DNA of 64,000 nt from a bacterium (GTDB lineage: Bacteria; Patescibacteriota; Patescibacteriia; Patescibacteriales; GWC2-42-12). The notes below the pieces were generated by a model, which was given only the letters and a program-made list of their open reading frames with translations, ran no database searches and was not told the DNA's origin. Of this stretch, positions 1 through 64,000 are shown piece after piece (within the stretch, counting starts at the first letter, position 1; the number at the start of each line of letters is the position of its first letter). The translations under genes were made by a program, and so were the position numbers. Location of the stretch: the NCBI GenBank assembly GCA_030649205.1, contig JAUSGE010000014.1, positions 28,717 to 92,716 on the forward strand, in the 5' to 3' direction.

Positions 1-37
1 CAGGGAAAAATTAAAATTCGCTTCGGCTAATTTTCCT

Positions 38-622
38 TTGGACATAAAAACCAAAATGTATCTGGGGCAATTGATTTTAAATAATTTAGAGGATATAAAA
101 GGGCTGGATGAAGCTGAACTGTTGTTTAAAGAATCAATCAGGCTAAGTCCGACCAGGGTAGAACCGTATTATCTGCTTTATAATTTATACTCCAAAGAAA
201 ACAAGAAGCAAGAAGCGCGCGCCGTACTGCTTGATTTGGAGAATAAACTGCCTTGGTACGGCAGTGTTAAAATTATGCTGATGAACGATTTTGCCAAAGA
301 TGATCCTAAGAAAGCGGAGGAATTTTATCGGCAGGCGGTGAGCCAAAAAGGCTATAGTGATTTCGGCGGCTTAACAAAAATAATCAGCTACTTATTGGCG
401 CAGAAAAGGTACGCTGAAACCGCGCCTTACTACGAGCTGCTGTTTGGCTCTGAACCCAATAGATACGATTACCGGCTGGATCTGGCCCAGGTTTATTATT
501 TGACCGGGCAAATTGACAAAGCGGTTGAGCAGGTTAATCTGATTAATGAGCGGTCGCCGGAGACGCTAAAAGGCTACGAGAAATTTGTTAATATGGTGCT
601 GGCGGCGTATAATAAAAAGTAA
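38..622 (+). CDS. TPR-repeat protein, probably a 5'-partial C-terminal TPR region of a larger protein (frame is open to the window start); alternative standalone start ATG at 56
   Basis: ORF is open from nt 2 in the same frame. TPR-like helical repeats (YYLLYNLY, AEEFYRQAV, LAQVYYLTGQ). The next gene also ends in TPR repeats. Confidence 0.5.
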   Translation: MDIKTKMYLGQLILNNLEDIKGLDEAELLFKESIRLSPTRVEPYYLLYNLYSKENKKQEARAVLLDLENKLPWYGSVKIMLMNDFAKDDPKKAEEFYRQAVSQKGYSDFGGLTKIISYLLAQKRYAETAPYYELLFGSEPNRYDYRLDLAQVYYLTGQIDKAVEQVNLINERSPETLKGYEKFVNMVLAAYNKK

Positions 623-740
623 TATATTTTTCTACCCGGCTTTAGCCGGCCGTTAATCCAAATTATTTTAACTCCGGCTTCACCCCGTTAAATCCCTTCG
701 GGACGCAAAGCGTATTTAACGGGGTAAAGCCGGGCAGAAG

Positions 741-2978
741 ATGAAAAATATGTCTCTAAAAACTTATCTTATAATTTTAAAAACCGGAATTTATTTAAGT
801 TTTGTTTCGGTTTTTCTGGTGTTCAATAATCTGCTGTTTCCTTTTATCACCTCCAAGCAGCTGTTCTTCAATATATTGATGGAAATTTTAATGGTTTTTT
901 GGCTGGCGCTGATTATAAAATATCCCGAGGCGCGCCCCAAGAAGTCGTTTATTACATGGGGCTTGGCGTTTTTTTTCAGCGCGCTGTTGGTTTCTTCCCT
1001 GTTCGGGGTTGATTTTAACATGAGCTTTTGGGGCAATATTGAGAGAATGCTGGGCTGGTTCCATATTATCCATTTCTTTTTGTTCTATTTGATAATTATC
1101 ACGGTTTTCAGAGAGTGGCGGGATTGGCGCAACCTGCTGATAGTTTCGGTCGCCGCCGCCGCCTTGGTCTGCCTGTATGGCCTGTTAAAAATTCCTTACT
1201 CAACTATCGGCAACACGGCCTACGTTTCCGGCTACGCGATTTTTAATATTTACTTCGCTTTGATTTTATTTTTCCGCGATCGGGAAAAAAACGAGCCGGG
1301 CAGCTGGCTGGCCGGAGCGCTTTATCTGGCCGCCGCTTTTATCATGCTATTGGTGATGCGCGTTACTCATACTCGCGGCGCTTACGTCGGACTGGGAGCA
1401 AGTTTCGCGCTATTTTTAATCATGCGCGCCGGCTACAGCCCGAACCGCAAAGTTAAAATTTACAGTTTCGCCGGTTTAGCCGCGATTGTCACGCTGGTAG
1501 TTTTGGCATTTTCATTTCCGCAAAGCGCATTGGTGAGAAATAGTTCCGTCTTAGGCACAATAACGCAGGTTTCGTCCAGCGCGACAACTTTCCAGACCAG
1601 GCTGATTTCCTGGAAGGCGGCCTTAAAAGATTTTCCCAATCATCCGGTCTTGGGCACTGGCTACGGCAATTACGCCATAACTTTTGACAAATATTTTGAT
1701 CCAAAGTTTTACATCTATACTCCGACCGAAACTTATTTTGACCGGGCGCATAATAATCTGGTTGACATTATTTCAACCACCGGTTTGGCCGGCTTGCTGT
1801 CTTATCTTTCAATTCTGGGCGCGGCCGGCTATTATCTGGCCAAAGGCAAAAGGCAGAATAAGATTTCCGGCGTGGAATTTATTTTATTGATCAGCTTGTT
1901 CGCGGCTTATTTTATCCAGAATTTGGCAGTGTTTGATTCGCTGATTACTTATATTTCCTTGATGCTGGCCTTGGCTTATATCTATTGGCTGGCCAATCGG
2001 GAGCCGGAGGCGGCCCAGGAAGAAGCTGGCGCGAATCGCGCTTTGAATAATAAAGAATTAGGCGCGCTGGTTTTTGGCGGTTTGGTTTTATTTTCCATCG
2101 CTTACCAATATAACATCAGGCCGTGGCTGATGCTGGATGGTACGATTAAAGGGCAAATTGAGTTTGCCAAGGGCGATATTGCCGCGGCCGTGAAACAGTA
2201 TAAAAAAACTTTCGCCACTGGCACGGTTTTGGACCGGGACAGCCGCAAGAGCATGATTAATTCATTAAACGGCCAACAGGACAGCCTGTTTAAACTTGAC
2301 CGCGCCCAAGCCGCTGAAATCGCGGATTATGCCATCAGCCTGGCCGAGGCCAATGTCAAATATAACCCCCTGGACAGCATGATGCAGATGCAGCTGGCGC
2401 AAATTTTAAATACCGCTTCGCTGATTAATCAAAATAATTCCAGCAAGTTCTATTTTTATTCCGACCGCGCTTTAAAAGCGATTGACGCGTCCATTAAGGC
2501 CAGCCCGGGCCGAACCACGATTTATTTCACCAAAGCGCAAATTTATCTGATGCGCAATGATAAGGCCAAAGCGCTGGAGACTTTAAAATACGCGGTGAGC
2601 TTAAACGAGCAATACGCTGAAGCCTCATGCTTTTTAGCTAAAGCCGGACTTTATTTAAAGGAAGAAGCCACGGGTTTTGAGGCCATGGGTAAATGCCTTG
2701 ATTTAGGCGGCCGGTCTTATTTAGGCCCCGCGGAGCTCGTAAAAATCGCTTTAAACCATTATCTGGCCAAGAATGATCAGCCGCGAATTTTAGCTTTATA
2801 CCAGCGATGGGTCGAATTGGAGCCCGGCAACGCGAAAATATGGGTAAATTTATCCTTGCTCTATGGACAACAGGGCGATAAAGATAAGGCGGTTGAAGCC
2901 GCGCGAAAAGCCGCCGACTTGGATCCGTCGTTAAAATCAGCGGCCGAGGAGTTTATTAAGAAGCAGCTGGCGAAGTGA
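741..2978 (+). CDS. O-antigen ligase/polymerase-like (Wzy_C) polytopic membrane domain fused to C-terminal TPR repeats
   Basis: N-terminal ~420 aa has more than 10 hydrophobic helices with a Wzy_C-like loop (THTRGAYVGLGASFALFL). C-terminal ~300 aa is TPR-like (AKALETLKYAVSLNEQYAEA, NAKIWVNLSLLYGQQGDKDKAVEAARKAADLDP). Confidence 0.7.
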   Translation: MKNMSLKTYLIILKTGIYLSFVSVFLVFNNLLFPFITSKQLFFNILMEILMVFWLALIIKYPEARPKKSFITWGLAFFFSALLVSSLFGVDFNMSFWGNIERMLGWFHIIHFFLFYLIIITVFREWRDWRNLLIVSVAAAALVCLYGLLKIPYSTIGNTAYVSGYAIFNIYFALILFFRDREKNEPGSWLAGALYLAAAFIMLLVMRVTHTRGAYVGLGASFALFLIMRAGYSPNRKVKIYSFAGLAAIVTLVVLAFSFPQSALVRNSSVLGTITQVSSSATTFQTRLISWKAALKDFPNHPVLGTGYGNYAITFDKYFDPKFYIYTPTETYFDRAHNNLVDIISTTGLAGLLSYLSILGAAGYYLAKGKRQNKISGVEFILLISLFAAYFIQNLAVFDSLITYISLMLALAYIYWLANREPEAAQEEAGANRALNNKELGALVFGGLVLFSIAYQYNIRPWLMLDGTIKGQIEFAKGDIAAAVKQYKKTFATGTVLDRDSRKSMINSLNGQQDSLFKLDRAQAAEIADYAISLAEANVKYNPLDSMMQMQLAQILNTASLINQNNSSKFYFYSDRALKAIDASIKASPGRTTIYFTKAQIYLMRNDKAKALETLKYAVSLNEQYAEASCFLAKAGLYLKEEATGFEAMGKCLDLGGRSYLGPAELVKIALNHYLAKNDQPRILALYQRWVELEPGNAKIWVNLSLLYGQQGDKDKAVEAARKAADLDPSLKSAAEEFIKKQLAK

Positions 2979-2984
2979 GGCCGG

Positions 2985-4178
2985 CTACCGGCAATAAACC
3001 TTTTTGGTTTTTTCAATCATTTTTTCCAGGCCGAACTCCGCGGCGGCTTGGGTTTTAGCGTGCCGACCCAGTTTTTGGGCCAGCGTTTTATTATTTAAAA
3101 GCGTTTTGATTTTTTCCGCCAAATCTTCGGGATCGGCCGGCTTAACCAAGAGACCGGTTTGGCCGTTTTTAATCATTTCCGGAAGGCCGCCGACGGCTGT
3201 GGAAACAATCGGCAGACCGGCAGACATGGCTTCCAGGATGGAGTAAGGCAAGCCTTCTTTAACTGATGAGCAAACATAGATGTCCAGGGCCGGCAGCAAT
3301 TTGGCCGCCTGATTAATTGAGCCGGTTAAAATGAAATTATTTTGCAAATCATAGTTGGCGATTAGATATTCCAGACGGACTCGCTCCGAACCGTCGCCAA
3401 TAATAATAAATGTAATTGGCAATTGGCAATTGGCAATAATTTTATAAGCCGCTTCTATAAAATACTCAAAGCCTTTGGTTTTATAAAGATGGCCGATAGA
3501 GCCGATAAGTAAATTTCCAATTTTTCTGGCTTCGCCAGATCTGGCAAAGCCAGACAATTTCCAATTTCCAATTTTGGAAAGAATTATTTTTTTTGCCTCT
3601 TCTCTGCCGTAAAGATTTGTGGACGCCAGGCCGTTCTGGATAGTAACTAATTTTTCCGCCGGTGCGATGTTGTGTTTTAGGGCGGATTGCCGGTCAAATT
3701 CGGAGACGCAGATGATTTTGTCTTTAAAGCGGGCGGTGAATTTCTCCGCCTGCTTATAAAATAATTTCATGAACCAGGGCAAAGGCTCATTAAAGACCCA
3801 GCCGTGAACAGTGTAAAAAATTTTTGATTTTTGATTTTTGATTTTGGATTTGGCGAATAATGCCGCAATTGAGCCTAAGATGGAAATTTTAGAGCTGTTT
3901 AAATGGATAACGTCAGGTTGATAGTTTTTGATTAATTTTATGATTTCCATTAAAGCCAGAATGTCGTTAAACGGAGAAATATTGCGTTTAAGATGAGGGA
4001 TGATAAAATATTTTAGGTGATTTTTTTGTAAAATTTTAGCTAATTTTACATTATTTTTTCCCTCGCCCATGGCTATGGCAACCTGATATTCTGTTTTTAA
4101 ATTGTTAGCCAAATCAAAAACATAGCGCTGGGCGCCGCCGAATTCTGATTGAGTGATTAAGTAAAGAATCTTTCGCAT
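2985..4178 (-). CDS. glycosyltransferase family 4 (GT-B, retaining)
   Basis: C-terminal E-x7-E region (KEGLPYSILEAMSAGLPIVSTAVGGLPEMIKNGQTGLL). N-terminal GT4 acceptor-domain pattern (FGGAQRYVFDLANNL). Confidence 0.8.
   Translation of the reverse strand: MRKILYLITQSEFGGAQRYVFDLANNLKTEYQVAIAMGEGKNNVKLAKILQKNHLKYFIIPHLKRNISPFNDILALMEIIKLIKNYQPDVIHLNSSKISILGSIAALFAKSKIKNQKSKIFYTVHGWVFNEPLPWFMKLFYKQAEKFTARFKDKIICVSEFDRQSALKHNIAPAEKLVTIQNGLASTNLYGREEAKKIILSKIGNWKLSGFARSGEARKIGNLLIGSIGHLYKTKGFEYFIEAAYKIIANCQLPITFIIIGDGSERVRLEYLIANYDLQNNFILTGSINQAAKLLPALDIYVCSSVKEGLPYSILEAMSAGLPIVSTAVGGLPEMIKNGQTGLLVKPADPEDLAEKIKTLLNNKTLAQKLGRHAKTQAAAEFGLEKMIEKTKKVYCR
3414..3437. repeat. heptanucleotide tandem repeat (AATTGGC)x3 plus partial, inside the GT4 CDS
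   Basis: aattggcaattggcaattggcaat read directly; 21 nt, frame-preserving. Confidence 0.9.
3556..3576. repeat. heptanucleotide tandem repeat (AATTTCC)x2 plus degenerate copy, inside the GT4 CDS
   Basis: aatttccaatttccaattttgg; a similar aatttccaattttt occurs at 3511-3527. Confidence 0.8.
3821..3848. repeat. heptanucleotide tandem repeat (TTTTTGA)x3 plus degenerate TTTTGGA, inside the GT4 CDS
   Basis: tttttgatttttgatttttgattttgga; encodes KSKIKNQKSKI on the minus strand. Confidence 0.9.
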
Positions 4179-4243
4179 AACTGATATTGACTTAAATCAT
4201 ATTTTATTTAATAATAACTAATATAAAAAGATAAAGCAAATTG

Positions 4244-4324
4244 CTCCCACAAATCAACAAATCCGCTACAAATAATACAAATATTATTCGTGATATTCGT
4301 TGCAGATTTGTAGATTTGTGGGAG
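4244..4324. promoter_or_regulatory. imperfect ~22 bp inverted repeat in a divergent intergenic region (candidate operator / divergent promoter)
   Basis: ctcccacaaatcaacaaatcc (4244-4264) versus cagatttgtagatttgtgggag (4303-4324), 20/22 complementary. ACAAATC x2 and AGATTTGT x2 half-sites, AT-rich spacer. Lies between the minus-strand GT4 start (4178) and the plus-strand ugd start (4360). Confidence 0.45.
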
Positions 4325-4359
4325 ATTAAGGTTTTATTTGGTTTAAAGTTTATTTTCTT

Positions 4360-5754
4360 ATGAAAATACTCTATATCGGCGGAGGCTATGTTGGAGCTTG
4401 CTCGGCCGCGGTCAGCGCGGACAGCGGGCATGAAGTATTGGTTTATGACGTTAACTCCGAACTGGTAAAAAACTTTTCCTCCGGCGATAAGGATAAAATA
4501 GAAGCCTGTCTGTTTGAAAAAGGCTTGGGCGATTTGATTATCAGAAATCAAGCGCGCCTTAAATTTACCGATAGTTTAGCCGCGGCGGAAACGTTTGTCA
4601 GCGAGGCCGGGGCGGTTTTCATGTGTCTGCCCACGCCCGAGCGCGACGGTACGGGCGAAACCAACCTGGAAATTTATGAAGCGGCCGCCAAGACATTGGC
4701 TCAAGTGCTGGCTAAGCGAAATAACGGGGCGCAAAATCAGTATGTTCTGTTAGTTAATAAAAGCACGGTGCCGATTGATATGGTGAACCGCACCAAAGAA
4801 ATTATGCTGGCCGGCGGCGTGAAAAATTTTGGCGTGGGCTCAAATCCGGAATTTTTGGTTGAAGGCAAGGCGATTGAAGGCTCAATCAGGCCGCCGCGCG
4901 TGGTGGTCGGAGCCGAGAGCGAAAAAGATTTCGCGATTTTCAGAGATATTTACTCCCGTTTCGCCGAATCTTCCGGCATCGGCTACTTTGAAGTAAGTCC
5001 GGCCGAAGCCGAAGCGAGCAAGCTCTTAGCTAATTACATGCTGTTCAGCCGCTTGGCCAATTGCTTTGACGTGGCCGGGCGGGTGTGCGAAAAGTTTCCG
5101 GGCTTGCGGTTTGAAAACGTCAGAAAAATTTTAATCGCGGACAGCCGCATCGGCGACTGGGGATTTTACGACAGCCTGTTTGCCGGCGGCAGCTGCTTTA
5201 TCAAAGACGCGCGCTCACTGGCGCATCAGCTTAAAGCCAAAGGCGCGGCCGCGGATTTAGTGGATAATATTTTGGCGGCCAATCAGCGCCAGCTGGATAA
5301 TTTTTTAGGCCGGGCCGAAGCCGAATTGAATTTTAACTGGGCCGGAAAAACCGCCGCCCTGCTGGGGCTGGCTTTTAAGCAGGATACCAACGACATTCGC
5401 AATTCCGCGTCTTTGCAAGCGGCGGAATTTTTACTAGGCAAGGGAGTGGCGCAAATCAGAGCGTATGATCCGGCGGCCGGCGCGAATTTTTTAAAATATT
5501 TTTCCAAGAGTGAAGACAGCGGAAAGATCAGCTTGGCCGGCTCGGAAAGCCTGGCCCTGGCCGGCGCCGACGCGTTAATCATTGCCACGGACTGGCCGCA
5601 ATTCAGGGGGCTAACCGGTTTGATTATGGAAGAATTGCCCAAAGGAGCGCTGATCATGGATGGCCGCCGCATGCTGGCGCAAAGCTATGGCGAGCTGGCG
5701 AATGCCGGCTATGATATTATCGCGGTGGGATCGCCGGTGATTAGAAAGGGTTGA
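4360..5754 (+). CDS. UDP-glucose/GDP-mannose dehydrogenase family (probable UDP-glucose 6-dehydrogenase)
   Basis: N-terminal Rossmann motif MKILYIGGGYVGACSA. Catalytic GGSCFIKD motif. Full three-domain length (464 aa). Confidence 0.85.
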   Translation: MKILYIGGGYVGACSAAVSADSGHEVLVYDVNSELVKNFSSGDKDKIEACLFEKGLGDLIIRNQARLKFTDSLAAAETFVSEAGAVFMCLPTPERDGTGETNLEIYEAAAKTLAQVLAKRNNGAQNQYVLLVNKSTVPIDMVNRTKEIMLAGGVKNFGVGSNPEFLVEGKAIEGSIRPPRVVVGAESEKDFAIFRDIYSRFAESSGIGYFEVSPAEAEASKLLANYMLFSRLANCFDVAGRVCEKFPGLRFENVRKILIADSRIGDWGFYDSLFAGGSCFIKDARSLAHQLKAKGAAADLVDNILAANQRQLDNFLGRAEAELNFNWAGKTAALLGLAFKQDTNDIRNSASLQAAEFLLGKGVAQIRAYDPAAGANFLKYFSKSEDSGKISLAGSESLALAGADALIIATDWPQFRGLTGLIMEELPKGALIMDGRRMLAQSYGELANAGYDIIAVGSPVIRKG

Positions 5755-5755
5755 G

Positions 5756-5903
5756 GCCTGACCTAAAGAAATTATTTTTCCCGCTTAGATAAAATCTGTG
5801 TATTTTTTACAAAAAATTACTACGATTTTACCACCGTTTAGTTGTTTCGGCGCCGAGGCATGCACCGAGGAGCCGCGATAAAAATAATTTCTTTAGGTCA
5901 GGC
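5756..5903. repeat. perfect 24 bp inverted repeat flanking ~100 bp (long stem structure or MITE-like element)
   Basis: gcctgacctaaagaaattattttt (5756-5779) is the exact reverse complement of aaaaataatttctttaggtcaggc (5880-5903). Confidence 0.8.
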
Positions 5904-5952
5904 GCATAACATGGATTAACTCCTGAATTTTACGAGCAGACATATGATTTTT

Positions 5953-6024
5953 AGGCTGAATTTGCCGTTAAGAAAATGGCATGTTTAAGCGGAGCGAGTT
6001 TGCCATTTTTAGGCAAATTCAGCC
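5953..6024 (+). promoter_or_regulatory. long imperfect hairpin (~24 bp stem with one bulge, ~19 nt loop) in the 5' leader of the short UGDH-like gene
   Basis: aggctgaatttgcc...aaaatggca (left arm) pairs with tgccatttt...ggcaaattcagcc (right arm). Sits 68 nt upstream of the ATG at 6092. Confidence 0.6.
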
Positions 6025-6091
6025 GTGCCGCAGGCAAAAATCATCCTGGATGCGAGTAAATATTCAGGAATCAATCCGCAATCAAAACATT

Positions 6092-6946
6092 ATGACTATC
6101 GGTTTTATCGGCCAGGGCTGGATCGGAAAAAATTACGCTGATGATTTTGAGCAGCGCGGTTTCACTGTGACGCGCTATAGTTTGGAGGCGGAGTATAGCG
6201 GCAACAAAGATAAAATTAAAGATTGCGATATTGTATTTATCGCCGTGCCTACGCCGACCACGCCGTCCGGCTATGATGCCAGTATTGTTAAATCAGCGGT
6301 CAAGCTGGTTGGCCGAGGCAAGATCGCGGTTATAAAATCAACCATGCTTCCGGGAGCGACCGAAGAAATTCAGGCGGAAAATCCGGAGATTATCATTCTG
6401 CACTCGCCTGAATTTTTGACCCGTTCCACAGCCGATCATGACGTAAAACGGCCGCCGCGAAACATTATCGGACTGCCCAAAGATAACGACGGATACCGGA
6501 AAGCCGCGCGATTGGTTTTGAACTTAATACCTCAAGCGCCATTCAACCTGATCTGCGCCGCCAAAGAAGCGGAGATGATAAAATATGTCAGGAACTGCCA
6601 GGGCTATTTCAGGGTAATTTTCGCTAATTTGGCCTATGATTTGGCCGCGGCCATCGGCGCCGACTGGCAAAAAATTGAATCAGCCATGGCGGCCGACCCG
6701 ATTAACGGCGGTTATTATTTTAAGCCGGTCCACGACCGCGGACGGGGCGCCGGCGGCCCGTGCTACATTAAAGATTTCGCGGCTTTTGCCAGGCTATACC
6801 AAGAAAAAACCGGCGATGAAGCGGGCGGCAAAGTTTTAGCCAGCCTGGAACATAAAAATATTGAATTATTGGCGCAAAGCGGTAAAGATTCTGATTTGCT
6901 TAAAGGCGTTTATGGGGAAGGCGCGGTTAACAAAATAATTACATAA
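6092..6946 (+). CDS. short UDP-glucose/GDP-mannose dehydrogenase-family protein (~284 aa; N-terminal NAD domain plus catalytic Cys, no C-terminal UDP-binding domain)
   Basis: Start chosen at MTIGFIGQGWIGKNYA (Rossmann GxGxxG) rather than the ORF-track start at 5981, which would run through the hairpin. A GGPCYIKD motif parallels the GGSCFIKD of the upstream paralog. Confidence 0.6.
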   Translation: MTIGFIGQGWIGKNYADDFEQRGFTVTRYSLEAEYSGNKDKIKDCDIVFIAVPTPTTPSGYDASIVKSAVKLVGRGKIAVIKSTMLPGATEEIQAENPEIIILHSPEFLTRSTADHDVKRPPRNIIGLPKDNDGYRKAARLVLNLIPQAPFNLICAAKEAEMIKYVRNCQGYFRVIFANLAYDLAAAIGADWQKIESAMAADPINGGYYFKPVHDRGRGAGGPCYIKDFAAFARLYQEKTGDEAGGKVLASLEHKNIELLAQSGKDSDLLKGVYGEGAVNKIIT

Positions 6947-6947
6947 T

Positions 6948-7874
6948 ATGCCAAAATGCTTAGTCACCGGCGGCGCCGGTTTCATCGGATCTAATTTGAC
7001 TGACGAGCTGATTAAACTCGGGCATAAGGTAAGCGTGATTGATAATTTATCCAGCGGCAAAAAAGAATATCTTAATCCGAGAGCCAAGTTTTATAAAATT
7101 GATATTTGCTCGCCGGAAATTAATAAGATTTTTCAGCGGGAAAAGTTTGATTATGTTTTTCATCTGGCCGCGCAGATTGACGTGAGAATTTCCGTGGCGC
7201 GTCCGGAATTTGACAATCAGATGAACGCCATGGGCAGTTTAAACGTCTTTAAGCAATGCGGCGGGAATAAAGTGAAAAAAATTATTTTTGTTTCTACCGG
7301 CGGCGCGCTCTACGGCGACTGCCTGAAGCCGGCCGGGGAGCAAACTTTAATCCAGCCGGTTTCGCCTTACGCCATTCATAAATACGCGGCGGAACGATAT
7401 TTGGAGTTGTGCCGGGAATTGTACGGGCTGGATTATACGGTTTTAAGGCTGGCGAATGTCTACGGTCCGAGGCAATATAAGGGCGGAGAATGCGGCATTA
7501 TCGGCGTATTTACATCCAATCTGGCCGCCGGCAAACCCAGCGTGCTTTACGGCGACGGCTCAAAAACCAGAGATTTCGTTTACGTGTCAGACGCGGTGGG
7601 CGCCTGCGTCAAGGCGATGGCGGCCGGACCGGGAGGCGTATTTAATATCGGCAATGGCCGGGAAATCAGCATGGATGAAATTATTTCAGCCATTAAAAAA
7701 ACCGCGGGCAAAAAATTTATTTTTAAAAAAGAACCGGATCGTCCGGGCGAAGTGCGAAGGAGTTCGCTTAATAGCGCCAAGGCCAAAAAAATATTAGGCT
7801 GGCGGGCGCGGGTGAAGCTGAATGACGGCATCAGCCGGACCATCGCCTGGGCGCTTAATCAGCAGTCAAAATGA
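6948..7874 (+). CDS. NAD-dependent epimerase/dehydratase (extended SDR, GalE-like)
   Basis: [11 protein letters not shown] Rossmann motif; YxxxK context (YAIHKYAAERY); 308 aa. Confidence 0.75.
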   Translation: MPKCLVTGGAGFIGSNLTDELIKLGHKVSVIDNLSSGKKEYLNPRAKFYKIDICSPEINKIFQREKFDYVFHLAAQIDVRISVARPEFDNQMNAMGSLNVFKQCGGNKVKKIIFVSTGGALYGDCLKPAGEQTLIQPVSPYAIHKYAAERYLELCRELYGLDYTVLRLANVYGPRQYKGGECGIIGVFTSNLAAGKPSVLYGDGSKTRDFVYVSDAVGACVKAMAAGPGGVFNIGNGREISMDEIISAIKKTAGKKFIFKKEPDRPGEVRRSSLNSAKAKKILGWRARVKLNDGISRTIAWALNQQSK

Positions 7875-8821
7875 AAATTCTAATCACGGGCGGCGCCGGC
7901 TTCATCGGCGCTCACGCGGCGAAAAAATTAATAGAAGAAAAAAACGAGATTGTGATTGTTGACAATCTTAATGATTATTACGACGTAAAACTTAAAAAAG
8001 ACCGGCTGAAAATATTTTTAGCCGGCCTGAAATTTAAGTTTTTTAAAGCAGACATCGCCAATTACCGGCAATTGGAAAATATTTCAGCCAAACATAAATT
8101 TGACTGCATTTTGCATTTAGCGGCGCAAGCCGGGGTTCGCTATTCATTAACTAACCCCTGGATTTATGAAAAAACAAATGTTGCCGGCACGCTTAATTTA
8201 TTGGAATTAGCCAAGATCCACAAAATAAAAAAATTTGTTTTTGCTTCTTCATCGTCGGTCTACGGCGGCAATGCCAAACTGCCGTTCAGCGAAACCGATT
8301 CGGTTGATAAGCCATTGTCGTTTTACGCCGCGACTAAAAAATCCTGCGAACTTCTGGCTTACGCTTATCATGGCTTGTACGGAATAAAAGCGTGCGGCTT
8401 GAGGTTTTTTACAGTCTACGGGCCTTGGGGCCGGCCGGATATGGCTTGTTTTAAGTTCGCGGATTTAATCAGGAAAAACCAGCCGGTTGAAATTTATAAT
8501 TTCGGCAAGATGAAGCGGGATTTTACTTACATAGACGATATTGTTGCCGGAATAGCCAGCGCCATAAAAAATAATTTTGCTTATGAAATAATAAATTTGG
8601 GCAACAGTAAGCCGGAAAAGCTGGAGCGGTTGATATTTTTGCTGGAAAAGCATTTAGGCAAGTTTAAGAAAAAATATCTGCCGATGCAGGCCGGTGACGT
8701 GGCCGCGACTTGGGCGGATATTGAAAAAGCCGGCAGGCTGTTAAATTTCAATCCGGCCGTTTCTTTGGAAGAAGGCATTAAAAAATTTATCGCTTGGTAT
8801 AAAAATTACTATAATATTTAA
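7871..8821 (+). CDS. NAD-dependent epimerase, UDP-glucuronate 4-epimerase-like
   Basis: [12 protein letters not shown]; YAATKKSCE catalytic YxxxK; [14 protein letters not shown] motif typical of the Cap1J/GlaE-type UDP-GlcA epimerase subgroup. Confidence 0.6.
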
Positions 8822-8822
8822 T

Positions 8823-9764
8823 ATGACAATTTTAATAACCGGCGGAGCCGGCTTTCTAGGCTCGCATTTGTGTGGGCGGCTACTCTTGGCTGGCAATCGG
8901 GTTATTTGCCTGGATAATTTTTTTACCGGCAATAAAAAAAATATTGAGCCATGGCTCGGCAAGGAAAATTTCAGCTTGATTCAACATGATATTATTGAGC
9001 CGTTTTTTATTTCGGAAAAAATTGATCAGATTTATAATCTGGCTTGTCCGGCTTCGCCGGTTCATTATCAGGCTAATCCGATAAGAACGGTTAAGGCTAA
9101 CACCATCGGCGTGATCAATGTTCTGGGGCTGGCCAAAAAGCATAGCGCCAGAATTCTGCAGGCCTCAACTTCCGAAGTCTATGGCGATCCGGCCGAGCAT
9201 CCGCAAACGGAAAGCTATCGGGGCAACGTTAATTGCGCCGGCTCTCGGTCTTGTTACGACGAGGGCAAGCGCGTGGCCGAAACATTATTTTTTGATTATT
9301 GGCGCGAGCATAAAGCGGATATCAGGGTGGCAAGGATTTTTAACACTTACGGCCCGAATATGTCCGCCGATGACGGACGGGTAGTGTCTAATTTTATCAC
9401 GCAAGCGCTGAAAAATGATGACATAACCATTTACGGCGACGGCGGACAAACCAGAAGTTTTCAGTATGTTGACGATTTGATTGACGGTCTGATTAAGATG
9501 ATGGAAAATCAATCGGGCTTTATCGGGCCGGTGAATTTGGGCAATCCGGAAGAATTTACCATTAAGCGGCTGGCGGACGAAATTATAAAGCTAATTCCTG
9601 AAAGCAAAAGCAAAATTGTTTATAGAAGCCTGCCCGAGGATGATCCGCGGCAAAGAAAGCCGGACATCAGCCTGGCTAAGGAAAAATTGGGCTGGCAGCC
9701 GCGGGTTGAGCTGGAAGAAGGATTGAAAAAGACGATTGAATATTTTAGAAAAATAATAAAATGA
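8823..9764 (+). CDS. UDP-glucuronate decarboxylase (UDP-xylose synthase, UXS/ArnA-C-like)
   Basis: [44 protein letters not shown] and [22 protein letters not shown] are hallmark UXS motifs. Confidence 0.75.
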
Positions 9765-10915
9765 TGAATATTATAATTTTTTCCACCGCTTATCTGCCTT
9801 TTTGGGGCGGGGCTGAAATCGCGGTTAAAGAACTGACGGACAGGATCGGCGGCTGTGAATTTGACCTGATTACTGCCCGCTTGGACAGGCGCCTGCCGAA
9901 ATTTGAAAGATTGGGGCGGGTGAATGTTTATAGAGTTGGCCTGGGCTGGAGGCCGGACAAATTTTTACTGCCATTTTTAGGCTTATGGCAGGCGCTCCGC
10001 CTGGATAAATCGTGTCATTATCAGATTATTTTTTCTTTGATGGCCAGTCAGGCGTCAATCGCCGCGGCTTGGTTTAAAATGCTCTGTCCTGAAAAAAAAC
10101 TGCTGCTTAATCTGCAGGAAGGGGACGAGGAGGAGCATCTTAAAAGATACGCGCTGGGCAGTGATTGGCTGTACAATCGGCTGATCAAGCCTTGGCATTT
10201 GCTGGTTTTTAAAAAAGCGGATTTGGTGGTCGCCATCAGCGGCTATTTAAAACAGCGGGCGCAGGCGAGTGGCGTGAAATGTGAAATTGAGGTAGTACCG
10301 AACGGAGTGAACATGGCGAATTACGAATTACGAATTACGAATTACGAATTACGAAAAAAACTAGGGATCGGCGATAAGGAAAAAGTTGTTATTACCGTTT
10401 CCAGGCTGGTGAAAAAAAACGGGGTGGAGTATTTAATTGAAGCTATGCGCTATTTGCCGGAGAATGTTAAATTGATAATTATTGGAAGCGGTGAATTAGA
10501 ATTAAATCTAAAATCTAAAATCGCAAATCTAAAATTAGCTGGTCGGGTGCTAATGCTAGGTGAAATTGGAAATCAATCCATTCCTGAATACTTGTCCGCG
10601 GCCGATGTCTTCGTGCGGCCGTCTTTATCCGAGGGGCAGGGGATTTCTTTTTTGGAAGCCATGGCCGCGGGCGTGCCCATAATCGGCACGCCGGTCGGAG
10701 GCATTCCTGACTTTTTGCGCGATGGCGAGACCGGACTATTCTGTAAGGCAAACAATCCCCAAAGCATTGCTGAACAGGTGAAAGCATTATTGAACAATAA
10801 AGAGCTGGCCGATAAAATAACAGCCAGCGCGCTCCGGCTGGTGAAAGAGAAGTATGATTGGAACTTTATTTCCGAAAAATATGCAAAAATTTTCCATTGT
10901 TATTCCGGTATATAA
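9761..10915 (+). CDS. glycosyltransferase family 4
   Basis: E-x7-E region ([38 protein letters not shown]). Confidence 0.8.
10319..10353. repeat. heptanucleotide tandem repeat (AATTACG)x5 inside the GT4 CDS; 35 nt, so unit length is not a multiple of 3
   Basis: aattacg x5 read directly; encodes [12 protein letters not shown]. Confidence 0.9.
10504..10537. repeat. degenerate heptanucleotide tandem repeat (AAATCTA, ~5 units) inside the same GT4 CDS
   Basis: aaatcta aaatcta aaatcgc aaatcta aaatta; encodes [12 protein letters not shown]. Confidence 0.75.
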
Positions 10916-11579
10916 TGAAAAAAACACTATTTTAGAAATTTTAAAGCGAATTGAAGCGGTTGAATTGCCGCTGGCAAAAGAAATTATCTTTGTAGACGAC
11001 GGTTCGACCGATGGCACGCGGGAAATTTTAAAAAGTTTGCCGCCCGATAAATATAAAATATTTTATCAGCCGGAAAACCGGGGCAAGGGCGCGGCCGTGC
11101 GCCGGGGCTTTAGCCAAGCTACGGGTGATGTAATTATCATGCAGGACGCTGATTTAGAGTATGACCCCGAAGATTACCTTAAACTAATCAAACCAATAAT
11201 GGACGGCAAAGCCGACGTGGTCTACGGTTCCAGATTAACCGGCTCCGAGGCGCATCGGGTTTTATATTTTTGGCATTCAGCCGCCAATAAATTTTTAACC
11301 ACCCTGGCCAATATGTTCAGCGACCTGAATTTAAGCGATATGGAAACCGGCTATAAAGTTTTTTCGCGCGCCGCCTGGGAAAAAATTTCACCGCGTTTAA
11401 TTTCTAATCGCTTCGGCATTGAACCGGAGATTACCGTCTTGGTGGGCAAAAATAAATTGCGAGTTTACGAGGTCGGCATAACTTACGCCGGCCGGACTTA
11501 TGAAGAAGGAAAAAAAATCGGCTGGCGCGACGGCTTGGCCGCGCTTTGGCACATTATTAGATTTGGCGTCAGGAAATAG
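10881..11579 (+). CDS. GT2 polyprenol-phosphate glycosyltransferase (GtrB/DPM1-like)
   Basis: [13 protein letters not shown]...DDGSTDGT...QDADLEYDP are GT2 motifs with a DxD; ~232 aa like GtrB. Start taken at the internal ATG that begins the GT2 core (the ORF-track start at 10854 overlaps the upstream gene more). Confidence 0.8.
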   Translation: MQKFSIVIPVYNEKNTILEILKRIEAVELPLAKEIIFVDDGSTDGTREILKSLPPDKYKIFYQPENRGKGAAVRRGFSQATGDVIIMQDADLEYDPEDYLKLIKPIMDGKADVVYGSRLTGSEAHRVLYFWHSAANKFLTTLANMFSDLNLSDMETGYKVFSRAAWEKISPRLISNRFGIEPEITVLVGKNKLRVYEVGITYAGRTYEEGKKIGWRDGLAALWHIIRFGVRK

Positions 11580-11583
11580 AAAC

Positions 11584-13131
11584 ATGATGAATTTTTTACG
11601 AAAATATAAACAAATAATTAAATATTTTATCGCCGGCGGCGCGGCCGCGGCGGTTGATTTAGGTTTGTTGTATTTTCTGACCGATATTTTAGGAATTTGG
11701 TATTTAATTTCTACCAGTTTGGCTTTTGCCGCCGCGTTTTTCGTCAGTTTCTTTTTGCAGAAGTTTTGGACTTTTAGGGATCCCGATCAAACTGTAATAT
11801 ATAAGCAGCTGGCAACATACTTAGCCGTGGCTTTGGTCAATTTTACCCTAAACGCCGCCTTGATGTATATTCTGGTTGACGGCTTTAAGATTTGGTACCT
11901 GCTGGCGCAGTTTTTGGCAAGCGGTTTAATTGCCGGTGAAAGCTACTTTATTTATAAGTTTGTAATTTTTAATAAAAAGTCAGCCGGAGAAATAACTAAG
12001 CCAAGAGTGTTGATTGCCACCGGCATCTACCCGCCGGATATTGGAGGACCGGCGACTATGCTGGAAGCCTTGGCCAGTTCCTTATCTCGGCTGGGTTTTA
12101 GCGTGCAAACGATCACTTACGCGGAGCAAACTGCGCCGGGACAAGTTTATAGAATTTCCAGGGCGCAAAATAAAGCGTCCCGCTATGCTAAATATTTTTG
12201 GCGGTTGTGGCTTTTGTCGCGCCGGGCGGATATTCTGTATGTTACCGATACTTATAGCGTGGGCTATTTTGCTTATTTGATAAAAAAGCTAACCGGCAAA
12301 AAATATATAATTCGTTTTGCCGGCGATAGCGCTTGGGAGATGGCGGCGGGCGCCGGCTGGATTGAGGATTATATAACGGATTTTCAAAATATTAAATATG
12401 ACAGGCGCATAGAAAGATTAAAGGCGCGCCGAAAAAAAATATTGGTTAAGGCGGATAAAGTTATAGCGGTCAGCGATTTTATGGCCAAGCTGGCGAAAAT
12501 TATCGGTGTCAGAGAAGAAAAAATAACCGTAATTTACAATGCCGTGGATTTTTTCCCCGCTTCGCCAAAGCGCCAAATTCCGTTAAATCCGACCTTGGTT
12601 TATGCCGGCAGGTTAGTTCCTTGGAAGGGCGTGTCCATGCTGATTCGGGCAGTTCAAGAATTAAAAAACCATCGGCCAAATATAATTTTTGAAATAATAG
12701 GCGATGGACCAGAAGAAGTTAAACTTAAAAAATTGGCTTATAATTTCGGGCTGGCTGAAAATGTGATATTTCGCGGCCGGGTAAGAGAGGAAGAGAGTCA
12801 CGAAATTTTTGCCCGTTCTACCATTTTCGTTTTAAATACTAATTACGAAGGCTTGCCGCATTCGGTTTTAAACGCCATGCGCGCCGGTTTGCCCGTGATT
12901 GCGACGCCGATTGACGGTAACCTGGAAGTCGTCGAGGATCAAGTAAATGGATTGCTGGCGCCGTATAATAAACTGGCGGATTGGATAATTGCGATAAATA
13001 AATTGCTGAATAATCAGGGCCTGCAGCAAAAATTTTCTAAAAACGGTCTGGAAACCATAGCCAGATTCAAATGGAGCGAAGTGGTGGAAAAAACTTCGGC
13101 TTTAATCATCCGCAGTTTTGGTGAAAAATAA
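11584..13131 (+). CDS. fusion: N-terminal GtrA-like flippase-family membrane domain plus C-terminal GT4 glycosyltransferase
   Basis: N-terminus has 4 TM helices with a GtrA-like signature (KYFIAGGAAAAVDLGLLYFL, QKFWTFRD). C-terminus has GT4 E-x7-E (YEGLPHSVLNAMRAGLPVIATPIDGNLEVVEDQVNGLL). Start at MMNFLRKY, just after the upstream stop. Confidence 0.7.
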   Translation: MMNFLRKYKQIIKYFIAGGAAAAVDLGLLYFLTDILGIWYLISTSLAFAAAFFVSFFLQKFWTFRDPDQTVIYKQLATYLAVALVNFTLNAALMYILVDGFKIWYLLAQFLASGLIAGESYFIYKFVIFNKKSAGEITKPRVLIATGIYPPDIGGPATMLEALASSLSRLGFSVQTITYAEQTAPGQVYRISRAQNKASRYAKYFWRLWLLSRRADILYVTDTYSVGYFAYLIKKLTGKKYIIRFAGDSAWEMAAGAGWIEDYITDFQNIKYDRRIERLKARRKKILVKADKVIAVSDFMAKLAKIIGVREEKITVIYNAVDFFPASPKRQIPLNPTLVYAGRLVPWKGVSMLIRAVQELKNHRPNIIFEIIGDGPEEVKLKKLAYNFGLAENVIFRGRVREEESHEIFARSTIFVLNTNYEGLPHSVLNAMRAGLPVIATPIDGNLEVVEDQVNGLLAPYNKLADWIIAINKLLNNQGLQQKFSKNGLETIARFKWSEVVEKTSALIIRSFGEK

Positions 13132-13143
13132 ATTATTGGATTT

Positions 13144-14592
13144 ATGAATAATAGATTATTATTAGTCAACCCGCCGTTTAATGTCGCCAAAGACAATTAC
13201 GACAGCTCGGTATCGGTCGGTTTATTAAGCCTGGCCACCTATTTGGACTGGCGCGGCGTGCCGGTAAAACTTATTGATGGCGTCCGGCAGAAAGATTTTT
13301 TAAAAATTTTTCAACAGGCAGCCGCCGCGAGCGACTTAATTTGTTTTTCCGTTATGACCATGCAGATACCGCAAGCGCTGGAATTATCCGAGCTGGCAAA
13401 AGAGATTAATCCGCAAAGCAAAATTATCTGGGGCGGCGCTCATCCGACTTTTTTCCCGGAACAAACAGCCAGGCATAGCCTGATTGACGCGGTGGTAATA
13501 GGCGATGGCGAGTATGTTATTTTTGATTTGTTTAACGAGCCGGACTGGCAAAAAGTTAACGGCATCGCTTATAAAAAGGGCGGGGAAGTCGTAATTAATT
13601 CTCGGCAAAAGCCGCTTGATCCTAAAACCATGCCGCTGTTTAACTGGGAACTTGAGCCCAGAGAAATACTGGAAAATTTGAGTTTAATCCCGACGCTCAC
13701 TTCCCGCGGCTGTCCTCATCGCTGCGCTTTCTGCATCAACGCCATTCTAAAAAATAGCTGGCGCGCCAGAACCGTTGATCAGGTATTGGAAGATTTAAAG
13801 ATCATAAGCGGCAAGGATTATTTCGCGGGCAAGCCTTTAAGATTTTGGGACGAAAATTTTTTTGTTGACATTAGGCGGGCTAAAGCCATAGTTAATGGCA
13901 TGATTGAGCGCGGGCTTGAGCGGCCCTGGGAGACGACCGTGCGGGCTAATTATATCAGCGCGGCCATGGTTGACGATAATTTTATGGGAAAAATGAAGCA
14001 GTCAGGCTGTTATCTTTTATCGTTCGGCGCCGAATCCGGCTCGCAAATTGTTTTGGATAAAATTAAAAAAGACATAACGCCCGAGCAGATTATTTATGCC
14101 GCCAAGCAATGCCTAAAGCACAAGATTATTCCGCAGTTTTCTTTTATGGTGGGGCTTCCCGGAGAATTAAAGCAAGACATGAAATTAACCGTAAAATTGA
14201 TAGATAAATTGATTAAGTTAAGCGACCAGGTGCAGATTTTAGGCCCGCAGGCGTTTCGGCCTTACCCCGGGTCGGAGTTATACCTGGAATGCGTAGCTTC
14301 GGGCTGGAGCGCTCCCGAAACGCTTCCGGCCTGGAGCCATTTGGTAAAAAATCAGCTGAATTATTTGCAAGTGAAGAACTTTAACTGGGTTAAGCACAAG
14401 GATTTTGTTGATTCCATGGAAGCCTACGTGCGCTTCGGCGCGCATAGTATTAAAAGCGCCATGGGGTCGTCGGTTAAAGCGAGAAAGTTTATTAAATTAG
14501 CTTTTGTTTTAATCTGCCAGCTAAGATGGAAATTAAAATTTTTCGCCTGGCCGTTTGAATTCAAACTGGCGAAAAAATTTGTGACGAAATGA
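13144..14592 (+). CDS. B12-binding domain radical SAM protein (class B)
   Basis: N-terminal Rossmann-like B12-binding region (LLLVNPPF..., GGAHPTFFP) followed by the TSRGCPHRCAFC cluster (Cx3Cx2C). Confidence 0.85.
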   Translation: MNNRLLLVNPPFNVAKDNYDSSVSVGLLSLATYLDWRGVPVKLIDGVRQKDFLKIFQQAAAASDLICFSVMTMQIPQALELSELAKEINPQSKIIWGGAHPTFFPEQTARHSLIDAVVIGDGEYVIFDLFNEPDWQKVNGIAYKKGGEVVINSRQKPLDPKTMPLFNWELEPREILENLSLIPTLTSRGCPHRCAFCINAILKNSWRARTVDQVLEDLKIISGKDYFAGKPLRFWDENFFVDIRRAKAIVNGMIERGLERPWETTVRANYISAAMVDDNFMGKMKQSGCYLLSFGAESGSQIVLDKIKKDITPEQIIYAAKQCLKHKIIPQFSFMVGLPGELKQDMKLTVKLIDKLIKLSDQVQILGPQAFRPYPGSELYLECVASGWSAPETLPAWSHLVKNQLNYLQVKNFNWVKHKDFVDSMEAYVRFGAHSIKSAMGSSVKARKFIKLAFVLICQLRWKLKFFAWPFEFKLAKKFVTK

Positions 14593-16031
14593 ATAAAATA
14601 ATTTTGATTCATATCAACCATTCAGAAGACCATTCGGAAAAAATATTGCCGCTTGGCATTTTATCCGTGGGCAGCGCTTTAAAAAAGCATGGCTTCGGTG
14701 CTGAACTTATAAATATTAATGAAACGGAAATAGATCGGACCGTAGATTACGTGGCTGAACAAAATCCATTATACGCGGGTTTTTCCGTGATGACCGGACG
14801 GCAAACAATGCATAGCGCGAAAATGTCAAAAAAATTAAAAGAGCGCGCTAATATTAAAATAATGTGGGGCGGCATCCATCCGTCGCTTTTGCCCGAGCAA
14901 TGCTTGAGCGAAAGCTACATTGATTTTGTCATCTCCGGAGAAGGGGAGGAAACCGCCGTTGAATTTTCCCGCAAACTGCAATCTGGCGAGCCGTTGGCTG
15001 ATATTTTAGGCTTGGGCTATAAAAGCGGCGGCGCGGTTAAAATCAACCCGCCCCGCCCGATGATAAAAAATTTGGATGACTGGCCGCTTGATTTCAGTTT
15101 GCTTGATTTGGAGAAATACATCTTCAGATTGGATAAATTTAAGCGGGTAATCGCTTATAAAGCCAGCCGCGGCTGCCCCTTTAATTGCGCTTTTTGCTAT
15201 AATCGCGCTTTCAATCAAAGCCGCTGGCGTGCTTGGTCGATTGATCTGGTCGTCTCGGATATTGAATATTTAAAGAAAAATTATAAAATTGACGCTGTAA
15301 AATTTTACGATGATAATTTTTTTGTGGATAAAAATCGCGCTTTGGAAATTTTAAGGCGGATTGGCTTGCCGGCGCACCTGGAAGTAAGAATTGATATGAT
15401 TGACGATTCCATAGCCCGGGCGCTTAAAGAATGCCAAGTTTTTGATTTGCTAATCGGCATTGAATCGGGCAGCGACCGGCTGCTAAAATTAATTAATAAA
15501 AATTTTACGGTTGAACGATTGATTGCCGGAGTAAAAATATTGGCCAAATATGACGTGCCGGCCAGCTATTCGGTTATCGTGGGATTGCCGACCGAGACTA
15601 AAGAAGAATTTGAAGCTACGATTGATTTATTGTATAAAATTTATAAAATTCATCCGCGCGCCGCGGCTTTTTCTCTGGGCGCTTATATGCCGTATCCCGG
15701 GTCGCTAATGTACGACTTTGCCATTAATGAGGGCTTTAAGCCGCCGGAGAAAACCGAGAATTGGGGCAGAATCGACAGGTTTAGAAAAGACTTTTCCACG
15801 CCCTGGACGGATGGAGCGCGGGTCTGGCGCATTCGCGAATATTTTAAGCTGTTAAAGTTAAAATTAGGCCCGATGAATAAATGGTTTGAGCTTAGAATTA
15901 AACATAGATGGTTCGCCCTGCCGTTAGACATTTATTTAATAGAATATTTAGCCGGCGCGGCCATTGAAGAAAAAAGCCGGGCAGGTAAAATTATGAGAAA
16001 AATTTATAATTTAATGAAAAATAAATTATGA
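14589..16031 (+). CDS. B12-binding domain radical SAM protein (class B)
   Basis: GGIHPSLLP B12-domain motif; ASRGCPFNCAFCYN (Cx3Cx2C). Confidence 0.85.
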   Translation: MNKIILIHINHSEDHSEKILPLGILSVGSALKKHGFGAELININETEIDRTVDYVAEQNPLYAGFSVMTGRQTMHSAKMSKKLKERANIKIMWGGIHPSLLPEQCLSESYIDFVISGEGEETAVEFSRKLQSGEPLADILGLGYKSGGAVKINPPRPMIKNLDDWPLDFSLLDLEKYIFRLDKFKRVIAYKASRGCPFNCAFCYNRAFNQSRWRAWSIDLVVSDIEYLKKNYKIDAVKFYDDNFFVDKNRALEILRRIGLPAHLEVRIDMIDDSIARALKECQVFDLLIGIESGSDRLLKLINKNFTVERLIAGVKILAKYDVPASYSVIVGLPTETKEEFEATIDLLYKIYKIHPRAAAFSLGAYMPYPGSLMYDFAINEGFKPPEKTENWGRIDRFRKDFSTPWTDGARVWRIREYFKLLKLKLGPMNKWFELRIKHRWFALPLDIYLIEYLAGAAIEEKSRAGKIMRKIYNLMKNKL

Positions 16032-17146
16032 ATTTATTAGTTATAAATTTGGATAAAGCGATTTTTTCTAAAAATTCCGCTAGTCTTGAAAGGCTTAAGG
16101 AGTATAGCGAGCTGACGGATAAGATGTTTGTTATTGTTTGGACAAAAAATAAAGAGCAAATGATAGTTTATAATAATAAATTGTTTATTTATCCCACCAA
16201 CTCTTGCTGCCGGCTGTTCTATTATTTTGCTTCGCTTGGAATCGCCGGAAAAATATTGAAACATGAAAAAATTGATTTAATTTTTACCCAAGATCCTTTT
16301 GAAACCGGCTTGGCCGGCTGGCTGATCGCCAAAATTTATAAGATTAAATTACAACTGCAAATTCACACGGATATTTTTAGCCCTTATTTTGAGCTTGAAT
16401 CTTTAGCCAATAAATTAAGGGTTTTGCTGGGAAAATTTTTAATAAAAAGAGCTGACAGTTTCAGGGTGGTAAGCCGAAGAATAAAAGAATCTTTAGTTAA
16501 ATTAAGCGTACCGGCGGAAAAAATTTTTGTATTTCCGATTTTTACCGATTTTAAAAAAAATGCCGGCCAGCCAATAAGAAGCGATTTAAAAAGTAAATAT
16601 CCGCGCTTTAATTTTATAGTTTTAATGATATGCCGCCTAAGTCCGGAAAAAAATATTCCCCTGGCCATCAGCGCCATGGCTGACATCGTAAGGCTTCGTC
16701 CCGGCGCCGGCCTGGTAATCATCGGTTCCGGCCGAGAGAGCGAGGAAATAATTAAATTTGGAAAAAATAAATTAGGAGGCATGATGGTTTGGGAAAAATG
16801 GACCGATGATCCGGTTTCGTATTATAAAAGCGCCGATTTATTTTTACTGACTTCTAATTATGAAGGCTGGAGTTTGGCCGTAATTGAAGCCGCTAGTTTC
16901 GGCCTGCCGATTATTATGACTGATGTGGGCTGCGCCGGCGAAGCGATTAAAAACGGCGAAAGCGGCATGATAATACCGGTTGGCAATAAAGAAAAATTAG
17001 TTGAAGTCTTGTTAAAAATTATTGAAGATGAAAATTTAAGGAAAAAATTAGGAGCAAACGCTAAATTGGCGGTAAACCGGCTGCCGAACAAAGAGCAGAC
17101 ATTGAATTTATATAAAATTTCTTGGCAAAAAGCCGTTTTAAAATAA
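16028..17146 (+). CDS. glycosyltransferase family 4
   Basis: YEGWSLAVIEAASFGLPIIMTDVGCAGEAIKNGESGMI (E-x7-E). Confidence 0.8.
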   Translation: MNLLVINLDKAIFSKNSASLERLKEYSELTDKMFVIVWTKNKEQMIVYNNKLFIYPTNSCCRLFYYFASLGIAGKILKHEKIDLIFTQDPFETGLAGWLIAKIYKIKLQLQIHTDIFSPYFELESLANKLRVLLGKFLIKRADSFRVVSRRIKESLVKLSVPAEKIFVFPIFTDFKKNAGQPIRSDLKSKYPRFNFIVLMICRLSPEKNIPLAISAMADIVRLRPGAGLVIIGSGRESEEIIKFGKNKLGGMMVWEKWTDDPVSYYKSADLFLLTSNYEGWSLAVIEAASFGLPIIMTDVGCAGEAIKNGESGMIIPVGNKEKLVEVLLKIIEDENLRKKLGANAKLAVNRLPNKEQTLNLYKISWQKAVLK

Positions 17147-17178
17147 CTTTATAAATTAGCCGGATAAATTTTTATAGT

Positions 17179-19620
17179 ATGTTTAAAAAGTATAGGCTGG
17201 AAATTATTATTTTCTTAATAGCGTTGATTTTAAGATTAGCGTTCGCCGGTATCGTTTATGGCCAGAGCGATTTTAATTATAGCCGATTTTTAGGCAAGCT
17301 AAAGGCTGATAGTTGGCATGACATAGCGCGGAATCTGGTTAATAACAAAATTTATTCAGATAATCAGATTTCGCCGGATTCGGTTAGAACCCCCGGCTAT
17401 CCGGCAATGATTGCCGTTTCTTTGTATATTTTTGATTCTGTTTGGCCATTTCTTATTTTCCAGGTTATTATTGGCAGTTTGCTGCCTTTGCTTGGCCGGA
17501 AAATAAGTTTGGAAATTACGCGGAACAATAAGATTTCCAATCCGGTGGCTCTGATTTTAGCGATTGAACCCATGGGGATTTGGCTATCCATAATGTTAAT
17601 GACAGAAACTATTTTTACCTTGTTTTTTCTTTTGTTCGCGTTGTTTTTTCTTAAATTCATAAAGATAAATCAAGAGCCTGAAGCTCGAGTTTATGATAAT
17701 TTCAGTCATATTGTTTTGGCCGGCCTTTTTTTGGGCCTAGCCACTCTGATCAGGCCAACGACATTTTATTTTCCCATAATTTTAATAATCGGCTGGATTA
17801 TCTATTGGTATTTTATAAAGCATAAATTGTTATTAAAATATCTTTTTGCCTTTTTGACAATTTTTAGCATCGCCGTCGCCCCCTGGCTTTACCGGAATTA
17901 TAAAGTTTTCGGCACGGCCGAGCTTTCAGCCAGCCAAGCGGAGGTATCATTTTGCTATTTGGCTCCTTCGGTGCTGGCCATAAAAGATAAACAAAGTTTT
18001 TCACAAGCCCAGAAGAATTTTTTTAAATCTCAAGGATTTGAAAACTGCCCCAGAATAACTTTAGATAAAGCTCATTGGTTTCAGTCGCGCGTCATTGAAG
18101 TGTCTAAAGAAAATCCAAAAGCTCTGGCGCGGATTTTAGAAATTAGCTTACTGACCTTTTTTACTCATGACGGAGTTTTGAACCTGTTGAGTTATGTCAA
18201 TGCTACAGAGCCATCGGGGTTAACCGCAAGGCAAATAGCGGCACAGCCATGGCCTGAAATATTGCGGACAGCCAGAAGTTTGATTTTTAGCCCGGCTCTT
18301 TTAATAATTTTGGCGCGCGCGTTATGGATTTTAATATTTTTTCTGTTTATTTCAGGAGCGGCTTACGGGCTGATTAAAAAAAAGTTCACAGTTTTTTCGG
18401 CTTTTGCCTTGGCTTGTATCGCTTATTTCGCCTTGACGACAAGTATCGGCGGCTTTGGCGTTAACGCCCGTTTTAGATTTCCGGTTAATGTTTTTATTTT
18501 TGTCTTCGCGATTGGTTTTCTGCGCGAGATTATAAATAGCGGGAAAGATAGAATTTCTGGCAGGGCGAGATTATTGATTTTAACCCAAAAAATTGATCTT
18601 GATGACGATGTGCTTGGTTTTATGCACGGCTGGGTCGCTGAATTCGCGAAAAGATGCGAAAAAATAACGGTGATTGCTTTAAGCGCCGGTGAATATAATT
18701 TACCCGGGAATGTTAAAGTTTTGTCATTAGGCAAAGAAGAGGGTGAATCAAAAATAAAATATTTGGCTAATTTTTATAAGTATATTTGGCGCCATAGAAG
18801 CGAATATGACCATATCTTTGTGCACATGAACAAAGAATATATGCTGCTGGGCTGGCCGTTTTGGCGGTTATGGGGTAATAAAACAACGCTTTGGTATAAT
18901 CATCGCTACGGCAATATACCGGGTGAACTCGCGGGCCTGCTGGCGAACCAAATTTTCTTTACTTCGCCTTTCTCCTTTTTTTCTAGAAATAAGAAAGCCA
19001 GGCAAATGCCGGCCGGCGTGGATACTGATAAATTTATTAAGAATATTCAGGCCGAAAAAATAAAAAATTCTATTCTTTTTTTGAGCCGCATTTCACCGGT
19101 TAAAAAGGCTGATGTTCTTTTAAGGGCGGCGAAGATTCTTGACGCCGAAGGAATTGATTTTATTTTGGATTTTGTCGGCGCCCCTGGCCTGAAAGACGCC
19201 GCGTATTTTAAAAATTTAAAAAATGAAGCGCAAGAGCTGGAAAAAACAGGCAAGGTAAAGTTTTTAGGCAATGTGTCCAATAATCAGGCGCCGGCCGTTT
19301 ATAATCAGCATAGGATCTTTGTGAATTTAACCGATTCCGGCTCTTTTGACAAAACTATTTTAGAGGCCATGGCTTGCGAAATAATGCCGCTGGTTTCCAG
19401 CCGGTCATACGAAAAAGTCTTGCCGCCAGAGTTGATTTTTAAAGAAGATGACGAAAAAGATTTGGCCGAAAAATTATTAAAAGTTTTAGCGATGCCGGAG
19501 CCGGAAACAAAAATTCTTGGCCAAAAATTTCGGCAATACGTCCTGGCCAGCCATAGTTTAGATTTATTGGCGGGGAAAATAGCGGAATCTTTCATAAATC
19601 TTAAAGATGTAGTAAAATAA
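17179..19620 (+). CDS. fusion: N-terminal polytopic GT-C-like membrane domain (ArnT/PMT-like) plus C-terminal GT4-like cytoplasmic domain
   Basis: ~450 aa with at least 10 hydrophobic helices and an N-terminal loop resembling GT39/GT83 (RTPGYPAMIAVSLYIFD). C-terminal ~350 aa has a GT-B layout (LSRISPVKKADVLLRAAKIL...FVGAPG). Confidence 0.6.
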   Translation: MFKKYRLEIIIFLIALILRLAFAGIVYGQSDFNYSRFLGKLKADSWHDIARNLVNNKIYSDNQISPDSVRTPGYPAMIAVSLYIFDSVWPFLIFQVIIGSLLPLLGRKISLEITRNNKISNPVALILAIEPMGIWLSIMLMTETIFTLFFLLFALFFLKFIKINQEPEARVYDNFSHIVLAGLFLGLATLIRPTTFYFPIILIIGWIIYWYFIKHKLLLKYLFAFLTIFSIAVAPWLYRNYKVFGTAELSASQAEVSFCYLAPSVLAIKDKQSFSQAQKNFFKSQGFENCPRITLDKAHWFQSRVIEVSKENPKALARILEISLLTFFTHDGVLNLLSYVNATEPSGLTARQIAAQPWPEILRTARSLIFSPALLIILARALWILIFFLFISGAAYGLIKKKFTVFSAFALACIAYFALTTSIGGFGVNARFRFPVNVFIFVFAIGFLREIINSGKDRISGRARLLILTQKIDLDDDVLGFMHGWVAEFAKRCEKITVIALSAGEYNLPGNVKVLSLGKEEGESKIKYLANFYKYIWRHRSEYDHIFVHMNKEYMLLGWPFWRLWGNKTTLWYNHRYGNIPGELAGLLANQIFFTSPFSFFSRNKKARQMPAGVDTDKFIKNIQAEKIKNSILFLSRISPVKKADVLLRAAKILDAEGIDFILDFVGAPGLKDAAYFKNLKNEAQELEKTGKVKFLGNVSNNQAPAVYNQHRIFVNLTDSGSFDKTILEAMACEIMPLVSSRSYEKVLPPELIFKEDDEKDLAEKLLKVLAMPEPETKILGQKFRQYVLASHSLDLLAGKIAESFINLKDVVK

Positions 19621-19644
19621 TAAGCGTGCCGTAATTTTTATCCT

Positions 19645-21000
19645 ATGAAAATTGCTTTAGTCAGGCCAAACTACAAAACTCACTTGATTACCCCGCCGCT
19701 TGGCTTGGGCTATATTTCTTCGTATCTAAAAAGCAAAGGCTGGCGGGTAACAATTATTGACGGATTAAATTTAAATTTAAGCAATGATGAAATAGCTAAT
19801 CTCTGCCAAGATTGCGAGGTTGTGGGAATTACATGCCTTTCTGATTTTTATTTAGAGGCGGTTGATTTAAGTAAAAAACTTAAACAGGCCGGTAAAATTG
19901 TGATTTTAGGCGGAGTCCATCCAAGCGTTTTACCGGCCGAGAGCCAAAAAGAATCCGGCGCCGATTATATTGTGGTCGGAGAAGGGGAAGTAACCTTTGA
20001 AGAATTAATCCGGGCATTGAGCCTTGGCCAAAATCCTTATTCCATTGCCGGCGTCTTCAGTCTAAGCCGTCAAACCGAATTTAAACCAAGGGAATTAATT
20101 GTTGATTTGGATAGTTTGCCGTTTCCTGATTGGGGCCAGCTTGACCCCAGAAAATACCAAAAAGCTCCGCATGGCGCTTTGGTAAAAAATTTTCCGGTGG
20201 CGCCGATAGTTTCAACCAGAGGCTGCCCCTATAGCTGTAAATTTTGCGCCAGCCCGCGTTTTTGGGGCAAGCGATTGAGGTTTCGCTCTCCGGAGAATGT
20301 CATAGCTGAAATTGAGCTGCTGGTTAAAAATTTCGGCGTTAAAGAAATACATTTTGAAGACGATAATTTAACATTAAGGCGGGAACATGCCATGGCTATC
20401 TGCAATTTAATTATTGCCAGAGGCGTTAAAATTTCTTGGGCCACGCCTAATGGCATTAGAGCTGACAAAGTTGACGAAGAATTGCTGAGGCTGATGAAAA
20501 CAGCCGGTTGCTATTATGTTGTTTTCGGAATTGAAAGCGGCAACCAAAAAATATTGGAGAATATCAATAAAAAGGAAACTTTGGCTGATATAGAAAAAGC
20601 TGTAAAGATAGCCAATAAGTTAGGCATGATGACTCAGGGTTTTTTTATTTTAGGGCTTCCCGGAGAAACCGAAGAAACCATTAAAAATTCTATTGACTTT
20701 GCCAAGCGCATACCGCTGGACCGAGCGCAGTTCTTGATTTTAGATCTATTGCCTGGCTCGGCTCTATGGGAAGAACAAAAAAATAATTTTGTGGTGGATT
20801 ACAAAAAAGAAAGTTATCATGAGCCGACTTGGGTGCCGGATACGATATCGCCGGAAACTCTTAAAAAATGGCAGCCCAAAGCGTTTCGCTCTTTCTTTTT
20901 TCGCCCGGGTCCGCTATTCTCCCTGATTAAGTTTTTTCGCCTGTCGCAAATAAAATATATTATTAATCGATTAAAAGATTTTAAGATTTTCAATTCTTAA
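19645..21000 (+). CDS. B12-binding domain radical SAM protein (class B)
   Basis: GGVHPSVLP; [14 protein letters not shown] (Cx3Cx2C). Confidence 0.85.
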
Positions 21001-21004
21001 CTTT

Positions 21005-22531
21005 ATGCCTAAAACCGCGATCATCATCGGCGCCGGTCCGGCCGGCTTAACCGCCGCCTATGAACTTTTAACTAAAACCGACATTAAACCTATCATTTAT
21101 GAGAGTAGCGCCGATATCGGCGGTATTTCCAAAACGCTGAATTATAAAGGCAATAGAATTGATATCGGCGGACATAGATTCTTTTCCAAGTCAGACAGAA
21201 TCATAGAGTGGTGGCAGAATATTTTACCCCTGGAAGCCGTGCCGCCCAAGCCCGGGCCGGATCCGGAGCGGGAAGATAAGCTGATGCTCATGCGCAAACG
21301 CTTATCAAGAATATTCTTTTTGCGCAAATTTTTCGCTTATCCGGTCTCTTTAAGCCTTGAGACTTTGTCCAATTTAGGCATAGCCAGGGCGGTTAATTTT
21401 TTTTTAAGCTATATTAAAGTTCGCCTTATGCCGATCCGAGAGGAAAAGTCTCTTGAGGATTTTTTTGTTAATCGATTTGGCAAAGAGCTTTATGGCACTT
21501 TTTTTAAAGATTATACGGAAAAAGTCTGGGGCCTGCCCTGCAGTAAAATCAAGGCTGAATGGGGAGAGCAGAGAGTAAAAGGGCTGTCCATAGCCAAAAC
21601 AATTTATCACGCTTTTAAAAAGATGCTTATTAAAAGATCTCCTTTGGATCAAAAAAATATAGAAACCAGCCTGATTGAATATTTTTTATATCCTAAATTC
21701 GGACCCGGGCAGATGTGGGAAGAGGCGGCGAAGATTATAAAAGAAAAAGGCGGCGAAATACATTTGAATCATCATGTTGTCGGACTTGATTTGCAAAAAA
21801 ATGAAATAACCGAAGCGGAAATAAAAGTTTTAAATAGCAATGAGATAAAAGTTCAAAAAGCCGATTATTTTTTTTCCACCATGCCGATTAAGGAATTGAT
21901 TCCCGCGCTCGGAGAAAACGCGCCCGGCGGCGTAAAACGAGTCGCTCAAGGGTTAATGTACCGGGATTTTATTACTGTTGGCTTACTGCTTAAGAAACTA
22001 AAGATAAAAAATGATACAAAAATAAAGACCGTTAATGATTTCATTCCGGATAATTGGATTTATATTCAAGAAAGGGACGTAAAGGTGTGCCGGGTGCAAA
22101 TATTCAATAATTGGAGCCCTTATCTGGTTAAAGAAAAAGATAAGGTTTGGATAGGGCTTGAATATGTCTGTAGCTCGGAAGATGAAATATGGGGAAAAAC
22201 GGACAAAGAAGTTTCAGAGTTTGCCATCGGTGAATTATTGAAAATCGGCTTTATAGAAAAAGAAGATATTATTGATTGGGCGGTGATTAGAATGGAAAAA
22301 GTATATCCTACTTATTCCGGAGCTTACGAAGAGTTCGAGACGGTCAAAAATTTTTGCGACCGGATAGAAAATTTATTTTTGATTGGCAGAAACGGCATGC
22401 ACCGGTATAATAATCAAGACCATTCCATGCTGACGGCTATGGTCGCGGTTGAAAATATAATAAATAACCTTAAATCAAAGAAAAATATTTGGGAGGTCAA
22501 TATTGAAAAAAGCTACCATGAAAGCAAATAA
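21005..22531 (+). CDS. FAD/NAD(P)-binding oxidoreductase (amine-oxidase / UDP-galactopyranose-mutase-like superfamily)
   Basis: N-terminal dinucleotide-binding motif [17 protein letters not shown]; C-terminal [25 protein letters not shown] flavoprotein-type tail. Confidence 0.6.
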
Positions 22532-23594
22532 AAAAATCATTATTTTTTTGGGAGCTCTGATAATCGCCAACTTGGCGGCGGCCTATTTTTTCCTCGGGCT
22601 TGGGACGCCCCCGGGAGATGCTCCCAGTTATCATGATGCCATGGAGTTTCTCTTGGGCCAGGGCGAGTCAGGAGCAGTTGAAGCCATTGTTCTGACCAGA
22701 TTGTTAACTTCCCCGCTGATGCTTTATCTATCAATATTTTTTGGTTATTTTGTTAATAGTTTATATTCCGGGATGATGATAATGAATCTGATATTTTATT
22801 TTTTGATTATTAGTATTTTTTATTTTTTGGTTTATGAAATTTATGGACGAAAGAATGTCGCTCTTTTTAGCACGGTTTTAATAGCAACTAATTATTATTT
22901 AGTCAGTCCGGCCAACGCTTTTTTAGTTGATTTAAGCGGTTGGTTTTTCATGCTGGCCGCTTCTTGGTTCGCCGTTAGGTATTATAAAAGAAAAATTAAT
23001 AAAAATTATTATTTGGCCCTGCTCTTTTCCGTTATCGGAGTATTTTTTAAGGAATACGGGGCGCTTGGCTTGCTGACTTTATTTACCTTGATTTTTTTAT
23101 CGGATTTTTCCTTAAAAGAAAAAATAAAAAAAATTTTATTAGGCGGATTTATGTTTGGCGTTTTACCGCTGGCTTACCATATATTTTTCTATTTAAAATT
23201 CGGTTTTTCATATTTTTCCGTGTATGATTTAACTTATTATCAATACAATATTATAGAACCAAACCATAGCTTCGTTATTCTGATAAAAGTTCTGGGCTGG
23301 GTTTTTTCGTTTGGCTGGTTTTTATTTTTTTACGGCGCTTGGCGCGAATATCGCGATTTTGATAAAGTCAGGCTTAAATTTTTGATTTCACTTCTGCCTT
23401 TATCTTTATCTTTTTTGGCTTGGCCTAGTTTCGCTCAAAGAGTGGCTTTTGTTTTAGCTCCATTATTAGCGATTATTTCCGGCCGAGGCTTGGCTGACGC
23501 AAATAAATACTTAGCCGTTTTGCTGGTTATCGCTTATATTTTTTTTAATTATAATATTGGCCGTTTAATAGAAATTATTAATTTGCCATTATAA
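22503..23594 (+). CDS. polytopic integral membrane protein (putative GT-C-type glycosyltransferase or polymerase)
   Basis: ~10 hydrophobic segments over 363 aa; sits in the glycan operon. Confidence 0.45.
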
Positions 23595-23602
23595 TAGACA
23601 AC

Positions 23603-24295
23603 ATGAGATTATCCATAGTAATACCGGTTTTTAATGAAAAGAATACTATTCTGGAAATTTTAAAAAGAATTGAAGCGGTTGATTTAGGCGCGGAAAAAGA
23701 AATTATTATCGTTGATGATTGTTCTACGGATGGAACTCGGGAGTTATTAAAGCCGATAAAAGGAAAATACAAAATTTTTTTTCATGAAAAAAATTACGGC
23801 AAGGGGCGGGCCTTGCGGACTGGTTTGATTGAGGCGACTGGCGAGGCAATAGTCGTTCAGGATGCTGATTTAGAATATGATCCGGCTGATTTTGCCTTAA
23901 TGTTAAAAATAATGCGGGAGCAGAATGCTTTAGCGGTTTATGGTTCTCGGCGCTTGCATCATAATTATTTTGAAGGCCGTTATTCCGGGCATATTTTTGC
24001 TTTAGGCGGTATTTTTTTGACCTGGCTGACTAATCTTTTGTATAAGACCGGAATAACCGATGAACCGACCTGCTATAAAATGTTTAAAACCGGCTTGCTT
24101 AAAAGTTTAGATTTAAAGTGCGAGCGTTTTGAATTTTGTCCCGAGGTTACGGCTAAAATTGCCAAACGCGGAATAAAGATTATTGAAGTGCCGATAAATT
24201 ATTATCCGCGCCATAAGCGTGAAGGCAAAAAAATTAATTGGCAAGACGCGGTGGAGGCTGTCTGGACGTTATTAAAATACCGTTTTAAAAAATGA
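23603..24295 (+). CDS. GT2 polyprenol-phosphate glycosyltransferase (GtrB/DPM1-like), paralog of 10881..11579
   Basis: [43 protein letters not shown] is near-identical in its N-terminal ~50 aa to the gene at 10881. Confidence 0.8.
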   Translation: MRLSIVIPVFNEKNTILEILKRIEAVDLGAEKEIIIVDDCSTDGTRELLKPIKGKYKIFFHEKNYGKGRALRTGLIEATGEAIVVQDADLEYDPADFALMLKIMREQNALAVYGSRRLHHNYFEGRYSGHIFALGGIFLTWLTNLLYKTGITDEPTCYKMFKTGLLKSLDLKCERFEFCPEVTAKIAKRGIKIIEVPINYYPRHKREGKKINWQDAVEAVWTLLKYRFKK

Positions 24296-24299
24296 AAAA

Positions 24300-25703
24300 A
24301 TGAGTAAAATTTTATTAATCAATCCGCCCTGGATAATTGGCGAAGATAAAAATTTATGGAAAGGCGTGGCCAGCTGCTGGCCAAGCCTAGGCTTGGCTTA
24401 TATCGCCGCAGTGCTTGAGAAAGCCGGACATAAAGTATTGTATCTGGATTGTTCGGCCGAACAGTACACGGTTAAGGAGTCGGCGCAAGCGCTTGAAAAA
24501 TATGATAAAAATTTGGATTTTGTTCTTTTGACCGCCACCACGCCTTTAATTAATAACGCGTTAGCGATTGCGGCCGCCGCTAAAAATATTTTTTCTCTGG
24601 CAAAAATTGTTTTAGGCGGAGTGCATCCCTCAATCCTGCCCGACGAAGTTATGGCGTGCGGCAGCGTTGATTTTGTAGTTATTGATGAGGGTGAAATTAC
24701 CATGAAGGAATTGGCCGGAGGAAAAAGTCCGGCTGAAATTTTAGGTTTATGCTATAAAGAAAACGGACTGATAATAAAAAACGCGCCCCGCCCCCTAATT
24801 CAGAACTTAGACGAAATTCCGCCGCCGGCTTATCACTTATTACCAATGGATAAATATTTTCCGGCCGTGGGGAGTTATAAAAGATTGCCCGTGATGATAA
24901 TGTTTGCCACCAGGGGTTGTCCGGGCCGCTGCACTTTTTGCTGCCGCACTTTCGGAGGCAGAGTTCGCCGCCGGTCAGCTCGTAATATTATTGAAGAAAT
25001 AAAGATTTTACAAAGAGATTACGGTATAAGAGAAGTGGCTTTTTACGATGATACTTTTACTTTGTTTAAAGATGTGGTAAAGGAATTTTGCGATATAATT
25101 GAGAGAGAAAAAATTGATCTTACCTGGTCCTGTTTTACCCGGGTTGATTATGCAAGCGAAGAGCTGTTTAAAATAATGAAGCGAGCCGGCTGCCATTTAA
25201 TTTTATTTGGCGTGGAATCCGCCGATGAGGAAATTTTAAAAAATATTAAAAAAAATATTTCTTTGCGGCAAGTTGAAAAAGTGGTAAAATTAGCGCGTCA
25301 GCTCGGCATAGAAACACGCGCTTCTTTTATGTTCGGCAATCAGGGCGAGACGGAAGAAACCATTAAAAAAACTATTGATTTCGCGATTAAGCTGGATCCG
25401 GACGAAGCGCAATTTAATATCGCTATGGCCTACCCGGGGACAGAACTTTTTAACTGGGCCAAAGAGCGGGGTTATATTAAAAGTTTTAACTGGAGCGATT
25501 ACAGTTATTCCAATATCGTTTTTGAAATGCCGAATTTAGACCGGGCCAAGCTGAAATATTATTACGAGCTGGCGCATCGCCGGTTCTATTTCCGGCCAAA
25601 ACTTATTTTACGGCGCTTGGGGCGTATTAGAACCTTTGATCAGCTATGGCAGGAGGTGAAAGGCGGATTATTGCTGCTCGGTTTTGTTTTTGGCAAAAAA
25701 TAA
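24300..25703 (+). CDS. B12-binding domain radical SAM protein (class B)
   Basis: GGVHPSILP; ATRGCPGRCTFCCR (Cx3Cx2C). Confidence 0.85.
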   Translation: MSKILLINPPWIIGEDKNLWKGVASCWPSLGLAYIAAVLEKAGHKVLYLDCSAEQYTVKESAQALEKYDKNLDFVLLTATTPLINNALAIAAAAKNIFSLAKIVLGGVHPSILPDEVMACGSVDFVVIDEGEITMKELAGGKSPAEILGLCYKENGLIIKNAPRPLIQNLDEIPPPAYHLLPMDKYFPAVGSYKRLPVMIMFATRGCPGRCTFCCRTFGGRVRRRSARNIIEEIKILQRDYGIREVAFYDDTFTLFKDVVKEFCDIIEREKIDLTWSCFTRVDYASEELFKIMKRAGCHLILFGVESADEEILKNIKKNISLRQVEKVVKLARQLGIETRASFMFGNQGETEETIKKTIDFAIKLDPDEAQFNIAMAYPGTELFNWAKERGYIKSFNWSDYSYSNIVFEMPNLDRAKLKYYYELAHRRFYFRPKLILRRLGRIRTFDQLWQEVKGGLLLLGFVFGKK

Positions 25704-25752
25704 AATATTAGTTATTTTAAGTTCCGTTTTGGGTTATAAAATAAATAATTAA

Positions 25753-27078
25753 ATGGAAAATTTTTTTAAAAAAAATAAAATATTGATTTTAATTTTAACC
25801 GGCGCCTTTTTAGCCAGCTTGGCATATTCTTTTTATTTTAGAATTGAGCTGGCGGTTGACGCCAGGGCTTATGACAATATTGCTAAAAATATTATAGCTG
25901 GCAACGGTTATCGCGAGGATTTGGGCGGTGATATCGCTCAAGACAATGCGATTACGCGGGTTGGCCCGCTATATGAATTTACGCTAGCCGGCAGCTATAA
26001 AATATTTGGGTACCATTATGAAGCCGTTTGGATTTTGCAGGCGCTGCTCCATGCTTTAACCGCCTGGTTATTGTATTTGACATGTTTGTTAATATTTTCA
26101 GCTAACGAAAAGAGAAAAACAATTGCTTTGCTCGCCGCCGGCATTTTTGCCTTTTATCCCGATCTCATAGAAATTTCAGCCATGCTTATGACTGAAACGT
26201 TGTATTTGTTTTTTGTTTGTCTTTTATTCTATGTGTTTTTCTATTATTTTTCCCGGCCGGATAAATGGCGTCTAGCGCTGGCGCTGGGTTTGATCTTCGG
26301 TTTGGCGGTTTTAGCCCGTCCACCGGTGCTTTTTTTAGCGCCGGTTATAATTTTCCTTTTTTGGAGTAAAAAAAAGTGGCTGCCATTAGCGCTGTGTTTG
26401 ATTGTCTTGTTTTTGGTTTTTGCGCCATGGACCATCAGAAATTATTTAACCTATGGAGAAATAATGCCCTTTGGCGCGGCTGGAAATTATAATTTTTGGA
26501 TTGGCAATTGGCACGGCGGCGATGGCGAGCAGAATCCTCAGCCATTTCATGCCGTTTTCGCGTCAACGCATGCGACTAAAGAAATTAATAGCGAGTCAAT
26601 GCGCCAGTTTAAGTTATTTTTACGCGAGCATCCGTTTGAGTTTTTAAAACTGACCGCGCTTCGCGTTATTAAATATTTCAGTATTGCGAGGCCGATGGGC
26701 TGGTGGTTTTATCAGGCTGGGATTGGGCAGCTGCTTTTTGTTTTTTCTTCGGCCCTGGCTTCAATTATTTTGTTTATTTTTAGCCTTGGCGGAGCGATTA
26801 AGGCTTTTATGCTTCGGGAAGAAAAATTGAATTATTTATTAGCTTTAACAATTTTTACGCCGCTGATTATTTTCGTTACCGTCGTGGAAACGCGCTATCG
26901 GTTCCAGATTTATCCGTTATTGGCAATTTTTGCCGGTTATTATATGGTTGATTTTTATAAAATGAAACATTTGGATAAATATTTTTGGCCGGCGGCGGTC
27001 GTTATATTAACTAACGGTTTTCTTGATTTAATATTAAGCTGGGATAAATTTAAAGAAAGGATATTCAAATTTTTTTAA
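25753..27078 (+). CDS. GT-C-fold membrane glycosyltransferase (ArnT/PMT/GT39-like, polyprenol-phosphate-sugar dependent)
   Basis: 441 aa with ~11 TM helices; N-terminal periplasmic-loop acidic residues (DARAYDNIAKNI); resembles PMT_2-type glycosyltransferases. Confidence 0.55.
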   Translation: MENFFKKNKILILILTGAFLASLAYSFYFRIELAVDARAYDNIAKNIIAGNGYREDLGGDIAQDNAITRVGPLYEFTLAGSYKIFGYHYEAVWILQALLHALTAWLLYLTCLLIFSANEKRKTIALLAAGIFAFYPDLIEISAMLMTETLYLFFVCLLFYVFFYYFSRPDKWRLALALGLIFGLAVLARPPVLFLAPVIIFLFWSKKKWLPLALCLIVLFLVFAPWTIRNYLTYGEIMPFGAAGNYNFWIGNWHGGDGEQNPQPFHAVFASTHATKEINSESMRQFKLFLREHPFEFLKLTALRVIKYFSIARPMGWWFYQAGIGQLLFVFSSALASIILFIFSLGGAIKAFMLREEKLNYLLALTIFTPLIIFVTVVETRYRFQIYPLLAIFAGYYMVDFYKMKHLDKYFWPAAVVILTNGFLDLILSWDKFKERIFKFF

Positions 27079-27079
27079 T

Positions 27080-28432
27080 ATGAAAGTAATATTATTGGAT
27101 ATTAAAGGCGCCTCGGCCAGAAAATGCGTTAATAAGGATTTATCCGGAGGCATGGGAACCGCCACCTGGGTCGGCGACTCATTTTTGGCCCGTGTTTTTG
27201 AGCGCGTCAAAAAAACAAACGTAGTTCTGCCGGAAATCACGATCGCTTATCTGGCCGCAATTTTTAAAAAATTCGGCTGGGAGGCCGAGGTGGCTGAGAT
27301 TAAAATAGGCTTGGAAAATTTTCGGAAAAAAGCGGATTTGGTTTTAGTGTTAAGTTCTATCGTTGATTGCGGCCATGAATTGGCTATCGTAGGCGAGCTT
27401 AAAGAAAAAGGCTATCATGTTGGAGTGTTCGGATCTTTCGCTACGGCTGTTCCGGAATTTTTTTCCAAGGCTGACTTTGTGATTAAAGGCGAGCCGGAAG
27501 CGGGCGCCTGGCAGATCGCTTCGCATAACTTATTGCCAAAAGGAATTATGGAAGTCGCGCCAATTGCCGACCTTAATTCTTTGCCGTATCCGGATTGGAG
27601 TTTTTTTCCGATTAAAAAGTATTCTTATTCTCCGGCTTTAAATAAAAAACCGGTCGTCGCCATGCTGGCTTCGCGGGGCTGTCCATATGGCTGTTCATTC
27701 TATTGCCCTTATTCAATAAATTCCGGCAGAACCTGGCGCGCGCGGAGCGTTGATAACGTGATTGGCGAGATGGAATATTTGAAGAAAAATTATGGCGTTA
27801 AGGCGGTTGATTTTAGAGACCCGGTTTTTACCTTAAACCGCGAGCGAACCGTGAAATTGGCTCAAGCCATGATAAAAAATAATTTAGGCATAATCTGGTC
27901 TTGCGAAACCAGAATTGATTGCTTGGATAAAGAACTTATTTTAATTATGAAACAAGCGGGTTTGCGGCATATCAATGCCGGCGTGGAGTCATTTAATGAA
28001 GAGGTGCTGAAAAAATCCAAGCGCCTGCCGATTCGCGCCGTTCACCAGGAAGAGATAATTTCTTTTTGCCATAAAAATGGTATTTCTGTCGCCGCTTTTT
28101 ATATTATCGGGCTTGAAGGCGACACTAAAGCCAGCGTCAAAGAGACTATTAAATATGCCAAAAAATTAAATACTCTAGTAGCTCAATTTACCATTAGCAC
28201 GCCCTATCCCGGAACGGAATTTTTTAATCAAGCTAAAGCGCAGGGCAGGCTGCTAACGCAGGCTTGGGAGCAATATGATATTTATACTCCGGTCGTAGAG
28301 CATGAAAATTTAAGCTCGGCCGATCAACTGGAGTTAAAAGAAGAAGCTTTTATCGCCTATTATTTTCGACCGCGTTATTTGCTGACCCATATGCCTAAAT
28401 ATTTATTGCAAAAATTTTTATGGCCGTTTTAA
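27080..28432 (+). CDS. B12-binding-domain radical SAM paralog with non-canonical Cys cluster (Cx3Cx3C)
   Basis: ASRGCPYGCSFYCPYS; codons verified at ~27672-27710 (tgt cca tat ggc tgt tca ttc tat tgc). Rest of the core is conserved with the paralogs (RTWRARSVD). Confidence 0.75.
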   Translation: MKVILLDIKGASARKCVNKDLSGGMGTATWVGDSFLARVFERVKKTNVVLPEITIAYLAAIFKKFGWEAEVAEIKIGLENFRKKADLVLVLSSIVDCGHELAIVGELKEKGYHVGVFGSFATAVPEFFSKADFVIKGEPEAGAWQIASHNLLPKGIMEVAPIADLNSLPYPDWSFFPIKKYSYSPALNKKPVVAMLASRGCPYGCSFYCPYSINSGRTWRARSVDNVIGEMEYLKKNYGVKAVDFRDPVFTLNRERTVKLAQAMIKNNLGIIWSCETRIDCLDKELILIMKQAGLRHINAGVESFNEEVLKKSKRLPIRAVHQEEIISFCHKNGISVAAFYIIGLEGDTKASVKETIKYAKKLNTLVAQFTISTPYPGTEFFNQAKAQGRLLTQAWEQYDIYTPVVEHENLSSADQLELKEEAFIAYYFRPRYLLTHMPKYLLQKFLWPF

Positions 28433-29238
28433 TTACCGGCGCCAAAGGATTTATCGGTTCGCGCTTAGTATCTTTTTTAAAAGAGGCGGGTTTTGATTTG
28501 GTAAATTTTGCCGCTGATATTACTGATCGTCAAGCGGTTTTAAGCTGGTCAAGCGATAAGAAAATTGAGGCGGTTATTCATCTGGCCGCGATTATGGGCG
28601 GGCGCAATAAAAGTTTGTTTAAAAAGATAAATATTGACGGGACCGGAAACATAATTGAGCTGTGCAAAAAAATCAGAGCCGGCCGTTTAATTTTTATGTC
28701 AAGTTTAAGGGCGCTTTCGTCCGAGCCAGATGATCCTTATGTTAATTCCAAAAAAGAAGCGGAAAAATTAGTTATTGACTCCGGCCTGCCTTATGTAGTT
28801 TTGCGGCCAAGCATGATTTACGGCCCGGGCGATAAAAAAAATATTGGATTTTTGCTAAAAATCGCCAGAACTTTGCCGCTAGTTCCGGTTTTTAATTTTA
28901 GGCTGCAGCCTTTATTTGTTGACGATGTTGCCAGAGTTATTATGGCTTGTTTTAAGGCCGCGCCAAACCAGACAATCAATCTGGCTGGCCAAGAAACTAT
29001 CAGCTATGCCGATTTGCTGGAATTATTAAAAGTTAAAGGTTATAAAATAAGGAGGCTTAACGCGCCGCGGCTGTTTAATTTTTTACTGAAGATTTTTTCT
29101 TGCCTGCCTTTTTCGCCGCTGCCGTATTGGCAGGTCAAAACTCTGTTGGCGGATGAAATTTTTGCAGGCAGCCAATGGCCCGGGAAGTTCAACATAAAGT
29201 GGACTTCTCTGGAGGAGGGAATGGCAAAAGTGGTTTGA
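28420..29238 (+). CDS. NAD-dependent epimerase/dehydratase-family SDR (short, 272 aa)
   Basis: ITGAKGFIGSRL Rossmann motif; YVNSKKEAE (YxxxK). Confidence 0.7.
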   Translation: MAVLITGAKGFIGSRLVSFLKEAGFDLVNFAADITDRQAVLSWSSDKKIEAVIHLAAIMGGRNKSLFKKINIDGTGNIIELCKKIRAGRLIFMSSLRALSSEPDDPYVNSKKEAEKLVIDSGLPYVVLRPSMIYGPGDKKNIGFLLKIARTLPLVPVFNFRLQPLFVDDVARVIMACFKAAPNQTINLAGQETISYADLLELLKVKGYKIRRLNAPRLFNFLLKIFSCLPFSPLPYWQVKTLLADEIFAGSQWPGKFNIKWTSLEEGMAKVV

Positions 29239-29342
29239 TTTGTATAAATATTAGCCTTTACTTCACCGATTATTTTTGCTACAGTGGTACAAACAATGCC
29301 TAGACCGCAAGTTTATTCATTATTGGCGATTTTAGCGGGTTT

Positions 29343-30665
29343 TTGAATATCGGGTTAATTTTCAGACGTTTTATGGCTGACAAAAAATTAAATATTATTA
29401 TTACCGGAGATAATGGCGAGTCTTTGCCGCCTCCTTACGGCGGGATTATTAAACGCTGTTTATTGCACGCGAAAGAATGGAAAGAAAAAGGCGCCGAAGT
29501 TTATCTTCATGTTTATCATCGCCACGAAAAGGAAAACGATTTGGGAGCCGGCGCGAACTATTTTTACGATTTTAAAAAAGAGCCGTCAAAAATTGATAAA
29601 ATATTTTTCGCGGCAAATAATTTTTTACGAAATCCGTTTTTATTTTTTAGGCTGCTTTTACTGCAAATAAAATTAAATCCTAATTTTATCATCGGCCGGT
29701 TTCTATACTGTGCCGGCAGAGGAATTCTGCTTGATAAAAAGATTAAACAAATTGATCCTGATATTTTAATAACCGAAACCGGTTGTTTGCAAAGCGCCGT
29801 CGCTGTTTTTATCGGTAAGAAAAATAATTTGCCCGTGGTTTTAGAAAATTACGCCGAAATTCAGTATCTGCTTGATATTTCAGGGAATAATCAAGCGGAG
29901 CGTTGCGCCAGACTTTGGGATTATCTGGTAAATCAAGCCGATGCCGTCGTTTCCGCTTCCAAACATTGTTCGCAGGGACCGAAAAAGTATGTCAGAGATG
30001 AATCCAGGATTAAAATTATTTATAGCGGCATCAATTTTAATATTTTTAACGCCCAGGCCGGAAAAGACAAGGCGGCGGCGCGAAAAGAATTCGGGCTGCC
30101 GCATGACAAATTTTTGGTGATGGCGGTCGGCGCGTTAAAGATGCGGAAAGGCCATGACCAACTGCTGGAAGCTTTACTTATAATGCCGGACGATGTTTTG
30201 AACAAGATAAATGTGGTTATTTGCGGTATGGGGTCGGTTGGCGATTTGATAAAAAAAGCCGGAGAAATCGGTTTTCCCCATAAGTCGTTAAAGATTTTTC
30301 AGGGTTTAAGCGAAGAGTCTTTGGCTCAGCTTTATTCTTCGGCTGATTGTTTCTGTTTTCCTTCCATAACCCCGCGAGAATGCATGGGCATGGCGATGAA
30401 AGAGGCGATGGCGGTTGGCTTGCCGATAGTTGCCTATAATGCGGGCGGAATCAAAGAGGCGATTGAGCAAGGGATTAACGGTTTTTTGGCGCCGGTTGGC
30501 GATCAGGAATCTTTGGCGCTGGCGATAAAAAAGATGATGGATCTGGGATTAAGCGGAAGATCTTTTTTAAGCCAAAGTAACATCATTAAGGCCAGGCATT
30601 TTTTTGACATAAAAAAAACGGCGGAGCAATTATATCAAGTGCTATTAAAATTAGTTTTAAAATAA
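29343..30665 (+). CDS. glycosyltransferase family 4 (alternative start at ATG 29373)
   Basis: C-terminal E-x7-E (RECMGMAMKEAMAVGLPIVAYNAGGIKEAIEQGINGFL). Confidence 0.75.
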   Translation: MNIGLIFRRFMADKKLNIIITGDNGESLPPPYGGIIKRCLLHAKEWKEKGAEVYLHVYHRHEKENDLGAGANYFYDFKKEPSKIDKIFFAANNFLRNPFLFFRLLLLQIKLNPNFIIGRFLYCAGRGILLDKKIKQIDPDILITETGCLQSAVAVFIGKKNNLPVVLENYAEIQYLLDISGNNQAERCARLWDYLVNQADAVVSASKHCSQGPKKYVRDESRIKIIYSGINFNIFNAQAGKDKAAARKEFGLPHDKFLVMAVGALKMRKGHDQLLEALLIMPDDVLNKINVVICGMGSVGDLIKKAGEIGFPHKSLKIFQGLSEESLAQLYSSADCFCFPSITPRECMGMAMKEAMAVGLPIVAYNAGGIKEAIEQGINGFLAPVGDQESLALAIKKMMDLGLSGRSFLSQSNIIKARHFFDIKKTAEQLYQVLLKLVLK

Positions 30666-30677
30666 TATTGATTCAAT

Positions 30678-31775
30678 ATGAAAAAAATTCCGTTGGCTAA
30701 ACCAGATCTAAGCGGCAATGAAATTAAATATGTCAATGAGGTTATCGCCAAACAAGGGAGAATTTCTTCCAGCGGCTATTATCTTGATAAATTTGAAGGC
30801 ATGGCCGCCAGAAGATTCAAAAGGAAATTCGCTTTAAGCTGCTCTAACGGAACAACGGCTTTGCATCTCGCTCTCTTAAGTCTGGGCATCGGGCCGGGGG
30901 ACGAGGTGATTGTGCCGACCATGACTTTTGCCGCCTGCGCGGCGGCCATAGTTTATTGCGGTGCCAGGCCGGTTTTTATTGATTCCAATCTTCAAGATTG
31001 GACGATTGATGTTTTGCAGCTGGATGCAAAAAAGACCAGCCGCACCCGCGCGGTGCTGGCGGTGGATCTTTATGGCATGCCGGCCAACTATGATATTTTG
31101 CCGGCTTGGTGCAAAAAAAATAAGATTTATTTAATTGAAGACGCGGCCGAGGCCCATGGCGCGTGCTTTGCCGGGAAGCCGGTTGGCAGTTTTGGCCAAG
31201 TAAGCTGTTTCTCTTTTTATGGCAATAAAGTTTTAACTACCGGCGAAGGCGGCGTTTGCCTGACCGATGATAAAGCACTGTATAATCGGATGAAAGTTTT
31301 AAAAAATCACGGCATGAGATCGGCCGGGCTTTATGATCATGATATAGTCGGTTTTAATTATCGCTTGACTAATTTGCAGGCGGCAATTGGTTGCGCTCAA
31401 TTTGAAAGATTTAATGAATTTTTGGCTAAGCGAGAGCAGCTTGATCGGTGGTATCATGAGTTTTTGGGCGGGACTGAAGAAATAATTTTTCAAAAATATG
31501 ATCAGAAAAAAATCAGTCCGGTTTGCTGGCTTTTCAGTTGTGTGGTTAAAAAAAATAGCCAATTAATCCGCAGCAAATTGACTGGCAAAGGCATTGAAAA
31601 TCGAGCGTTTTTTAAGCCGCTGCATTTGCAAAAACCCTATAAGCGATATTGTCTGAATCAAAAATTCCCCAAGGCCGAATATCTTTATAAGCATGGTTTA
31701 ACCTTGCCGGCTTTTATTGATTTGACCAAAAGAGAAATTAAGCGTATCAGCGATTATTTACTGGCCAGTTTTTAA
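30678..31775 (+). CDS. DegT/DnrJ/EryC1/StrS-family PLP-dependent sugar aminotransferase
   Basis: Region around SFYGNKVLTTGEGG with a Lys in the conserved position; typical 365 aa length. Confidence 0.8.
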   Translation: MKKIPLAKPDLSGNEIKYVNEVIAKQGRISSSGYYLDKFEGMAARRFKRKFALSCSNGTTALHLALLSLGIGPGDEVIVPTMTFAACAAAIVYCGARPVFIDSNLQDWTIDVLQLDAKKTSRTRAVLAVDLYGMPANYDILPAWCKKNKIYLIEDAAEAHGACFAGKPVGSFGQVSCFSFYGNKVLTTGEGGVCLTDDKALYNRMKVLKNHGMRSAGLYDHDIVGFNYRLTNLQAAIGCAQFERFNEFLAKREQLDRWYHEFLGGTEEIIFQKYDQKKISPVCWLFSCVVKKNSQLIRSKLTGKGIENRAFFKPLHLQKPYKRYCLNQKFPKAEYLYKHGLTLPAFIDLTKREIKRISDYLLASF

Positions 31776-31796
31776 CGGAAAAATAAGAATTTTTTT

Positions 31797-32429
31797 ATGA
31801 GTTATTATTCGGAAATTGAATATAAGAAAAAAAAGACGGACGAGCTTTGGTTTGAAAAATTATATTTTGATCGCTGGTTTAAAAATTGTTCCGGTCCAAT
31901 CTTAGACATCGGCTGTTCAGCCGGTAATTTTTTAGCGGTGGCGCCGGAAATAATTGAAGGAATTGACCTTGATGACGAGGCGTTGGAAATTGCTCTTGCC
32001 AGAGGCTTAAAAGTTAAAAAAGTTGACATTGAATCGGGAATGAAAAATATTGAAAATGAATATTACGCGGCGATTTACGCCAAACATGTTTTGGAGCACC
32101 TGGATAAGCCGTTAGAATTTCTACGGGAGATTAAAAGAATCTTAAAGCCCGGCGGCCGGGCGATAATTTCTACCCCAAACTGTCCCTATATGTTAAATAA
32201 GAATTTTTGGGATGATTATACGCATAAAAGGCCGTTTACCCGGCAGAGTTTAAAAATGATTGCTTTTGACGCAGGCTGGTTTAGGATAAAAATTTATGAA
32301 GATTTTCGCTGTTTTCCGGGATTGGGAAAAATAATGAGATGGTTTTCATTATCACCTAAGCTGGTTAGAGATACTCAATCTTTTTTTGGCGTTAACGGAT
32401 TGTCATTAATTTTAGAGTTAAAAAAATAA
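31797..32429 (+). CDS. class I SAM-dependent methyltransferase
   Basis: Motif I ILDIGCSAGNF; post I LKPGGRAIIS. Confidence 0.7.
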   Translation: MSYYSEIEYKKKKTDELWFEKLYFDRWFKNCSGPILDIGCSAGNFLAVAPEIIEGIDLDDEALEIALARGLKVKKVDIESGMKNIENEYYAAIYAKHVLEHLDKPLEFLREIKRILKPGGRAIISTPNCPYMLNKNFWDDYTHKRPFTRQSLKMIAFDAGWFRIKIYEDFRCFPGLGKIMRWFSLSPKLVRDTQSFFGVNGLSLILELKK

Positions 32430-32440
32430 ATAATTTATTT

Positions 32441-33439
32441 ATGAAAAGAGCGTTAATTATAGGCATTACCGGCCAAGACGGTCCGTACTTAGCCAAGTTA
32501 TTAGTCAATAAAGGTTATAAGGTTTATGGCGGTTATCGGCGATCCAGCACTAGGAATTTATGGCGGCTTCATTATTTAGACGTTAAAAAGGACGTAGAAT
32601 TAATTTCTTTGGATTTAATCGATCAGACTTCCATTATGGCGGCGATTAAGCAATCCCGGCCCGATGAAATTTATAATTTAGCGGCTCAAAGTTTTGTCGG
32701 AGTTTCTTTTGAGGAAGCGATAGCGACCGGAGAAATTACCGGGCTCGGCGTAACACGGATTTTGGATTCAATCAGACAGACAAATCCAAGAATTAAGTTT
32801 TATCAGGCCTCGACTTCGGAAATGTTTGGCGATGCTTTGCCGCCGCAAAGCGAAAAGACGCTTTTTGAACCCAACAGTCCTTATGCCGCGGCCAAGCTTT
32901 ATGCCCATTGGGCAACCAAAAGCTATCGCCAAGGCTATGGCTTGTTCGCTTGCTCCGGCATTTTATTTAATCATGAATCGCCGATTCGCGGCATTGAATT
33001 TGTGACCAGAAAAATTACTGATGGGGTGGCGCGGATAAAAATGGGTTACAGCGATAAAATTTATTTAGGCAACCTGGACGCCAAGCGCGACTGGGGGTTT
33101 GCCGGAGATTATGTTGAAGCGATGTGGCTAATGTTACAGCAAAAAAAAGCTGATGATTATGTTATCGCGACCGGCGAAAGCCATACGGTTAAAGAATTTT
33201 GCGAAGAAGCTTTTTCTTGTGTCGGGCTTAATTGGCAAAAATATGTGGAAGTTGATAAAAAGTTTTTGCGTCCTAATGACGTCCATTATCTTTTAGGAGA
33301 TCCAGCTAAAGCGAAAAAAGAACTTAATTGGCAGCCCAAAGTTAATTTTAAAGAGTTGGTCAAAATGATGGTGGAGGCGGATTTGGAAAAATATCAGAAC
33401 CCCCTAAAGCACACCCGGCAGTTTTTAAAGCATATTTAA
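32441..33439 (+). CDS. gmd: GDP-mannose 4,6-dehydratase
   Basis: MKRALIIGITGQDGPYLAKLLVNKGYKVYG and ...YAAAKLYAHW... are canonical Gmd motifs; 332 aa. Confidence 0.85.
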   Translation: MKRALIIGITGQDGPYLAKLLVNKGYKVYGGYRRSSTRNLWRLHYLDVKKDVELISLDLIDQTSIMAAIKQSRPDEIYNLAAQSFVGVSFEEAIATGEITGLGVTRILDSIRQTNPRIKFYQASTSEMFGDALPPQSEKTLFEPNSPYAAAKLYAHWATKSYRQGYGLFACSGILFNHESPIRGIEFVTRKITDGVARIKMGYSDKIYLGNLDAKRDWGFAGDYVEAMWLMLQQKKADDYVIATGESHTVKEFCEEAFSCVGLNWQKYVEVDKKFLRPNDVHYLLGDPAKAKKELNWQPKVNFKELVKMMVEADLEKYQNPLKHTRQFLKHI

Positions 33440-33441
33440 TT

Positions 33442-34554
33442 ATGAAATTAATTTATTTAACCGACTTTGGCTTGCCGACCGAGTGGGCGCATGGGATTCA
33501 AGTAATGAAAATGTGCGAGGCCTTTAGCGGCCAGGGCGTTGAAATAGAGTTGGTGGCGCCTCGACGCCGCAATGAAATAAAAACGGACTCGTTTGCTTAT
33601 TATGGCGTAAAAAAAATTTTTAGGCTGACTAAACTGCCTTGCCTTGATTTTTGTCCCGGCAATACTAATAGTTTTTATTTTTGGCTGCGCATAGTTAGCT
33701 TTTTGCTGGTAGCTAAATTTTATTTTTTAATTAAAGATTTTGATGCGTTATACGCCAGAGATCAAATTGCCGGCTTATTCTTTAATGATTTTATTCTGGA
33801 AATTCATTCGCTGCCTGAATTGATCAAGCCTCGGCATAGAAAAGTATGGAGGAAAGCGGACAAGCTGTTGGTTTTAACAAGTTTTGCAAAAGAGAGATTG
33901 GTAAAAGAGGGGATCGGCGAGGATAAAATTTTGGTAACGCCGGACGCCGTTGATTTAAAAGACTTTGATATCAGCGCGGCTAAAGAGCAACTAAGGCAGG
34001 AGCTGGCCTTGCCCCTTGATAAAAAAATAATTATGTACGCGGGCAGTTTTTATTTGCATGACTGGAAGGGTGTTGACATTTTATTGGCATCAGCGGAATA
34101 TTTTGATCGAGACTGGGTTTTAATGTTAGCGGGCGGCGAGGCGGAAGAAATAGAAATGATTAAAGAAAAATATGGTTCGCCGAATATTCTATTGGTTGGC
34201 CGTAAGCTCCATCAAGAAATACCCCGGTATCTTAAAGCAGCCGATGTTTTGATTTTACCTAATAAAAAAGGCAAAGATATTTCTGAAAAATATACCTCGC
34301 CTTTGAAATTGTTTGAATATATGGCTTCTGACAGGCCGATTGTTGCTTCTGATTTGCCTTCAATCAGGGAAATTCTAAATGATAAAAACTCCGTCTTGGT
34401 AAAACCGAATTCGCCTAAAAATTTAGCCCTCGGCATTAGAAAATTAATTCAAGATGATATTTTTTCAAAACGATTAACCGGGCAGGCTTTGCGTGACGCG
34501 CAAAATTATACCTGGGAAAGAAGAGCGAAAAAAATAATTGAATTTATTAAATAA
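33442..34554 (+). CDS. glycosyltransferase family 4
   Basis: GT-B layout with C-terminal EYMASDRPIVASDLPSIREIL. Confidence 0.7.
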   Translation: MKLIYLTDFGLPTEWAHGIQVMKMCEAFSGQGVEIELVAPRRRNEIKTDSFAYYGVKKIFRLTKLPCLDFCPGNTNSFYFWLRIVSFLLVAKFYFLIKDFDALYARDQIAGLFFNDFILEIHSLPELIKPRHRKVWRKADKLLVLTSFAKERLVKEGIGEDKILVTPDAVDLKDFDISAAKEQLRQELALPLDKKIIMYAGSFYLHDWKGVDILLASAEYFDRDWVLMLAGGEAEEIEMIKEKYGSPNILLVGRKLHQEIPRYLKAADVLILPNKKGKDISEKYTSPLKLFEYMASDRPIVASDLPSIREILNDKNSVLVKPNSPKNLALGIRKLIQDDIFSKRLTGQALRDAQNYTWERRAKKIIEFIK

Positions 34555-34556
34555 AA

Positions 34557-34584
34557 AATTGCCGCGCAAAAAAAAGCGGCAATT
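34557..34584 (+). terminator. 9 bp stem hairpin (aattgccgc / gcggcaatt) with a 10 nt A-rich loop after the GT4 stop; no U-tract
   Basis: Seen directly; a partially overlapping palindrome ggcaattgcc also occurs. Confidence 0.3.
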
Positions 34585-34613
34585 GCCGGTATCTTAAGAT
34601 AAGATAATAATTT

Positions 34614-35336
34614 ATGAAATTGACAATTAACAGCTTAAGCATTTTTTTCCCTTGTTATAACGACAAGGGAACGATCGGGAAAATGATAGCCGAGTCGGCC
34701 AAGACGGCCGAAGCTTTAGGCATTAAAGATTACGAAATTATCGTTACGGATGACGGCAGTACTGACGGTTCGCGCGAATTGTTGGCGGATTTGCAAAAAT
34801 CCGATTCCCGGCTTAAAGTTATTTATCACGAGAAAAATCGCGGCTACGGCGCGGCGCTTAAAAGCGGCTTCGCCCGGGCCGGCAAAGAATGGATTTTTTA
34901 TACTGACGGCGACGCGCAGTATGACGTAAAAGAGCTGGCCTTATTGGTCGGCGCGCTGGAAGAAGGCGTTGATTTGGTTAATGGCTATAAGATGAAGCGC
35001 CAGGACACTTTTGACCGGATTATAATCGGCAAAATTTACCAATGGGTAATGAAAGCGGTTTTTTTGCTTAAAATAAGAGACGTGGATTGCGATTATCGCT
35101 TATTCAGGAAAGCCAAGCTGGATGAAATAATCTTGAAAAGCAACGACGGCAGCATGTGCGTTGAATTATCTCGCCGGCTGCAAAATGCCGGAGCCGTGGC
35201 CCGCCAAGTGCCAGTGCACCATTTCTCCCGCACCTACGGGCATTCGCAGTTTTTTACCTTTAAGAGAGTGTCCAGGACATTATTGACTTTGGCGAAATTA
35301 TGGTGGGAGCTGGTTTTGCTCGGACGGACAAAATAA
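34614..35336 (+). CDS. GT2 glycosyltransferase (polyprenol-phosphate sugar synthase-like, third GtrB/DPM1-like copy)
   Basis: SIFFPCYNDKG...VTDDGSTDGS...YTDGDAQYD. Confidence 0.75.
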   Translation: MKLTINSLSIFFPCYNDKGTIGKMIAESAKTAEALGIKDYEIIVTDDGSTDGSRELLADLQKSDSRLKVIYHEKNRGYGAALKSGFARAGKEWIFYTDGDAQYDVKELALLVGALEEGVDLVNGYKMKRQDTFDRIIIGKIYQWVMKAVFLLKIRDVDCDYRLFRKAKLDEIILKSNDGSMCVELSRRLQNAGAVARQVPVHHFSRTYGHSQFFTFKRVSRTLLTLAKLWWELVLLGRTK

Positions 35337-35344
35337 GATACTAT

Positions 35345-35932
35345 ATGATTAAAGAGATTACAAATTATTTAGAACAGCACCCTGTTATTTTAAATTTTTT
35401 AAGAAAATTTCTTGAGGGCGGCCATAAGGGAGAAATTGAGGTCATAAAGCGTGAACTGCCGGACAGATTGGAGCGGCGCGCTCTTGATTTAGGTTGCGGC
35501 ACCGGGGTGTTTTCACCGTTTTTTGGCAAAGATTATGCCGGCGTTGATATTTCGGAAGCGTATATTAATTATGCCCGCCGCCGCTATAATAAAACTTTTA
35601 AAGCTATGGACGCCCGCCGACTGGCTTTTCCCGGCCAATCATTTGATATCGTCTGGGTGAACGGCGTATTGCATCATCTTGATGATGCCTCGGTCAGGCA
35701 GATATTAAAAGAGATTAAACGAGTTTTGAAGACCGGCGGCCGGGTAATCATTATGGAAGATACACCGGGCGTTAAATTTATTTCTAAAATAGTCAGGAGC
35801 CTGGATGCTGGAGGATATATTCGGCCGGCTGAAGGGTATCGCCGCTTAATCCGGGAGCAGTTTATTATTAGAAAAGAATACCCCTTGCGCACCGGCGTCT
35901 GCGATTATCAGGTTTTTGTAATAAATATATGA
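35345..35932 (+). CDS. class I SAM-dependent methyltransferase
   Basis: Motif I ALDLGCGTGVF; post I LKTGGRVIIME. Confidence 0.7.
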   Translation: MIKEITNYLEQHPVILNFLRKFLEGGHKGEIEVIKRELPDRLERRALDLGCGTGVFSPFFGKDYAGVDISEAYINYARRRYNKTFKAMDARRLAFPGQSFDIVWVNGVLHHLDDASVRQILKEIKRVLKTGGRVIIMEDTPGVKFISKIVRSLDAGGYIRPAEGYRRLIREQFIIRKEYPLRTGVCDYQVFVINI

Positions 35933-36354
35933 TAAATAAAATAAAAGTAAAAAACGCCAAGATTATTAAATTGCAGTTTTTCAATGATTTTCCTGATGGC
36001 AATTTGGTGATTGGCGAAGAAAAAAAGAGCGTGCCTTTCGCCATTAAACGGTTCTATTTTATAAATAATTTATTTAATAAAAAGGCGATCCGCGGCCTGC
36101 ACGCCCATAAAAAATTAAAGCAAATTATTTTGTGCGTTAACGGGTCGTTTGAATTGCATTTAGACGACGGCCGGACTAAGCAAAAAATAATCATGAACGA
36201 TCCTTATACCGGCATTTATTTGGGCTCAAAAGTCTGGCGCGTCATGAAGAAATTTTCCTCGGACTGCGTTATCTTGGTAGTGGCCAGCGATTATTATAAA
36301 GAAAGCGATTATTTCCGCGATTATCAAAAATTTTTAAAGTCCGTGAATGAATAG
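35929..36354 (+). CDS. WxcM/FdtA-like cupin (NDP-4-keto-6-deoxyhexose 3,4-ketoisomerase family)
   Basis: 141 aa; FAIKRFYFINN...IRGLHAHKKLKQIILCVNGSF matches the FdtA His-pair region. Confidence 0.7.
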   Translation: MINKIKVKNAKIIKLQFFNDFPDGNLVIGEEKKSVPFAIKRFYFINNLFNKKAIRGLHAHKKLKQIILCVNGSFELHLDDGRTKQKIIMNDPYTGIYLGSKVWRVMKKFSSDCVILVVASDYYKESDYFRDYQKFLKSVNE

Positions 36355-36368
36355 CCGGTATTTTTTTT

Positions 36369-37457
36369 ATGATAAAATTTATTGATTTAACCAGGGAATA
36401 CAATTTTATAAAAACTGAAGTTAATCAGGCAATTGGGCGAGTTTTAAAAAGCGGGCGGTTTATTTTGGGCCGCGAAGTAGAAAGTTTTGAAAAAGAATTT
36501 GCGGCTTATTGCGGAGTCAAATATTGCGTCGGCGTGGCTTCGGGAACCGATGCCCTGTTTTTGTCGTTAAAAGCGCTTGGCATCGGTGTTGGCGATGAGG
36601 TGATTACGGCGGCGAATTCCTTTGTCGCTACGGCTCTGGCGGTTGAACTGGCCGGCGCCAAGCCGGTTTTTGCTGATGTAAATCCGTTGACTTATAATCT
36701 TGACCTTGATAAAATTGAAAAGAAAATCAGTTTCCGCGCCAAAGCGATTATTCCGGTTCATCTTTATGGGCAATTGACTGAGATGGAAGAGATAAAAAAA
36801 ATAGCGCGCCGGCGCGGTCTTAAAATTATTGAAGATGCCTGCCAGGCGCACGGCGCGAGCTTATTCGGCAAAAAAGCCGGAGCCTGGGGCGACGCCGCGG
36901 CTTTCAGTTTTTATCCCAGCAAAAATTTAGGCGCTTACGGCGACGGGGGAGCGATTATTACCAATGATAAAAATATTTACGAGAAATTGCTCTTTTTAAG
37001 ATTTTACGGCCAGACCGAGCCTTATCGGTCAGATTTTTTTGGCATTAACAGCCGCCTGGATGAACTGCAGGCGGCGGCGCTGCGCGTAAAATTAAAATAT
37101 CTGGATAAATGGAATCAACGCCGCCGGGAAATCGCGGCTATATATCGTCAGTATATCACTAATCCGGCCGTGATATTGCCCGAGGGCAAGAATCAGGCCG
37201 GCCACGTTTTTCATTTATTCGTTGTCAGGACAAAACAGCGCGACGCTTTAAGGAAGTTTTTGAAAAAAAACGGAGTTGAAACTTTAATCCATTACCCTAT
37301 CGCTTTGACGCGTCAGCCGGTTTTTAAAAAACTGGCCGGCGCTAAATGCCCCATAGCTGAACAAATGGCCGGCGAAATTTTTTCTTTGCCCATGTATCCG
37401 TTTTTAAAAAATGAGGAAATCAAGAAAATCGCAATGGTTATAAATAGGTTTATATAA
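36369..37457 (+). CDS. DegT/DnrJ/EryC1-family sugar aminotransferase (FdtB-like position)
   Basis: AASGTDALFLSLKALGIGVGDEVI...SFYPSKNLGAYGDGGAI. Confidence 0.8.
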   Translation: MIKFIDLTREYNFIKTEVNQAIGRVLKSGRFILGREVESFEKEFAAYCGVKYCVGVASGTDALFLSLKALGIGVGDEVITAANSFVATALAVELAGAKPVFADVNPLTYNLDLDKIEKKISFRAKAIIPVHLYGQLTEMEEIKKIARRRGLKIIEDACQAHGASLFGKKAGAWGDAAAFSFYPSKNLGAYGDGGAIITNDKNIYEKLLFLRFYGQTEPYRSDFFGINSRLDELQAAALRVKLKYLDKWNQRRREIAAIYRQYITNPAVILPEGKNQAGHVFHLFVVRTKQRDALRKFLKKNGVETLIHYPIALTRQPVFKKLAGAKCPIAEQMAGEIFSLPMYPFLKNEEIKKIAMVINRFI

Positions 37458-37463
37458 ATTTTT

Positions 37464-37724
37464 ATGCGGCATTTAAGAAGAATGTTTTTAGCCTATTTCC
37501 GGACAGAGTACGTAAAAAAACAGATTTTATCAAGAAAAGGCGAGTGCGGGCATCACGGTTGCTGCGGCGACTCGCCGTGGTCATGGTTTTTTACCAGAAA
37601 ATGCCTTAAGGGAAAAGATTGTTTAAAATGGAGTAATTTGCCATATTATTGCAAATTATATCCGATAGATGAAAAAGATAAAGCGCCTAAAACAAAAAAA
37701 TATTGTAATTTTTATTGGGATTGA
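37464..37724 (+). CDS. small Cys/His-rich hypothetical protein (86 aa, 8 Cys)
   Basis: Fills an otherwise unexplained 270 bp gap in a tightly packed operon; stop 4 nt before the next start; CGHHGCCGD...C-x5-C...C...C pattern; no homolog recognised. Confidence 0.4.
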   Translation: MRHLRRMFLAYFRTEYVKKQILSRKGECGHHGCCGDSPWSWFFTRKCLKGKDCLKWSNLPYYCKLYPIDEKDKAPKTKKYCNFYWD

Positions 37725-37728
37725 TTAT

Positions 37729-39564
37729 ATGAATAAAATAAAATCCTTTTTTAATTATCTAAGACTGGCGGTTTTAAACCATAAATTGGCGTTGGTTGGC
37801 GCCATACTCGTCGGTTTGATTTATATCTTGCCGAATATTTTTTTCATAGCGTCTTTGGGTAAAAATTATCATGGCATTCCCATGATGCAGACCGCTAATG
37901 AAGATTTTTATTTAGCCAGAATTCAAAAAGTCATTGATGGGCATTCTTTGCTCGGCCCGGCGGTTTTTTATGAAAACCGGCATCAGGGATCATTGACGCC
38001 CGCCGGCGGAGAGATTTTTTATGCCCTGCCCAGCCGGCTGTTGCGTCTGTCGCCTGTCAATCTAGTGATTGCCAGCAGGTTTGTTCTGCCGTTTATTCTA
38101 TTCTTCCTGGTTTATTTTTTAATTAGCCGGCTGACGGCAAATAGCTTTTCAGCCTTAAATAAAATTAACGCCATTGCCGGAGCTTTATTGGTAACCTTGG
38201 GTTATGATTTGGTGGATTACCGATCTACCTGGCTTTTTTTGACCGGAAAAATAAGCGGCGGTAATTTTTTAATCTGGGCCAGGCTGGTTAATCCGGTAAT
38301 GGGCGCGTTTTTTTTATTTTCTTTTTTGCTCTGTTTATGGGTAATTATCAGGCAAGAGCGGTATCGCAAAACTTTAATTGCCGCGGCCGGCGGATTTTTG
38401 GCGCTGGCGATTTATACTTATTTTTTTAGCTGGGGCATCGCGGTTTCGGTTTTGGCGATTTTGGGGCTGGTTTATCTGTTGGAAAAAAGATATGGCTTAA
38501 TTAAAAGCTTGGCGGCGATCGGGTTGGTGGCGGCCGTTTTATCCTCGCCCTATTGGTTTTTTTCCTGGCAGTTAAGCCGAGCGCAGGGGTATAAAGAAGC
38601 TTTATTGCGCAATGGCCTTTTTTATACCCATTATCCATTAGGGAATAAAATTTTACTGGCAGCGCTGGCGTTTTACGCGATAGCCACTATTTTTTTATTC
38701 ATAAAAAGAAAAACTTTACCTTTATGGAAGGAGCGGATAATGGACGGCGGACTAAAAAATAGGCCGCAAGATTGGTATATCTTCTCTTTGGCTTTGCTGT
38801 TAGGCGGCCTGTGGGCGCTAAATCAGCAAATTATTACCGGACGAACCATTTATCCGTATCATTTTGTCCAATATACCATTCCCTTGGCCATGATTGCCGC
38901 TATGGTTCTATTTTATAATCTTCTAACAGTTAAACGGACGGTAATTTGGCGCTTGGCGCTTTTTTTTATTATAATGGTTTCTTTAGGCTGGGGTATATTT
39001 ACCCAAGTTAAAGCATATCGAGTTTCTTTTGATTATTTCGCCGGACTGCAAGTTTATGGGCCGCTGTTTGATTGGCTGAATCTTCAGCCGAAAGATAACG
39101 TGGTTTTTGTTAATAACTCTGACTTTTTAAATGGCCTAGTTCCGGCCTTTACCCATAGTAATGTTTATTCTTCAACCTTTGCCTATAATTTAATTGATCC
39201 TAATCGCAGACATGACAGTTATTTGGCGCGGATTCGCCTGAAAGGCGTAACCGCTGAAGAATTTGATGAATATCTAAAGCAAAACAGGCATGAGGCGGTT
39301 GGTTATTTGTTTTCCAACTGGAAGGTTTTATACGGGATTAAGCAATTTCCCGATTTTTCCGACCCATTGTTTGAAGAAAAAATAAAAAAATTACCCGAGG
39401 ACTATCGGAAATTTTATGCTAAAGATTTTCGCCAAGCTTTAAGCAAATATAGGCTGGATTATATTTTATCTGTTGGACCGTTATCGGATAAGGTTCAGGC
39501 AGATTTAGGCGGAGTAACTGAAGTTTTCCGGTCTGGAGATATATTAATATATAATTTTAAATAG
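37729..39564 (+). CDS. large polytopic membrane protein with a C-terminal soluble domain (putative GT-C glycosyltransferase/polymerase)
   Basis: ~12 hydrophobic helices in the first ~430 aa, then a ~180 aa hydrophilic tail; start at MNKIKSFF just after the upstream stop. Confidence 0.45.
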   Translation: MNKIKSFFNYLRLAVLNHKLALVGAILVGLIYILPNIFFIASLGKNYHGIPMMQTANEDFYLARIQKVIDGHSLLGPAVFYENRHQGSLTPAGGEIFYALPSRLLRLSPVNLVIASRFVLPFILFFLVYFLISRLTANSFSALNKINAIAGALLVTLGYDLVDYRSTWLFLTGKISGGNFLIWARLVNPVMGAFFLFSFLLCLWVIIRQERYRKTLIAAAGGFLALAIYTYFFSWGIAVSVLAILGLVYLLEKRYGLIKSLAAIGLVAAVLSSPYWFFSWQLSRAQGYKEALLRNGLFYTHYPLGNKILLAALAFYAIATIFLFIKRKTLPLWKERIMDGGLKNRPQDWYIFSLALLLGGLWALNQQIITGRTIYPYHFVQYTIPLAMIAAMVLFYNLLTVKRTVIWRLALFFIIMVSLGWGIFTQVKAYRVSFDYFAGLQVYGPLFDWLNLQPKDNVVFVNNSDFLNGLVPAFTHSNVYSSTFAYNLIDPNRRHDSYLARIRLKGVTAEEFDEYLKQNRHEAVGYLFSNWKVLYGIKQFPDFSDPLFEEKIKKLPEDYRKFYAKDFRQALSKYRLDYILSVGPLSDKVQADLGGVTEVFRSGDILIYNFK

Positions 39565-39565
39565 T

Positions 39566-40660
39566 ATGAAAAACAGAACTATAAAATGGTGGGCGCCGAA
39601 GATTGGAGAAGAGGAATTTCGTTTAGTCAGGGATGTTTTGGCCAGCAATTATTTAAATGATGGTGATATCACCAGGCAATTTGAGGCTAAAATTGCGAAT
39701 TTGCTGAAAGTAAAACATGCGGTAGCTGTGACCAGCGGCACAATCGCGATATTTTTATCCTTAAAGAGTTTAGACGTCGGTTATGGCGATGAAGTGATAA
39801 TCCCTGATATGACTTTTATAGCAACCGCAAATGCCGCTGAAATGTGCGGGGCAAAAGTAATTTTAGTTGATATTGACCCAAAGACTTTAAATATTGATAT
39901 TGAAGCCATCAATGGAGCAATTACAAAAAAAACAAAAGCCATAATACCTGTTCATGTTACCGGCCGAGGAGCTCAAATGGAAGCTATTTTAAAAATAGCG
40001 AAAGAAAATAATATTCATATAGTTGAAGATGCGGCCGAAGCGCTGCTTTCGAAGCAAAACGGTAAATATCTCGGCGCCTTTGGCGACATAGGCTGTTTTT
40101 CTTTATCGCCGAACAAAACAATTACCACCGGACAAGGCGGATTTATAGTGACTAATAATGATAAATTAGCCGTGAGATTAAGGGAATTAAAGGATCAAGG
40201 CAGGTCAAAAACCGGCTCGGGCGGTGATGATTTTCATAATTCCATCGGTTATAATTTTAAATTTACTAACTTGCAAGCCGCAGTCGGTTTAGGCCAATTA
40301 AGTTATTTGCCCGACAGAACCGAGAAGATGAAAAAAATAAATAAGCTATATGTCAATAATCTGAAAAATATAGAGGGGTTAAAATTATTTGAATTCAAAG
40401 AAGAAGAGGTGCCGCAATGGACCGATGCTTTAATAGAAAAACGCAGTGAGTTAGAAGCGTATTTAAAAAGTAAAAATATAAATTATAGAAATTATTGGTT
40501 TCCCTTGCATACCCAACTGCCTTATAAGCTGGCGGACGATAATTTTATTAACAGCACAAAGTTAAGCCCGAAAGCTTTATGGCTGCCTTCCTGTTTTGAT
40601 ATGTCTGATGAAGACGTGATGTATGTAGTGGAAAATATAAAGAATTTTTATTCGCGATAA
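39566..40660 (+). CDS. DegT/DnrJ/EryC1-family sugar aminotransferase
   Basis: VTSGTIAIFLSLKSLDVGYGDEVI...SLSPNKTITTGQGG. Confidence 0.8.
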   Translation: MKNRTIKWWAPKIGEEEFRLVRDVLASNYLNDGDITRQFEAKIANLLKVKHAVAVTSGTIAIFLSLKSLDVGYGDEVIIPDMTFIATANAAEMCGAKVILVDIDPKTLNIDIEAINGAITKKTKAIIPVHVTGRGAQMEAILKIAKENNIHIVEDAAEALLSKQNGKYLGAFGDIGCFSLSPNKTITTGQGGFIVTNNDKLAVRLRELKDQGRSKTGSGGDDFHNSIGYNFKFTNLQAAVGLGQLSYLPDRTEKMKKINKLYVNNLKNIEGLKLFEFKEEEVPQWTDALIEKRSELEAYLKSKNINYRNYWFPLHTQLPYKLADDNFINSTKLSPKALWLPSCFDMSDEDVMYVVENIKNFYSR

Positions 40661-40662
40661 AA

Positions 40663-41916
40663 CTAAATGTTAATAACAATTTTTGGAGTGGGCAAGGGCA
40701 TTATAAATTTGCCTTTATAGCCCATTTTTCTCATTATTTTTATAAGCTCTTCGCCGATATGCCAAGATAAAACCAAGGCATATTCAGGCTGATCTTCAAA
40801 TAATTTTTTTTCATCAACCACCGGGATATGTGTTCCAGGAGTAAATAATCCGATTTTAGGCGAACCGGATTTTTCGCAAGCATAATCAATCAAATGGCTA
40901 TCAATATGAGTAAAGCCCAGCAAGGTGTTGGAGCGTGCCGGACTGCCAATAGCGGCGATGCGCGTTCCTTTTTGCTTGCAATTTGTCAGTAGAGCCATCA
41001 GCTCTTGTTTGGCGTTAATCATCCGCTGCCCGTATTGTTTTAATTTTTTAACATCATATAGCCCGGCGGTTTCTTCGGCCTTAATTAATTTATTTACTCT
41101 GCTGCTCGCCGGGTGTTTGCCTTTTTTAGCGTAAATTCTAATTGAACCGCCGGCGGCGGAGATTGTTTCGGCATCTACCAGGCTAAAGCCGGTAAGAGAA
41201 AAAAGTTTGATTAATGGTTTTAATGAATAAAATCTAAGATGTTCATGGTAGATAGTATCAAGCTCCAGACCTTGCATCATATCGGATAAATACTGCGATT
41301 CCGAAACAAAAATTCCATCATCATCAAGCATTATGTTTATGCCTTTTATAATTTCAAAAAGATTGTTAATATGGGCGAAAGCGTTGGTCATGGTAATTAT
41401 TTTTGCTTTGCCATATCGTTTTACCGCTTGGCTAGCGATTTTTTCATTGAAATATCCCTGAATTGTTCGGATGCCTTTATTATTGGCTTCTTCGGCCGCG
41501 TTAGTCGGCTCTATGCCCAGTATTTTTATGCCTTTATCTTTAAAGGCTTTTAAGAGAGATCCATCGTTTGAGCCGATATCAACGATCAAATCTTTTGCGG
41601 TTAAATGATATTTTTTTTCTAAAGTATCGGCTAGAGAACAAAAATTTCTAATTAGCATTTTAGTCAGCCCGGTGCGATAGGGGTAATTTAGGGGAAAAAC
41701 TAATTTCGGGTCAATAATATAATCAAGCTGCGCCAGCCCGCAATTAGGGCAATAGCAAAAATTAAGCGGATAAGTAATTTCCGGCTCGTTAAGCCGTTCT
41801 TCGGTCAAATAGTTTTGGACTATCGGCTGATGGCCGAAAGACAAAATTGTTTCTAGATTTTTTCCTGAACAAATTTGGCATTTATCAATGTGGCCGACGG
41901 GAATTTTTTTTGTCAT
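40663..41916 (-). CDS. SAM-dependent NDP-hexose C-methyltransferase (TylCIII/NovU-like: N-terminal Zn-ribbon, class I MT, C-methyltransferase C-terminal domain)
   Basis: N-terminal CQICSGKN...CPNCGLAQL zinc ribbon; motif I VDIGSNDGSLL; 417 aa like C3-methyltransferases of branched-sugar pathways. Confidence 0.7.
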   Translation of the reverse strand: MTKKIPVGHIDKCQICSGKNLETILSFGHQPIVQNYLTEERLNEPEITYPLNFCYCPNCGLAQLDYIIDPKLVFPLNYPYRTGLTKMLIRNFCSLADTLEKKYHLTAKDLIVDIGSNDGSLLKAFKDKGIKILGIEPTNAAEEANNKGIRTIQGYFNEKIASQAVKRYGKAKIITMTNAFAHINNLFEIIKGINIMLDDDGIFVSESQYLSDMMQGLELDTIYHEHLRFYSLKPLIKLFSLTGFSLVDAETISAAGGSIRIYAKKGKHPASSRVNKLIKAEETAGLYDVKKLKQYGQRMINAKQELMALLTNCKQKGTRIAAIGSPARSNTLLGFTHIDSHLIDYACEKSGSPKIGLFTPGTHIPVVDEKKLFEDQPEYALVLSWHIGEELIKIMRKMGYKGKFIMPLPTPKIVINI

Positions 41917-42016
41917 ATTGGCTGTTTATTTTTTTAATTATTCACTCTATAGTTGACTCAATTTTTTTATTAATATAATATTATTATATAGTAATATAAG
42001 CCAATGTCAAATAATC

Positions 42017-42595
42017 ATGAATTTAACTGCCAACAAATTAAATTCGCCGCAATACGACAAATTTTTGCTTAAATCAGCGGGCGAAGATGTTTTTATCAGC
42101 GCGCAAGTTGAAATCAGACGGCCGGCTATGGTTTCTATCGGCAGCCATGTCGCCATAGACAGCGGCCTTTATTTGACCACGCGAGCCGAGATCGGCGATT
42201 ATATTCATATCGGCCCGGGCGTCCATATCATCGGCGGCCCTAAAGGATTCATAAAAATGGGACATTTTACGAATATCGCTTTGGGCGGTAAAATTTTATG
42301 CGCCTCTGATGAATTTTCAGGAAACAGTTTGATTACCGCGCCGGGCATACCGGCGAAATATACCAAAGTAATAATTAGGCCGGTGATTTTTGAACGATTT
42401 GCCAATATTTGCGCCAACGCTGTTATTTTGCCCGGGGTTACTTTAGGCGAGGGTTCAGTGGTTGGGGCCTGCTCTTTAGTGACAAAGGATACTGAGCCTT
42501 GGACAATTAATACTGGCGTTCCGGCTCGCCCCGTTAAAATAAGAAAAAAAGGCAAGATGCTTGAATACGCTAAAAAATTAGGCTACTTTAATTAA
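42017..42595 (+). CDS. hexapeptide-repeat (left-handed beta-helix) sugar acetyltransferase
   Basis: IGSHVAIDSGLYL / IGPGVHIIGG / ICANAVILPGVTLGEGSVVGACSLV hexapeptide repeats. Confidence 0.75.
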   Translation: MNLTANKLNSPQYDKFLLKSAGEDVFISAQVEIRRPAMVSIGSHVAIDSGLYLTTRAEIGDYIHIGPGVHIIGGPKGFIKMGHFTNIALGGKILCASDEFSGNSLITAPGIPAKYTKVIIRPVIFERFANICANAVILPGVTLGEGSVVGACSLVTKDTEPWTINTGVPARPVKIRKKGKMLEYAKKLGYFN

Positions 42596-42622
42596 ATAAT
42601 CGTGAAATTTTTATAAAAAATC

Positions 42623-43813
42623 ATGAAGATTGTTTTTGTTACTTCTAAATTAAATTTTTTAACCGCCGGCGGATCGGTTGAAGAGATAGATTTGATTATT
42701 AGAACCTTGGCTAATTTAGGAAATGAAGTTACGGCAGTGACGGCCTTTTCTTTAAATAATAAGATAACCGGCCCTTTGCCTTACCGGGTTTGCGAAGAGA
42801 TGATTAAATCTTATAGATTATTAAGCATTCAGGCGGGAGTGCTAAAAATTTTGAGAAAGTATTCTTCTTGGGCCGATATTTTTATCGTTGATGCCCATCT
42901 TTTTATGTATGGCGCCGGGTTTTATCGAAAAATGGGAGGCAAGGTGCCGGTAGTTGGTTTTTTTAATCAATTTTTAACTTGCTGGCCGCAGTGTGTTTCC
43001 AGCCTTTTTAAACAGCCGAAACAAAATTTTTTTCATAAGATTAAAGGAAAAATTAGATGGTGGATAGAGAAATATGTCGGCATGTCGTTAGTCGGCAATC
43101 TTGATCTCTTTGCTTTTGTCAGCCCGGCTCTGATGGCTATGTATAAAGAATTCGGCATCCGCGACAACAATAAATGTTTAGTGGTGGGAGACCCGGTGGA
43201 TATTAAAAAAATAATGGCGAAAAATAATATTACTCCCGATTCTTATCGGCTAAGAAATAAAAGAAACGGCCCCATTAATCTATTTTTTTCCAGCCGTATG
43301 TCCCCCGGCAAGGGCTTTGATATTTTAATCGCCGGCTTTTCAAAAATTAAGAATAAGAAAAATTTCCGTTTAATTTTAGGCGGTTCCGGCCATGAAGAAA
43401 AACAGGTTAAGCGGATGGTGCAAGATTTGGGATTGCAGAAGCATGTAATTTTGCCCGGCTGGGTGACTAAAGAGCAGCTTTATCGTTATTATAGCGAGGC
43501 GGATATTTTTATTCAGGCTGACTGGTGGCCGGCCGGAACTTCAATCTCTTTATATTATGCCATGGCTTTCGGCGTACCATCAATTTTGCCTGGCGGCGGC
43601 GGGCTAGAGTGGCAGGCAAAAAATTCAGCCTTGTACTTTAAATATCGCCAGCTTGACGATTTAGCGCGTAAAATTGAACAATTGGGCGCGGACTATAAGT
43701 TAAGAGAAGAAATTTCACAACAATGCTATGTTAGATTGTCTGAAGATGAAATGAATTATGAAAATAATATAAAAAAATTATATGAGAAAATGAAATTAAT
43801 TAGCGGTATATAA
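42623..43813 (+). CDS. GT-B glycosyltransferase (GT4/GT1-like)
   Basis: GT-B layout; C-terminal LPGWVTKEQLYRYYSEADIFIQ...GVPSILPGGGG. Confidence 0.55.
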   Translation: MKIVFVTSKLNFLTAGGSVEEIDLIIRTLANLGNEVTAVTAFSLNNKITGPLPYRVCEEMIKSYRLLSIQAGVLKILRKYSSWADIFIVDAHLFMYGAGFYRKMGGKVPVVGFFNQFLTCWPQCVSSLFKQPKQNFFHKIKGKIRWWIEKYVGMSLVGNLDLFAFVSPALMAMYKEFGIRDNNKCLVVGDPVDIKKIMAKNNITPDSYRLRNKRNGPINLFFSSRMSPGKGFDILIAGFSKIKNKKNFRLILGGSGHEEKQVKRMVQDLGLQKHVILPGWVTKEQLYRYYSEADIFIQADWWPAGTSISLYYAMAFGVPSILPGGGGLEWQAKNSALYFKYRQLDDLARKIEQLGADYKLREEISQQCYVRLSEDEMNYENNIKKLYEKMKLISGI

Positions 43814-45487
43814 TTGTTTTATAAAATAATAAATTTTTTATATATGCCATTGGGAGAAAAATCAGAAAAAATCGTTATTGTGGGCTTTGGCTGGGTCGGT
43901 CAGGCCAACGCGCTGGCGCTTATTAGAATGGGCTTTGAAGTTTTTTATTATGACGTCCTGGCGCCGAAATACCACTATGCGGATAAATACCTAGGGTTTT
44001 ACGAAAAAATAAAACCGCTGGATAATCTCCTGCAAGCCGACAGCCCCGACACTTGGTATGTAATATGCATTGGCGACCGGGTGAATGAAAACGGACATCA
44101 GGATATCTCTTTGATTGAGAGGGCTTTAGAATTATTGCGGCCGGCGCGGGGAAATATTATTCTGCGCTCAACGGTTTTACCGAAATATCTGAAGGGCTTG
44201 CCTTTTGATATTTATTTGCCGGAATTTCTCCATGAAATAAACGCGGTTGAAGATTGCTTAAACCCTTTTATCTTCGCTTTAGGCAGCTGGAAAAAAATTA
44301 TTTATCCGAGTTTTATTGAACAATGGGAAAAACGGGCTTACAAAGTTTTTAAAGGCGCGCCCGAAGAGGCCTCATATATTAAATATTTATCCAATATTTG
44401 GAACTCCCTGCGCGTTGCTTTTGTTAATGAGTTCGGCGACAGCATTTCCCTCCCGCAGAATAAAGAACGGCAGAAAAAAATTGCCAATATCATTGATTTC
44501 CTGTTTGATAAAAAAAGTTATCTGCGCTACGGCCAAGCCTACGGCGGCCATTGCCTGCCGAAAGATACCCAGGCTTTCTTAACCTGGAAAGAAGAAGCTG
44601 GCCCGTCGCCGATTCTGCGAGCGATCCATGAATCAAACATTTTACATCAGCAAATTACCGATGCTTACGCTCTGCCGCAATGGTTTTCTTCGTGGGATTA
44701 TGATAATTACCGCCGCGCGACCGCTTTAATCACGCGCTGGTGGCATAATTTTAATTCTTTAAAAATAATTAAGTCTACCCGGCAAATTTTAAAACCAGCC
44801 GTCAAGCTGTTTTCTCTGCGCGCCGCCAATAAATCTTTGCCCGAGATTAAAAACAACTGGGAAAAATTAGCCAAAAAAAATCCGTACTATTATGCAAACT
44901 CCGAGACTAAATCACGGCAAAAAGTAGATGAATTTGAGCTTCGCCAAAGCGGCGAAAATGATTACTTAAAATATATTTCTGGCGATGATTTGCTTCATAA
45001 ATTCTTGGGTGATTTTAAGGATAAAATCGCGCTGGACATTGGCGTTGGAGTCGGACGCATGACTGAATTTTTTAGCCAAGACTTTAAAATAATTTATGGC
45101 ATTGATATTTCGCCCAACATGCTAACTATTGCCGGCAAACGTTTATCTGCCCTCAATAACATTGAGCTAGCCGCCAGCGCGGGCGATGACATTCCCTTTA
45201 GCGATGCCGAATTTGATTTAATTTTTTCACATTTAACCTTTAAGCATTTGCCGAATACAGCCATAACGCAAAATTATTTTAAGGAAATTTTCCGGACATT
45301 AAAACCCGGCGGCTTAGCCAAAATACAGCTGCGCACCGGCGCCACGCCGCATTTTTGGCAATGGTTTTACGGCGTGTCGCTGACGCCGGAGCAAGCGTTA
45401 TCTTTGGCCGATAAAGCTGGATTACAAATAGCTAAAACAGAAATAGAAAATAGCAAGAGCTTATGGGTTTGGGTTAAAAAAATATAA
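43814..45487 (+). CDS. fusion: UDP-glucose/GDP-mannose-dehydrogenase-like N-terminal region plus C-terminal class I SAM methyltransferase
   Basis: IVIVGFGWVGQANALAL (Rossmann) ... YGGHCLPKD (the UGDH-family GGxCxxKD catalytic motif) ... C-terminal LDIGVGVGRMTEFF with LKPGGLAKIQ (MT motifs I and post I). Alternative start M at 43844. Confidence 0.6.
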   Translation: MFYKIINFLYMPLGEKSEKIVIVGFGWVGQANALALIRMGFEVFYYDVLAPKYHYADKYLGFYEKIKPLDNLLQADSPDTWYVICIGDRVNENGHQDISLIERALELLRPARGNIILRSTVLPKYLKGLPFDIYLPEFLHEINAVEDCLNPFIFALGSWKKIIYPSFIEQWEKRAYKVFKGAPEEASYIKYLSNIWNSLRVAFVNEFGDSISLPQNKERQKKIANIIDFLFDKKSYLRYGQAYGGHCLPKDTQAFLTWKEEAGPSPILRAIHESNILHQQITDAYALPQWFSSWDYDNYRRATALITRWWHNFNSLKIIKSTRQILKPAVKLFSLRAANKSLPEIKNNWEKLAKKNPYYYANSETKSRQKVDEFELRQSGENDYLKYISGDDLLHKFLGDFKDKIALDIGVGVGRMTEFFSQDFKIIYGIDISPNMLTIAGKRLSALNNIELAASAGDDIPFSDAEFDLIFSHLTFKHLPNTAITQNYFKEIFRTLKPGGLAKIQLRTGATPHFWQWFYGVSLTPEQALSLADKAGLQIAKTEIENSKSLWVWVKKI

Positions 45488-45496
45488 ATTAAAAAT

Positions 45497-45527
45497 AAAA
45501 AAAGAGCCTTCGTTTTCACGAAGGCTC
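45497..45527 (-). terminator. rho-independent terminator for the minus-strand NUDIX gene (9 bp GC-rich stem plus U-tract on the minus strand)
   Basis: gagccttcg-ttttca-cgaaggctc (45504-45527), followed on the minus strand by uuuuuuuauuuuu; lies between convergent genes. Confidence 0.75.
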
Positions 45528-45543
45528 AATTGATGAAAAGTTC

Positions 45544-46308
45544 TTAAAATCCAAATAATTCAGGATGGCGAGCGAAGAACATCATTAAAGGAGCAAGGCT
45601 TATCCCCATATGATGGATCACTCCATCCGCCGTTTTTCCGGCCGCGATTCGCCGCCGTATTTCTTTGACGGAAAGAAACTCTATTTTTCTGATATCCTCT
45701 CCGTCGCCAGCCGTTAAACCGGACGGATCATCGCTGACTGGCAACACCACTTGCGCAAATGCCACTAAGGTGCCGTTGCGTATCAATGTGGGATCTTGCC
45801 AGCAAGTTGCTGGTTCGGGGATTTCTATTTCTATTACTTCCCTTATACCGGCTTCCTCTCTCAGTTCCCTGTGAACGGCCCGTTCAACTCCTTCCTTAAG
45901 GGGAAGTTCGCGGTCAGCAGCGGTTAAAAATCCCATCGGGATCTGTCCAAAGACCAATAAACCTGGTTCTGGATGTTCCGGATCATCGGCAAACGGCCGC
46001 GCTTGCTCCAGATACGCCAGTTTAGTTGTGCCGCCCGCATCGCGCCCCCAGGCGACAATCGCTACTCCCGACTTCTGGGAATACAATAATTTGTCGTAAA
46101 TGGGTTCGCCTTTGCCGTCAAGCGCCACAACCAACTGCGCGAAACCTGAAAATCCTTCCAATTTCAGATCGCAGCCCGGAGGCAGGGTAAGCACGCTTCC
46201 GTCAGGAAGTGTAACCCTCGCCTTCCACGCGCTGGGTTGGCTAGCGATTTTTTCCGTTTGTTTGAAATCAATTCTCCGAGCTTCCGCAAACGTTACGAAT
46301 GTTTTCAA
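45544..46308 (-). CDS. NUDIX-family hydrolase (degenerate Nudix box), GC-rich relative to neighbours
   Basis: E-x7-RELREEAGI matches REUxEExGU of the Nudix box; visibly higher GC (e.g. ccgcccgcatcgcgcccccaggcgac) than the flanking AT-rich genes. Confidence 0.55.
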   Translation of the reverse strand: MKTFVTFAEARRIDFKQTEKIASQPSAWKARVTLPDGSVLTLPPGCDLKLEGFSGFAQLVVALDGKGEPIYDKLLYSQKSGVAIVAWGRDAGGTTKLAYLEQARPFADDPEHPEPGLLVFGQIPMGFLTAADRELPLKEGVERAVHRELREEAGIREVIEIEIPEPATCWQDPTLIRNGTLVAFAQVVLPVSDDPSGLTAGDGEDIRKIEFLSVKEIRRRIAAGKTADGVIHHMGISLAPLMMFFARHPELFGF

Positions 46309-46388
46309 TGTCCATCTCCTTTCTTTATGTTTTTTTTATGTTGTTTTTTTACAACACACTATCTTATTATAATAACTAATTTTTGTCA

Positions 46389-46403
46389 ACTTCCTATGAA
46401 AAA
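46389..46403. repeat. left copy of a 14-15 bp direct repeat (target-site duplication) flanking the IS
   Basis: acttcctatgaaaaa, identical to 47848-47862. Confidence 0.7.
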
Positions 46404-47847
46404 TGTAAAAATTTTATGATAATGTCCTACTAGCGTCAAATAGAAATGTCCTAACTGATGTGATAAGGTGTTTAGTTGTTTTTAATCAACTAAACATAAA
46501 ATCACATGGCTACGAACATAACTATGTCTTTACCCGAGGTAAAAAAGTATGACATTATCAAGCAAGTAATTAACAAAGAATTGAACGGCAGCCAAGCTGC
46601 CGGACTGCTGAATCTGACAACGCGCCAGATCAGGCGGCTAAAGAAAAAAGTAGATAAGCGCGGAATCAAAGCCTTGATCCACGGCAACCGAGGCAAGCCG
46701 GGCAACCGCCGCCTGCCGGCTAAAGAAAGGAAAAGAATAGCCGGCCTGATAAAACAGAAGTATCCGGATTTCGGCCCGACTCTGGCCGCGGAGAAATTAA
46801 CTGAATTGGACAAGATTGAGCGCAGCCGCGGCGCCGTTCGTTCCATCATGATCGCGGAAAAAATCTGGCAGCCCAAGTCCAAGAAAAAAGAAACCCACCG
46901 GGAATGGCGGCAGAGAAAAGCCTCTAAGGGCGAGCTGATCCAATACGATGGCTCTTACGAACATTGGTTTGAGGATCGGGGCGGAGAAATCTGCCTCTTG
47001 GCCTCGATTGATGACGCTAACAGCGAAGTCCGAGCCAGATTTGATGAACACGAGGGCGTTGAGCCGACATTCAGCTTCTGGCGGGACTACATTGAGCGTT
47101 TCGGCAAGCCCAATGCGATTTATGTGGATAAATTCAGCACTTATTCGATGAACCACAAACTGGCCAAAGAGAACCCTGATACCCTGACCCAGTTCGAACG
47201 AGCCATGACAGAACTGAATGTCGGCATCATCCACGCCCACAGCCCGCAAGCCAAAGGCCGGGTAGAAAAACTGTTCGGAACATTGCAGGACAGGCTGATT
47301 AAAGAATTAAGGCTGGCTGGCATTTCCACCATCAAAGAGGCAAATGAGTTCCTTGAAAGAGTATTCCTGCCGAAGTTCAACGCCAGGTTCATGGTTGAAC
47401 CCAGAAGCCGGGCTAATCTGCATAAGAAATTAAATGAGCAGGAAAAGAAAAAATTAGATTCCATTTTCTCGCGGCAGTACCGGAAAGTCGTGATGAACGA
47501 TTTCACCGTCAGCCACAAGAAACATTGCTATCAGCTGGAAAAAATCCAGCCGGTAACAATCTGCAAGCAAGATAGGGTTACCGTGGAAGAGCGGCTGGAC
47601 CGAACGATCCAATTCCGCCTCCGAGGCAAATATCTTAATTACAGGCTGTTGCCGGAAAAACCCAAAAAGATCAGCGACGCCAAAAACAGCTTGCAATGGG
47701 TCATCCCTAAGTCAACCGCCCACATACCGCCGGTCAACCATCCCTGGCGCCAAACAGCCAATTTAGAATATCTTAAAAAACTAACCAAAGTGTCAAAGTA
47801 GGACATTTCTAAAAAACGCCAAATAGGACATTTCTAAAAGACCTTTA
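46404..47847 (+). mobile_element. insertion sequence, IS481/ISNCY-like (single rve/DDE transposase, TGT...ACA termini, ~50 bp imperfect terminal inverted repeats)
   Basis: IR-L tgtaaaaattttatgataatgtcctactagcgtcaaatagaaatgtcctaa versus the reverse complement of IR-R gtaaaggtcttttagaaatgtcctatttggcgttttttagaaatgtcctac. Flanking 15 bp direct repeat; GC higher than the host locus. Confidence 0.8.
46506..47801 (+). CDS. DDE transposase (HTH plus rve integrase core), IS481/ISNCY-like
   Basis: N-terminal HTH (LNLTTRQIRRLKK). D (IQYDGSYEHWFE), D (AIYVDKFSTY), E (HSPQAKGRVEKLFGTLQD) are characteristic of rve-type transposases. Confidence 0.8.
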   Translation: MATNITMSLPEVKKYDIIKQVINKELNGSQAAGLLNLTTRQIRRLKKKVDKRGIKALIHGNRGKPGNRRLPAKERKRIAGLIKQKYPDFGPTLAAEKLTELDKIERSRGAVRSIMIAEKIWQPKSKKKETHREWRQRKASKGELIQYDGSYEHWFEDRGGEICLLASIDDANSEVRARFDEHEGVEPTFSFWRDYIERFGKPNAIYVDKFSTYSMNHKLAKENPDTLTQFERAMTELNVGIIHAHSPQAKGRVEKLFGTLQDRLIKELRLAGISTIKEANEFLERVFLPKFNARFMVEPRSRANLHKKLNEQEKKKLDSIFSRQYRKVVMNDFTVSHKKHCYQLEKIQPVTICKQDRVTVEERLDRTIQFRLRGKYLNYRLLPEKPKKISDAKNSLQWVIPKSTAHIPPVNHPWRQTANLEYLKKLTKVSK

Positions 47848-47862
47848 CACTTCCTATGAAAA
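47848..47862. repeat. right copy of the target-site duplication; includes the ATG of the downstream epimerase gene
   Basis: acttcctatgaaaaa identical to 46389-46403; the atg at 47856 is the start codon of the 47856..48860 CDS. Confidence 0.7.
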
Positions 47863-48860
47863 AAATATTAATTACCGGCGGCGCCGGTTTCATCGGCTAT
47901 CATCTCGCCAATGAACTTCTAAAAAACCCCGCCAATCATCTGACCCTAGTTGATAATCTTCAGCGCGGCCGGATAGATGAAGATTTTAAGGCGCTTTTAA
48001 AAAATAAGCGGGTGCAATTCATTAAAGCAGACTTAACCGACCAAAAATTTTACAAAAAATTAGACAAAAATTTTGACCAAGTCTATCATCTGGCCGCCGT
48101 CAACGGCACCAAGTGGTTTTACAAAATGCCGCAGGAAGTGTTGCGCATTAACACTTTATCTTTAATTTATATCCTTGAATGGATAAAAAGTCTTAAGAAA
48201 AAAACAAAACTCTGTTTTACCTCTTCCAACGAGGCCTACGCCGGCGCGCTCGCGTCGTTTAATAAATTGCCTATCCCAACGCCGGAAAAAGTCCCTTTAG
48301 TTATCAGTGACACTTATAATCCGCGCTGGACTTATGGCGCCACAAAATTAGTCGGAGAGCTTTTCGTTATCTTTTACGCTAAAGTATATAATTTTCCGGC
48401 GATTATTGTCCGGCCGCATAATTTTTACGGCCCGCGCGCCGGCTATGATCATGTGTTGCCCGAATGGTCGCAAAAAATTATCGCTCGCCAGGACCCGTTT
48501 ACTATTTGCAGCCCGAAAGAAACCAGAACCTTCTGCTATATCACCGACGCGGTCAAAGCCATGCGAATGCTTATGGATTCATCAATAACCGATAACCAGC
48601 CGATTGAAACCGTCCATATCGGCGCCAGCGATGAAATTACCATGGAAAAATTGGCGGAGAAGATGTTTGAAGCGGCCGGCTGGAAGCCAAAAAAAATAAT
48701 CAGCCAGCCCTCGCCGGCAGGCAGCGTTAAGCGCCGCTTGGCTGATATAACAAAAATAAAAAAATTAATCGGCTGGCGGCCGGAAACAAAATTGGCGGAC
48801 GGGCTGAAAAAAACTTTTGAGTGGTACACGGTTCATTCTAAAAAATATGGTAAAGCTTAA
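47856..48860 (+). CDS. NAD-dependent epimerase/dehydratase (extended SDR)
   Basis: [16 protein letters not shown]; YGATKLVGE (YxxxK). Confidence 0.75.
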   Translation: MKKILITGGAGFIGYHLANELLKNPANHLTLVDNLQRGRIDEDFKALLKNKRVQFIKADLTDQKFYKKLDKNFDQVYHLAAVNGTKWFYKMPQEVLRINTLSLIYILEWIKSLKKKTKLCFTSSNEAYAGALASFNKLPIPTPEKVPLVISDTYNPRWTYGATKLVGELFVIFYAKVYNFPAIIVRPHNFYGPRAGYDHVLPEWSQKIIARQDPFTICSPKETRTFCYITDAVKAMRMLMDSSITDNQPIETVHIGASDEITMEKLAEKMFEAAGWKPKKIISQPSPAGSVKRRLADITKIKKLIGWRPETKLADGLKKTFEWYTVHSKKYGKA

Positions 48861-48971
48861 AATCGCCCCTGGAGACTTAAGGCATAAAATCATAAGCCGG
48901 CATTCTGTTTAAAAAAGTGGTACTTGGCATGCGATATAGAAAATTATTAAATTTTATTAATTGTTAATATT

Positions 48972-50927
48972 ATGTTAAAAATATACCTAGCTGATCTCGT
49001 GTACGATACTATCAAAACAAACTACACGGTTCCTCTTAATATTGCCTATATCGCGGCATTGCTTGAAAAAAGATTCAGCAAACAAGTCAAGATTATTCTT
49101 TTTAAGTATCCAAAGGAACTTGAAAAAGCCATATCTAAGGATCCTCCGGACATTATCGGGCTTAGCCATTATAGTTGGAATTCTAGGCTTAGCCTTCTTT
49201 TTGTTAATATGGTTAAAAGGTTGAACCCAAAGGTAATAACAGTAATGGGCGGACCAAATATAAGAACTGAACCATCTGGCATAAAGGCGTTCTTGAAAGC
49301 AAACCCGAATCTTGATTACTACATTATGTTTGAGGGGGAAGAGTCTTTTGCGGACTTGGTAGGAGGCATCCTCAACGGAAAAGTAAGACCAACCCCAAAT
49401 AGTTGCGCGACAATTATTGGCGGAAAACTGATTTATTCTCCCGTTGATTTTATCAAGAAACCAAAAGAGATTGACCTGCCAAGCCCATATCTTACAGGCT
49501 GGCTTAACAAATTTCTTAAGGACCCGAATATGATCCCCTTGCTTGAAACAAACAGAGGTTGCCCGTTTGGTTGTTTATATTGCGCCTGGGGAGTTACTAC
49601 ATTGTCAAAGGTAAGATTGAGGGATCTAAGCGTGATCAAAAAAGAGATCGAATATGTTGCTGAAAATTCCGCGGGTCAGGTAAAATGGATTTTTTGCGAC
49701 GCTAACTTTGGATTATTTGATCGTGATGTTGAAATTGCCAAGATTATAAGAAATGTCATGGACAAAAAAGGATTTCCAGTATTATTGGATCTTTACCATT
49801 CTAAAAATACGAGTGAAAGAAATATTGAGATAGCCAAGATAATAAAAACCCAATCGGGATATATTGCAATCCAGTCTTCTGACCCCTGCGTTCTTAAGTG
49901 TTGCGGCAGAGGCGGTATTAACATGGATCATATAAAAGCTCAGATTAAGTATTATAAAGATAATAACATGGAAGTTGGCACGGACATTCTTATCGGGCTT
50001 CCCGGAGAAAGCGTAAAAAACCACCTGACTTCCTTAAAGGACTCATTTGATATCGGATTTGATGATATTCGCCCGTATAATATCCGGCTTTTGCCTGGGT
50101 CAAAATATGAAGACGATACGCGCAGAAAGGAATATGCAATAAAGACAAAATTCAGGCCAATTTTTGGCGCATATGGCATCTATGATGAAAAGATTGTTTT
50201 TGAGATTGAGGAATCGGTCAGAGCTACAAAAGACATGTCCGAAAAAGAGCTTAACAATTTTAAGATTCATCATTGGCTGATCTATTTTGCCTGGAATGTA
50301 GGAATGTTTAAACCCATTCTCAAATTTGCTCAAAAAAGAGGCGCCAACCCCGGAGAAGTATTGGATAAACTCGCACATTCCAAGGATCCATCGATAAAGA
50401 GAATATTTGATTATATGAAGAATAAATCAATGGAAGAATGGTTTAATACAAAAGAGGATATGATCAAATTCTATAAGAGCCGGAGGAACTACGATAAACT
50501 CGTAAACGAATTTGTAAAACTAAACTTTTTGTACATCGCGCTGGTTTATAAAGATGCCGGTATATTAACATCAATCCAAAATGAACTAGTCAGAATCCTA
50601 AGAGAAGAATACCGTATTGGAGGTATATTATTTGACAAAACGCTAGACTTGACAGAAAAATTGGCCTGCAAGGACTTATTGCAAGGGGATACCAGTAAGA
50701 GAGTGAAATATCCCGGAGAGGTTGTCTCTTTAATAATAAATAATCCCGAGCTTTTAAAAAAACAAAGTGTTGAAGTTGAGATTTACAGGCCTAAGAAGTA
50801 TGATTCTTTATGCCGGTTTTATTTAATGCCTAATGGCAAAAAGGACATTTCTTTAAAAAATTTCACAAGGTTTTTGGAGAATGACGGAATGTTTACATTG
50901 AGGAACAAGATTAGATTGGTTAGTTAG
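48972..50927 (+). CDS. B12-binding-domain radical SAM protein with ~200 aa C-terminal extension (651 aa)
   Basis: MGGPNIRTEP region; TNRGCPFGCLYCAWG (Cx3Cx2C); longer than the ~450-480 aa paralogs. Confidence 0.8.
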   Translation: MLKIYLADLVYDTIKTNYTVPLNIAYIAALLEKRFSKQVKIILFKYPKELEKAISKDPPDIIGLSHYSWNSRLSLLFVNMVKRLNPKVITVMGGPNIRTEPSGIKAFLKANPNLDYYIMFEGEESFADLVGGILNGKVRPTPNSCATIIGGKLIYSPVDFIKKPKEIDLPSPYLTGWLNKFLKDPNMIPLLETNRGCPFGCLYCAWGVTTLSKVRLRDLSVIKKEIEYVAENSAGQVKWIFCDANFGLFDRDVEIAKIIRNVMDKKGFPVLLDLYHSKNTSERNIEIAKIIKTQSGYIAIQSSDPCVLKCCGRGGINMDHIKAQIKYYKDNNMEVGTDILIGLPGESVKNHLTSLKDSFDIGFDDIRPYNIRLLPGSKYEDDTRRKEYAIKTKFRPIFGAYGIYDEKIVFEIEESVRATKDMSEKELNNFKIHHWLIYFAWNVGMFKPILKFAQKRGANPGEVLDKLAHSKDPSIKRIFDYMKNKSMEEWFNTKEDMIKFYKSRRNYDKLVNEFVKLNFLYIALVYKDAGILTSIQNELVRILREEYRIGGILFDKTLDLTEKLACKDLLQGDTSKRVKYPGEVVSLIINNPELLKKQSVEVEIYRPKKYDSLCRFYLMPNGKKDISLKNFTRFLENDGMFTLRNKIRLVS

Positions 50928-52419
50928 ATAGTCTGAGTTTTAAATCTAATTTTTTAGCGATTAAATCAACCAGCAGAGTTAATTTTTCTTTTTCAATTTC
51001 CGGCGCTTCTCCCTGTTCCCAGATTTTTGTTAAATCAATCGGCGCCGATTCTTCTAAGATAGCGCCGATAAAATTTTCCAGCTCGGTTTCGTCATGGCGG
51101 AAATTTTCCAATTGTTTTTTTATTAAGAATGGCAGCTGTTCAATTTCGTGGCAATGTTTTACCGTTGACAAGGCGTTATAAAAAACATCGCCGAAAGTAA
51201 TTATCGGTTTTTTGAATAATATGCCTTCCCAGCCGGTGGTGCCGGTAATGGTAGTTATTAATTTAGCGTTTTTGAGAAGGTCAAAAGAACCGGTACGGGG
51301 ATTTACTAATTTAACATTGGGAATTTTTTTCAGCTTTTTATAATAATCATGCGTCCGATAGCCGACCATAGTCGGGTGTTCTTTGACATAAAGTTTAAAG
51401 TGAAGCGGCAAGGATTTGGCAATTTGTTTAATTAAGTTGATTTGGTCGGTCCAGAAAGGCGCCATCAGCATAGTGGCAACCTCCGGCTCTAAATGGAGAG
51501 GAAAAAAAGCGAAATCTTCTTTTAAATCAATCTCATCATACAAATGCTTAAAACCGATTAACGACCGGACTTTTCGGCGCAGGCGGTCAAAGAAGTAAGT
51601 TAGCGGCTGCTCATCGCAGTAATCGCGGAATTGCTTTTTAAAAAAATAGCGCCAGCAGATAATCAGAAACCAGCTTAATGATTGGAAAAATTTTTTTGAA
51701 AATAGCCAGTTAATTTGCCGGCCTCGTTCAACGTCAATTTCGCTTTTTAAGTCATAATAAAAAGCGGCCGGGTGTTCACGAAATTCCAGGAGATATTTTT
51801 TAGCTTCGGCTAATTTTTGGCCTGAAACCTTGTTTTTGATGAAAAAAAGCTTGGCATAACTGAAATTTTTATAATTTTCCGTCAAAGTATAGCCATTATT
51901 TATCCGCGTTTCAGCGCCGATAAAAATTTTGATATTTTTCTTTTTAGCTATTTCATATAGCAATAGGCTGCTGATGCTGCCGACGATCGTCATAAAAATA
52001 AAATCAGGTTTTTCGCTTTCTAAAAAATATAAAATCGCCTTGGCCTTAACTTGAAAAATTTTCATCATTTCTTCGTGAGTGTATTTAGGAGTATCGTAGG
52101 GATATTCTCGCGCCAGCATATTGAACATCACTACTCGATCCAGGGTGACATAAGGCCAAAGATTGGGGATGCCATATTCTTGCTCAAAGTTATTAAGGAA
52201 GGCCAAATCTAATTTTTCATTATGGTAGCGCTCATGCAGATCTTCATCTAATATGAGGGAAGTATAATTGATTTCTTTTTGATTTTTAAGAAATTCAAAA
52301 CTGGAGCGGAGATAGACATAACCGCAAAAGTTTTCAACGCCGTATTTTTCTTTTAAAATAACGGCTACTTTATGGCCGACATAAGCGAAGCGCCGCTGGA
52401 GCAGAAAGCAAGCTTTCAT
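50920..52419 (-). CDS. GT-B-like putative glycosyl/ulosonic-acid transferase, Capsule_synth (KpsC/KpsS)-like
   Basis: LYVKEHPTMVG and KLITTITGTTGWEGILFKKPIITFGDVFY resemble the HP...(I/V)TxNSxxGxEALxxGKPVITxG core of KpsC/KpsS/LpsZ proteins; tentative. Confidence 0.4.
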   Translation of the reverse strand: MKACFLLQRRFAYVGHKVAVILKEKYGVENFCGYVYLRSSFEFLKNQKEINYTSLILDEDLHERYHNEKLDLAFLNNFEQEYGIPNLWPYVTLDRVVMFNMLAREYPYDTPKYTHEEMMKIFQVKAKAILYFLESEKPDFIFMTIVGSISSLLLYEIAKKKNIKIFIGAETRINNGYTLTENYKNFSYAKLFFIKNKVSGQKLAEAKKYLLEFREHPAAFYYDLKSEIDVERGRQINWLFSKKFFQSLSWFLIICWRYFFKKQFRDYCDEQPLTYFFDRLRRKVRSLIGFKHLYDEIDLKEDFAFFPLHLEPEVATMLMAPFWTDQINLIKQIAKSLPLHFKLYVKEHPTMVGYRTHDYYKKLKKIPNVKLVNPRTGSFDLLKNAKLITTITGTTGWEGILFKKPIITFGDVFYNALSTVKHCHEIEQLPFLIKKQLENFRHDETELENFIGAILEESAPIDLTKIWEQGEAPEIEKEKLTLLVDLIAKKLDLKLRLSN

Positions 52420-52502
52420 TTTTTATGGAGTTATTATTAAATTAACGGTATATTGAAATAATAGCACTATTCTAAAAAGTGTCAATAACCTAATGACCCC
52501 TG

Positions 52503-52531
52503 TTGACACCTTTTGACATATACGGTAAAAT
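52503..52531 (+). promoter_or_regulatory. near-consensus sigma70-type promoter (TTGACA-17 nt-TAAAAT) with an overlapping palindrome GTGTCAA...TTGACAC
   Basis: ttgaca at 52503-52508, taaaat at 52526-52531; the ATG at 52540 follows ~8 nt later (leaderless-type). Inverted repeat gtgtcaa (52479-52485) / ttgacac (52503-52509). Confidence 0.55.
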
Positions 52532-52539
52532 GGTCATAT

Positions 52540-52788
52540 ATGGCTCAAGAAATAAAATCCAACGAAGTTTATACTACGGCCGAAACGCAGCAATTGCTGA
52601 AAATAAGCTCCAGTACGATTAAGCGCATGCTTAAAAAAAAGCTGATTAGAGCCAATAAGGTTGGCGGGCAGTATCGTATTTTAGGCAAGGAAATTTTGCG
52701 CTTGGTTTCTCCGGAGGTTGAAAAACAAGCGATTAAATCGTATTTAAAATTGAAGCAAAAAGTTGTGGATAAAATAAATAAATGGTAA
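52540..52788 (+). CDS. small helix-turn-helix DNA-binding protein (excisionase/MerR-like HTH_17 type)
   Basis: YTTAETQQLLKISSSTIKRMLKKKLIRANKVGGQYRI is the classic excisionase-family HTH; start set at the ATG downstream of the promoter rather than 52513. Confidence 0.6.
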   Translation: MAQEIKSNEVYTTAETQQLLKISSSTIKRMLKKKLIRANKVGGQYRILGKEILRLVSPEVEKQAIKSYLKLKQKVVDKINKW

Positions 52789-52806
52789 TTTTTATTAGTA
52801 TCATTT

Positions 52807-54594
52807 ATGATTTTGCCAAATAATAAATTAGTAAATTTTTCAAAAATTTTTTATAAAGCCTATTGGGGATATAAAAAGCAGATTTTAGCGTTAACGGCGC
52901 TTGGTTTTTTAAGCAGTTTGCTTGAGGGCATAGGCATTAATGTCGCCATTCCTATTTTTTCTTTTCTTTCAGGCACTAATAGCCAGGCCAATGATTTTAT
53001 TTCCGAAATAATTAAAAAATCTTTTGGCTTTTTTAGCATAAATTACAGTTTGAAATATCTGTTTATTTTTGTTTGCGGCTTGCTTATCTTCCGGGTTTTG
53101 GTTTTGCTCTTGTCTAATTACATTAAAATAAAAATTGCCGCCGTCTATGAAGAAAAAACCAGAGGCGAATTATTTAAGCTTACCGCTGAAGCTAATTGGC
53201 AATATTTATTAAAACAAAAATTAGGCCACTTGGAAACTATCTTGGTAACCAACGTTAGATATGGCAGCGTGCTCTTGCAATATATCAGCGACTGCTTGAT
53301 GATGGCGACGAGCTTGCTGGTTTTTCTTCTGGTGGCGATTAATATTTCCTGGCTAGTCACTTTAATTACCGTAGCGCTGGGCGGATTGATATTTTTCGCC
53401 TTTAAGCCGTTTTTACATAAAACCAGAACTTTGTCGCGGGAAAACGAAAAAATTAACCGCCAGACGTCTCACCATATCAATGAAAATATTTTAGGCATGA
53501 AAACCATAAAAGTAATGTCGGCCGGCGATAAGATAGTTGATAAGGCCAAGGAATATTTTAAAACTTTAAGGGAGTTGATTGTTAAAACTTCATTTTTAAG
53601 CATAGCGACCAACGCATTGATTCAGCCAATCGGCCTGATTTTTGTTTTTATTATTTTTGCCATTTCCTATAAAACCGGCATATTTAATTTCGCCGCCCTG
53701 GCCGCTATAATTTACTTGATCCAAAGAATATTCACTTACGGCCAGCAGCTGCAGACGACTTTTTACGTCATGACCAATTCCGCCTCTTACGTTGATAAAA
53801 TGCTTGAATATCGGGATGAGATAATAAAAAATAAAGAAATTGACAGCGGCACGGACAGCTTTAAATTTGATAATTTTTTAGAATTTAAAAATGTTAGTTT
53901 TTATTATGACCAGGCTAAACAGATATTGAATGAAGTCAATTTTACCGTTAACAAGGGGGAGATGATCGGCTTAATCGGCCCGTCCGGAGCCGGTAAAACT
54001 ACGATCGTTGATATAATTTTGCGCCTGTTTAATCCGGTCAAAGGCGAAATTTTATTAGACGGTAAAAATATAAATAAGATTGATATTAATGAATGGCGTA
54101 AAAATATCGGCTATGTTTCCCAAGATATTTTTCTTAAAAACGATACTATCGCCAATAATATAAAATTTTATAATGACGCGATTTCCGATAAAGAAATGGA
54201 AGTCGCGGCTAAAATGTCCAATATTTATGATTTTATACAGAGTTGCCCGGATAAATTTGCCAGCGTTATCGGAGAAAGGGGAATTTTATTATCGGCCGGG
54301 CAAAGACAGAGAATCGTTATCGCCAGAATTTTAGCCAGGCGTCCGGAAATTTTAATTTTGGATGAGGCCACCAGCGCTTTAGATAATGAGTCCGAAGTGC
54401 AGATTCAAAAGGTTATAGAAAATTTAAAAAATAAAGTAACGGTTTTATTAATCGCCCATCGCTTATCTACGGTAATGAATTGCACCAAGCTGTTAGTCCT
54501 GCAAGACGGAGAAATCAAAGAGCAGGGTTCGCCGGAAGAATTATTAGCGGATGAAAAATCTTATTTTTATAAAGTGAATAACATTAGAAAATAA
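52807..54594 (+). CDS. ABC transporter, fused permease-ATPase exporter (type I exporter, MsbA-like)
   Basis: Six N-terminal TM helices; Walker A GPSGAGKTT; signature LSAGQRQRIVIAR; Walker B ILILDEATSALD; H-loop IAHRLST. Confidence 0.9.
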   Translation: MILPNNKLVNFSKIFYKAYWGYKKQILALTALGFLSSLLEGIGINVAIPIFSFLSGTNSQANDFISEIIKKSFGFFSINYSLKYLFIFVCGLLIFRVLVLLLSNYIKIKIAAVYEEKTRGELFKLTAEANWQYLLKQKLGHLETILVTNVRYGSVLLQYISDCLMMATSLLVFLLVAINISWLVTLITVALGGLIFFAFKPFLHKTRTLSRENEKINRQTSHHINENILGMKTIKVMSAGDKIVDKAKEYFKTLRELIVKTSFLSIATNALIQPIGLIFVFIIFAISYKTGIFNFAALAAIIYLIQRIFTYGQQLQTTFYVMTNSASYVDKMLEYRDEIIKNKEIDSGTDSFKFDNFLEFKNVSFYYDQAKQILNEVNFTVNKGEMIGLIGPSGAGKTTIVDIILRLFNPVKGEILLDGKNINKIDINEWRKNIGYVSQDIFLKNDTIANNIKFYNDAISDKEMEVAAKMSNIYDFIQSCPDKFASVIGERGILLSAGQRQRIVIARILARRPEILILDEATSALDNESEVQIQKVIENLKNKVTVLLIAHRLSTVMNCTKLLVLQDGEIKEQGSPEELLADEKSYFYKVNNIRK

Positions 54595-54608
54595 TTATTT
54601 TTTATATT

Positions 54609-56042
54609 ATGTTTAGCAAAAAAAATAAAATTTTATTCATAATTCACGATGTCTATCAAGAAGATAATCAATTGCCTCTGGGGTCGGCTTATTTAGCGGC
54701 AGCTTTAAATCAAAATGGAGCTTCCATTGAGGCTTACTGTATGGATGTTTTTCATTATACTAATAAAGAATTGGCCAAGCATTTAGAGGAAAACGAATAC
54801 GATTTAATCGGTTTGGGATTTTTGGCGGCCAGGTTTAATGAAACTGTTGTTGATTTGTGTAAAACCGTGAACGCCCATAAAAAAACCGCTTGGTTTATAT
54901 TAGGCGGGCAAGGGCCTTCCCCGATCCCCGAATATATTTTAAGAACGACCGGGGCCGATATAGTGGCGATCGGCGAAGCTGAAAATACCATCGTTGATTT
55001 GTTAAATTGTAAAATTAACAATGGCGATTTATCCCAGGTGAAAGGCATTGCTTATTTAAACAATGGCGAATTCCAATACACCGGACAGAACAAACTAATT
55101 ATCAAATTAGACGAAATTCCTTTTCCGCTTTGGGAGATATTTCCCATGCATAAATACACAAGCTGTTTCAATTTATTTAATCAGTTGCCCGAGGAAAAAA
55201 GTTTTTTGATTGCCACCAGCCGTGGTTGCACAAATCGCTGTAATTTTTGCTATCGCATGGAAAAAGGGATAAGGTTAAGAAGTATTGATAATATTATTGC
55301 GGAAATAAAGATTTTATTTTCACGATATGGCGTTAATTGCCATGCTTTTATCGACGATTTATTTGTTTTTAGCAAACAGCGTCTGCGGGAATTTGAACAA
55401 GCCCTGGCTCAGTCCGGGTTAAAAATAAAATTTAATTGTAATGCGCGAGTAGATATTATTGATAAAGAAATGGTAGAAATATTAAAAAGATGCGGTTGCC
55501 AATTTATTAATTTTGGCTTTGAATCATCCAGCAATGAAGTGCTTAAATTGATGCATAAAAATGCTACCGCCGAACAAAATATCAGAGCCTTGGAACTTGT
55601 TAAAGCAGACGGCGGCATCGGCATGGGTCTTAATTTTCTTTGGAATAATTTAGGCGACAATGAGGCGACTTTAAGGAAAAATGTTGAACTTATAAAAAAA
55701 TATAATACTTATTATCAATTGCGCACTATCCGGCCCGTAACTCCTTACCCCGGTTCTGACTTATATTATCAATTAATCAAGATGGGAAAACTAAAGGGGC
55801 CGGATGATTTTTTTAAAAAATTTAAGAATTCGGATTTAATGCTGGTAAATTTAATGGATATTCCGGATCATAAAGTTTACGAATTATTGCTGGAAGTAAA
55901 TTCTGATTTAATTTTAGACCATTATTCGCATACGGATGGCGATAGGGAAGAGGCGAAGCGTTTGATTCAGCAATTTTCAGATTTATATGCCGGCAAAACC
56001 GTTAAATTCCGCGGCGCCAGGCATTATGTAAAGAAAAATTAA
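54609..56042 (+). CDS. B12-binding domain radical SAM protein (class B)
   Basis: ATSRGCTNRCNFCYR (Cx3Cx2C); N-terminal B12-like domain. Confidence 0.85.
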   Translation: MFSKKNKILFIIHDVYQEDNQLPLGSAYLAAALNQNGASIEAYCMDVFHYTNKELAKHLEENEYDLIGLGFLAARFNETVVDLCKTVNAHKKTAWFILGGQGPSPIPEYILRTTGADIVAIGEAENTIVDLLNCKINNGDLSQVKGIAYLNNGEFQYTGQNKLIIKLDEIPFPLWEIFPMHKYTSCFNLFNQLPEEKSFLIATSRGCTNRCNFCYRMEKGIRLRSIDNIIAEIKILFSRYGVNCHAFIDDLFVFSKQRLREFEQALAQSGLKIKFNCNARVDIIDKEMVEILKRCGCQFINFGFESSSNEVLKLMHKNATAEQNIRALELVKADGGIGMGLNFLWNNLGDNEATLRKNVELIKKYNTYYQLRTIRPVTPYPGSDLYYQLIKMGKLKGPDDFFKKFKNSDLMLVNLMDIPDHKVYELLLEVNSDLILDHYSHTDGDREEAKRLIQQFSDLYAGKTVKFRGARHYVKKN

Positions 56043-56153
56043 TTAAAAATCTATTTGTTAAAATAATGAAAAATATCAGATGGCAAAAGCAAGCCGGCGA
56101 GTGGAAAATGAAATATCAAGCCGTTTAAAGTTAATAAATTAAGTTAATAAAAT

Positions 56154-56879
56154 ATGGGGAATGTTTGTCTTATTCCGGCCAGAAGCGGTTCAAAAAGAAT
56201 TCCTAAAAAAAATATTAAATTATTAAACGGCAAGCCTTTAATTGCTTATGCAATCAGTGCCGCCTTAAAATCAAAATTAGTTGACAGGGTTATTGTTTCA
56301 ACCGACAGCGAAGAAATTGCCGAAATCGCTAAACATTATAAGGCAGAGGTGCCTTTTATAAGGCCAGCGGAATTAGCTCAAGATGATACGCCGACATTAC
56401 CCGTTTTACAGCATGCAGTAACATATTTAGAAAAAAATGAAAAGTATAAAGCGGATTTAATAATTGTGCTTCAACCAACCGCTCCCTTGGCGCTAGCCGA
56501 AGATATAGATGATGCGATAACAAAAATAACACAGATGAAAACAAATTCCTGCGTCAGTACATGTGAAATCAGCGAAAGGCCGGAATGGATGTATGTTTTT
56601 AATAATGACGAATTAAAACCGTTTCTAGACAAAATACCTCAAGAAAAACGTTTTCGGCGCAGTCAAACTTTGTCTAAAATTTTCAGATTAAATGGTGCGG
56701 TGTGCGTTGTCAGGGGAAATACCTTAATGAAACATAATAAAATAATAGACGAAAATAGTTTATCGGCGATAATTATGCCGCAGGAACGCTCCGTTGACAT
56801 AGATAAATTAATAGACTTTAAGTTAGCGGAATTCTTGTTAAAAGAATTTTATGGAAAGAACAATCAAAATAGAAAATAA
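56154..56879 (+). CDS. acylneuraminate (nonulosonic acid) cytidylyltransferase, NeuA/LegF/PseF-like
   Basis: CLIPARSGSKRIPKKNIKLLNGKPLIAYAI is the CTP_transf_3 signature of CMP-sialic-acid-type synthetases. Confidence 0.8.
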   Translation: MGNVCLIPARSGSKRIPKKNIKLLNGKPLIAYAISAALKSKLVDRVIVSTDSEEIAEIAKHYKAEVPFIRPAELAQDDTPTLPVLQHAVTYLEKNEKYKADLIIVLQPTAPLALAEDIDDAITKITQMKTNSCVSTCEISERPEWMYVFNNDELKPFLDKIPQEKRFRRSQTLSKIFRLNGAVCVVRGNTLMKHNKIIDENSLSAIIMPQERSVDIDKLIDFKLAEFLLKEFYGKNNQNRK

Positions 56880-57963
56880 GTTATCCGGCCTTGAGCAACC
56901 GGTATTTATTATTGCCGAAGCCGGGGTTAATCATAATGGCCGTTTAGCTTTGGCGCTTAAACTGGTTGACGTGGCCGCTGACGCCGGAGCTGATGCCGTA
57001 AAATTTCAAACTTTTCGCGCGGAACAAGTTACCATAGCTTCTGGAAAAATGGCGGAGTATCAGAAAAGAAATCTCGGTAAAACAGAAAGTCAACTAGCGA
57101 TGCTTAAGAGACTGGAATTAAAAGAAAAATATTACCCAGCGCTTATTAAAAGAGCCAAGGAGCGAAAAATTATTTTTCTTTCATCGCCACACGGCGGTTT
57201 TGAATCAGTTGATTTTTTAAAGAAACTGAAAATTTCGGCATTTAAATTCGGTTCAGGGGATTTAACTAATTTGCCATTATTGGGATATGCGGCCAAATTT
57301 AAAAAACCAATGATCATTAGTACCGGTATGGGTAATTTACAGGAGATAAAAGAGGCGGTAGCGGCTATTAAAAAGGCCGGTAATAATAAGATTGCGATTT
57401 TACATTGTACCACAAATTATCCAACCGCCTTGAATAAGGTTAATTTATTGGCGATGAAAACAATAGAAAAAGAGTTTGGTTTGCCGGTAGGTTATTCCGA
57501 TCATACTATAGGCATAAAAGTTTCCGTAGCGGCTGTGGCTTTAGGCGCGCGGATCATTGAAAAACATTTTACTTTAGATAAAACTCTTACGGGGCCAGAC
57601 CACAAAGCTTCTTTGGATCCAGCAGAGTTAAAAGAATTAATTAAACAGATAAGAATAACGGAAAAAAGATTAGCCAGCGGCGAAAACTCAAAAAATTTAA
57701 TAAAAGAATTGAATGTTCAAAAAGCGCTGGGCGACGGCATTAAAAAACCAGTTTCCAGTGAATTAATAGCGGCGAAAATTGGCAGGAAAAGCCTAGTGGC
57801 GAGGTTCAATATTCCTAAAGAAACTAAAATTACCGGCGAAATGTTAGATATAAAAAGGCCGGGAACCGGGATTGAGCCTAAATATTTTAAAATGGTTATT
57901 GGTAAAATAGCCAGCAAAGATATAGCCAGAGATGCTTTAATTACATTTAAAGATTTAAAATGA
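56851..57963 (+). CDS. N-acetylneuraminate-type synthase (NeuB/LegI/PseI family) with C-terminal SAF domain
   Basis: PVFIIAEAGVNHNGRLALALKLVDVAADAGADAVKFQTF is the near-canonical NeuB N-terminus; HCTTNYP...SDHT; antifreeze-like SAF C-terminal domain. Confidence 0.85.
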   Translation: MERTIKIENKLSGLEQPVFIIAEAGVNHNGRLALALKLVDVAADAGADAVKFQTFRAEQVTIASGKMAEYQKRNLGKTESQLAMLKRLELKEKYYPALIKRAKERKIIFLSSPHGGFESVDFLKKLKISAFKFGSGDLTNLPLLGYAAKFKKPMIISTGMGNLQEIKEAVAAIKKAGNNKIAILHCTTNYPTALNKVNLLAMKTIEKEFGLPVGYSDHTIGIKVSVAAVALGARIIEKHFTLDKTLTGPDHKASLDPAELKELIKQIRITEKRLASGENSKNLIKELNVQKALGDGIKKPVSSELIAAKIGRKSLVARFNIPKETKITGEMLDIKRPGTGIEPKYFKMVIGKIASKDIARDALITFKDLK

Positions 57964-58928
57964 AAATTAAAGATGAAAAAATGAAATATATAAAAGAGAA
58001 AGTTTTAGTGACTGGCGCCGCCGGTTTCGTCGGCTCCCATCTTTGCGAGGCATTAATTAACGACGGATATGAAGTTATCGCGTTAGTCCATAATAAAAAA
58101 GAAATTGGCCGGCTGAAGAATGTCCAGAGATTAAGAGCAATCAAAGGAGATATAGAAAATTTTATTGAAATTTTTAAAATTTTAAAAAAGAATAAGCCAT
58201 CAGGTGTATTTCATCTAGCCGCCATTCAACCATCCAAGCTAAATAATGATCCAGCTGCTTTTTTTGAAGCAAATGTCGGAGGAACTTTTAATATTTTGGA
58301 TGCCAGCCGTCGTCTAAATATTAAGAAAATAATTTACAGTTCCTCAATGAGTGTTTACGGGAGCGTTTATGAAAGAAAAATAAATAATCTTCCGGTAGGA
58401 GAGGATTGCCCGACAGATCCTTATGACTTTTATAGTTTAACCAAGCTAATGGGCGAGGAATTTTGCCGATTTTATGCCAGACAATTTAATTTAAATATTA
58501 TTGTTTTAAGATATTCGGGTATTTTTGGCCCAAGAAAAAAGGGCGGGGCAGTAACCGGTTTTATTAAAAATGCTTTTGCTGGCCAGCCTATAAAAATTTT
58601 AAATAATATAAATTGGGACATTATTCATGTTAAAGACGTTGTAAAGGCTAATATGGCAGCTTTTAAAAAATCGGCTCAAATGCGATTTGAAATAATAAAC
58701 ATCGGAAGCGGCCAAGAGATAAATATAAAAGAGTTGGCTAAAAGTATTTTAGAAATTAGCGGGTCAAAGTCAAAAATTGAATTGGATAAAAATTTATTTT
58801 TATCAAAACCATTGCGTTTTTATTATAATATTACCAAAGCTAAAAAATTGTTGAAATTCAAGCCGATGTCGGCGAAACAAGGCGTGCGGCAATATATTAA
58901 GGAAATTAATAATAATTTTAAAAAATGA
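57960..58928 (+). CDS. NAD-dependent epimerase/dehydratase (SDR)
   Basis: VTGAAGFVGSHLCEAL; YSLTKLMGE (YxxxK). Confidence 0.75.
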   Translation: MKIKDEKMKYIKEKVLVTGAAGFVGSHLCEALINDGYEVIALVHNKKEIGRLKNVQRLRAIKGDIENFIEIFKILKKNKPSGVFHLAAIQPSKLNNDPAAFFEANVGGTFNILDASRRLNIKKIIYSSSMSVYGSVYERKINNLPVGEDCPTDPYDFYSLTKLMGEEFCRFYARQFNLNIIVLRYSGIFGPRKKGGAVTGFIKNAFAGQPIKILNNINWDIIHVKDVVKANMAAFKKSAQMRFEIINIGSGQEINIKELAKSILEISGSKSKIELDKNLFLSKPLRFYYNITKAKKLLKFKPMSAKQGVRQYIKEINNNFKK

Positions 58929-59623
58929 TTTTATCCGGGCATCAGCCAGAGTATCTGCCTTATCTTGGGTTTATTCATAAGATCGCCAAAGCCGGCCAAT
59001 TTATTTTAGTCGACCATGTTCAATATCTTGAAAAAAGTTTTCAAAACAGCAATAGAATCAGAACGGCTCCGGGTCAGGAGGGCTTTACCTGGCTGATAGT
59101 GCCGGTTAAGAGCCATGGCAGAAGATATCAGAAAATAAATGAAGTGGAAATAGATAACTCCGTCGCTTGGGGGAAAAAGCATTGGAAAACTATTTATTTA
59201 AATTATAAGAAAGCCCCCTTTTTTGATAATTACCAAGAATTTTTTGAAAAATTATATTTAAAAAAATGGGACAAGCTAGTTGATTTAAATGAAACAATCA
59301 TTTATTATTTAGTGGAAAAGCTGGGCGTTAAAACGCCGATTGTCAGAAGCTCCGATTATGATTTTAAAGAGAAAAAAAATGATTTGCTGATAGAAATGTG
59401 TAAAAAATTAAAAGCTGGCGCCTATTTGTCCGGCCAGGGAGCAAAATGCTACGTTGATGAAGAAAAGTTTAAAAAAAATGGTTTAAATCATATATTTTCC
59501 GATTTTAAACATCCGACTTATCTCCAAAGATTTAAGCCTTTTGCAGCCAATCTTTCCGTGATTGATTTATTATTCAATTGCGGCCCGGAAAGTTTAAATA
59601 TAATTCTAAATAATAAACACTAA
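58925..59623 (+). CDS. WbqC-like family protein
   Basis: N-terminal ILSGHQPEYLPYLGFIHKIAKA matches the conserved WbqC-like (PF08889) start; 232 aa. Confidence 0.6.
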   Translation: MILSGHQPEYLPYLGFIHKIAKAGQFILVDHVQYLEKSFQNSNRIRTAPGQEGFTWLIVPVKSHGRRYQKINEVEIDNSVAWGKKHWKTIYLNYKKAPFFDNYQEFFEKLYLKKWDKLVDLNETIIYYLVEKLGVKTPIVRSSDYDFKEKKNDLLIEMCKKLKAGAYLSGQGAKCYVDEEKFKKNGLNHIFSDFKHPTYLQRFKPFAANLSVIDLLFNCGPESLNIILNNKH

Positions 59624-59624
59624 T

Positions 59625-60725
59625 ATGATTCCTTTAGCTAGGCCGACTTTACCAAAGTTTAGTTCCATTGAAAAAAAATTAAAGGGAATTTTTAAAAGCG
59701 GCATGCTCACTGACTCAAAGTATGTTGGTGAATTTGAACAGAGATGCGCTGATTTTTTAGGGGTGGAAAATGTCGCGGCCGTGTCTAGCGGAACGGCGGC
59801 GCTAACTTTAATATTAAAATGTCTGAAGTTAAAAGGCGAAGTTATTCTGCCGAGTTTTACTTTTACTTCCGGAGTTAATGCTTTATTTTGGTGTGGTTTG
59901 ACCCCGGTTTTCGCGGATATTAACCCTAAAACTTTTAATATTGATCCGGCCTCAATTCAAAAAAAAATAACTAAAAAAACCGCGGCTATTTTGGCGACGC
60001 ATGTTTTTGGCAATCCATGCGAGATAGAAAAAATTGAGAAAATCGCTAAAAAAAATAATTTAAAAGTTATTTATGACGCCGCCCATGCTTTCGGGTCAAC
60101 CTACAAAGGGAAATCGGTATTTTGTTTTGGCGACGCTTCTATTGTTAGCTTTACTCCAACTAAAGTAATTACTACGGCCGAGGGCGGATTAGCGGTGGTA
60201 AAAGATAAAAATTTTTCCAGAATTTTAAAATTAGGCAGGAATAATGGCGACAGTTTCAACAGGGCGGAAGAGTTTTTGGGAATTACCGCCAGAATGAACG
60301 AATTTAGCGCTATTTTAGGAATTGAAGGATTGAAAATATTTAATATAAATTTAAAAAGAAGGCTAAGAATAATAAATTTATATAAAAAAGAATTGGCCCA
60401 GGTTAACGGCGTATCTTTACAAAAACTAGAGCATGATTCCTTCTCGGTATATAAAGATTTTACTATTTTGGTGGATGAAAAAAAATTCGGCATGTCCAGA
60501 GATGATTTATTACAGAAGTTATTAAAGGATAAAATTCAGACCAAAACATATTTTTATCCCCCGCTTCACCAAAAGATAACCTGTTCAAAATTGCGTAAAT
60601 CACTTTTGCCAGAGACTGAGAACATCAGTTCGCGCATTATGAGTCTGCCGCTTTATTCCCATATGCCGGAAAAATACGTTCAGCAAGTTTGCACGTTGAT
60701 TAAAAAATCTTATGTCAAAAAATAA
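59625..60725 (+). CDS. DegT/DnrJ/EryC1-family sugar aminotransferase
   Basis: VSSGTAALTLILKCL...SFTPTKVITTAEGG. Confidence 0.8.
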   Translation: MIPLARPTLPKFSSIEKKLKGIFKSGMLTDSKYVGEFEQRCADFLGVENVAAVSSGTAALTLILKCLKLKGEVILPSFTFTSGVNALFWCGLTPVFADINPKTFNIDPASIQKKITKKTAAILATHVFGNPCEIEKIEKIAKKNNLKVIYDAAHAFGSTYKGKSVFCFGDASIVSFTPTKVITTAEGGLAVVKDKNFSRILKLGRNNGDSFNRAEEFLGITARMNEFSAILGIEGLKIFNINLKRRLRIINLYKKELAQVNGVSLQKLEHDSFSVYKDFTILVDEKKFGMSRDDLLQKLLKDKIQTKTYFYPPLHQKITCSKLRKSLLPETENISSRIMSLPLYSHMPEKYVQQVCTLIKKSYVKK

Positions 60726-61890
60726 ACCAAAAAAAATAATGAAAGTAGCGGTTGTAACCGGCACCAGGGCGGAATACGGAATTTTAAAGCCATTATTAAA
60801 AAAAATTAAAAATTTTTCTGGTTTTAAATTAGAGTTAATGATTACGGGTATACATTTATTAAAGCGATATGGTCTGACGATCGGAGAAATTAAAAAAGAT
60901 GGTTTTAAAACGGATGAGAGAGTTGTTATGTATGAAAAAAACGAGGAAGCAAGTTGTTACTACGGAGAGGCATTGGGAAAGGGAATAAAAAATTTTACGA
61001 AGATGTTTTTAAAAATTAAGCCCGATCTTTTAATAGTGCTCGGCGATCGACTGGAGCCTTTGGCTGCGACCCTGTCTGCGGCGAATTTAATAATTCCCAT
61101 CATCCATATTCATGGCGGAGAAAAAACCAACAGCGGCTGTATTGATGAAAGTATCAGGCACGCCATCACCAGATTTGCTCATATTCATCTGGTATCAACA
61201 GAACAGAGTAAACAAAGGCTCATAAAAATGGGCGAAGAGCCGTGGCGGATATTCAGGGTGGGCGCGCTGGGACAAGAAAGCTTTTTGAATTCCCCTAAGA
61301 TAAAGAGGGAGGTTCTTTTTGGTAAATTTCGGCTGGACAGCAAGCAGAAGCTTATTCTTTGCCTGTTTAATCCGGTTATTTTTGAAGCGGATAAAATGGG
61401 AAGGCATATGCGGGAAATATTGAAAGCGCTTGAAGAGTTAAAAATTCAAAGCATTATTATTTATCCGAACAACGACATTGGCGGCAAGGATATCATAAAA
61501 GAAATAGATAAGCACAAGAATTCGCCGTTTATAAAAATTTACCCCAACCTGAACCATGAAGATTATGTTAGTTTATTAAAACAGGCCAATGTTTTAATAG
61601 GAAATTCCAGTTCCGGCATCATTGAGGCGCCATCTATTAAATTACCAGTGGTGAATATCGGTTTAAGAAATACCGGGCGGGAGCACGCGGAGAATATTAT
61701 ATTCGCGGATCCGGCTAAAAATGATATTATAGAGGCGATTAAAAAAACGCTTTATGACAAAAAATTCAGGAAAAAATTGAAGACATGCAAAAATCCTTAC
61801 GGAGATACAAAAACAGTTGAAAAAATTATTAATATTTTAAATAAAATAAAAATTAATAAAAAGCTGCTTACCAAGTATCTTACTTATTGA
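60712..61890 (+). CDS. UDP-N-acetylglucosamine 2-epimerase, hydrolysing type (NeuC/LegG-like); alternative start ATG 60739
   Basis: MKVAVVTGTRAEYGILKPLL...DRLEPLAATLSAANLIIPIIHIHGGEKT are canonical NeuC motifs. Confidence 0.8.
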   Translation: MSKNKPKKIMKVAVVTGTRAEYGILKPLLKKIKNFSGFKLELMITGIHLLKRYGLTIGEIKKDGFKTDERVVMYEKNEEASCYYGEALGKGIKNFTKMFLKIKPDLLIVLGDRLEPLAATLSAANLIIPIIHIHGGEKTNSGCIDESIRHAITRFAHIHLVSTEQSKQRLIKMGEEPWRIFRVGALGQESFLNSPKIKREVLFGKFRLDSKQKLILCLFNPVIFEADKMGRHMREILKALEELKIQSIIIYPNNDIGGKDIIKEIDKHKNSPFIKIYPNLNHEDYVSLLKQANVLIGNSSSGIIEAPSIKLPVVNIGLRNTGREHAENIIFADPAKNDIIEAIKKTLYDKKFRKKLKTCKNPYGDTKTVEKIINILNKIKINKKLLTKYLTY

Positions 61891-63326
61891 TAAATTTTAT
61901 GAATGATTGTATACTAGCTTATCCAATTCCGACGGCTGATAGTCCGGTTAAAGGTTCGGCTCTTTCTATTTTTTATCCGGGAGCTATGCTGGAACAAAAC
62001 GGCCTTAAGGTTGAGTATTTCGACGAACGATTTGACAAGTTTGATGACCTTCTGTTTTTATTAAAGGAAAATCCGGTTTGCGTCGGCGTGTCTTCAATGA
62101 CTGGTTATCAATTGATTAGAAGCAAGCGAATATTGGAAACGGTGAAGAAAGTAAATCCGAACATTTATACGATCTTCGGCGGCGCCCATCCTTCATTGCT
62201 TCCCGCGCAGTGCATTAAAGAAGATTTTGTGGATTTTGTGGTTGTTGGAGAAGGCGAAAAAACACTGCTGGAATTGGTAATGGCTTTAAAGAACGGAGGC
62301 AATTTAAGCAAAGTGGACGGTATTTTTTGGAAAAACAAAGGAAAAATTATCGCTAATAAGCATAGAGAGTTCATGGATCCCACGGAGTGGCCGTTCCCCC
62401 TGACCCCAAAAAATAGAAAATATTTTAAGATCGCCGCTAACAGGGGGGAGCTGATGTTCCCGGCAAGTCGAGGTTGTCCGTATAATTGCAATTTTTGTTA
62501 TAATCAAACATTTAACCGCCGCAGTTGGCGGCCGATGCCGCTTGATAAATTTGAAAAAGAGTTGGGGATTTTTTTGCGGGAATTCAAAATTAAAAACGCG
62601 TATATAAACGACGACAATATTGGTTCAAATAAGGCCAGAATAAAGAAAATAGCCGAAATTATAAAAAGATTCGGAATCACCTGGAGCACGAGTATAAGAT
62701 GCAGCGATATGGACGAAGAAACCGCGAGAGTGTTTGAGGAAAGCGGCTGCCACGAGCTGCTCCTGGGCGTTGAATCCGGCTCGGACAGAGTTCTTAACGA
62801 AGTGGTCAACAAAATGTATCCTAAAGGCAGTGAAGATATCCGCAACTGCGCCAGAATTTTAAGTAAGACAAAGATCCGCGGGAGATATAACTTTATAGCA
62901 GGCCTGCCCAGCGAAACAGCGGAAGAAACACATAAAAGCATGGATTTAGCCGATTGGATCTGGCGAACCGATCAGAACGCTAAAATTGCTTTTGCCGCCT
63001 TTTCTCCTTACCCCGGCAGCAAACTTTATCAAGAAGCGCTGAAAGCCGGTTTTAAAGAGCCCCAGGATTTTTCAGGTTGGAGCAAAATGTCCTTAAGCAA
63101 TGAAGTCAATCCCATAGCCAGTAATCTTTATTATATAGCTGGATTGAAATTCAGGGAGAAAAAAGGGGATTCAACCAATAGAAATTTTTCCGGGTTGAAA
63201 AGATTGATAATTTATCCTTTTGAAATTTCAGCGCGGCTTCGCTGGAAATACAGATTTTTAAAATATTACGAATTAGAAAAATTCATAATAAAGATGTTGT
63301 TTATTTGGGCTAGTAAAAGAACTTGA
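61887..63326 (+). CDS. B12-binding domain radical SAM protein (class B)
   Basis: GGAHPSLLP; ASRGCPYNCNFCYNQ (Cx3Cx2C). Confidence 0.85.
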   Translation: MINFMNDCILAYPIPTADSPVKGSALSIFYPGAMLEQNGLKVEYFDERFDKFDDLLFLLKENPVCVGVSSMTGYQLIRSKRILETVKKVNPNIYTIFGGAHPSLLPAQCIKEDFVDFVVVGEGEKTLLELVMALKNGGNLSKVDGIFWKNKGKIIANKHREFMDPTEWPFPLTPKNRKYFKIAANRGELMFPASRGCPYNCNFCYNQTFNRRSWRPMPLDKFEKELGIFLREFKIKNAYINDDNIGSNKARIKKIAEIIKRFGITWSTSIRCSDMDEETARVFEESGCHELLLGVESGSDRVLNEVVNKMYPKGSEDIRNCARILSKTKIRGRYNFIAGLPSETAEETHKSMDLADWIWRTDQNAKIAFAAFSPYPGSKLYQEALKAGFKEPQDFSGWSKMSLSNEVNPIASNLYYIAGLKFREKKGDSTNRNFSGLKRLIIYPFEISARLRWKYRFLKYYELEKFIIKMLFIWASKRT

Positions 63327-63383
63327 TCAAAAGCACATAATTTTAAATTAATTTATTATGGTTATAAAAATTAGTATGGAAGT

Positions 63384-63412
63384 TTGAAAATTGGCGAAAA
63401 AATTGTTAGAAT
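63384..63412 (+). promoter_or_regulatory. near-consensus sigma70-type promoter (TTGAAA-17 nt-TAGAAT) upstream of the terminal radical SAM gene
   Basis: ttgaaa 63384-63389, 17 nt spacer, tagaat 63407-63412; AT-rich 150 bp intergenic region. Confidence 0.45.
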
Positions 63413-63476
63413 ATTAAATAGAGTAAAAATAGATAAAAAATTATTACAAAAAAGATAATTTATTATAATAAAATTT

Positions 63477-64000
63477 ATGAAAAAAGAGTTTAAAGGCATT
63501 TCTTTAAGAAAACATGAGTTGGAAGAATTTATGGGAAATTTTAAGGACATGCCGGATAGGTTATTAAAATATTGTGAAATATTATTAGAGGGCAAGGACG
63601 CCTCTCCTTATTGTTTCCAAGATACTATGTCATTTAGACATATAGGCGTTGGTCTTACTTCCAAATGCAACAAGCACTGTGTTTGGTGCTATCGGTTTGA
63701 TCCGATGTATAAAAATGTTTTAAATAAAGAACTTCCTTTTGAAAAATTGGAAAAAATAGTTAATAACACTAAAGGAAAATTCAGGATGGTAAAATTGGGC
63801 GGGCTAGGAGAGCCGATTCTTTATCCTCGTCTTTTGGATGCGATTGCATTAGTGAGAAAATTGTCGGATAGAGTTAGAATTACCAGTAACGCCAGTTTAT
63901 TGAACAAAAATTTAATTAATAAAATGATTGAGAGCGGATTAACTGATATAGAAGTCAGTATTCTCACATTTGACGAAAAAGAAGAGATGAAATTAAGAGG
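63477..64000 (+). CDS. radical SAM protein, 3'-partial (no N-terminal B12 domain; Cys cluster near the N-terminus)
   Basis: ATG at 63477, frame open to the window end. GVGLTSKCNKHCVWCYRFD (Cx3Cx2C) ~60 aa from the start, G-rich SAM motif GGLGEPILYP. Not in the supplied ORF track because it is truncated. Confidence 0.7.
   Translation, partial: MKKEFKGISLRKHELEEFMGNFKDMPDRLLKYCEILLEGKDASPYCFQDTMSFRHIGVGLTSKCNKHCVWCYRFDPMYKNVLNKELPFEKLEKIVNNTKGKFRMVKLGGLGEPILYPRLLDAIALVRKLSDRVRITSNASLLNKNLINKMIESGLTDIEVSILTFDEKEEMKLR

Follow-up and report, generated by a model that had tools for sequence, protein, structure and literature searches.

The window analyzed here, a 64-kb stretch of DNA from an uncultured member of the Patescibacteria (CPR), is a surface-glycan biosynthesis cluster of about 60 kb. 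According to Pfam and NCBIfam scans, it encodes glycosyltransferases, sugar epimerases and dehydratases, aminotransferases, a Wzy-like polymerase, NeuB, and many B12-binding radical-SAM enzymes. Eight radical-SAM genes, localized between positions 13144 and 63326, are interspersed with glycosyltransferases and methyltransferases; those at 13144, 14589, 19645, 24300, 48972, 54609, and 61887 encode B12-binding proteins, and the gene at 27080 has the radical-SAM domain only. A fusion protein combining the UDPG_MGDH central domain with a methyltransferase is encoded at 43814–45487. The largest spacer of the window (52420–52806) contains a strong promoter TTGACA-N17-TAAAAT (52503–52531) and a small ORF on the plus strand (approximately 52540–52788, about 82 aa, MAQEIKSNEVYTTAETQQLLKISSSTIKRMLKK...), which, judging from sequence appearance only, resembles an excisionase- or MerR-type helix-turn-helix protein.

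Near the left end of the cluster, two sugar-dehydrogenase genes are separated by a spacer that is the subject of this analysis. The upstream gene, ugd (4360–5754, plus strand), encodes a full-length, 464-aa member of the UDP-glucose/GDP-mannose dehydrogenase family (Pfam PF03721, PF00984, PF03720; NCBIfam TIGR03026, 252 bits) and ends with a TGA stop codon at 5752–5754. The downstream gene (6092–6946, plus strand) encodes a short UGDH-like protein of 284 aa, in which the NAD-binding and central domains are present and the C-terminal UDP-binding domain is absent. In the first-pass annotation this gene was described as a truncated paralog of ugd. A recent truncation does not agree with the comparative data, as the two proteins share only 25% identity, and the short protein belongs to a large conserved family of about 285 aa (4834 matches at E ≤ 1e-40). 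Its best genome-level relatives are found in Paceibacteria-type MAGs (Vogelbacteria, Kaiserbacteria, and others), with at most 66% amino acid identity.

The start codon of the short gene is well defined. An NCBI MAG carries an identical 284-aa protein, annotated as "hypothetical protein Q7R92_01115 [bacterium]", and homologs start 1–12 codons ahead of the conserved IGFIGQG motif, i.e., at the same motif as the ATG at 6092. A longer ORF of the same frame, beginning at 5981, adds 37 codons that have no counterpart in the homologs. Hence, the gene starts at 6092, and the extension is non-coding, as had been suspected when the ORF was seen to read through a hairpin.

Upstream of ugd, a sigma-70-type promoter-like site TTGACT-N17-AATAAT (4187–4215, plus strand) matches the consensus at 10 of 12 positions and lies in a block conserved in the related loci L092–L095. 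This site is likely the operon promoter from which both ugd and the spacer are transcribed. Downstream of the spacer, tightly packed co-directional genes extend for about 23 kb.

The spacer that separates the TGA of ugd from the ATG at 6092 is 337 nt long (5755–6091) and contains two palindromic elements, designated A and B, which are unrelated to each other. Element A is a 148-nt unit (5756–5903) that begins 2 nt past the ugd stop codon. The perfect 24-bp inverted repeat reported initially (5756–5779 and 5880–5903, arms 100 nt apart) is confirmed, and the arms can be lengthened to 29 nt (5756–5784 and 5875–5903) at 93% complementarity. The interior of A (5785–5874) is asymmetric, with an AT-rich sub-palindrome (5790–5808 and 5812–5830) on the left and a GC-rich segment (5846–5874) on the right. 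On its minus strand, it also contains an extended −10-like sequence, TGGTAAAAT (5833 to 5825). Within the 64-kb window, the arm sequence occurs at two sites only, even with three mismatches allowed, the expectation from shuffled sequences being 0.00.

Element B is an imperfect nested palindrome of 165 nt (5913–6077), in which an outer stem with 19-nt arms (5913–5931 and 6059–6077, 84% complementarity) encloses a middle inverted repeat (5944–5952 and 6036–6044) and a perfect 13-bp core stem (5954–5966 and 6012–6024), topped by an apical hairpin at about 5972–6010. The arms of A are perfect, whereas B contains indels. The second hairpin of the first-pass annotation (5953–6024) thus exists, but it is only the core of a larger structure that ends 14 nt, rather than 68 nt, before the ATG.

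The strength of these structures is far beyond chance expectation. Folding of the entire spacer yields −130 kcal/mol, with z-scores of −9.8 (plus strand) and −11.8 (minus strand); z = −8.1 was obtained for B alone and −7.5 for A folded as DNA. The energies on the two strands are −57.8 and −61.9 kcal/mol for A, and −67.8 and −67.4 kcal/mol for B, so that neither strand is favored for either element, and the G-U asymmetry is absent. As both elements fold equally well on either strand, they are palindromes at the level of DNA and not strand-specific RNAs.

The impression that this spacer is atypical for the locus holds. Abnormally strong folding was observed in three of the 13 window spacers tested (623–740, 4179–4359, and 5755–6091), all within the first 6 kb, and from the ugd promoter to position 29238 no gap other than 5755–6091 exceeds 50 nt. 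The region upstream of ugd (4179–4359) contains a palindrome at 4244–4324, with 40-nt arms composed of ACAAAT/ATTTGT repeats and a fold z-score of −7.3. Its position is kept in L088, at 82–90% identity, and it is recognizable in L094/L095. In contrast to A and B, it is a candidate conserved operator or 5′-leader structure. The remaining spacer, 623–740, situated between a TPR gene and the Wzy-like gene (z = −9), is discussed below.

Coding, promoter, terminator, and known-RNA readings do not fit the 337-nt spacer. All ORFs within it are at most 38 aa long, and none is credible. The best sigma-70 match on either strand agrees with the consensus at eight of 12 positions, compared with 10–12 of 12 in control divergent spacers of this genome. 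An intrinsic terminator can be rejected as well: no terminator-like site was found in 5755–6091 on either strand, neither stem is followed by a U-tract (the sequences past the stems are GCATAACAT and GCAATCAAAAC), and genuine terminator-like hairpins of this window are compact, with GC-rich stems of 9–10 bp. The hairpins do not sequester a Shine–Dalgarno sequence. A search against Rfam 15 yielded no family at the gathering score over the whole window; at E ≤ 10, the spacer region produced only noise from microRNA hairpin models, whose best E-values were 0.17–0.7.

These results bear on two of the three explanations initially offered for the region. A structured small RNA finds no support, since both a strong promoter and a terminator are absent from the spacer. 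A cis-regulatory leader or riboswitch is not supported either, given the absence of an Rfam match, the absence of a like structure among approximately 40 homologous genes whose upstream regions were examined, and the lack of strand preference; a conserved cis-regulatory RNA finds no support on the same grounds, i.e., a structure not kept upstream of orthologs, no curated family, and no strand-specific folding. A and B have no homolog among the sequences compared. The remaining candidate, a MITE-like miniature element, fits best, as a class only.

The comparison with relatives that had been called for is informative. Among the more distant homologs, all with at most 66% amino acid identity, ugd is directly upstream of the short gene in none of 80 GTDB loci, and 16 GTDB homologs (52–66% identity) scanned for upstream inverted repeats have none comparable. 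A closer clade, with 73–80% amino acid identity, keeps the gene order GT4 (minus strand), ugd, short UGDH, epimerases. Among its syntenic relatives at 73–79% identity, the distance from the stop codon to the ATG is just 1–2 nt in three lineages: the site is empty, with 1 nt in L087 and L094/L095, and 2 nt in L086. Other lineages have an unstructured spacer of 24 nt (L091), a palindrome of 70 nt (L089), a palindrome of 133–148 nt (L092/L093), or 489 nt that include an unrelated 126-aa ORF without a Pfam match (L088, 1734–2114). The spacer of the window is not a remnant of the latter ORF, as no similarity was found.

The structure of A and B is thus not conserved: in relatives the junction is either empty or filled differently. 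Hence, the 337-nt spacer is a lineage-specific insertion rather than a conserved leader, and the two genes, to judge from the sequence comparison, abutted ancestrally.

The palindromes at the junction of sister genomes belong to a recurring family, GTCATTGCGAG...CTCGCAATGAC, with the termini TGTCATTGCGAG...CTCGCAATGACA, the internal sequence GAGATTGCTTCG, and an AT-rich middle. Copies are located at 521–580 in L089, at 2368–2508 and 4283–4330 in L092/L093, at 776–882 in L094, and at 2355–2440 in L091. Two copies, in L089 and L092, occupy the ugd/short-UGDH junction, whereas the L094 copy lies in the spacer between the glycosyltransferase gene and ugd, and the L091 copy lies past the short gene. 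Members of the family have no obvious target-site duplication and no Rfam match, and a literature search retrieved no relevant paper on the GTCATTGCGAG motif. The 64-kb window contains no copy of this family, which is unrelated in sequence to A and B. Its spread over several positions demonstrates that palindromic elements without target-site duplications do enter this locus in sister genomes.

Two further palindromes were observed in these loci. A second family, with the core ACCCCGTTAAAT...ATTTAACGGGGT, is represented at non-homologous positions in the window (674–733, arms 674–693 and 714–733, within the strongly folding spacer 623–740) and in L092/L093 (700–760), where the L092 copy lies in the divergent spacer between the glycosyltransferase gene and ugd. 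In addition, a palindrome with GC-rich arms, TGTCATCCTCGGG...CCCGCCTGCGCGGGAATGACA, at approximately 4345–4480 of L092 adjoins a GTCATTGCGAG half copy, and both have TGTCAT...ATGACA termini.

The suggestion of a MITE-like element survives in part. Elements A (148 nt) and B (165 nt) are short (less than approximately 500 bp) non-coding units bounded by inverted repeats, and presence/absence polymorphism is evident from the empty sites in L086, L087, and L094/L095. On the other hand, copies and target-site duplications are missing. The search for other copies, proposed in the first-pass annotation as a MITE test, was negative wherever it was applied: BLASTN against 746 kb of related Patescibacteria loci revealed neither A nor B again, nor did BLASTN and the arm scan within the window, and the spacer has no BLASTN match in phage and plasmid collections. 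Exact 20–23-mers of the A arm have no match in GTDB species genomes and IMG/VR; an exact scan of JGI metagenomes produced two matches (L004 and L005), both chance hits in unrelated eukaryote-like sequence, and two IMG/VR matches to a 19-mer of B are also due to chance, as there is no palindrome there. The flanks of A (TGAG and GCATAAC) and those of B (AACAT and GCAATCA) contain no direct repeat.

The sole insertion sequence of the window is an intact-looking element at 46404–47848, with an ORF (46506–47801, plus strand) whose product is assigned to the ISNCY transposases by NCBIfam NF033594 (E = 2e-117; score 392 bits, cut-off 250). Each end of this element starts with TGTAAA and contains repeats of the TAGAAATGTCCTA motif, and it is flanked by a 15-bp direct repeat ACTTCCTATGAAAAA (46389–46403 and 47849–47863) that resembles a target-site duplication. 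Derivation of A and B from this element was considered and rejected, since their arms are unlike the ISNCY ends.

With moderate confidence, we interpret A and B as two unrelated non-coding foldback insertions of the MITE/REP-like class, orphan and lineage-specific, that are transcribed within the operon as stable intercistronic hairpins. The insertions would be confined to this lineage and would have separated the ugd stop codon from the ATG of the short gene. Since the spacer has neither a strong promoter nor a terminator and is the sole sizeable gap up to position 29238, it is probably transcribed as a part of a polycistronic mRNA, and transcription from the ugd promoter (approximately 4187–4215) would carry both elements into this message. 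There, A would form a near-perfect stem of 24–29 bp (about −58 kcal/mol), and B an imperfect stem of approximately 60 pairs (about −68 kcal/mol).

Such long duplexes might act as a barrier to 3′-exonucleases, thereby protecting the upstream mRNA, and/or serve as a substrate for RNase III, while the spacer would break the translational coupling that a junction of 1–2 nt allows. The predicted net effect is that expression of ugd is uncoupled from that of the gene array of about 23 kb downstream. In REP, ERIC, and Correia elements, structures of this kind can protect upstream mRNA from 3′ exonucleases, be cleaved by RNase III, and abolish translational coupling. For A and B, all such effects, including intercistronic punctuation, are suggested by analogy and predicted folding.

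The putative mobility of the two elements has to be weighed against other histories, as template switching in situ or selection for a function would leave the same pattern. One such reading, which we consider unlikely, is that the hairpins are not a relic of mobile DNA but a selected cis-acting intercistronic RNA signal for processing, stability, or attenuation that sets the ratio of ugd to downstream expression. The stems are indeed extremely stable, large hairpins are present independently at this exact junction in three related lineages out of eight (L089, L092, and that of the window), and the palindrome conserved in position in the operon's ugd leader indicates that the locus keeps structured DNA or RNA. 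However, three lineages manage with 1–2 nt between the genes, and the hairpins of different lineages are unrelated, those of L089 and L092 belonging to a dispersed repeat family that also occurs at other loci. Moreover, a signal acting in RNA is at odds with the symmetry of the two strands and the missing G-U asymmetry, and there is neither an Rfam family nor a U-tract nor a sequestered Shine–Dalgarno sequence. It is quite unlikely, in turn, that the palindromes grew in place, without mobility or function, by template switching during replication (quasi-palindrome correction) that made the inverted repeats of a dispensable spacer longer and more perfect. Such an origin agrees with A and B being single-copy in all searches made, with the missing target-site duplications, and with the appearance of B as an old palindrome decaying through indels beside a perfect A. 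Still, template switching leaves unexplained how approximately 335 nt of new DNA arrived at an ancestral junction of 1–2 nt, and in sister genomes dispersed palindromic elements are seen to insert at this very junction.

Both the geometry and the position of A recall an inverton, i.e., a 100-bp segment flipped by a site-specific recombinase so as to switch a promoter or a read-through block, with phase variation of the downstream surface-glycan operon as the outcome. Perfect inverted repeats flank an asymmetric interior, the element is situated in a 60-kb glycan cluster and immediately precedes some 23 kb of co-directional genes, and the minus-strand TGGTAAAAT would face these genes only once inverted. 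Nevertheless, this is very improbable. No tyrosine or serine recombinase is encoded in the 64-kb window, as assessed by Pfam and NCBIfam on ORFs of at least 100 aa after nested and overlapping shorter ORFs had been discarded, and the DDE transposase of the ISNCY element is the sole recombination enzyme. The TGGTAAAAT site matches the consensus at seven of 12 positions and has no −35 box, in contrast to the 10–12 of 12 in real promoters of this genome. An independent Logan contig (L001) crosses the boundary between the left arm and the interior in the same orientation and without a branch. No contig of the opposite orientation was found; the arms are identical in both orientations, and thus the exact-arm scans of GTDB and JGI would have detected a flipped form. 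The same contig stops at window position 5869, within A and short of the right arm, and this might be taken for a foldback chimera, i.e., an assembly or amplification artifact, a notion that is hardly credible. The independent assembly is identical to the window over the left arm and 90 nt of interior sequence, intact, conserved, and syntenic genes lie on both flanks, and analogous palindromes are present in several independent assemblies of relatives. Furthermore, perfect arms of 24 nt are shorter than the k-mer used by Logan, presumably 31, and so should not confuse the assembler. Nor is the end at 5869 a sign of inversion or assembly conflict, as a mixture of orientations would break at 5779/5780, which the contig crosses.

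If the interpretation of A and B as foldback insertions is true, its main consequence is a point of annotation: the spacer is non-coding, the short gene starts at 6092, and the ORF beginning at 5981 is spurious. It would also mean that long, perfect palindromes are tolerated even in the streamlined genomes of Patescibacteria and are gained within surface-glycan operons, the same gene junction having been struck independently in several lineages. The elements are real and statistically striking, yet probably fairly ordinary, with RNA-level side effects as their probable contribution. The finding would gain weight if the palindromes were mobile and targeted such junctions specifically, or if A were a phase-variation switch, since varying the surface glycans plays a central part in the episymbiotic life of these bacteria. 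The more far-reaching outcome is a long shot: either A is an inverton heading a surface-glycan operon of more than 20 kb in a CPR bacterium, or A and B, together with the GTCATTGCGAG and CCCCGTTAAAT families, would make up an undescribed class of junction-colonizing palindromes without target-site duplications, which would act as RNA-level insulators between cistrons in CPR glycan operons. A literature search for invertons, MITEs, or palindromic elements in Patescibacteria/CPR retrieved no paper.

Several known systems invite comparison. Invertons, e.g., fimS, the promoters of Bacteroides capsular polysaccharides, and Clostridioides difficile flgB and cwpV, often control capsule and surface-glycan loci, and like A, they have inverted repeats of about 20–30 bp on both sides of a short, asymmetric stretch that heads a surface-glycan gene array. 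They differ from A, which has no nearby recombinase, no convincing internal promoter, and no sign of two orientations. The attC sites of integrons are likewise imperfect-palindrome recombination sites situated behind a gene in a co-directional array, and the termini of A, GCCTGAC...GTCAGGC, match the attC R″/R′ consensus, RYYYAAC/GTTRRRY, at six of seven positions. This identity was rejected, as the AAC/GTT core triplets are absent (being GAC/GTC in A) and the stem is perfect, with 24 bp and no bulges, extrahelical bases, or unpaired central spacer; moreover, there is a single such site in 64 kb, and no integrase is encoded in the window.

Closer parallels are offered by small repeated elements. 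Bacterial MITEs, e.g., Correia/NEMIS in Neisseria, RUP in Streptococcus pneumoniae, and ERIC/IRU in enterobacteria, are, like A and B, bounded by inverted repeats, intergenic, and absent from the corresponding sites of relatives. They are non-coding units of 100–170 bp with inverted repeats of 20–30 nt, are often situated just past a stop codon, and are co-transcribed with their neighbors; in RNA they form long hairpins that may be cleaved by RNase III or may alter mRNA stability. In contrast to these families, A and B have no second copy, no target-site duplication, and no parent insertion sequence with matching ends. REP/BIME units and the GTCATTGCGAG family resemble A and B in another respect, as they are palindromes without target-site duplications that lie between co-transcribed genes. 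A and B are several times longer than the classical REP unit of about 35 nt. The GTCATTGCGAG copies of L089 and L092, unrelated to A and B in sequence, occupy the identical junction and have the same build, with arms enclosing an AT-rich middle.

Follow-up and report, generated by a model that had tools for sequence, protein, structure and literature searches.

A gene cassette joining radical SAM enzymes with GT2 and GT-C glycosyltransferases in a candidate-phyla-radiation bacterium points to tailoring of cell-surface sugars

Gene content of the window

The DNA analysed here (the window) is a stretch of 64,000 nucleotides from a candidate-phyla-radiation (CPR) bacterium, and its gene calls describe a glycan island that exceeds 60 kb and contains seven radical SAM genes, at least nine GT4 glycosyltransferase genes and many sugar-nucleotide enzymes. 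An intact cluster motif is found in the radical SAM genes starting at 13144, 14589, 19645, 24300 and 27080, designated R1 to R5. R1-R4 reach the Pfam cut-offs for both the B12-binding (PF02310) and Radical_SAM (PF04055) domains and have a CX3CX2C motif, and by these features they are predicted to be class-B (cobalamin-binding) radical SAM proteins; R5 differs from them in having CX3CX3C. Because no radical SAM protein of the window reaches a curated NCBIfam cut-off, the reaction types discussed below rest on distant analogy.

Three short GT2 genes, GT2a, GT2b and GT2c (34614-35336), encode proteins without a transmembrane (TM) segment that match Pfam Glycos_transf_2 with E-values of 1e-28 to 1e-38, and their earlier assignment to GT2 is correct. 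The GT2s, GT2a and GT2b included, end in a basic amphipathic helix, and the C-terminal tails of R1, R3, R4 and R5 are hydrophobic and basic; together these features may give a weak hint that the GT2 product is tailored. The first-pass annotation, most of whose gene calls were right, had read the region as repeated Gtr-like glycosylation modules, each partnered with a radical SAM gene. This is too strong, because GT2c has no radical SAM neighbour. A polytopic protein at 37669/37729 with about 10 TM segments, which had also been listed as a GT-C transferase, matches nothing in Pfam or NCBIfam and does not resemble the GT-C family in profile comparison, and is not counted as one here.

In the first block (10881-17146, plus strand), GT2a (10881..11579, open reading frame from 10854) is a soluble enzyme of the DPMS/ArnC/AglJ type (Glycos_transf_2 9.5e-38) with 46% identity to GT2b; in NCBIfam it matches AglJ partially and PpgS over most of the profile. 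The next gene (11584..13131, 515 aa) has the GtrA-like domain that was predicted there, the only one in the window (GtrA_DPMS_TM 7.8e-22, four TM segments, residues 41-157), but this forms the N-terminal part of a fusion with a GT4 enzyme (Glycos_transf_1 1.3e-40) that had been missed. R1 (13144..14592; B12-binding 1.6e-17, Radical_SAM 1e-17; motif CPHRCAFC) lies below every NCBIfam cut-off, and its last 4 nt are shared with the start of R2 (14589..16031; matched by Pfam; motif CPFNCAFC). The block closes with a GT4 gene (16028..17146; Glycos_transf_1 1.1e-34), which is a conserved downstream neighbour of R1/R2.

Eighty metagenome orthologues of R1 (63-88% identity) lie in the common gene order GT4 > R1 > GT4 > GT4, and 54 of 57 loci have a GT4 gene immediately 5' of R1. 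About 31 of the 57 also have the GtrA domain, fused in 20 and as a separate open reading frame in about 11, whereas about 23 are without it. GT2a is a facultative member, found in about 10 of the 80 R1-anchored loci, and R2 follows R1 in roughly 13-20 of them; in other loci R2 adjoins a GT4 gene equivalent to the C-terminal half of the 17179 protein described below. The constant partner of R1 is a GT4 gene and not the Gtr-type genes, and the reading of GT2-GtrA-rSAM-rSAM as a Gtr system is not upheld.

The second block, also on the plus strand, begins with a fusion (17179..19620) of a GT-C-like membrane domain (approximately residues 1-458) and a GT4 domain (approximately 464-805; Glycos_transf_1 1.2e-20). 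Its N-terminal half has a weak PMT_2 match (2.7e-4) and 29% identity (E=1e-7) to the GT-C protein at 25753, and a basic stretch behind the last TM segment suggests that the GT4 part is cytoplasmic. The two halves are adjacent separate genes in one other locus and also separate in a second, and most other loci have the GT4 half alone; the protein is a lineage-specific fusion. R3 (19645..21000; Radical_SAM 1.5e-29, B12-binding 1e-18) has partial matches, each below the cut-off, to BchE, Sden_1168 and HpnJ. It is followed by an FAD-dependent oxidoreductase of the PRK07208 family (21005..22531; NCBIfam NF005546 798.6 bits, cut-off 418; Amino_oxidase 1.8e-12), which has an amine-oxidase or UDP-galactopyranose-mutase-like fold, and by a compact GT-C gene (22503/22518..23594, 358-363 aa). 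The order R3 > FAD > small GT-C recurs in one other locus and R3 > FAD in another. Since the GT-C half at 17179 belongs to a lineage-specific fusion, the proposed GT-C-rSAM pair with R3 is not retained; the recurrent R3 neighbours are a GT4, the FAD protein and the small GT-C.

The third block (23603-29238, plus strand) is a cassette of five genes in the order GT2b, R4, compact GT-C, R5 and a short-chain dehydrogenase/reductase (SDR). GT2b (23603..24295, 230 aa, no TM helices) is a predicted polyprenyl-phosphate-sugar synthase of the DPMS/ArnC/GtrB-like type. Its best PDB relatives are the Pyrococcus DPMS (5MLZ, 8.5e-16 over the whole catalytic domain), ArnC and GtrB sll0501; in NCBIfam, AglJ, PpgS and Dol-P-hexose transferase are matched below the cut-offs with most of each profile spanned. 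The enzyme is soluble and probably sited at the membrane interface. Orthologues of R4 (24300..25703; Radical_SAM 3.1e-31, B12-binding 1.9e-23) number more than 100, with identities of 58-85%. The best partial NCBIfam matches to R4 are HpnJ (277.7 bits, cut-off 577.6) and BchE, and its best solved relative is AprD4 (6FD2).

The GT-C gene (25753..27078, 441 aa), named "glycosyltransferase family 39 protein" by NCBI, encodes a GT39/PMT-like protein that passes the Pfam cut-offs for PMT_2 (3.1e-12; 47.4 bits, cut-off 26.1) and PMT (3.3e-10; 40.4 bits, cut-off 22.7). Its AF2 model (pLDDT 88, pTM 0.90) has about 11 TM helices and no soluble C-terminal domain, and the protein has no Pfam MIR match. 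The compact GT-C at 22503 is related to this family (hhalign probability 84%, E=7.4e-6), and its AF2 model (pLDDT 86, pTM 0.88) resembles ArnT (Foldseek TMq 0.63). For both models, every Foldseek match with a probability of about 0.9 or higher is either a GT-C fold or a subunit of GPI-transamidase that is itself GT-C-like (PIGU in the case of 25753). GT-C assignments at 25753, 22503 and the N-terminal half of 17179 stand. An invariant Asp, D36 in 25753 and D39 in 22503, lies in the first loop behind an N-in TM1, and the two residues align; by the positive-inside rule and fold homology, this Asp is predicted to face the outside, not the cytoplasm.

R5 (27080..28432) aligns with AprD4 (6FD2) by phmmer at 2e-37 over residues 161-407, and its motif CPYGCSFYC aligns with CPYPCRFYC of AprD4. 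No B12 domain is recognisable in R5, the B12-binding match (E=0.0085) being below the Pfam cut-off, so that R1-R4, but not the gene at 27080, are retained among the B12-radical SAM genes named before. The SDR gene (28420..29238, 272 aa; Pfam Epimerase 8.5e-21), Epimerase/RmlD-like, shares its first 13 nt with the end of R5 and encodes a putative reductase partner of R5. R5 followed by the SDR is found in the window and in at least eight other loci.

Conservation of the cassette across genomes

For an R4-anchored count, 27 orthologous loci with at least 54% identity were used, whose hosts are Patescibacteria, DPANN-labelled archaea and Elusimicrobia. A GT2 gene lies within 3 kb of R4 in all 27 loci and in 24 it is less than 300 bp away on the same strand, directly upstream and often with a 4-nt overlap; the gene that follows is for a polytopic or GT-C protein in almost every locus. 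In 22 loci a protein with at least seven TM segments is encoded no more than 3 kb away, and three further loci, on truncated contigs, show part of a GT-C. Because many of the CPR loci come from related genomes, part of the synteny represents shared ancestry. More distant loci of Planctomycetota, Omnitrophota, Kiritimatiellales and Spirochaetia keep the GT2, a PMT_2-type GT-C or both. PMT_2 genes adjoin distant R4 relatives in Planctomycetota/Kiritimatiellales (four loci), Spirochaetia (one) and Elusimicrobiales (one), and open reading frames 3' of R4 are GT-C-like by phmmer in Omnitrophota and in an unclassified bacterium MAG.

Reverse anchoring on seven orthologues of the GT-C at 25753 gave the same order: a B12-radical SAM gene is immediately upstream in five of the seven, and a radical SAM gene lies at most five genes away in all of them. 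The exact five-gene cassette is present in three of these loci (L162, L164, L167). Elsewhere, L019 and L024 have isolated three-gene cassettes with no other glycosyltransferases nearby. The GT2-rSAM-GT-C-rSAM arrangement noted in the first-pass annotation is thus kept in homologous loci, and among the proposed modules only this third one, GT2b-R4-GT-C(-R5-SDR), can be regarded as a GT2/GT-C unit that has radical SAM genes within it. In three loci GT2-methyltransferase fusions adjoin R4-like radical SAM genes, a sign that the GT2 product is tailored.

Some loci depart from this order. In L088, GT2b directly adjoins the GT-C and the intervening R4 is missing, so the radical SAM enzyme is not obligatory; L020 has no polytopic neighbour. 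No dedicated flippase gene is present in the cassette, a Wzx-like gene between GT2 and the radical SAM gene being found in L021 only, and neither 23603-29238 nor the orthologous cassettes have a stand-alone GtrA gene.

In an island of this size (over 60 kb), which has seven radical SAM and at least nine GT4 genes, some chance adjacency of unrelated glycan genes is expected. The order at 23603-29238 is more than chance, because it recurs across phyla, often with 4-nt overlaps. It is also seen in archaea-labelled MAGs and in isolated cassettes and is recovered from either anchor, and these counts already contradict an incidental packing, which we consider highly improbable. The cassette is a tight and conserved synteny across phyla, of genes whose identities are clear at the family or fold level.

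Proposed function

We propose, with a probability of about one half, that 23603-29238 is a five-gene unit for a polyprenyl-phosphate-sugar branch of extracytoplasmic glycosylation, in which the radical SAM enzymes tailor the donor sugar before GT-C transfer. We infer that these enzymes act on a sugar, and that they do so once it is lipid-linked and not while it is a nucleotide sugar; the acceptor and the kinds of reaction are likewise inferred. On the cytoplasmic face, GT2b would use a nucleotide sugar to charge polyprenyl phosphate with a common hexose or HexNAc. R5 and the SDR could then act like AprD4/AprD3, with radical dehydration of a vicinal diol to a ketone and its reduction, giving a net deoxygenation. 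The B12-dependent R4 would catalyse a second radical step, which may be a C-methylation, an oxidation or a rearrangement. The tailored lipid-linked sugar would finally be flipped, and the compact GT-C would transfer it to a surface acceptor by use of its external-loop Asp.

The same synteny fits equally well an order in which the radical SAM enzymes tailor a nucleotide sugar and GT2b loads it afterwards; the cassette would then be an Arn-type pathway dedicated to one donor (UDP-sugar modification, GT2, GT-C). In eight loci of Phycisphaerae, relatives of R4 lie in the order Hexapep > GT2 > rSAM > DegT, and since the DegT aminotransferase and hexapeptide acyltransferase classes normally act on NDP-keto-sugars, this arrangement resembles the Arn pathway. 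However, many classical NDP-sugar tailoring enzymes are already encoded in the window, including a TylC3-type C-methyltransferase (40663-41916), and we know of no class-B radical SAM enzyme that acts on a nucleotide sugar. The characterised relatives closest to R4 and R5 also use aglycone-attached sugars, hopanoid-linked glucosamine as proposed for HpnJ (PMC13459092) and paromamine for AprD4 (PMC5461906). Tailoring before loading is unlikely on this evidence. Polyprenyl-phosphate monosaccharides are plausible radical SAM substrates, because these relatives act on aglycone-bound sugars.

R1, R2 and R3 are fixed components of a glycan assembly line that pair with Leloir GT4 enzymes, and their probable targets are the sugars of lipid-linked intermediates that are assembled on the cytoplasmic side. 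The GT4 genes flanking R1 and adjoining R2 and R3 also suggest a different substrate for the radical SAM enzymes in general, namely a residue newly added by the adjacent glycosyltransferase to a larger lipid-linked oligosaccharide or growing polymer. MoeK5 of moenomycin biosynthesis, a B12-radical SAM enzyme thought to methylate a lipid-linked saccharide, is a precedent for this. The tightest partner of R4 is, however, a DPMS-like GT2 and not a GT4, and the isolated three-gene cassettes have no other glycosyltransferases nearby, so that a polymer substrate is rather less likely still.

A non-sugar substrate, such as polyprenol, a membrane lipid or a protein acceptor of the PMT-like GT-C, would make the link to glycosylation indirect. 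Isoprenoid lipids or peptides are indeed the substrates of many class-B radical SAM enzymes (HpnP/R, GDGT methylases, Mmp10, PoyC; PMC13459092, PMC12931638), and the GT-C at 25753 belongs to the protein-O-mannosyltransferase family. Against this, the R5-SDR pair matches a sugar deoxygenation system, the closest linkage is with a sugar-loading GT2, and neither precursor-peptide nor lipid-synthesis genes recur in the cassettes; we regard such a substrate as improbable.

With tailoring of the lipid-linked donor sugar as the preferred reading, the cassette points to an undescribed, oxygen-independent tailoring of cell-surface sugars. A broader view, which we hold more tentatively, is that a widespread B12-radical SAM family represented by R4, often with an AprD4-like dehydratase and a reductase, edits polyprenyl- or dolichyl-phosphate monosaccharides at the cytoplasmic face and provides deoxy, branched or rearranged donors for compact GT-Cs, the cassette being shared, probably laterally, among CPR, DPANN and other anaerobic phyla. 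If this is true, surface-glycan diversity would be generated by a route independent of oxygen and of NDP-sugars.

Comparison with known systems

As in Gtr O-antigen glucosylation (GtrA flippase, GtrB GT2 and GtrC-type transferase), the cassette pairs a DPMS/GtrB-like GT2 with a polytopic transferase, which is predicted to use a polyprenyl-phosphate sugar on the outer face, and its genes are co-directional and tightly packed. A polytopic transferase with an outward active site is indicated for both 25753 and 22503 by the AF2 models, Foldseek matches and predicted topology. In contrast to Gtr systems, the cassette has no stand-alone GtrA, GT2b is without the C-terminal TM helices of GtrB, two radical SAM genes and an SDR gene are inserted, and the window's single GtrA domain belongs to a GT4 fusion in another block. 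Compared with GT39/PMT enzymes, 25753 shares the membrane domain but not the luminal MIR domain.

HpnJ, a B12-type radical SAM enzyme, has been proposed to remodel glucosamine that a glycosyltransferase has attached to a hopanoid (PMC13459092). The HpnI/HpnK/HpnJ system is similar in that a glycosyltransferase puts a hexosamine on a lipid, and HpnJ is the best-scoring curated family for R4. R4 is not HpnJ (TIGR03471), because its score of 278 bits is far from the 578-bit cut-off, and hpn genes are absent around R4 and from the gene calls of the whole window. Since the ring contraction proposed for HpnJ would destroy the anomeric centre that a GT-C needs, the chemistry of R4 is probably different.

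AprD4 works with the reductase AprD3 in C3'-deoxygenation of paromamine in apramycin biosynthesis (PMC5461906). R5 has the traits of this family, i.e., the unusual CX3CX3C motif, a B12-binding match below the cut-off and an adjacent gene for a putative partner reductase, and a dehydratase role is predicted for it. It differs in scoring 162.8 bits against NCBIfam AprD4 (NF033070), under the cut-off of 500, and in its setting, since uncultivated anaerobes carry it in a cassette for cell-surface glycans and not in an aminoglycoside cluster.

Editing of a polyprenyl-phosphate sugar before GT-C transfer is already known from ArnD in the ArnC-ArnD-ArnT pathway and from mycobacterial DprE1/E2. In pentofuranose systems of the three-component kind, an auxiliary epimerase has this role (Kelly et al., 2024; PMC11127046). 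The route that the first-pass annotation called undescribed would accordingly be new only in part, as modification of a lipid-linked sugar ahead of the GT-C step has precedents. The cassette shares with these systems the concept of a cytoplasmic lipid-linked monosaccharide, optional auxiliary editing, flipping and use by a GT-C. The donor synthase may be PRPP-dependent in that group, whereas the cassette has a synthase-like GT2, encodes its auxiliary enzymes between this GT2 and the GT-C, and contains no flippase gene. No paper was found in the literature on radical SAM tailoring within such lipid-linked glycosylation cassettes. The known editors are epimerases, oxidoreductases or a deformylase, whereas the putative editors of the cassette belong to the radical SAM class, with B12 dependence in one case, and it is this use of radical SAM chemistry that would be new.

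Conservation of the cassette

We have mainly focused on the five genes at 23603-29238, namely GT2b (23603), the class-B radical SAM gene R4 (24300), GT-C (25753), the AprD4-like radical SAM gene R5 (27080) and SDR (28420), which we take, with a probability of about 0.5, to encode a polyprenyl-phosphate-sugar branch of glycosylation with radical tailoring built in. An alignment of R4 orthologues was searched against one genome per species, and the ORFs of the resulting 79 loci were called in six frames and labelled by similarity to the window's proteins. R4 orthologues have 58-85% identity across Patescibacteria and, by record title, 41-60% in five or more further lineages. Among the 27 loci with an anchor identity of at least 54% (Patescibacteria, Woesearchaeota, Nanoarchaeota, other archaea, and Elusimicrobia/Endomicrobiales by record title), a short GT2 is found on the same strand within 300 bp of R4 in 24 and within 3 kb in all 27, frequently with a 4-nt overlap with R4. 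A protein with at least seven TM segments lies within 3 kb of R4 in 22 of them, and three of the five others are contigs ending early with a partial GT-C visible.

For distant R4 relatives (41-50% identity), the association is kept and the order is rearranged. The radical SAM gene is flanked by a PMT_2-type polytopic protein and a GT2 in Planctomycetota/Kiritimatiellales (L029, L030, L033, and L074; L-numbers denote homologous loci from other assemblies), Spirochaetia (L037, where the PMT_2 protein has 1077 aa) and Elusimicrobiales (L045), and in L043 (Omnitrophota) and L044 (a MAG of an unclassified bacterium) it is followed by a GT-C-like ORF. R4 relatives also occur in organisms that can be cultured, among them Desulfocarbo indianensis SCBM (L051) and isolates of Planctomycetota.

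Reverse anchoring was done with seven GT-C orthologues picked irrespective of radical SAM genes. The exact five-gene order, GT2, B12-radical SAM, GT-C, radical SAM without B12, and SDR, was found in three loci (L162, L164, and L167), and L165 has the five genes in a permuted order. In L163, a further GT2/GT-C pair comes after GT2, B12-radical SAM and GT-C, and a radical SAM gene lies a few genes from GT-C in L161 and L166; the B12-radical SAM gene is thus immediately upstream of GT-C in 5/7 loci. The conserved adjacency of radical SAM genes with GT2/GT-C that the first-pass annotation had anticipated for three modules holds for 23603-29238, with both anchors, but not for the other two. Chance co-location within a glycan island is rejected for this cassette and has a very small probability in our estimate, because the recurring synteny goes far beyond chance packing.

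GT2 followed by R4 at 54-67% identity is also present in L015, L018, L025, and L027, titled as Woesearchaeota, Nanoarchaeota and "archaeon" MAGs/SAGs, and the Nanoarchaeota carrier is, by record title, the single-cell genome SCGC AAA011-G17. This suggests that CPR bacteria and DPANN archaea exchanged the GT2-R4 cassette, the organism labels being those of the record titles. In L088, orthologues of GT2b (404 bits) and GT-C (556 bits) are direct neighbors in this order at about 12.9-15.4 kb, and R4 is absent between them; this natural pair lacking the radical SAM gene may be used as a comparison for glycan chemistry.

Assignment of gene products

Most gene calls of the first-pass annotation were right as judged by Pfam/NCBIfam and structure comparison. 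The three GT2s (GT2a at 10881, GT2b, and GT2c at 34614) have 230-241 aa, no TM segment, and a basic, Trp-containing, amphipathic C-terminal helix; the closest solved relatives of GT2b are Pyrococcus dolichol-phosphate-mannose synthase, ArnC, and GtrB. The product of 25753 scores above the Pfam PMT and PMT_2 cut-offs, and since a sequence search of PDB gave no match for it, its GT-C fold was taken from the AF2 model (pLDDT 88, 32-sequence alignment) and Foldseek. Matches at a probability of about 0.9 or more are STT3/AglB/PglB, ArnT, Pmt1/2, AftB, ALG3/12, PimE, and a GPI-transamidase subunit, which is GT-C-like, with no protein of another kind at that level. The compact protein at 22503, listed earlier as a possible GT-C, can now be assigned to this class by profile-profile comparison with the 25753 family (E=7e-6), AF2 (pLDDT 86) and Foldseek, whose confident matches are all of GT-C type; its invariant D39 aligns to D36 of 25753.

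Several other calls were changed. The gene at 27080 (R5), taken for a B12 radical SAM, is AprD4-like with the rare CX3CX3C motif, and GT2c has no radical SAM neighbor. The ORF at 37669-39564 (start given earlier as 37729) has no detectable relationship to GT-C: there is no Pfam/NCBIfam match, and the hhalign probability for a match to the GT-C profile is 0.8%. Its product of 631 aa combines about 10 TM segments with a C-terminal domain of some 190 aa, and the gene lies between two DegT genes.

Blocks of R1-R3

The modules of R1 (13144) and of 17179/R3 (19645) had also been read as Gtr-like; their partners are GT4 proteins, with GtrA and GT2a facultative at R1. An R1-anchored scan of metagenomes gave 80 loci with 63-88% identity and a nearly invariant gene order, in which GT4 is the constant partner upstream of R1 (54/57 loci with enough flank) and GT2a is present in about 10/80. 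The GtrA domain predicted at 11584 does exist, but as a fusion to GT4 and not as a stand-alone protein. Among R1 loci, this 4-TM domain is fused to GT4 in 20, stands as a small ORF of its own in about 11, and is undetected in about 23. For these counts, TM segments and domain ranges were used, because jackhmmer with the GtrA segment missed known fused copies.

A GT-C domain is likewise present at 17179, as an N-terminal half homologous to 25753, but fused to GT4. By domain-level phmmer, almost all ORFs downstream of R1 resembling 17179 match its GT4 half alone, and an apparent conserved pairing of GT-C and radical SAM for this gene was thus overturned. The GT-C half is a separate gene in L005 (equivalent region 1784-4819) and L016 only among R1-anchored loci; in L016 (14244-16737) the two halves are adjacent genes with 10 bp between them. 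Since the halves are separate or GT4-only elsewhere, we regard 17179 (813 aa) as a lineage-specific fusion of neighboring genes. The 813-aa form was seen only in the source organism and its Logan assembly L001, and the architecture is unusual in that a membrane GT-C domain shares one chain with a Leloir GT4 presumed to be cytoplasmic.

Recurrent neighbors of R3 are a GT4 like the 17179 half, an FAD protein of PRK07208 type, and the small GT-C at 22503 (L130 and L133). The arrangement at 19645-23594, R3 followed by an FAD oxidoreductase (21005) with a UDP-galactopyranose-mutase-like C-terminus and the compact GT-C, is seen again in other CPR loci and may be a second radical SAM-containing GT-C unit, with no GT2. 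R1-R3 (R2 at 14589) are fixed parts of a glycan assembly line whose blocks are not Gtr-like.

Proposed mechanism and stage of tailoring

In the proposed mechanism, GT2b, as a DPMS-like synthase without TM segments but with a putative interfacial helix, would form the first part of the polyprenyl-phosphate-sugar branch, and the invariant Asp of GT-C would lie in the first loop on the outside. R4, R5, and SDR, three probably cytoplasmic tailoring enzymes, are encoded between and after these two, and R5 with SDR may perform an AprD4/AprD3-like deoxygenation. R5 aligns to AprD4 with E=2e-37 and has CX3CX3C in common with it, and the R5-SDR pair occurs in eight or more loci. AprD4 itself is a radical SAM diol dehydratase, and an NADPH reductase partner acts after it to finish the deoxygenation of a glycoside (PMC5461906). 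For R4, the best partial matches are HpnJ and BchE, with AprD4 found by a structure-linked sequence search, and none is a methyltransferase. HpnJ is proposed to remodel glucosamine already joined to hopanoid by a glycosyltransferase (PMC13459092); its ring contraction was set aside as the likeliest chemistry of R4, as it would, we infer, remove the anomeric center of the GT-C donor. Because R4 and R5 score below the curated HpnJ and AprD4 cut-offs, respectively, we consider them new families with these proteins as nearest analogues.

The earlier interpretation, that the radical SAM enzymes modify polyprenyl-phosphate sugars before GT-C transfer, stands for one module of three, and the lipid-linked sugar as their substrate is a proposal by analogy. 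We tentatively favor a lipid-linked monosaccharide, mainly because characterized relatives of R4 and R5 use aglycone-bound sugars and not nucleotide sugars, which also makes action at the nucleotide-sugar stage unlikely. That stage is favored by R4 relatives (43-48% identity) of Phycisphaerae/Planctomycetota in a context resembling nucleotide-sugar chemistry, where a hexapeptide acyltransferase, a 240-aa GT2, a radical SAM gene and a DegT aminotransferase follow each other (L052, L057-L059, L065-L067, and L080); this hints at a keto-sugar product, which is then aminated and acylated. Also counted against the lipid-linked monosaccharide are the lack of a flippase gene in the cassette and the pair at L088, by which the radical SAM gene would be an optional add-on. 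Larger lipid-linked intermediates are a somewhat less probable substrate than nucleotide sugars, and a substrate other than a sugar is more doubtful still.

For the lipid-linked monosaccharide, the C-terminal tails of R1, R3, R4, and R5, which are hydrophobic and basic, give a weak hint of a lipid-linked stage. Fusions of a DPMS-like GT2 and a class-I SAM methyltransferase adjoin R4-like radical SAM genes in L031 (11454-12923), L038 (1739-3181), and L161 (3182-4597), from Desulfobaccales, Nealsonbacteria, and a 560-kb metagenome contig, respectively. They are a possible Rosetta-stone hint that tailoring acts directly on the product of GT2.

Glycan island around the cassette

Pfam and NCBIfam searches of every sizeable ORF characterize the window as a single, very large island (>60 kb) for glycan biosynthesis; between about 4.4 and 40.7 kb, roughly 33 genes follow each other on the plus strand with tiny gaps or overlaps. 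It includes at least nine GT4 glycosyltransferases and the three short GT2s, several NDP-sugar dehydratases/epimerases, four DegT aminotransferases, an FdtA isomerase, a TylC3-type C-methyltransferase, an ABC exporter, and a NeuB/CMP-sugar synthetase/2-epimerase set. The nearest named relatives of the window's proteins are Patescibacteria (Portnoybacteria, Staskawiczbacteria, and "Patescibacteria group"), and a CPR bacterium is the most likely source of the window. Besides R1-R5, B12-binding radical SAM genes are found at 48972-50927 (651 aa, just 22-25% identity to the window's others) and 54609-56042 (477 aa), giving seven per 64 kb in a host genome that is probably very small. No cobalamin or SAM riboswitch was found in the window by an Rfam gathering scan, and no tRNA by a tRNA scan.

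At the upstream edge, 741-2978 (745 aa) encodes a Wzy_C (O-antigen ligase/polymerase-like) membrane domain with C-terminal TPR repeats, and a truncated-looking dehydrogenase paralogue (5981-6946, 321 aa) adjoins its full-length copy (4360-5754). The TylC3-type gene (Methyltransf_13/14; 40663-41916, minus strand), the sole minus-strand gene within the long plus-strand run, points to conventional nucleotide-sugar C-methylation alongside the radical SAM genes. At 43814-45487 (557 aa), a UDP-glucose/GDP-mannose-dehydrogenase-like domain is fused to a class-I methyltransferase. The island is broken at 45544-47801 by a NUDIX gene on the minus strand and a transposase-like ORF (HTH_28/HTH_29, 431 aa) and then resumes; GC content there is up to 0.46, the sign of GC skew flips, and several overlapping antisense ORFs (125-150 aa) can probably be dismissed as spurious.

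Significance and comparison with known systems

CPR organisms are thought to have very reduced genomes, and here such an organism spends a glycan island exceeding 60 kb and containing seven radical SAM genes on its surface, which for CPR/DPANN episymbionts is the host interface. To our knowledge, the enzymes that diversify lipid-linked sugar donors are epimerases, oxidoreductases, and deformylases. If the proposal is true, radical SAM chemistry joins them, and a first functional context is provided for a large, highly conserved orphan class-B radical SAM family, as well as one for AprD4-like enzymes outside antibiotic pathways. Our literature search, with incomplete coverage of subscription journals, found no link of class-B radical SAM enzymes to GT2/GT-C pairs, GtrA, polyprenyl phosphate, O-antigen, or CPR glycosylation. 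As a small, self-contained set of 3-5 genes, the cassette is open to direct testing.

In concept, the cassette joins the "three-component" class of extracytoplasmic glycosylation, represented by Gtr, Arn, the mycobacterial DPA pathway and pentofuranose systems, in the last of which an auxiliary epimerase diversifies the donor (PMC11127046). It differs from Gtr in lacking a flippase gene and in GT2 architecture. New features are the kind of putative auxiliary enzyme, namely radical SAM proteins, one of them predicted to be cobalamin-dependent, and how widely the cassette is spread among uncultivated anaerobes of both domains.

Follow-up and report, generated by a model that had tools for sequence, protein, structure and literature searches.

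Among the closest described systems is neuO, the polysialic-acid O-acetyltransferase gene of Escherichia coli K1 and phage CUS-3, in which a coding (AAGACTC)n tract of 3 to 53 units (mode 20) leaves the gene ON only at unit multiples of three and the gene is OFF in 65.6% of genomes (PMC13001214). Haemophilus influenzae carries tetranucleotide tracts in LOS glycosyltransferases and heptanucleotide tracts at hmw1A and hmw2A, including an intragenic (AATTTTG)14 (PMC2651432). [quoted passage not shown] A full-text literature search returned no account of such repeats, of phase variation or of contingency systems in Patescibacteria/CPR. These are ultrasmall, mostly episymbiotic bacteria, whose surface glycans probably govern both attachment to the host and susceptibility to phage. 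A further point of comparison lies in Helicobacter pylori, where the fucosyltransferases FutA and FutB combine heptad DDLRVNY repeats with poly-C tracts.

The window, that is the whole stretch of 64,000 nucleotides analysed here, comes from an uncultured ultrasmall Patescibacteria bacterium and holds eight GT4 genes. One of them (9761..10915, + strand) is an intact ORF of 384 aa that hosts two heptanucleotide arrays. Its assignment to the GT4 glycosyltransferases, already part of the original prediction, agrees with Pfam matches to PF00534 (Glycos_transf_1; 1e-45, 155.9 bits against a cutoff of 26.4) and PF13439 (Glyco_transf_4; 7e-13). AlphaFold2 predicted two Rossmann-like domains in a GT-B arrangement (pLDDT 90.2, pTM 0.87), and in Foldseek searches this model resembled 6kih, 3c4q and 6n1x (TM 0.82 to 0.84, E approximately 1e-23), the solved structures of the GT-B enzymes SPS (sucrose-phosphate synthase), MshA and BshA. 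Every residue that is invariant across an alignment of 40 orthologues is retained, including the E-x7-E motif of the C-terminal domain (E291-x7-E299, within a ten-residue sequence). The protein corresponds to NCBI MDO8592360.1, recorded on one 144-kb contig; an exact-protein look-up for encoding contigs returned none, though the protein is recorded at NCBI. Relatives of the gene are common, with at least 418 confirmed among the 600 candidate stretches listed from GTDB species genomes.

Array 1 (10317..10355, + strand) is a perfect (CGAATTA)x5.57 tract of 39 nt with 100% matches and a TRF score of 78. The five copies of AATTACG first reported at 10319-10353 are real and represent the same tract read in another phase. 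The array is in frame and translated, encoding a 14-residue segment (residues 186-199) in which the three phases of the unit together read out the heptapeptide NYELRIT. In the AlphaFold2 model this segment falls in the inter-domain linker as a short helix (185-188), a loop and a second helix (195-200) at pLDDT 79 to 87; it has the lowest pLDDT of the C-terminal domain. The second, degenerate heptamer array that had been called downstream, with its end then placed at 10537, was also present: array 2 (10504..10535, + strand) is (AAATCTA)x4.6 with 84% matches, of which 2.7 copies are perfect (10504-10522). In the model its 12-residue peptide forms helix 247-256 after the GxG strand, and the same site bears arrays in nine orthologues. 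Because one frame of the AAATCTA unit contains TAA, an extra unit of array 2 makes a stop.

A second GT4 gene, of 397 aa (2985..4178, - strand), carries the three remaining period-7 arrays of the window. On the coding strand, (CAAAAAT)x4.6 (3820..3851, - strand) gives the peptide KSKIKNQKSKI, which immediately precedes the N-domain strand FYTVHG, and the homologous site is also array-bearing in four related loci (L019, L020, L002 and L066). In the inter-domain linker region, (GAAATTG)x2.9 (3555..3574, - strand) encodes KIGNWKL, and (GCCAATT)x3.4 (3414..3437, - strand) specifies ANCQLPIT, directly ahead of the strand FIIIGDG. The five perfect period-7 arrays of the 64-kb window were thus all confined to two of its eight GT4 genes. 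With the match run at period 7 set to 11 or more, these five compare with 0.11 expected and a maximum of two in 200 second-order Markov simulations, and the same match-run threshold recovered no arrays in the window at periods 4 to 6 and 8 to 12. A chance origin of the period-7 arrays of the window is therefore excluded.

We scrutinized 80 related Patescibacteria loci (1.28 Mb), in which 90 perfect period-7 arrays were found. Periods 4 to 6, 8 to 13 and 15 returned 1 to 11 arrays each, and period 14, a harmonic, returned 43. The period-7 excess was present in genic and non-genic DNA alike. When these loci were pooled with the window (95 arrays in 1.35 Mb), array 1 was the longest perfect array of the set. 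Called genes contained 79 of the 95 arrays and GT4 coding sequence 67, and intact ORFs of at least 250 aa held 76; among host ORFs of at least 200 aa in the 80 related loci, 51 of 59 were GT4 by Pfam. With the window included, array density reached 18.1 per 100 kb in GT4 genes compared to 1.36 per 100 kb in other genes, a 13-fold difference, and was 17 per 100 kb in non-genic DNA, so that the per-kb density of GT4 genes approximates that of non-genic DNA. Within GT4 genes, the hot-spot segments, approximately 16% of the gene, carry by a rough estimate several times the non-genic density. At least one array was present in 50 of 306 GT4 genes, with several in 14 of them. Lengths were narrowly distributed, 16 of the 17 arrays of at least 30 nt having 4.3 to 4.9 units. 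Arrays also occurred in essential Patescibacteria genes (PheRS and MurB). The tract belongs to a class that dominates the short tandem repeats of Patescibacteria glycan loci and that is found in many other bacteria too.

The same survey bears on whether the arrays could be an artefact of assembly or sequencing, as might be feared of a feature whose source is a single MAG contig. The phenomenon recurs in approximately 50 independent MAGs built with different assemblers, contigs from different studies share identical arrays, and the reading frame is kept in approximately 97% of cases, which random repeat collapse would not give. The chance of an artefact is accordingly negligible. Assembly collapse was also considered as the cause of the 34-nt ceiling on array length and was rejected by reasoning on the same two grounds, the variety of assemblers and the preserved reading frame.

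In silico, changing array 1 by -1, -2, +1 or +2 units gave products of 198, 200, 207 and 205 aa, respectively. In each case the shifted register met a stop 3 to 9 codons past the tract and the donor-binding C-terminal domain was lost (OFF), and a change of three units in either direction kept the frame and altered 7 aa. The expectation that gain or loss of a unit would truncate the glycosyltransferase is thus borne out in silico for one or two units, the enzyme being cut after its N-terminal domain; the gene at 9761..10915 itself is in the ON register. A natural example was found in locus L020, where a GT4 gene breaks exactly at an (ATTTCAG)x3.1 array; with one unit added, the product can be aligned over its full length (residues 1-359) to its orthologue in L001. 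Taken with the unit itself, whose length is not a multiple of three and which lies inside a surface-glycan gene, the truncation caused by slips of one or two units, and the coding heptanucleotide VNTR of neuO as a precedent (PMC13001214), these observations raise the possibility of a true contingency locus. Second-order selection would then keep the tracts because slipped-strand mispairing turns GT4 genes ON and OFF, and such switching would diversify the surface glycan of a CPR bacterium that lives as an episymbiont or is exposed to phage. This proposal fits the 13-fold higher array density of GT4 genes, the frequency with which these genes bear one or several arrays, and a density in the hot-spot segments above that of non-coding DNA.

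Natural OFF alleles were nonetheless rare. Across 81 sources, 1 of 68 GT4 arrays was OFF (approximately 1.5%), compared to 65.6% of neuO genomes, and the tracts span 2.5 to 5.6 units, compared to 3 to 53 in neuO (PMC13001214). A frameshift screen of the 306 GT4 genes yielded two real cases, L020 at its array and L008 at an A8 run. The other candidates from this screen were mostly gene boundaries or fusions and scaffold N-gaps. Copy number was likewise constant within the one lineage with several samples and between the diverged orthologues compared. Three independent samples (L081, L082 and L083) share (GAATTAC)x4.86 at the site of array 1 with the same copy number, and the diverged orthologue P0007 has an array of the same length as that of the window, 5.57 units; both results weigh against the step from repeat to contingency locus. 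Between two 99.3%-identical strains of the L081-L083 lineage the sole indel adjoins the array, a detail that a contingency locus would accommodate.

Variants of array length were equally elusive. None was seen in three aligned clusters of orthologues at 90% identity, which had been picked by member lengths from the ten such clusters listed, and the clusters contained no in-frame length variants. Members that at first seemed truncated (for example P0133) had their ends cut by contig ends. In an all-against-all comparison of the flanks of 324 arrays, orthologous arrays were recovered only in L081, L082 and L083, with equal copy number, and a metagenome scan for the flanks of array 1 separated by a gap of 18 to 48 nt gave no matches. 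None of the six variant proteins predicted for changes of 1, 2 or 3 units in either direction was retrieved by exact look-up in approximately 15 billion sequences.

Comparison with P0007 also bears on how perfect arrays are maintained. The window tract shows no substitution, where approximately three would be expected from the divergence of the flanks. Such a perfect tract beside diverged flanks hints at active homogenisation or at selection for perfection, and its homogeneity is a further feature that a contingency locus would account for. The array of P0007, 5.57 units with five substitutions, shows in turn that array perfection decays via point substitution.

Two features of the genes themselves also stand against a dedicated switch: the host gene is conserved widely among Patescibacteria, in synteny, and is not an accessory gene, and the tracts lie in mid-gene, with several per gene. 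Of the original proposal of a phase-variable gene, the frameshift-prone tract, with L020 as precedent and with the concentration of arrays in GT4 genes, has therefore stood, and the further step to a contingency locus has not, given the short arrays and the single OFF allele among 68. Short tracts, very rare OFF alleles and stable copy number together disfavour a contingency locus, which we consider unlikely.

Within the GT4 fold, arrays clustered in a set of four or five homologous segments on the surface, each of which is closely followed by a beta-strand. One lies before (I/V)YTVHG in the N domain, site B follows PNGV and holds array 1, another is situated just before the strand next after site B, a further one precedes the IIIGdG strand, and site D follows GxG and holds array 2. 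These segments are the least conserved of the family alignment. In the 81 orthologues, lag 7 was the best nucleotide autocorrelation lag in 41% at site B and 30% at site D, compared to 1 to 11% for control segments. The units themselves vary among orthologues (AATTACG, AATTTTC, TCAAAAG and GAAATTG), and a limited repertoire of units reappears at different sites and in different GT4 paralogues.

Arrays left the length of these segments unaltered. At site D the segment measured 23 aa in all nine array-bearing orthologues and in 68 of 72 array-free orthologues, and at site B the median was 34 aa in array-bearing and array-free orthologues alike. Hence, arrays overwrite the ancestral sequence and are not inserted into it. 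The alternative that they are insertions of 21 nt was ruled out by this length neutrality at sites B and D.

Since three units make 21 nt, or seven aa and two helical turns, the 12-residue peptide might instead be selected as a heptad-like structural element of the protein, the DNA period being a by-product of a recent 21-nt duplication. Conservation of the peptide as a structural repeat was among the grounds that the original prediction had named against itself, and the outcome was divided. Distant orthologues (P0018, P0021, P0023 and L035) do show peptides of the NYELRIT type at this site, which also counts against a contingency locus, and the same peptide is found in an unrelated ValRS, but other orthologues bear unrelated peptides at the site, either encoded by other units (KFSIFNFQFSI, KFKVENLKFKI) or non-repetitive. 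No protein constraint demands a perfect periodicity of 7 nt as opposed to 21 nt, part of the segment is loop and its pLDDT is the lowest in the C-terminal domain, and period-7 arrays are equally common in non-coding DNA. Selection for a structural repeat is therefore very improbable.

To place the unit in a wider context, an unbiased scan of metagenomes for (AATTACG)x3 recovered over 120 loci, whose GC contents ranged from 0.30 to 0.67 and whose arrays reached 122 nt. Most of these loci lay outside GT4 genes and in other phyla, and many were intergenic, which rules out AATTACG arrays as a GT4-specific feature. Among the non-target arrays at the same loci, 74 were heptameric compared to at most seven at any other non-harmonic period. 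Outside of Patescibacteria, arrays were found in essential genes encoding Mfd, LigA, LeuRS and ValRS; in the ValRS of Bacteroidales, LRITNYELR stands in place of the non-repetitive VAKFGVQFAM with the length of the segment unaltered. The presence of like arrays in essential genes, here and in Patescibacteria, is a further argument against the contingency step.

The host gene is also a mosaic. Segment and sliding-window identities place it nearest to P0002 at 9761-10306 and again from approximately 10607, and for a central cassette of different ancestry (10317..10606, + strand) the nearest orthologue is P0007. The 5' breakpoint, placed between 10306 and 10317, coincides with the first base of array 1, and the 3' breakpoint with the start of a conserved 11-residue core. 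The best partition with two breakpoints had a maximum chi-square of 80.8, reached in none of 200 permutations. Across the family, nearest neighbours were discordant between the N domain and the central segment in 27 of 81 orthologues, and breakpoints clustered at residues 170-190. A breakpoint at residues 179-191 was found in five of six array-bearing targets compared to four of 16 array-free targets (Fisher p=0.023), in an exploratory analysis whose design, contrasting the N domain with the central segment, biases breakpoints towards the linker.

These data are compatible with arrays that mark or mediate module exchange between GT4 genes. The same unit at the domain linker would provide approximately 30 to 40 nt of perfect identity between otherwise diverged genes, and a crossover in the linker together with a second one in the catalytic core would swap the central or the donor-binding cassette; in a variant of this scheme the arrays could be repair scars left at the junctions. 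The mosaic structure of the window gene, in which the cassette resembles P0007 with the same array and the flanks resemble P0002, the position of both breakpoints, the array-linked excess and the reappearance of identical units across paralogues and sites all favour such exchange, and homologous exchange would naturally yield length neutrality. However, apart from the bias of the breakpoint analysis, the conserved PNGV codons just upstream offer an equally possible crossover site, and the nearest relative of the backbone, P0002, has another unit (AATTTTC) at the site. Exchange at junctions also leaves unexplained the arrays at site D, in the N domain and in single-copy essential genes, as well as their heptameric nature. 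We regard a recombination junction as decidedly unlikely. A bolder and similarly doubtful reading would see the heptamer arrays as portable homology cassettes, written length-neutrally into GT4 linkers, that shuffle acceptor- and donor-binding modules between diverged glycosyltransferases, ON/OFF frameshifting at a low rate being a by-product. If true, this would amount to repeat-based diversification of surface glycans in CPR bacteria and to an undescribed, length-neutral mutational process that imposes a 7-nt period on approximately 30 to 40 nt of coding sequence by overwriting it.

The reading that we favour, with about an even chance of being correct, is that the tract is a translated microsatellite of the period-7-biased kind, which a linker under weak constraint tolerates and selection keeps in register, and that it constitutes a latent frameshift site of low frequency. 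Arrays would arise and re-homogenise through replication misalignment in a 7-nt register, which would be the period-7 slippage bias that Mrazek 2007 put forward, and would persist where the protein tolerates them. Since single-unit slips are frameshifts, purifying selection would hold the arrays in register. Natural OFF alleles exist but are rare, and the tract is therefore at most a low-frequency and probably incidental switch and a contributor to sequence turnover at its site. It is best read as something other than a contingency locus that is dedicated to switching at a high rate. For a tolerated microsatellite, the start of array 1 at a recombination breakpoint would be a coincidence of two tolerated events. 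Several aspects of the data speak against this explanation. Pure tolerance does not explain why arrays are 13 times denser in GT4 than in other genes, and simple slippage, which predicts a change of length, does not readily account for length-neutral arrays. The several-fold higher density in the hot-spot segments than in non-genic DNA, the window tract free of substitutions and the breakpoint at its start count against it as well.

Set beside the described systems, the tract taken alone is unremarkable, since SSRs in glycan genes are a known class. Like neuO, it is a translated 7-nt unit within the coding sequence of a surface-polysaccharide enzyme, three units giving one heptapeptide, and a full-length product is obtained in one register of three, a slip of one unit switching the gene OFF (PMC13001214). 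The two differ in that the neuO tract is located at the 5' end of the gene with heterogeneity measurable within a culture, whereas the window tract has 5.6 units in a mid-gene linker. Moreover, several arrays occur per GT4 gene here, the OFF share is approximately 1.5% of arrays compared to 65.6% of genomes for neuO, and copy number was not seen to vary. The SSR loci of H. influenzae share with those described here units that are not multiples of three, in or near genes for surface structures, with frameshifts at the tract (PMC2651432). Unlike the arrays of GT4 genes, the H. influenzae tracts comprise 13 to 38 units, vary among strains and lie mostly at the 5' end or in the promoter, and H. 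influenzae is a pathogen adapted to its host, in which phase variation has been demonstrated.

As in the long SSRs (LSSRs) of prokaryotes, the STRR heptamers of cyanobacteria and the TAACTGA repeats of Beggiatoaceae, Cyanobacteria and Bacteroidetes, period 7 is over-represented within the lineage and units differ by locus (PMC4692102, PMC4679880). The preference for about four units reported for heptamers (PMC4692102) is likewise seen in the longer arrays here. Known prokaryotic heptamer LSSRs are mainly intergenic and under-represented in ORFs (PMC4692102, PMC4679880); the arrays described here, in contrast, are mostly within called genes and predominantly in GT4 coding sequence, at fixed structural positions and without effect on length. 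FutA and FutB resemble the present case in joining, within a glycosyltransferase, a heptad peptide repeat with slippage-prone DNA, but their heptad derives from a 21-nt repeat, their switching from a homopolymer, and they belong to another glycosyltransferase family.

What is new is the pattern seen across the family, in which arrays are concentrated in GT4 genes, occupy fixed sites, leave length unchanged and coincide at times with recombination breakpoints. This pattern offers a testable handle on the variation and evolution of glycosyltransferase repertoires in Patescibacteria and is relevant to the bias of bacterial microsatellites towards period 7, which has long lacked an explanation. 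Should the tracts be stable, a repeat in a glycan gene whose unit is not a multiple of three is insufficient to name a contingency locus.

Two GT4 glycosyltransferase genes accounted for every perfect period-7 array of the 64-kb window, with two arrays in the target gene (9761-10915) and three, all on the reverse strand, in a second gene (2985-4178), where the coding-strand units were GCCAATT (3414-3437), GAAATTG (3555-3574), and CAAAAAT (3820-3851). The target gene was itself mosaic, its central 290 nt (10317-10606) resembling the orthologue P0007 (L205) and its flanks resembling a second orthologue, P0002 (L206). The 5' breakpoint coincided with the first base of the gene's heptamer array, and the 3' breakpoint with its conserved catalytic core. 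In two strains sharing 99.3% identity across 7.1 kb (L081 and L083), the sole indel in the compared region (L081 3551-3560) adjoined the 5' edge of a (GAATTAC)x4.86 array, as did all differences within the GT4 gene, and the array had the same copy number in both strains. Across 81 sources, comprising the window and 80 related Patescibacteria loci, genuine internal GT4 frameshifts were found only in L008, at an A8 homopolymer (~15037), and in L020, at a heptamer array. The L020 gene, once restored, also carried a 9-nt repeat encoding (KLV)x4 (~14400-14450).

A perfect, GC-rich 16-nt palindrome, TCCGCCAGCTGGCGGA, was common to three unrelated loci, where its surroundings were AT-rich (L066 8292-8307, L067 3148-3163, and L206 1750-1765). 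The palindrome was in frame, encoding SPPAGGF, in both orthologue genes that were analyzed (L066 and L206); in L206, it was located within the AATTTTC array of the inter-domain linker segment that follows PNGV (site B). Further in-frame, GC-rich, hairpin-like inserts occurred at site B in L031, in the segment after GxG (site D) in L055 and L040, and in L207. The palindrome and similar GC-rich inserts may represent a small element, either mobile or repair-derived.

Further heptamer arrays were found in the short spacers separating neighboring GT genes or immediately 5' of GT4 start codons (L048 13409-13433, L011 9949-9968, and L057 7407-7426), one of them with the start codon 13 nt downstream. 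Changes in the length of such arrays could have consequences for translation initiation or gene fusion. Outside the Patescibacteria, essential housekeeping genes also hosted in-frame heptamer arrays, among them (AATTACG)n, which encodes LRITNYELR; the genes concerned encode ValRS (L138 1432-1459, Bacteroidales), LeuRS (L128), LigA (L093 2770-2801), and Mfd (L092). In the ValRS gene, the array replaced a nonrepetitive segment of equal length.

In four metagenome loci (L131 1227-1358, L095 2034-2187, L202 395-562, and L141 623-751), arrays of different heptamer units directly adjoined one another, mostly with ~2.5 to 5 units each (~18 to 34 nt). G-rich heptamers are reported to show a preference for ~4 units (PMC4692102), and the unit numbers of these back-to-back arrays therefore extend that preference to AT-rich units unable to form G-quadruplexes.
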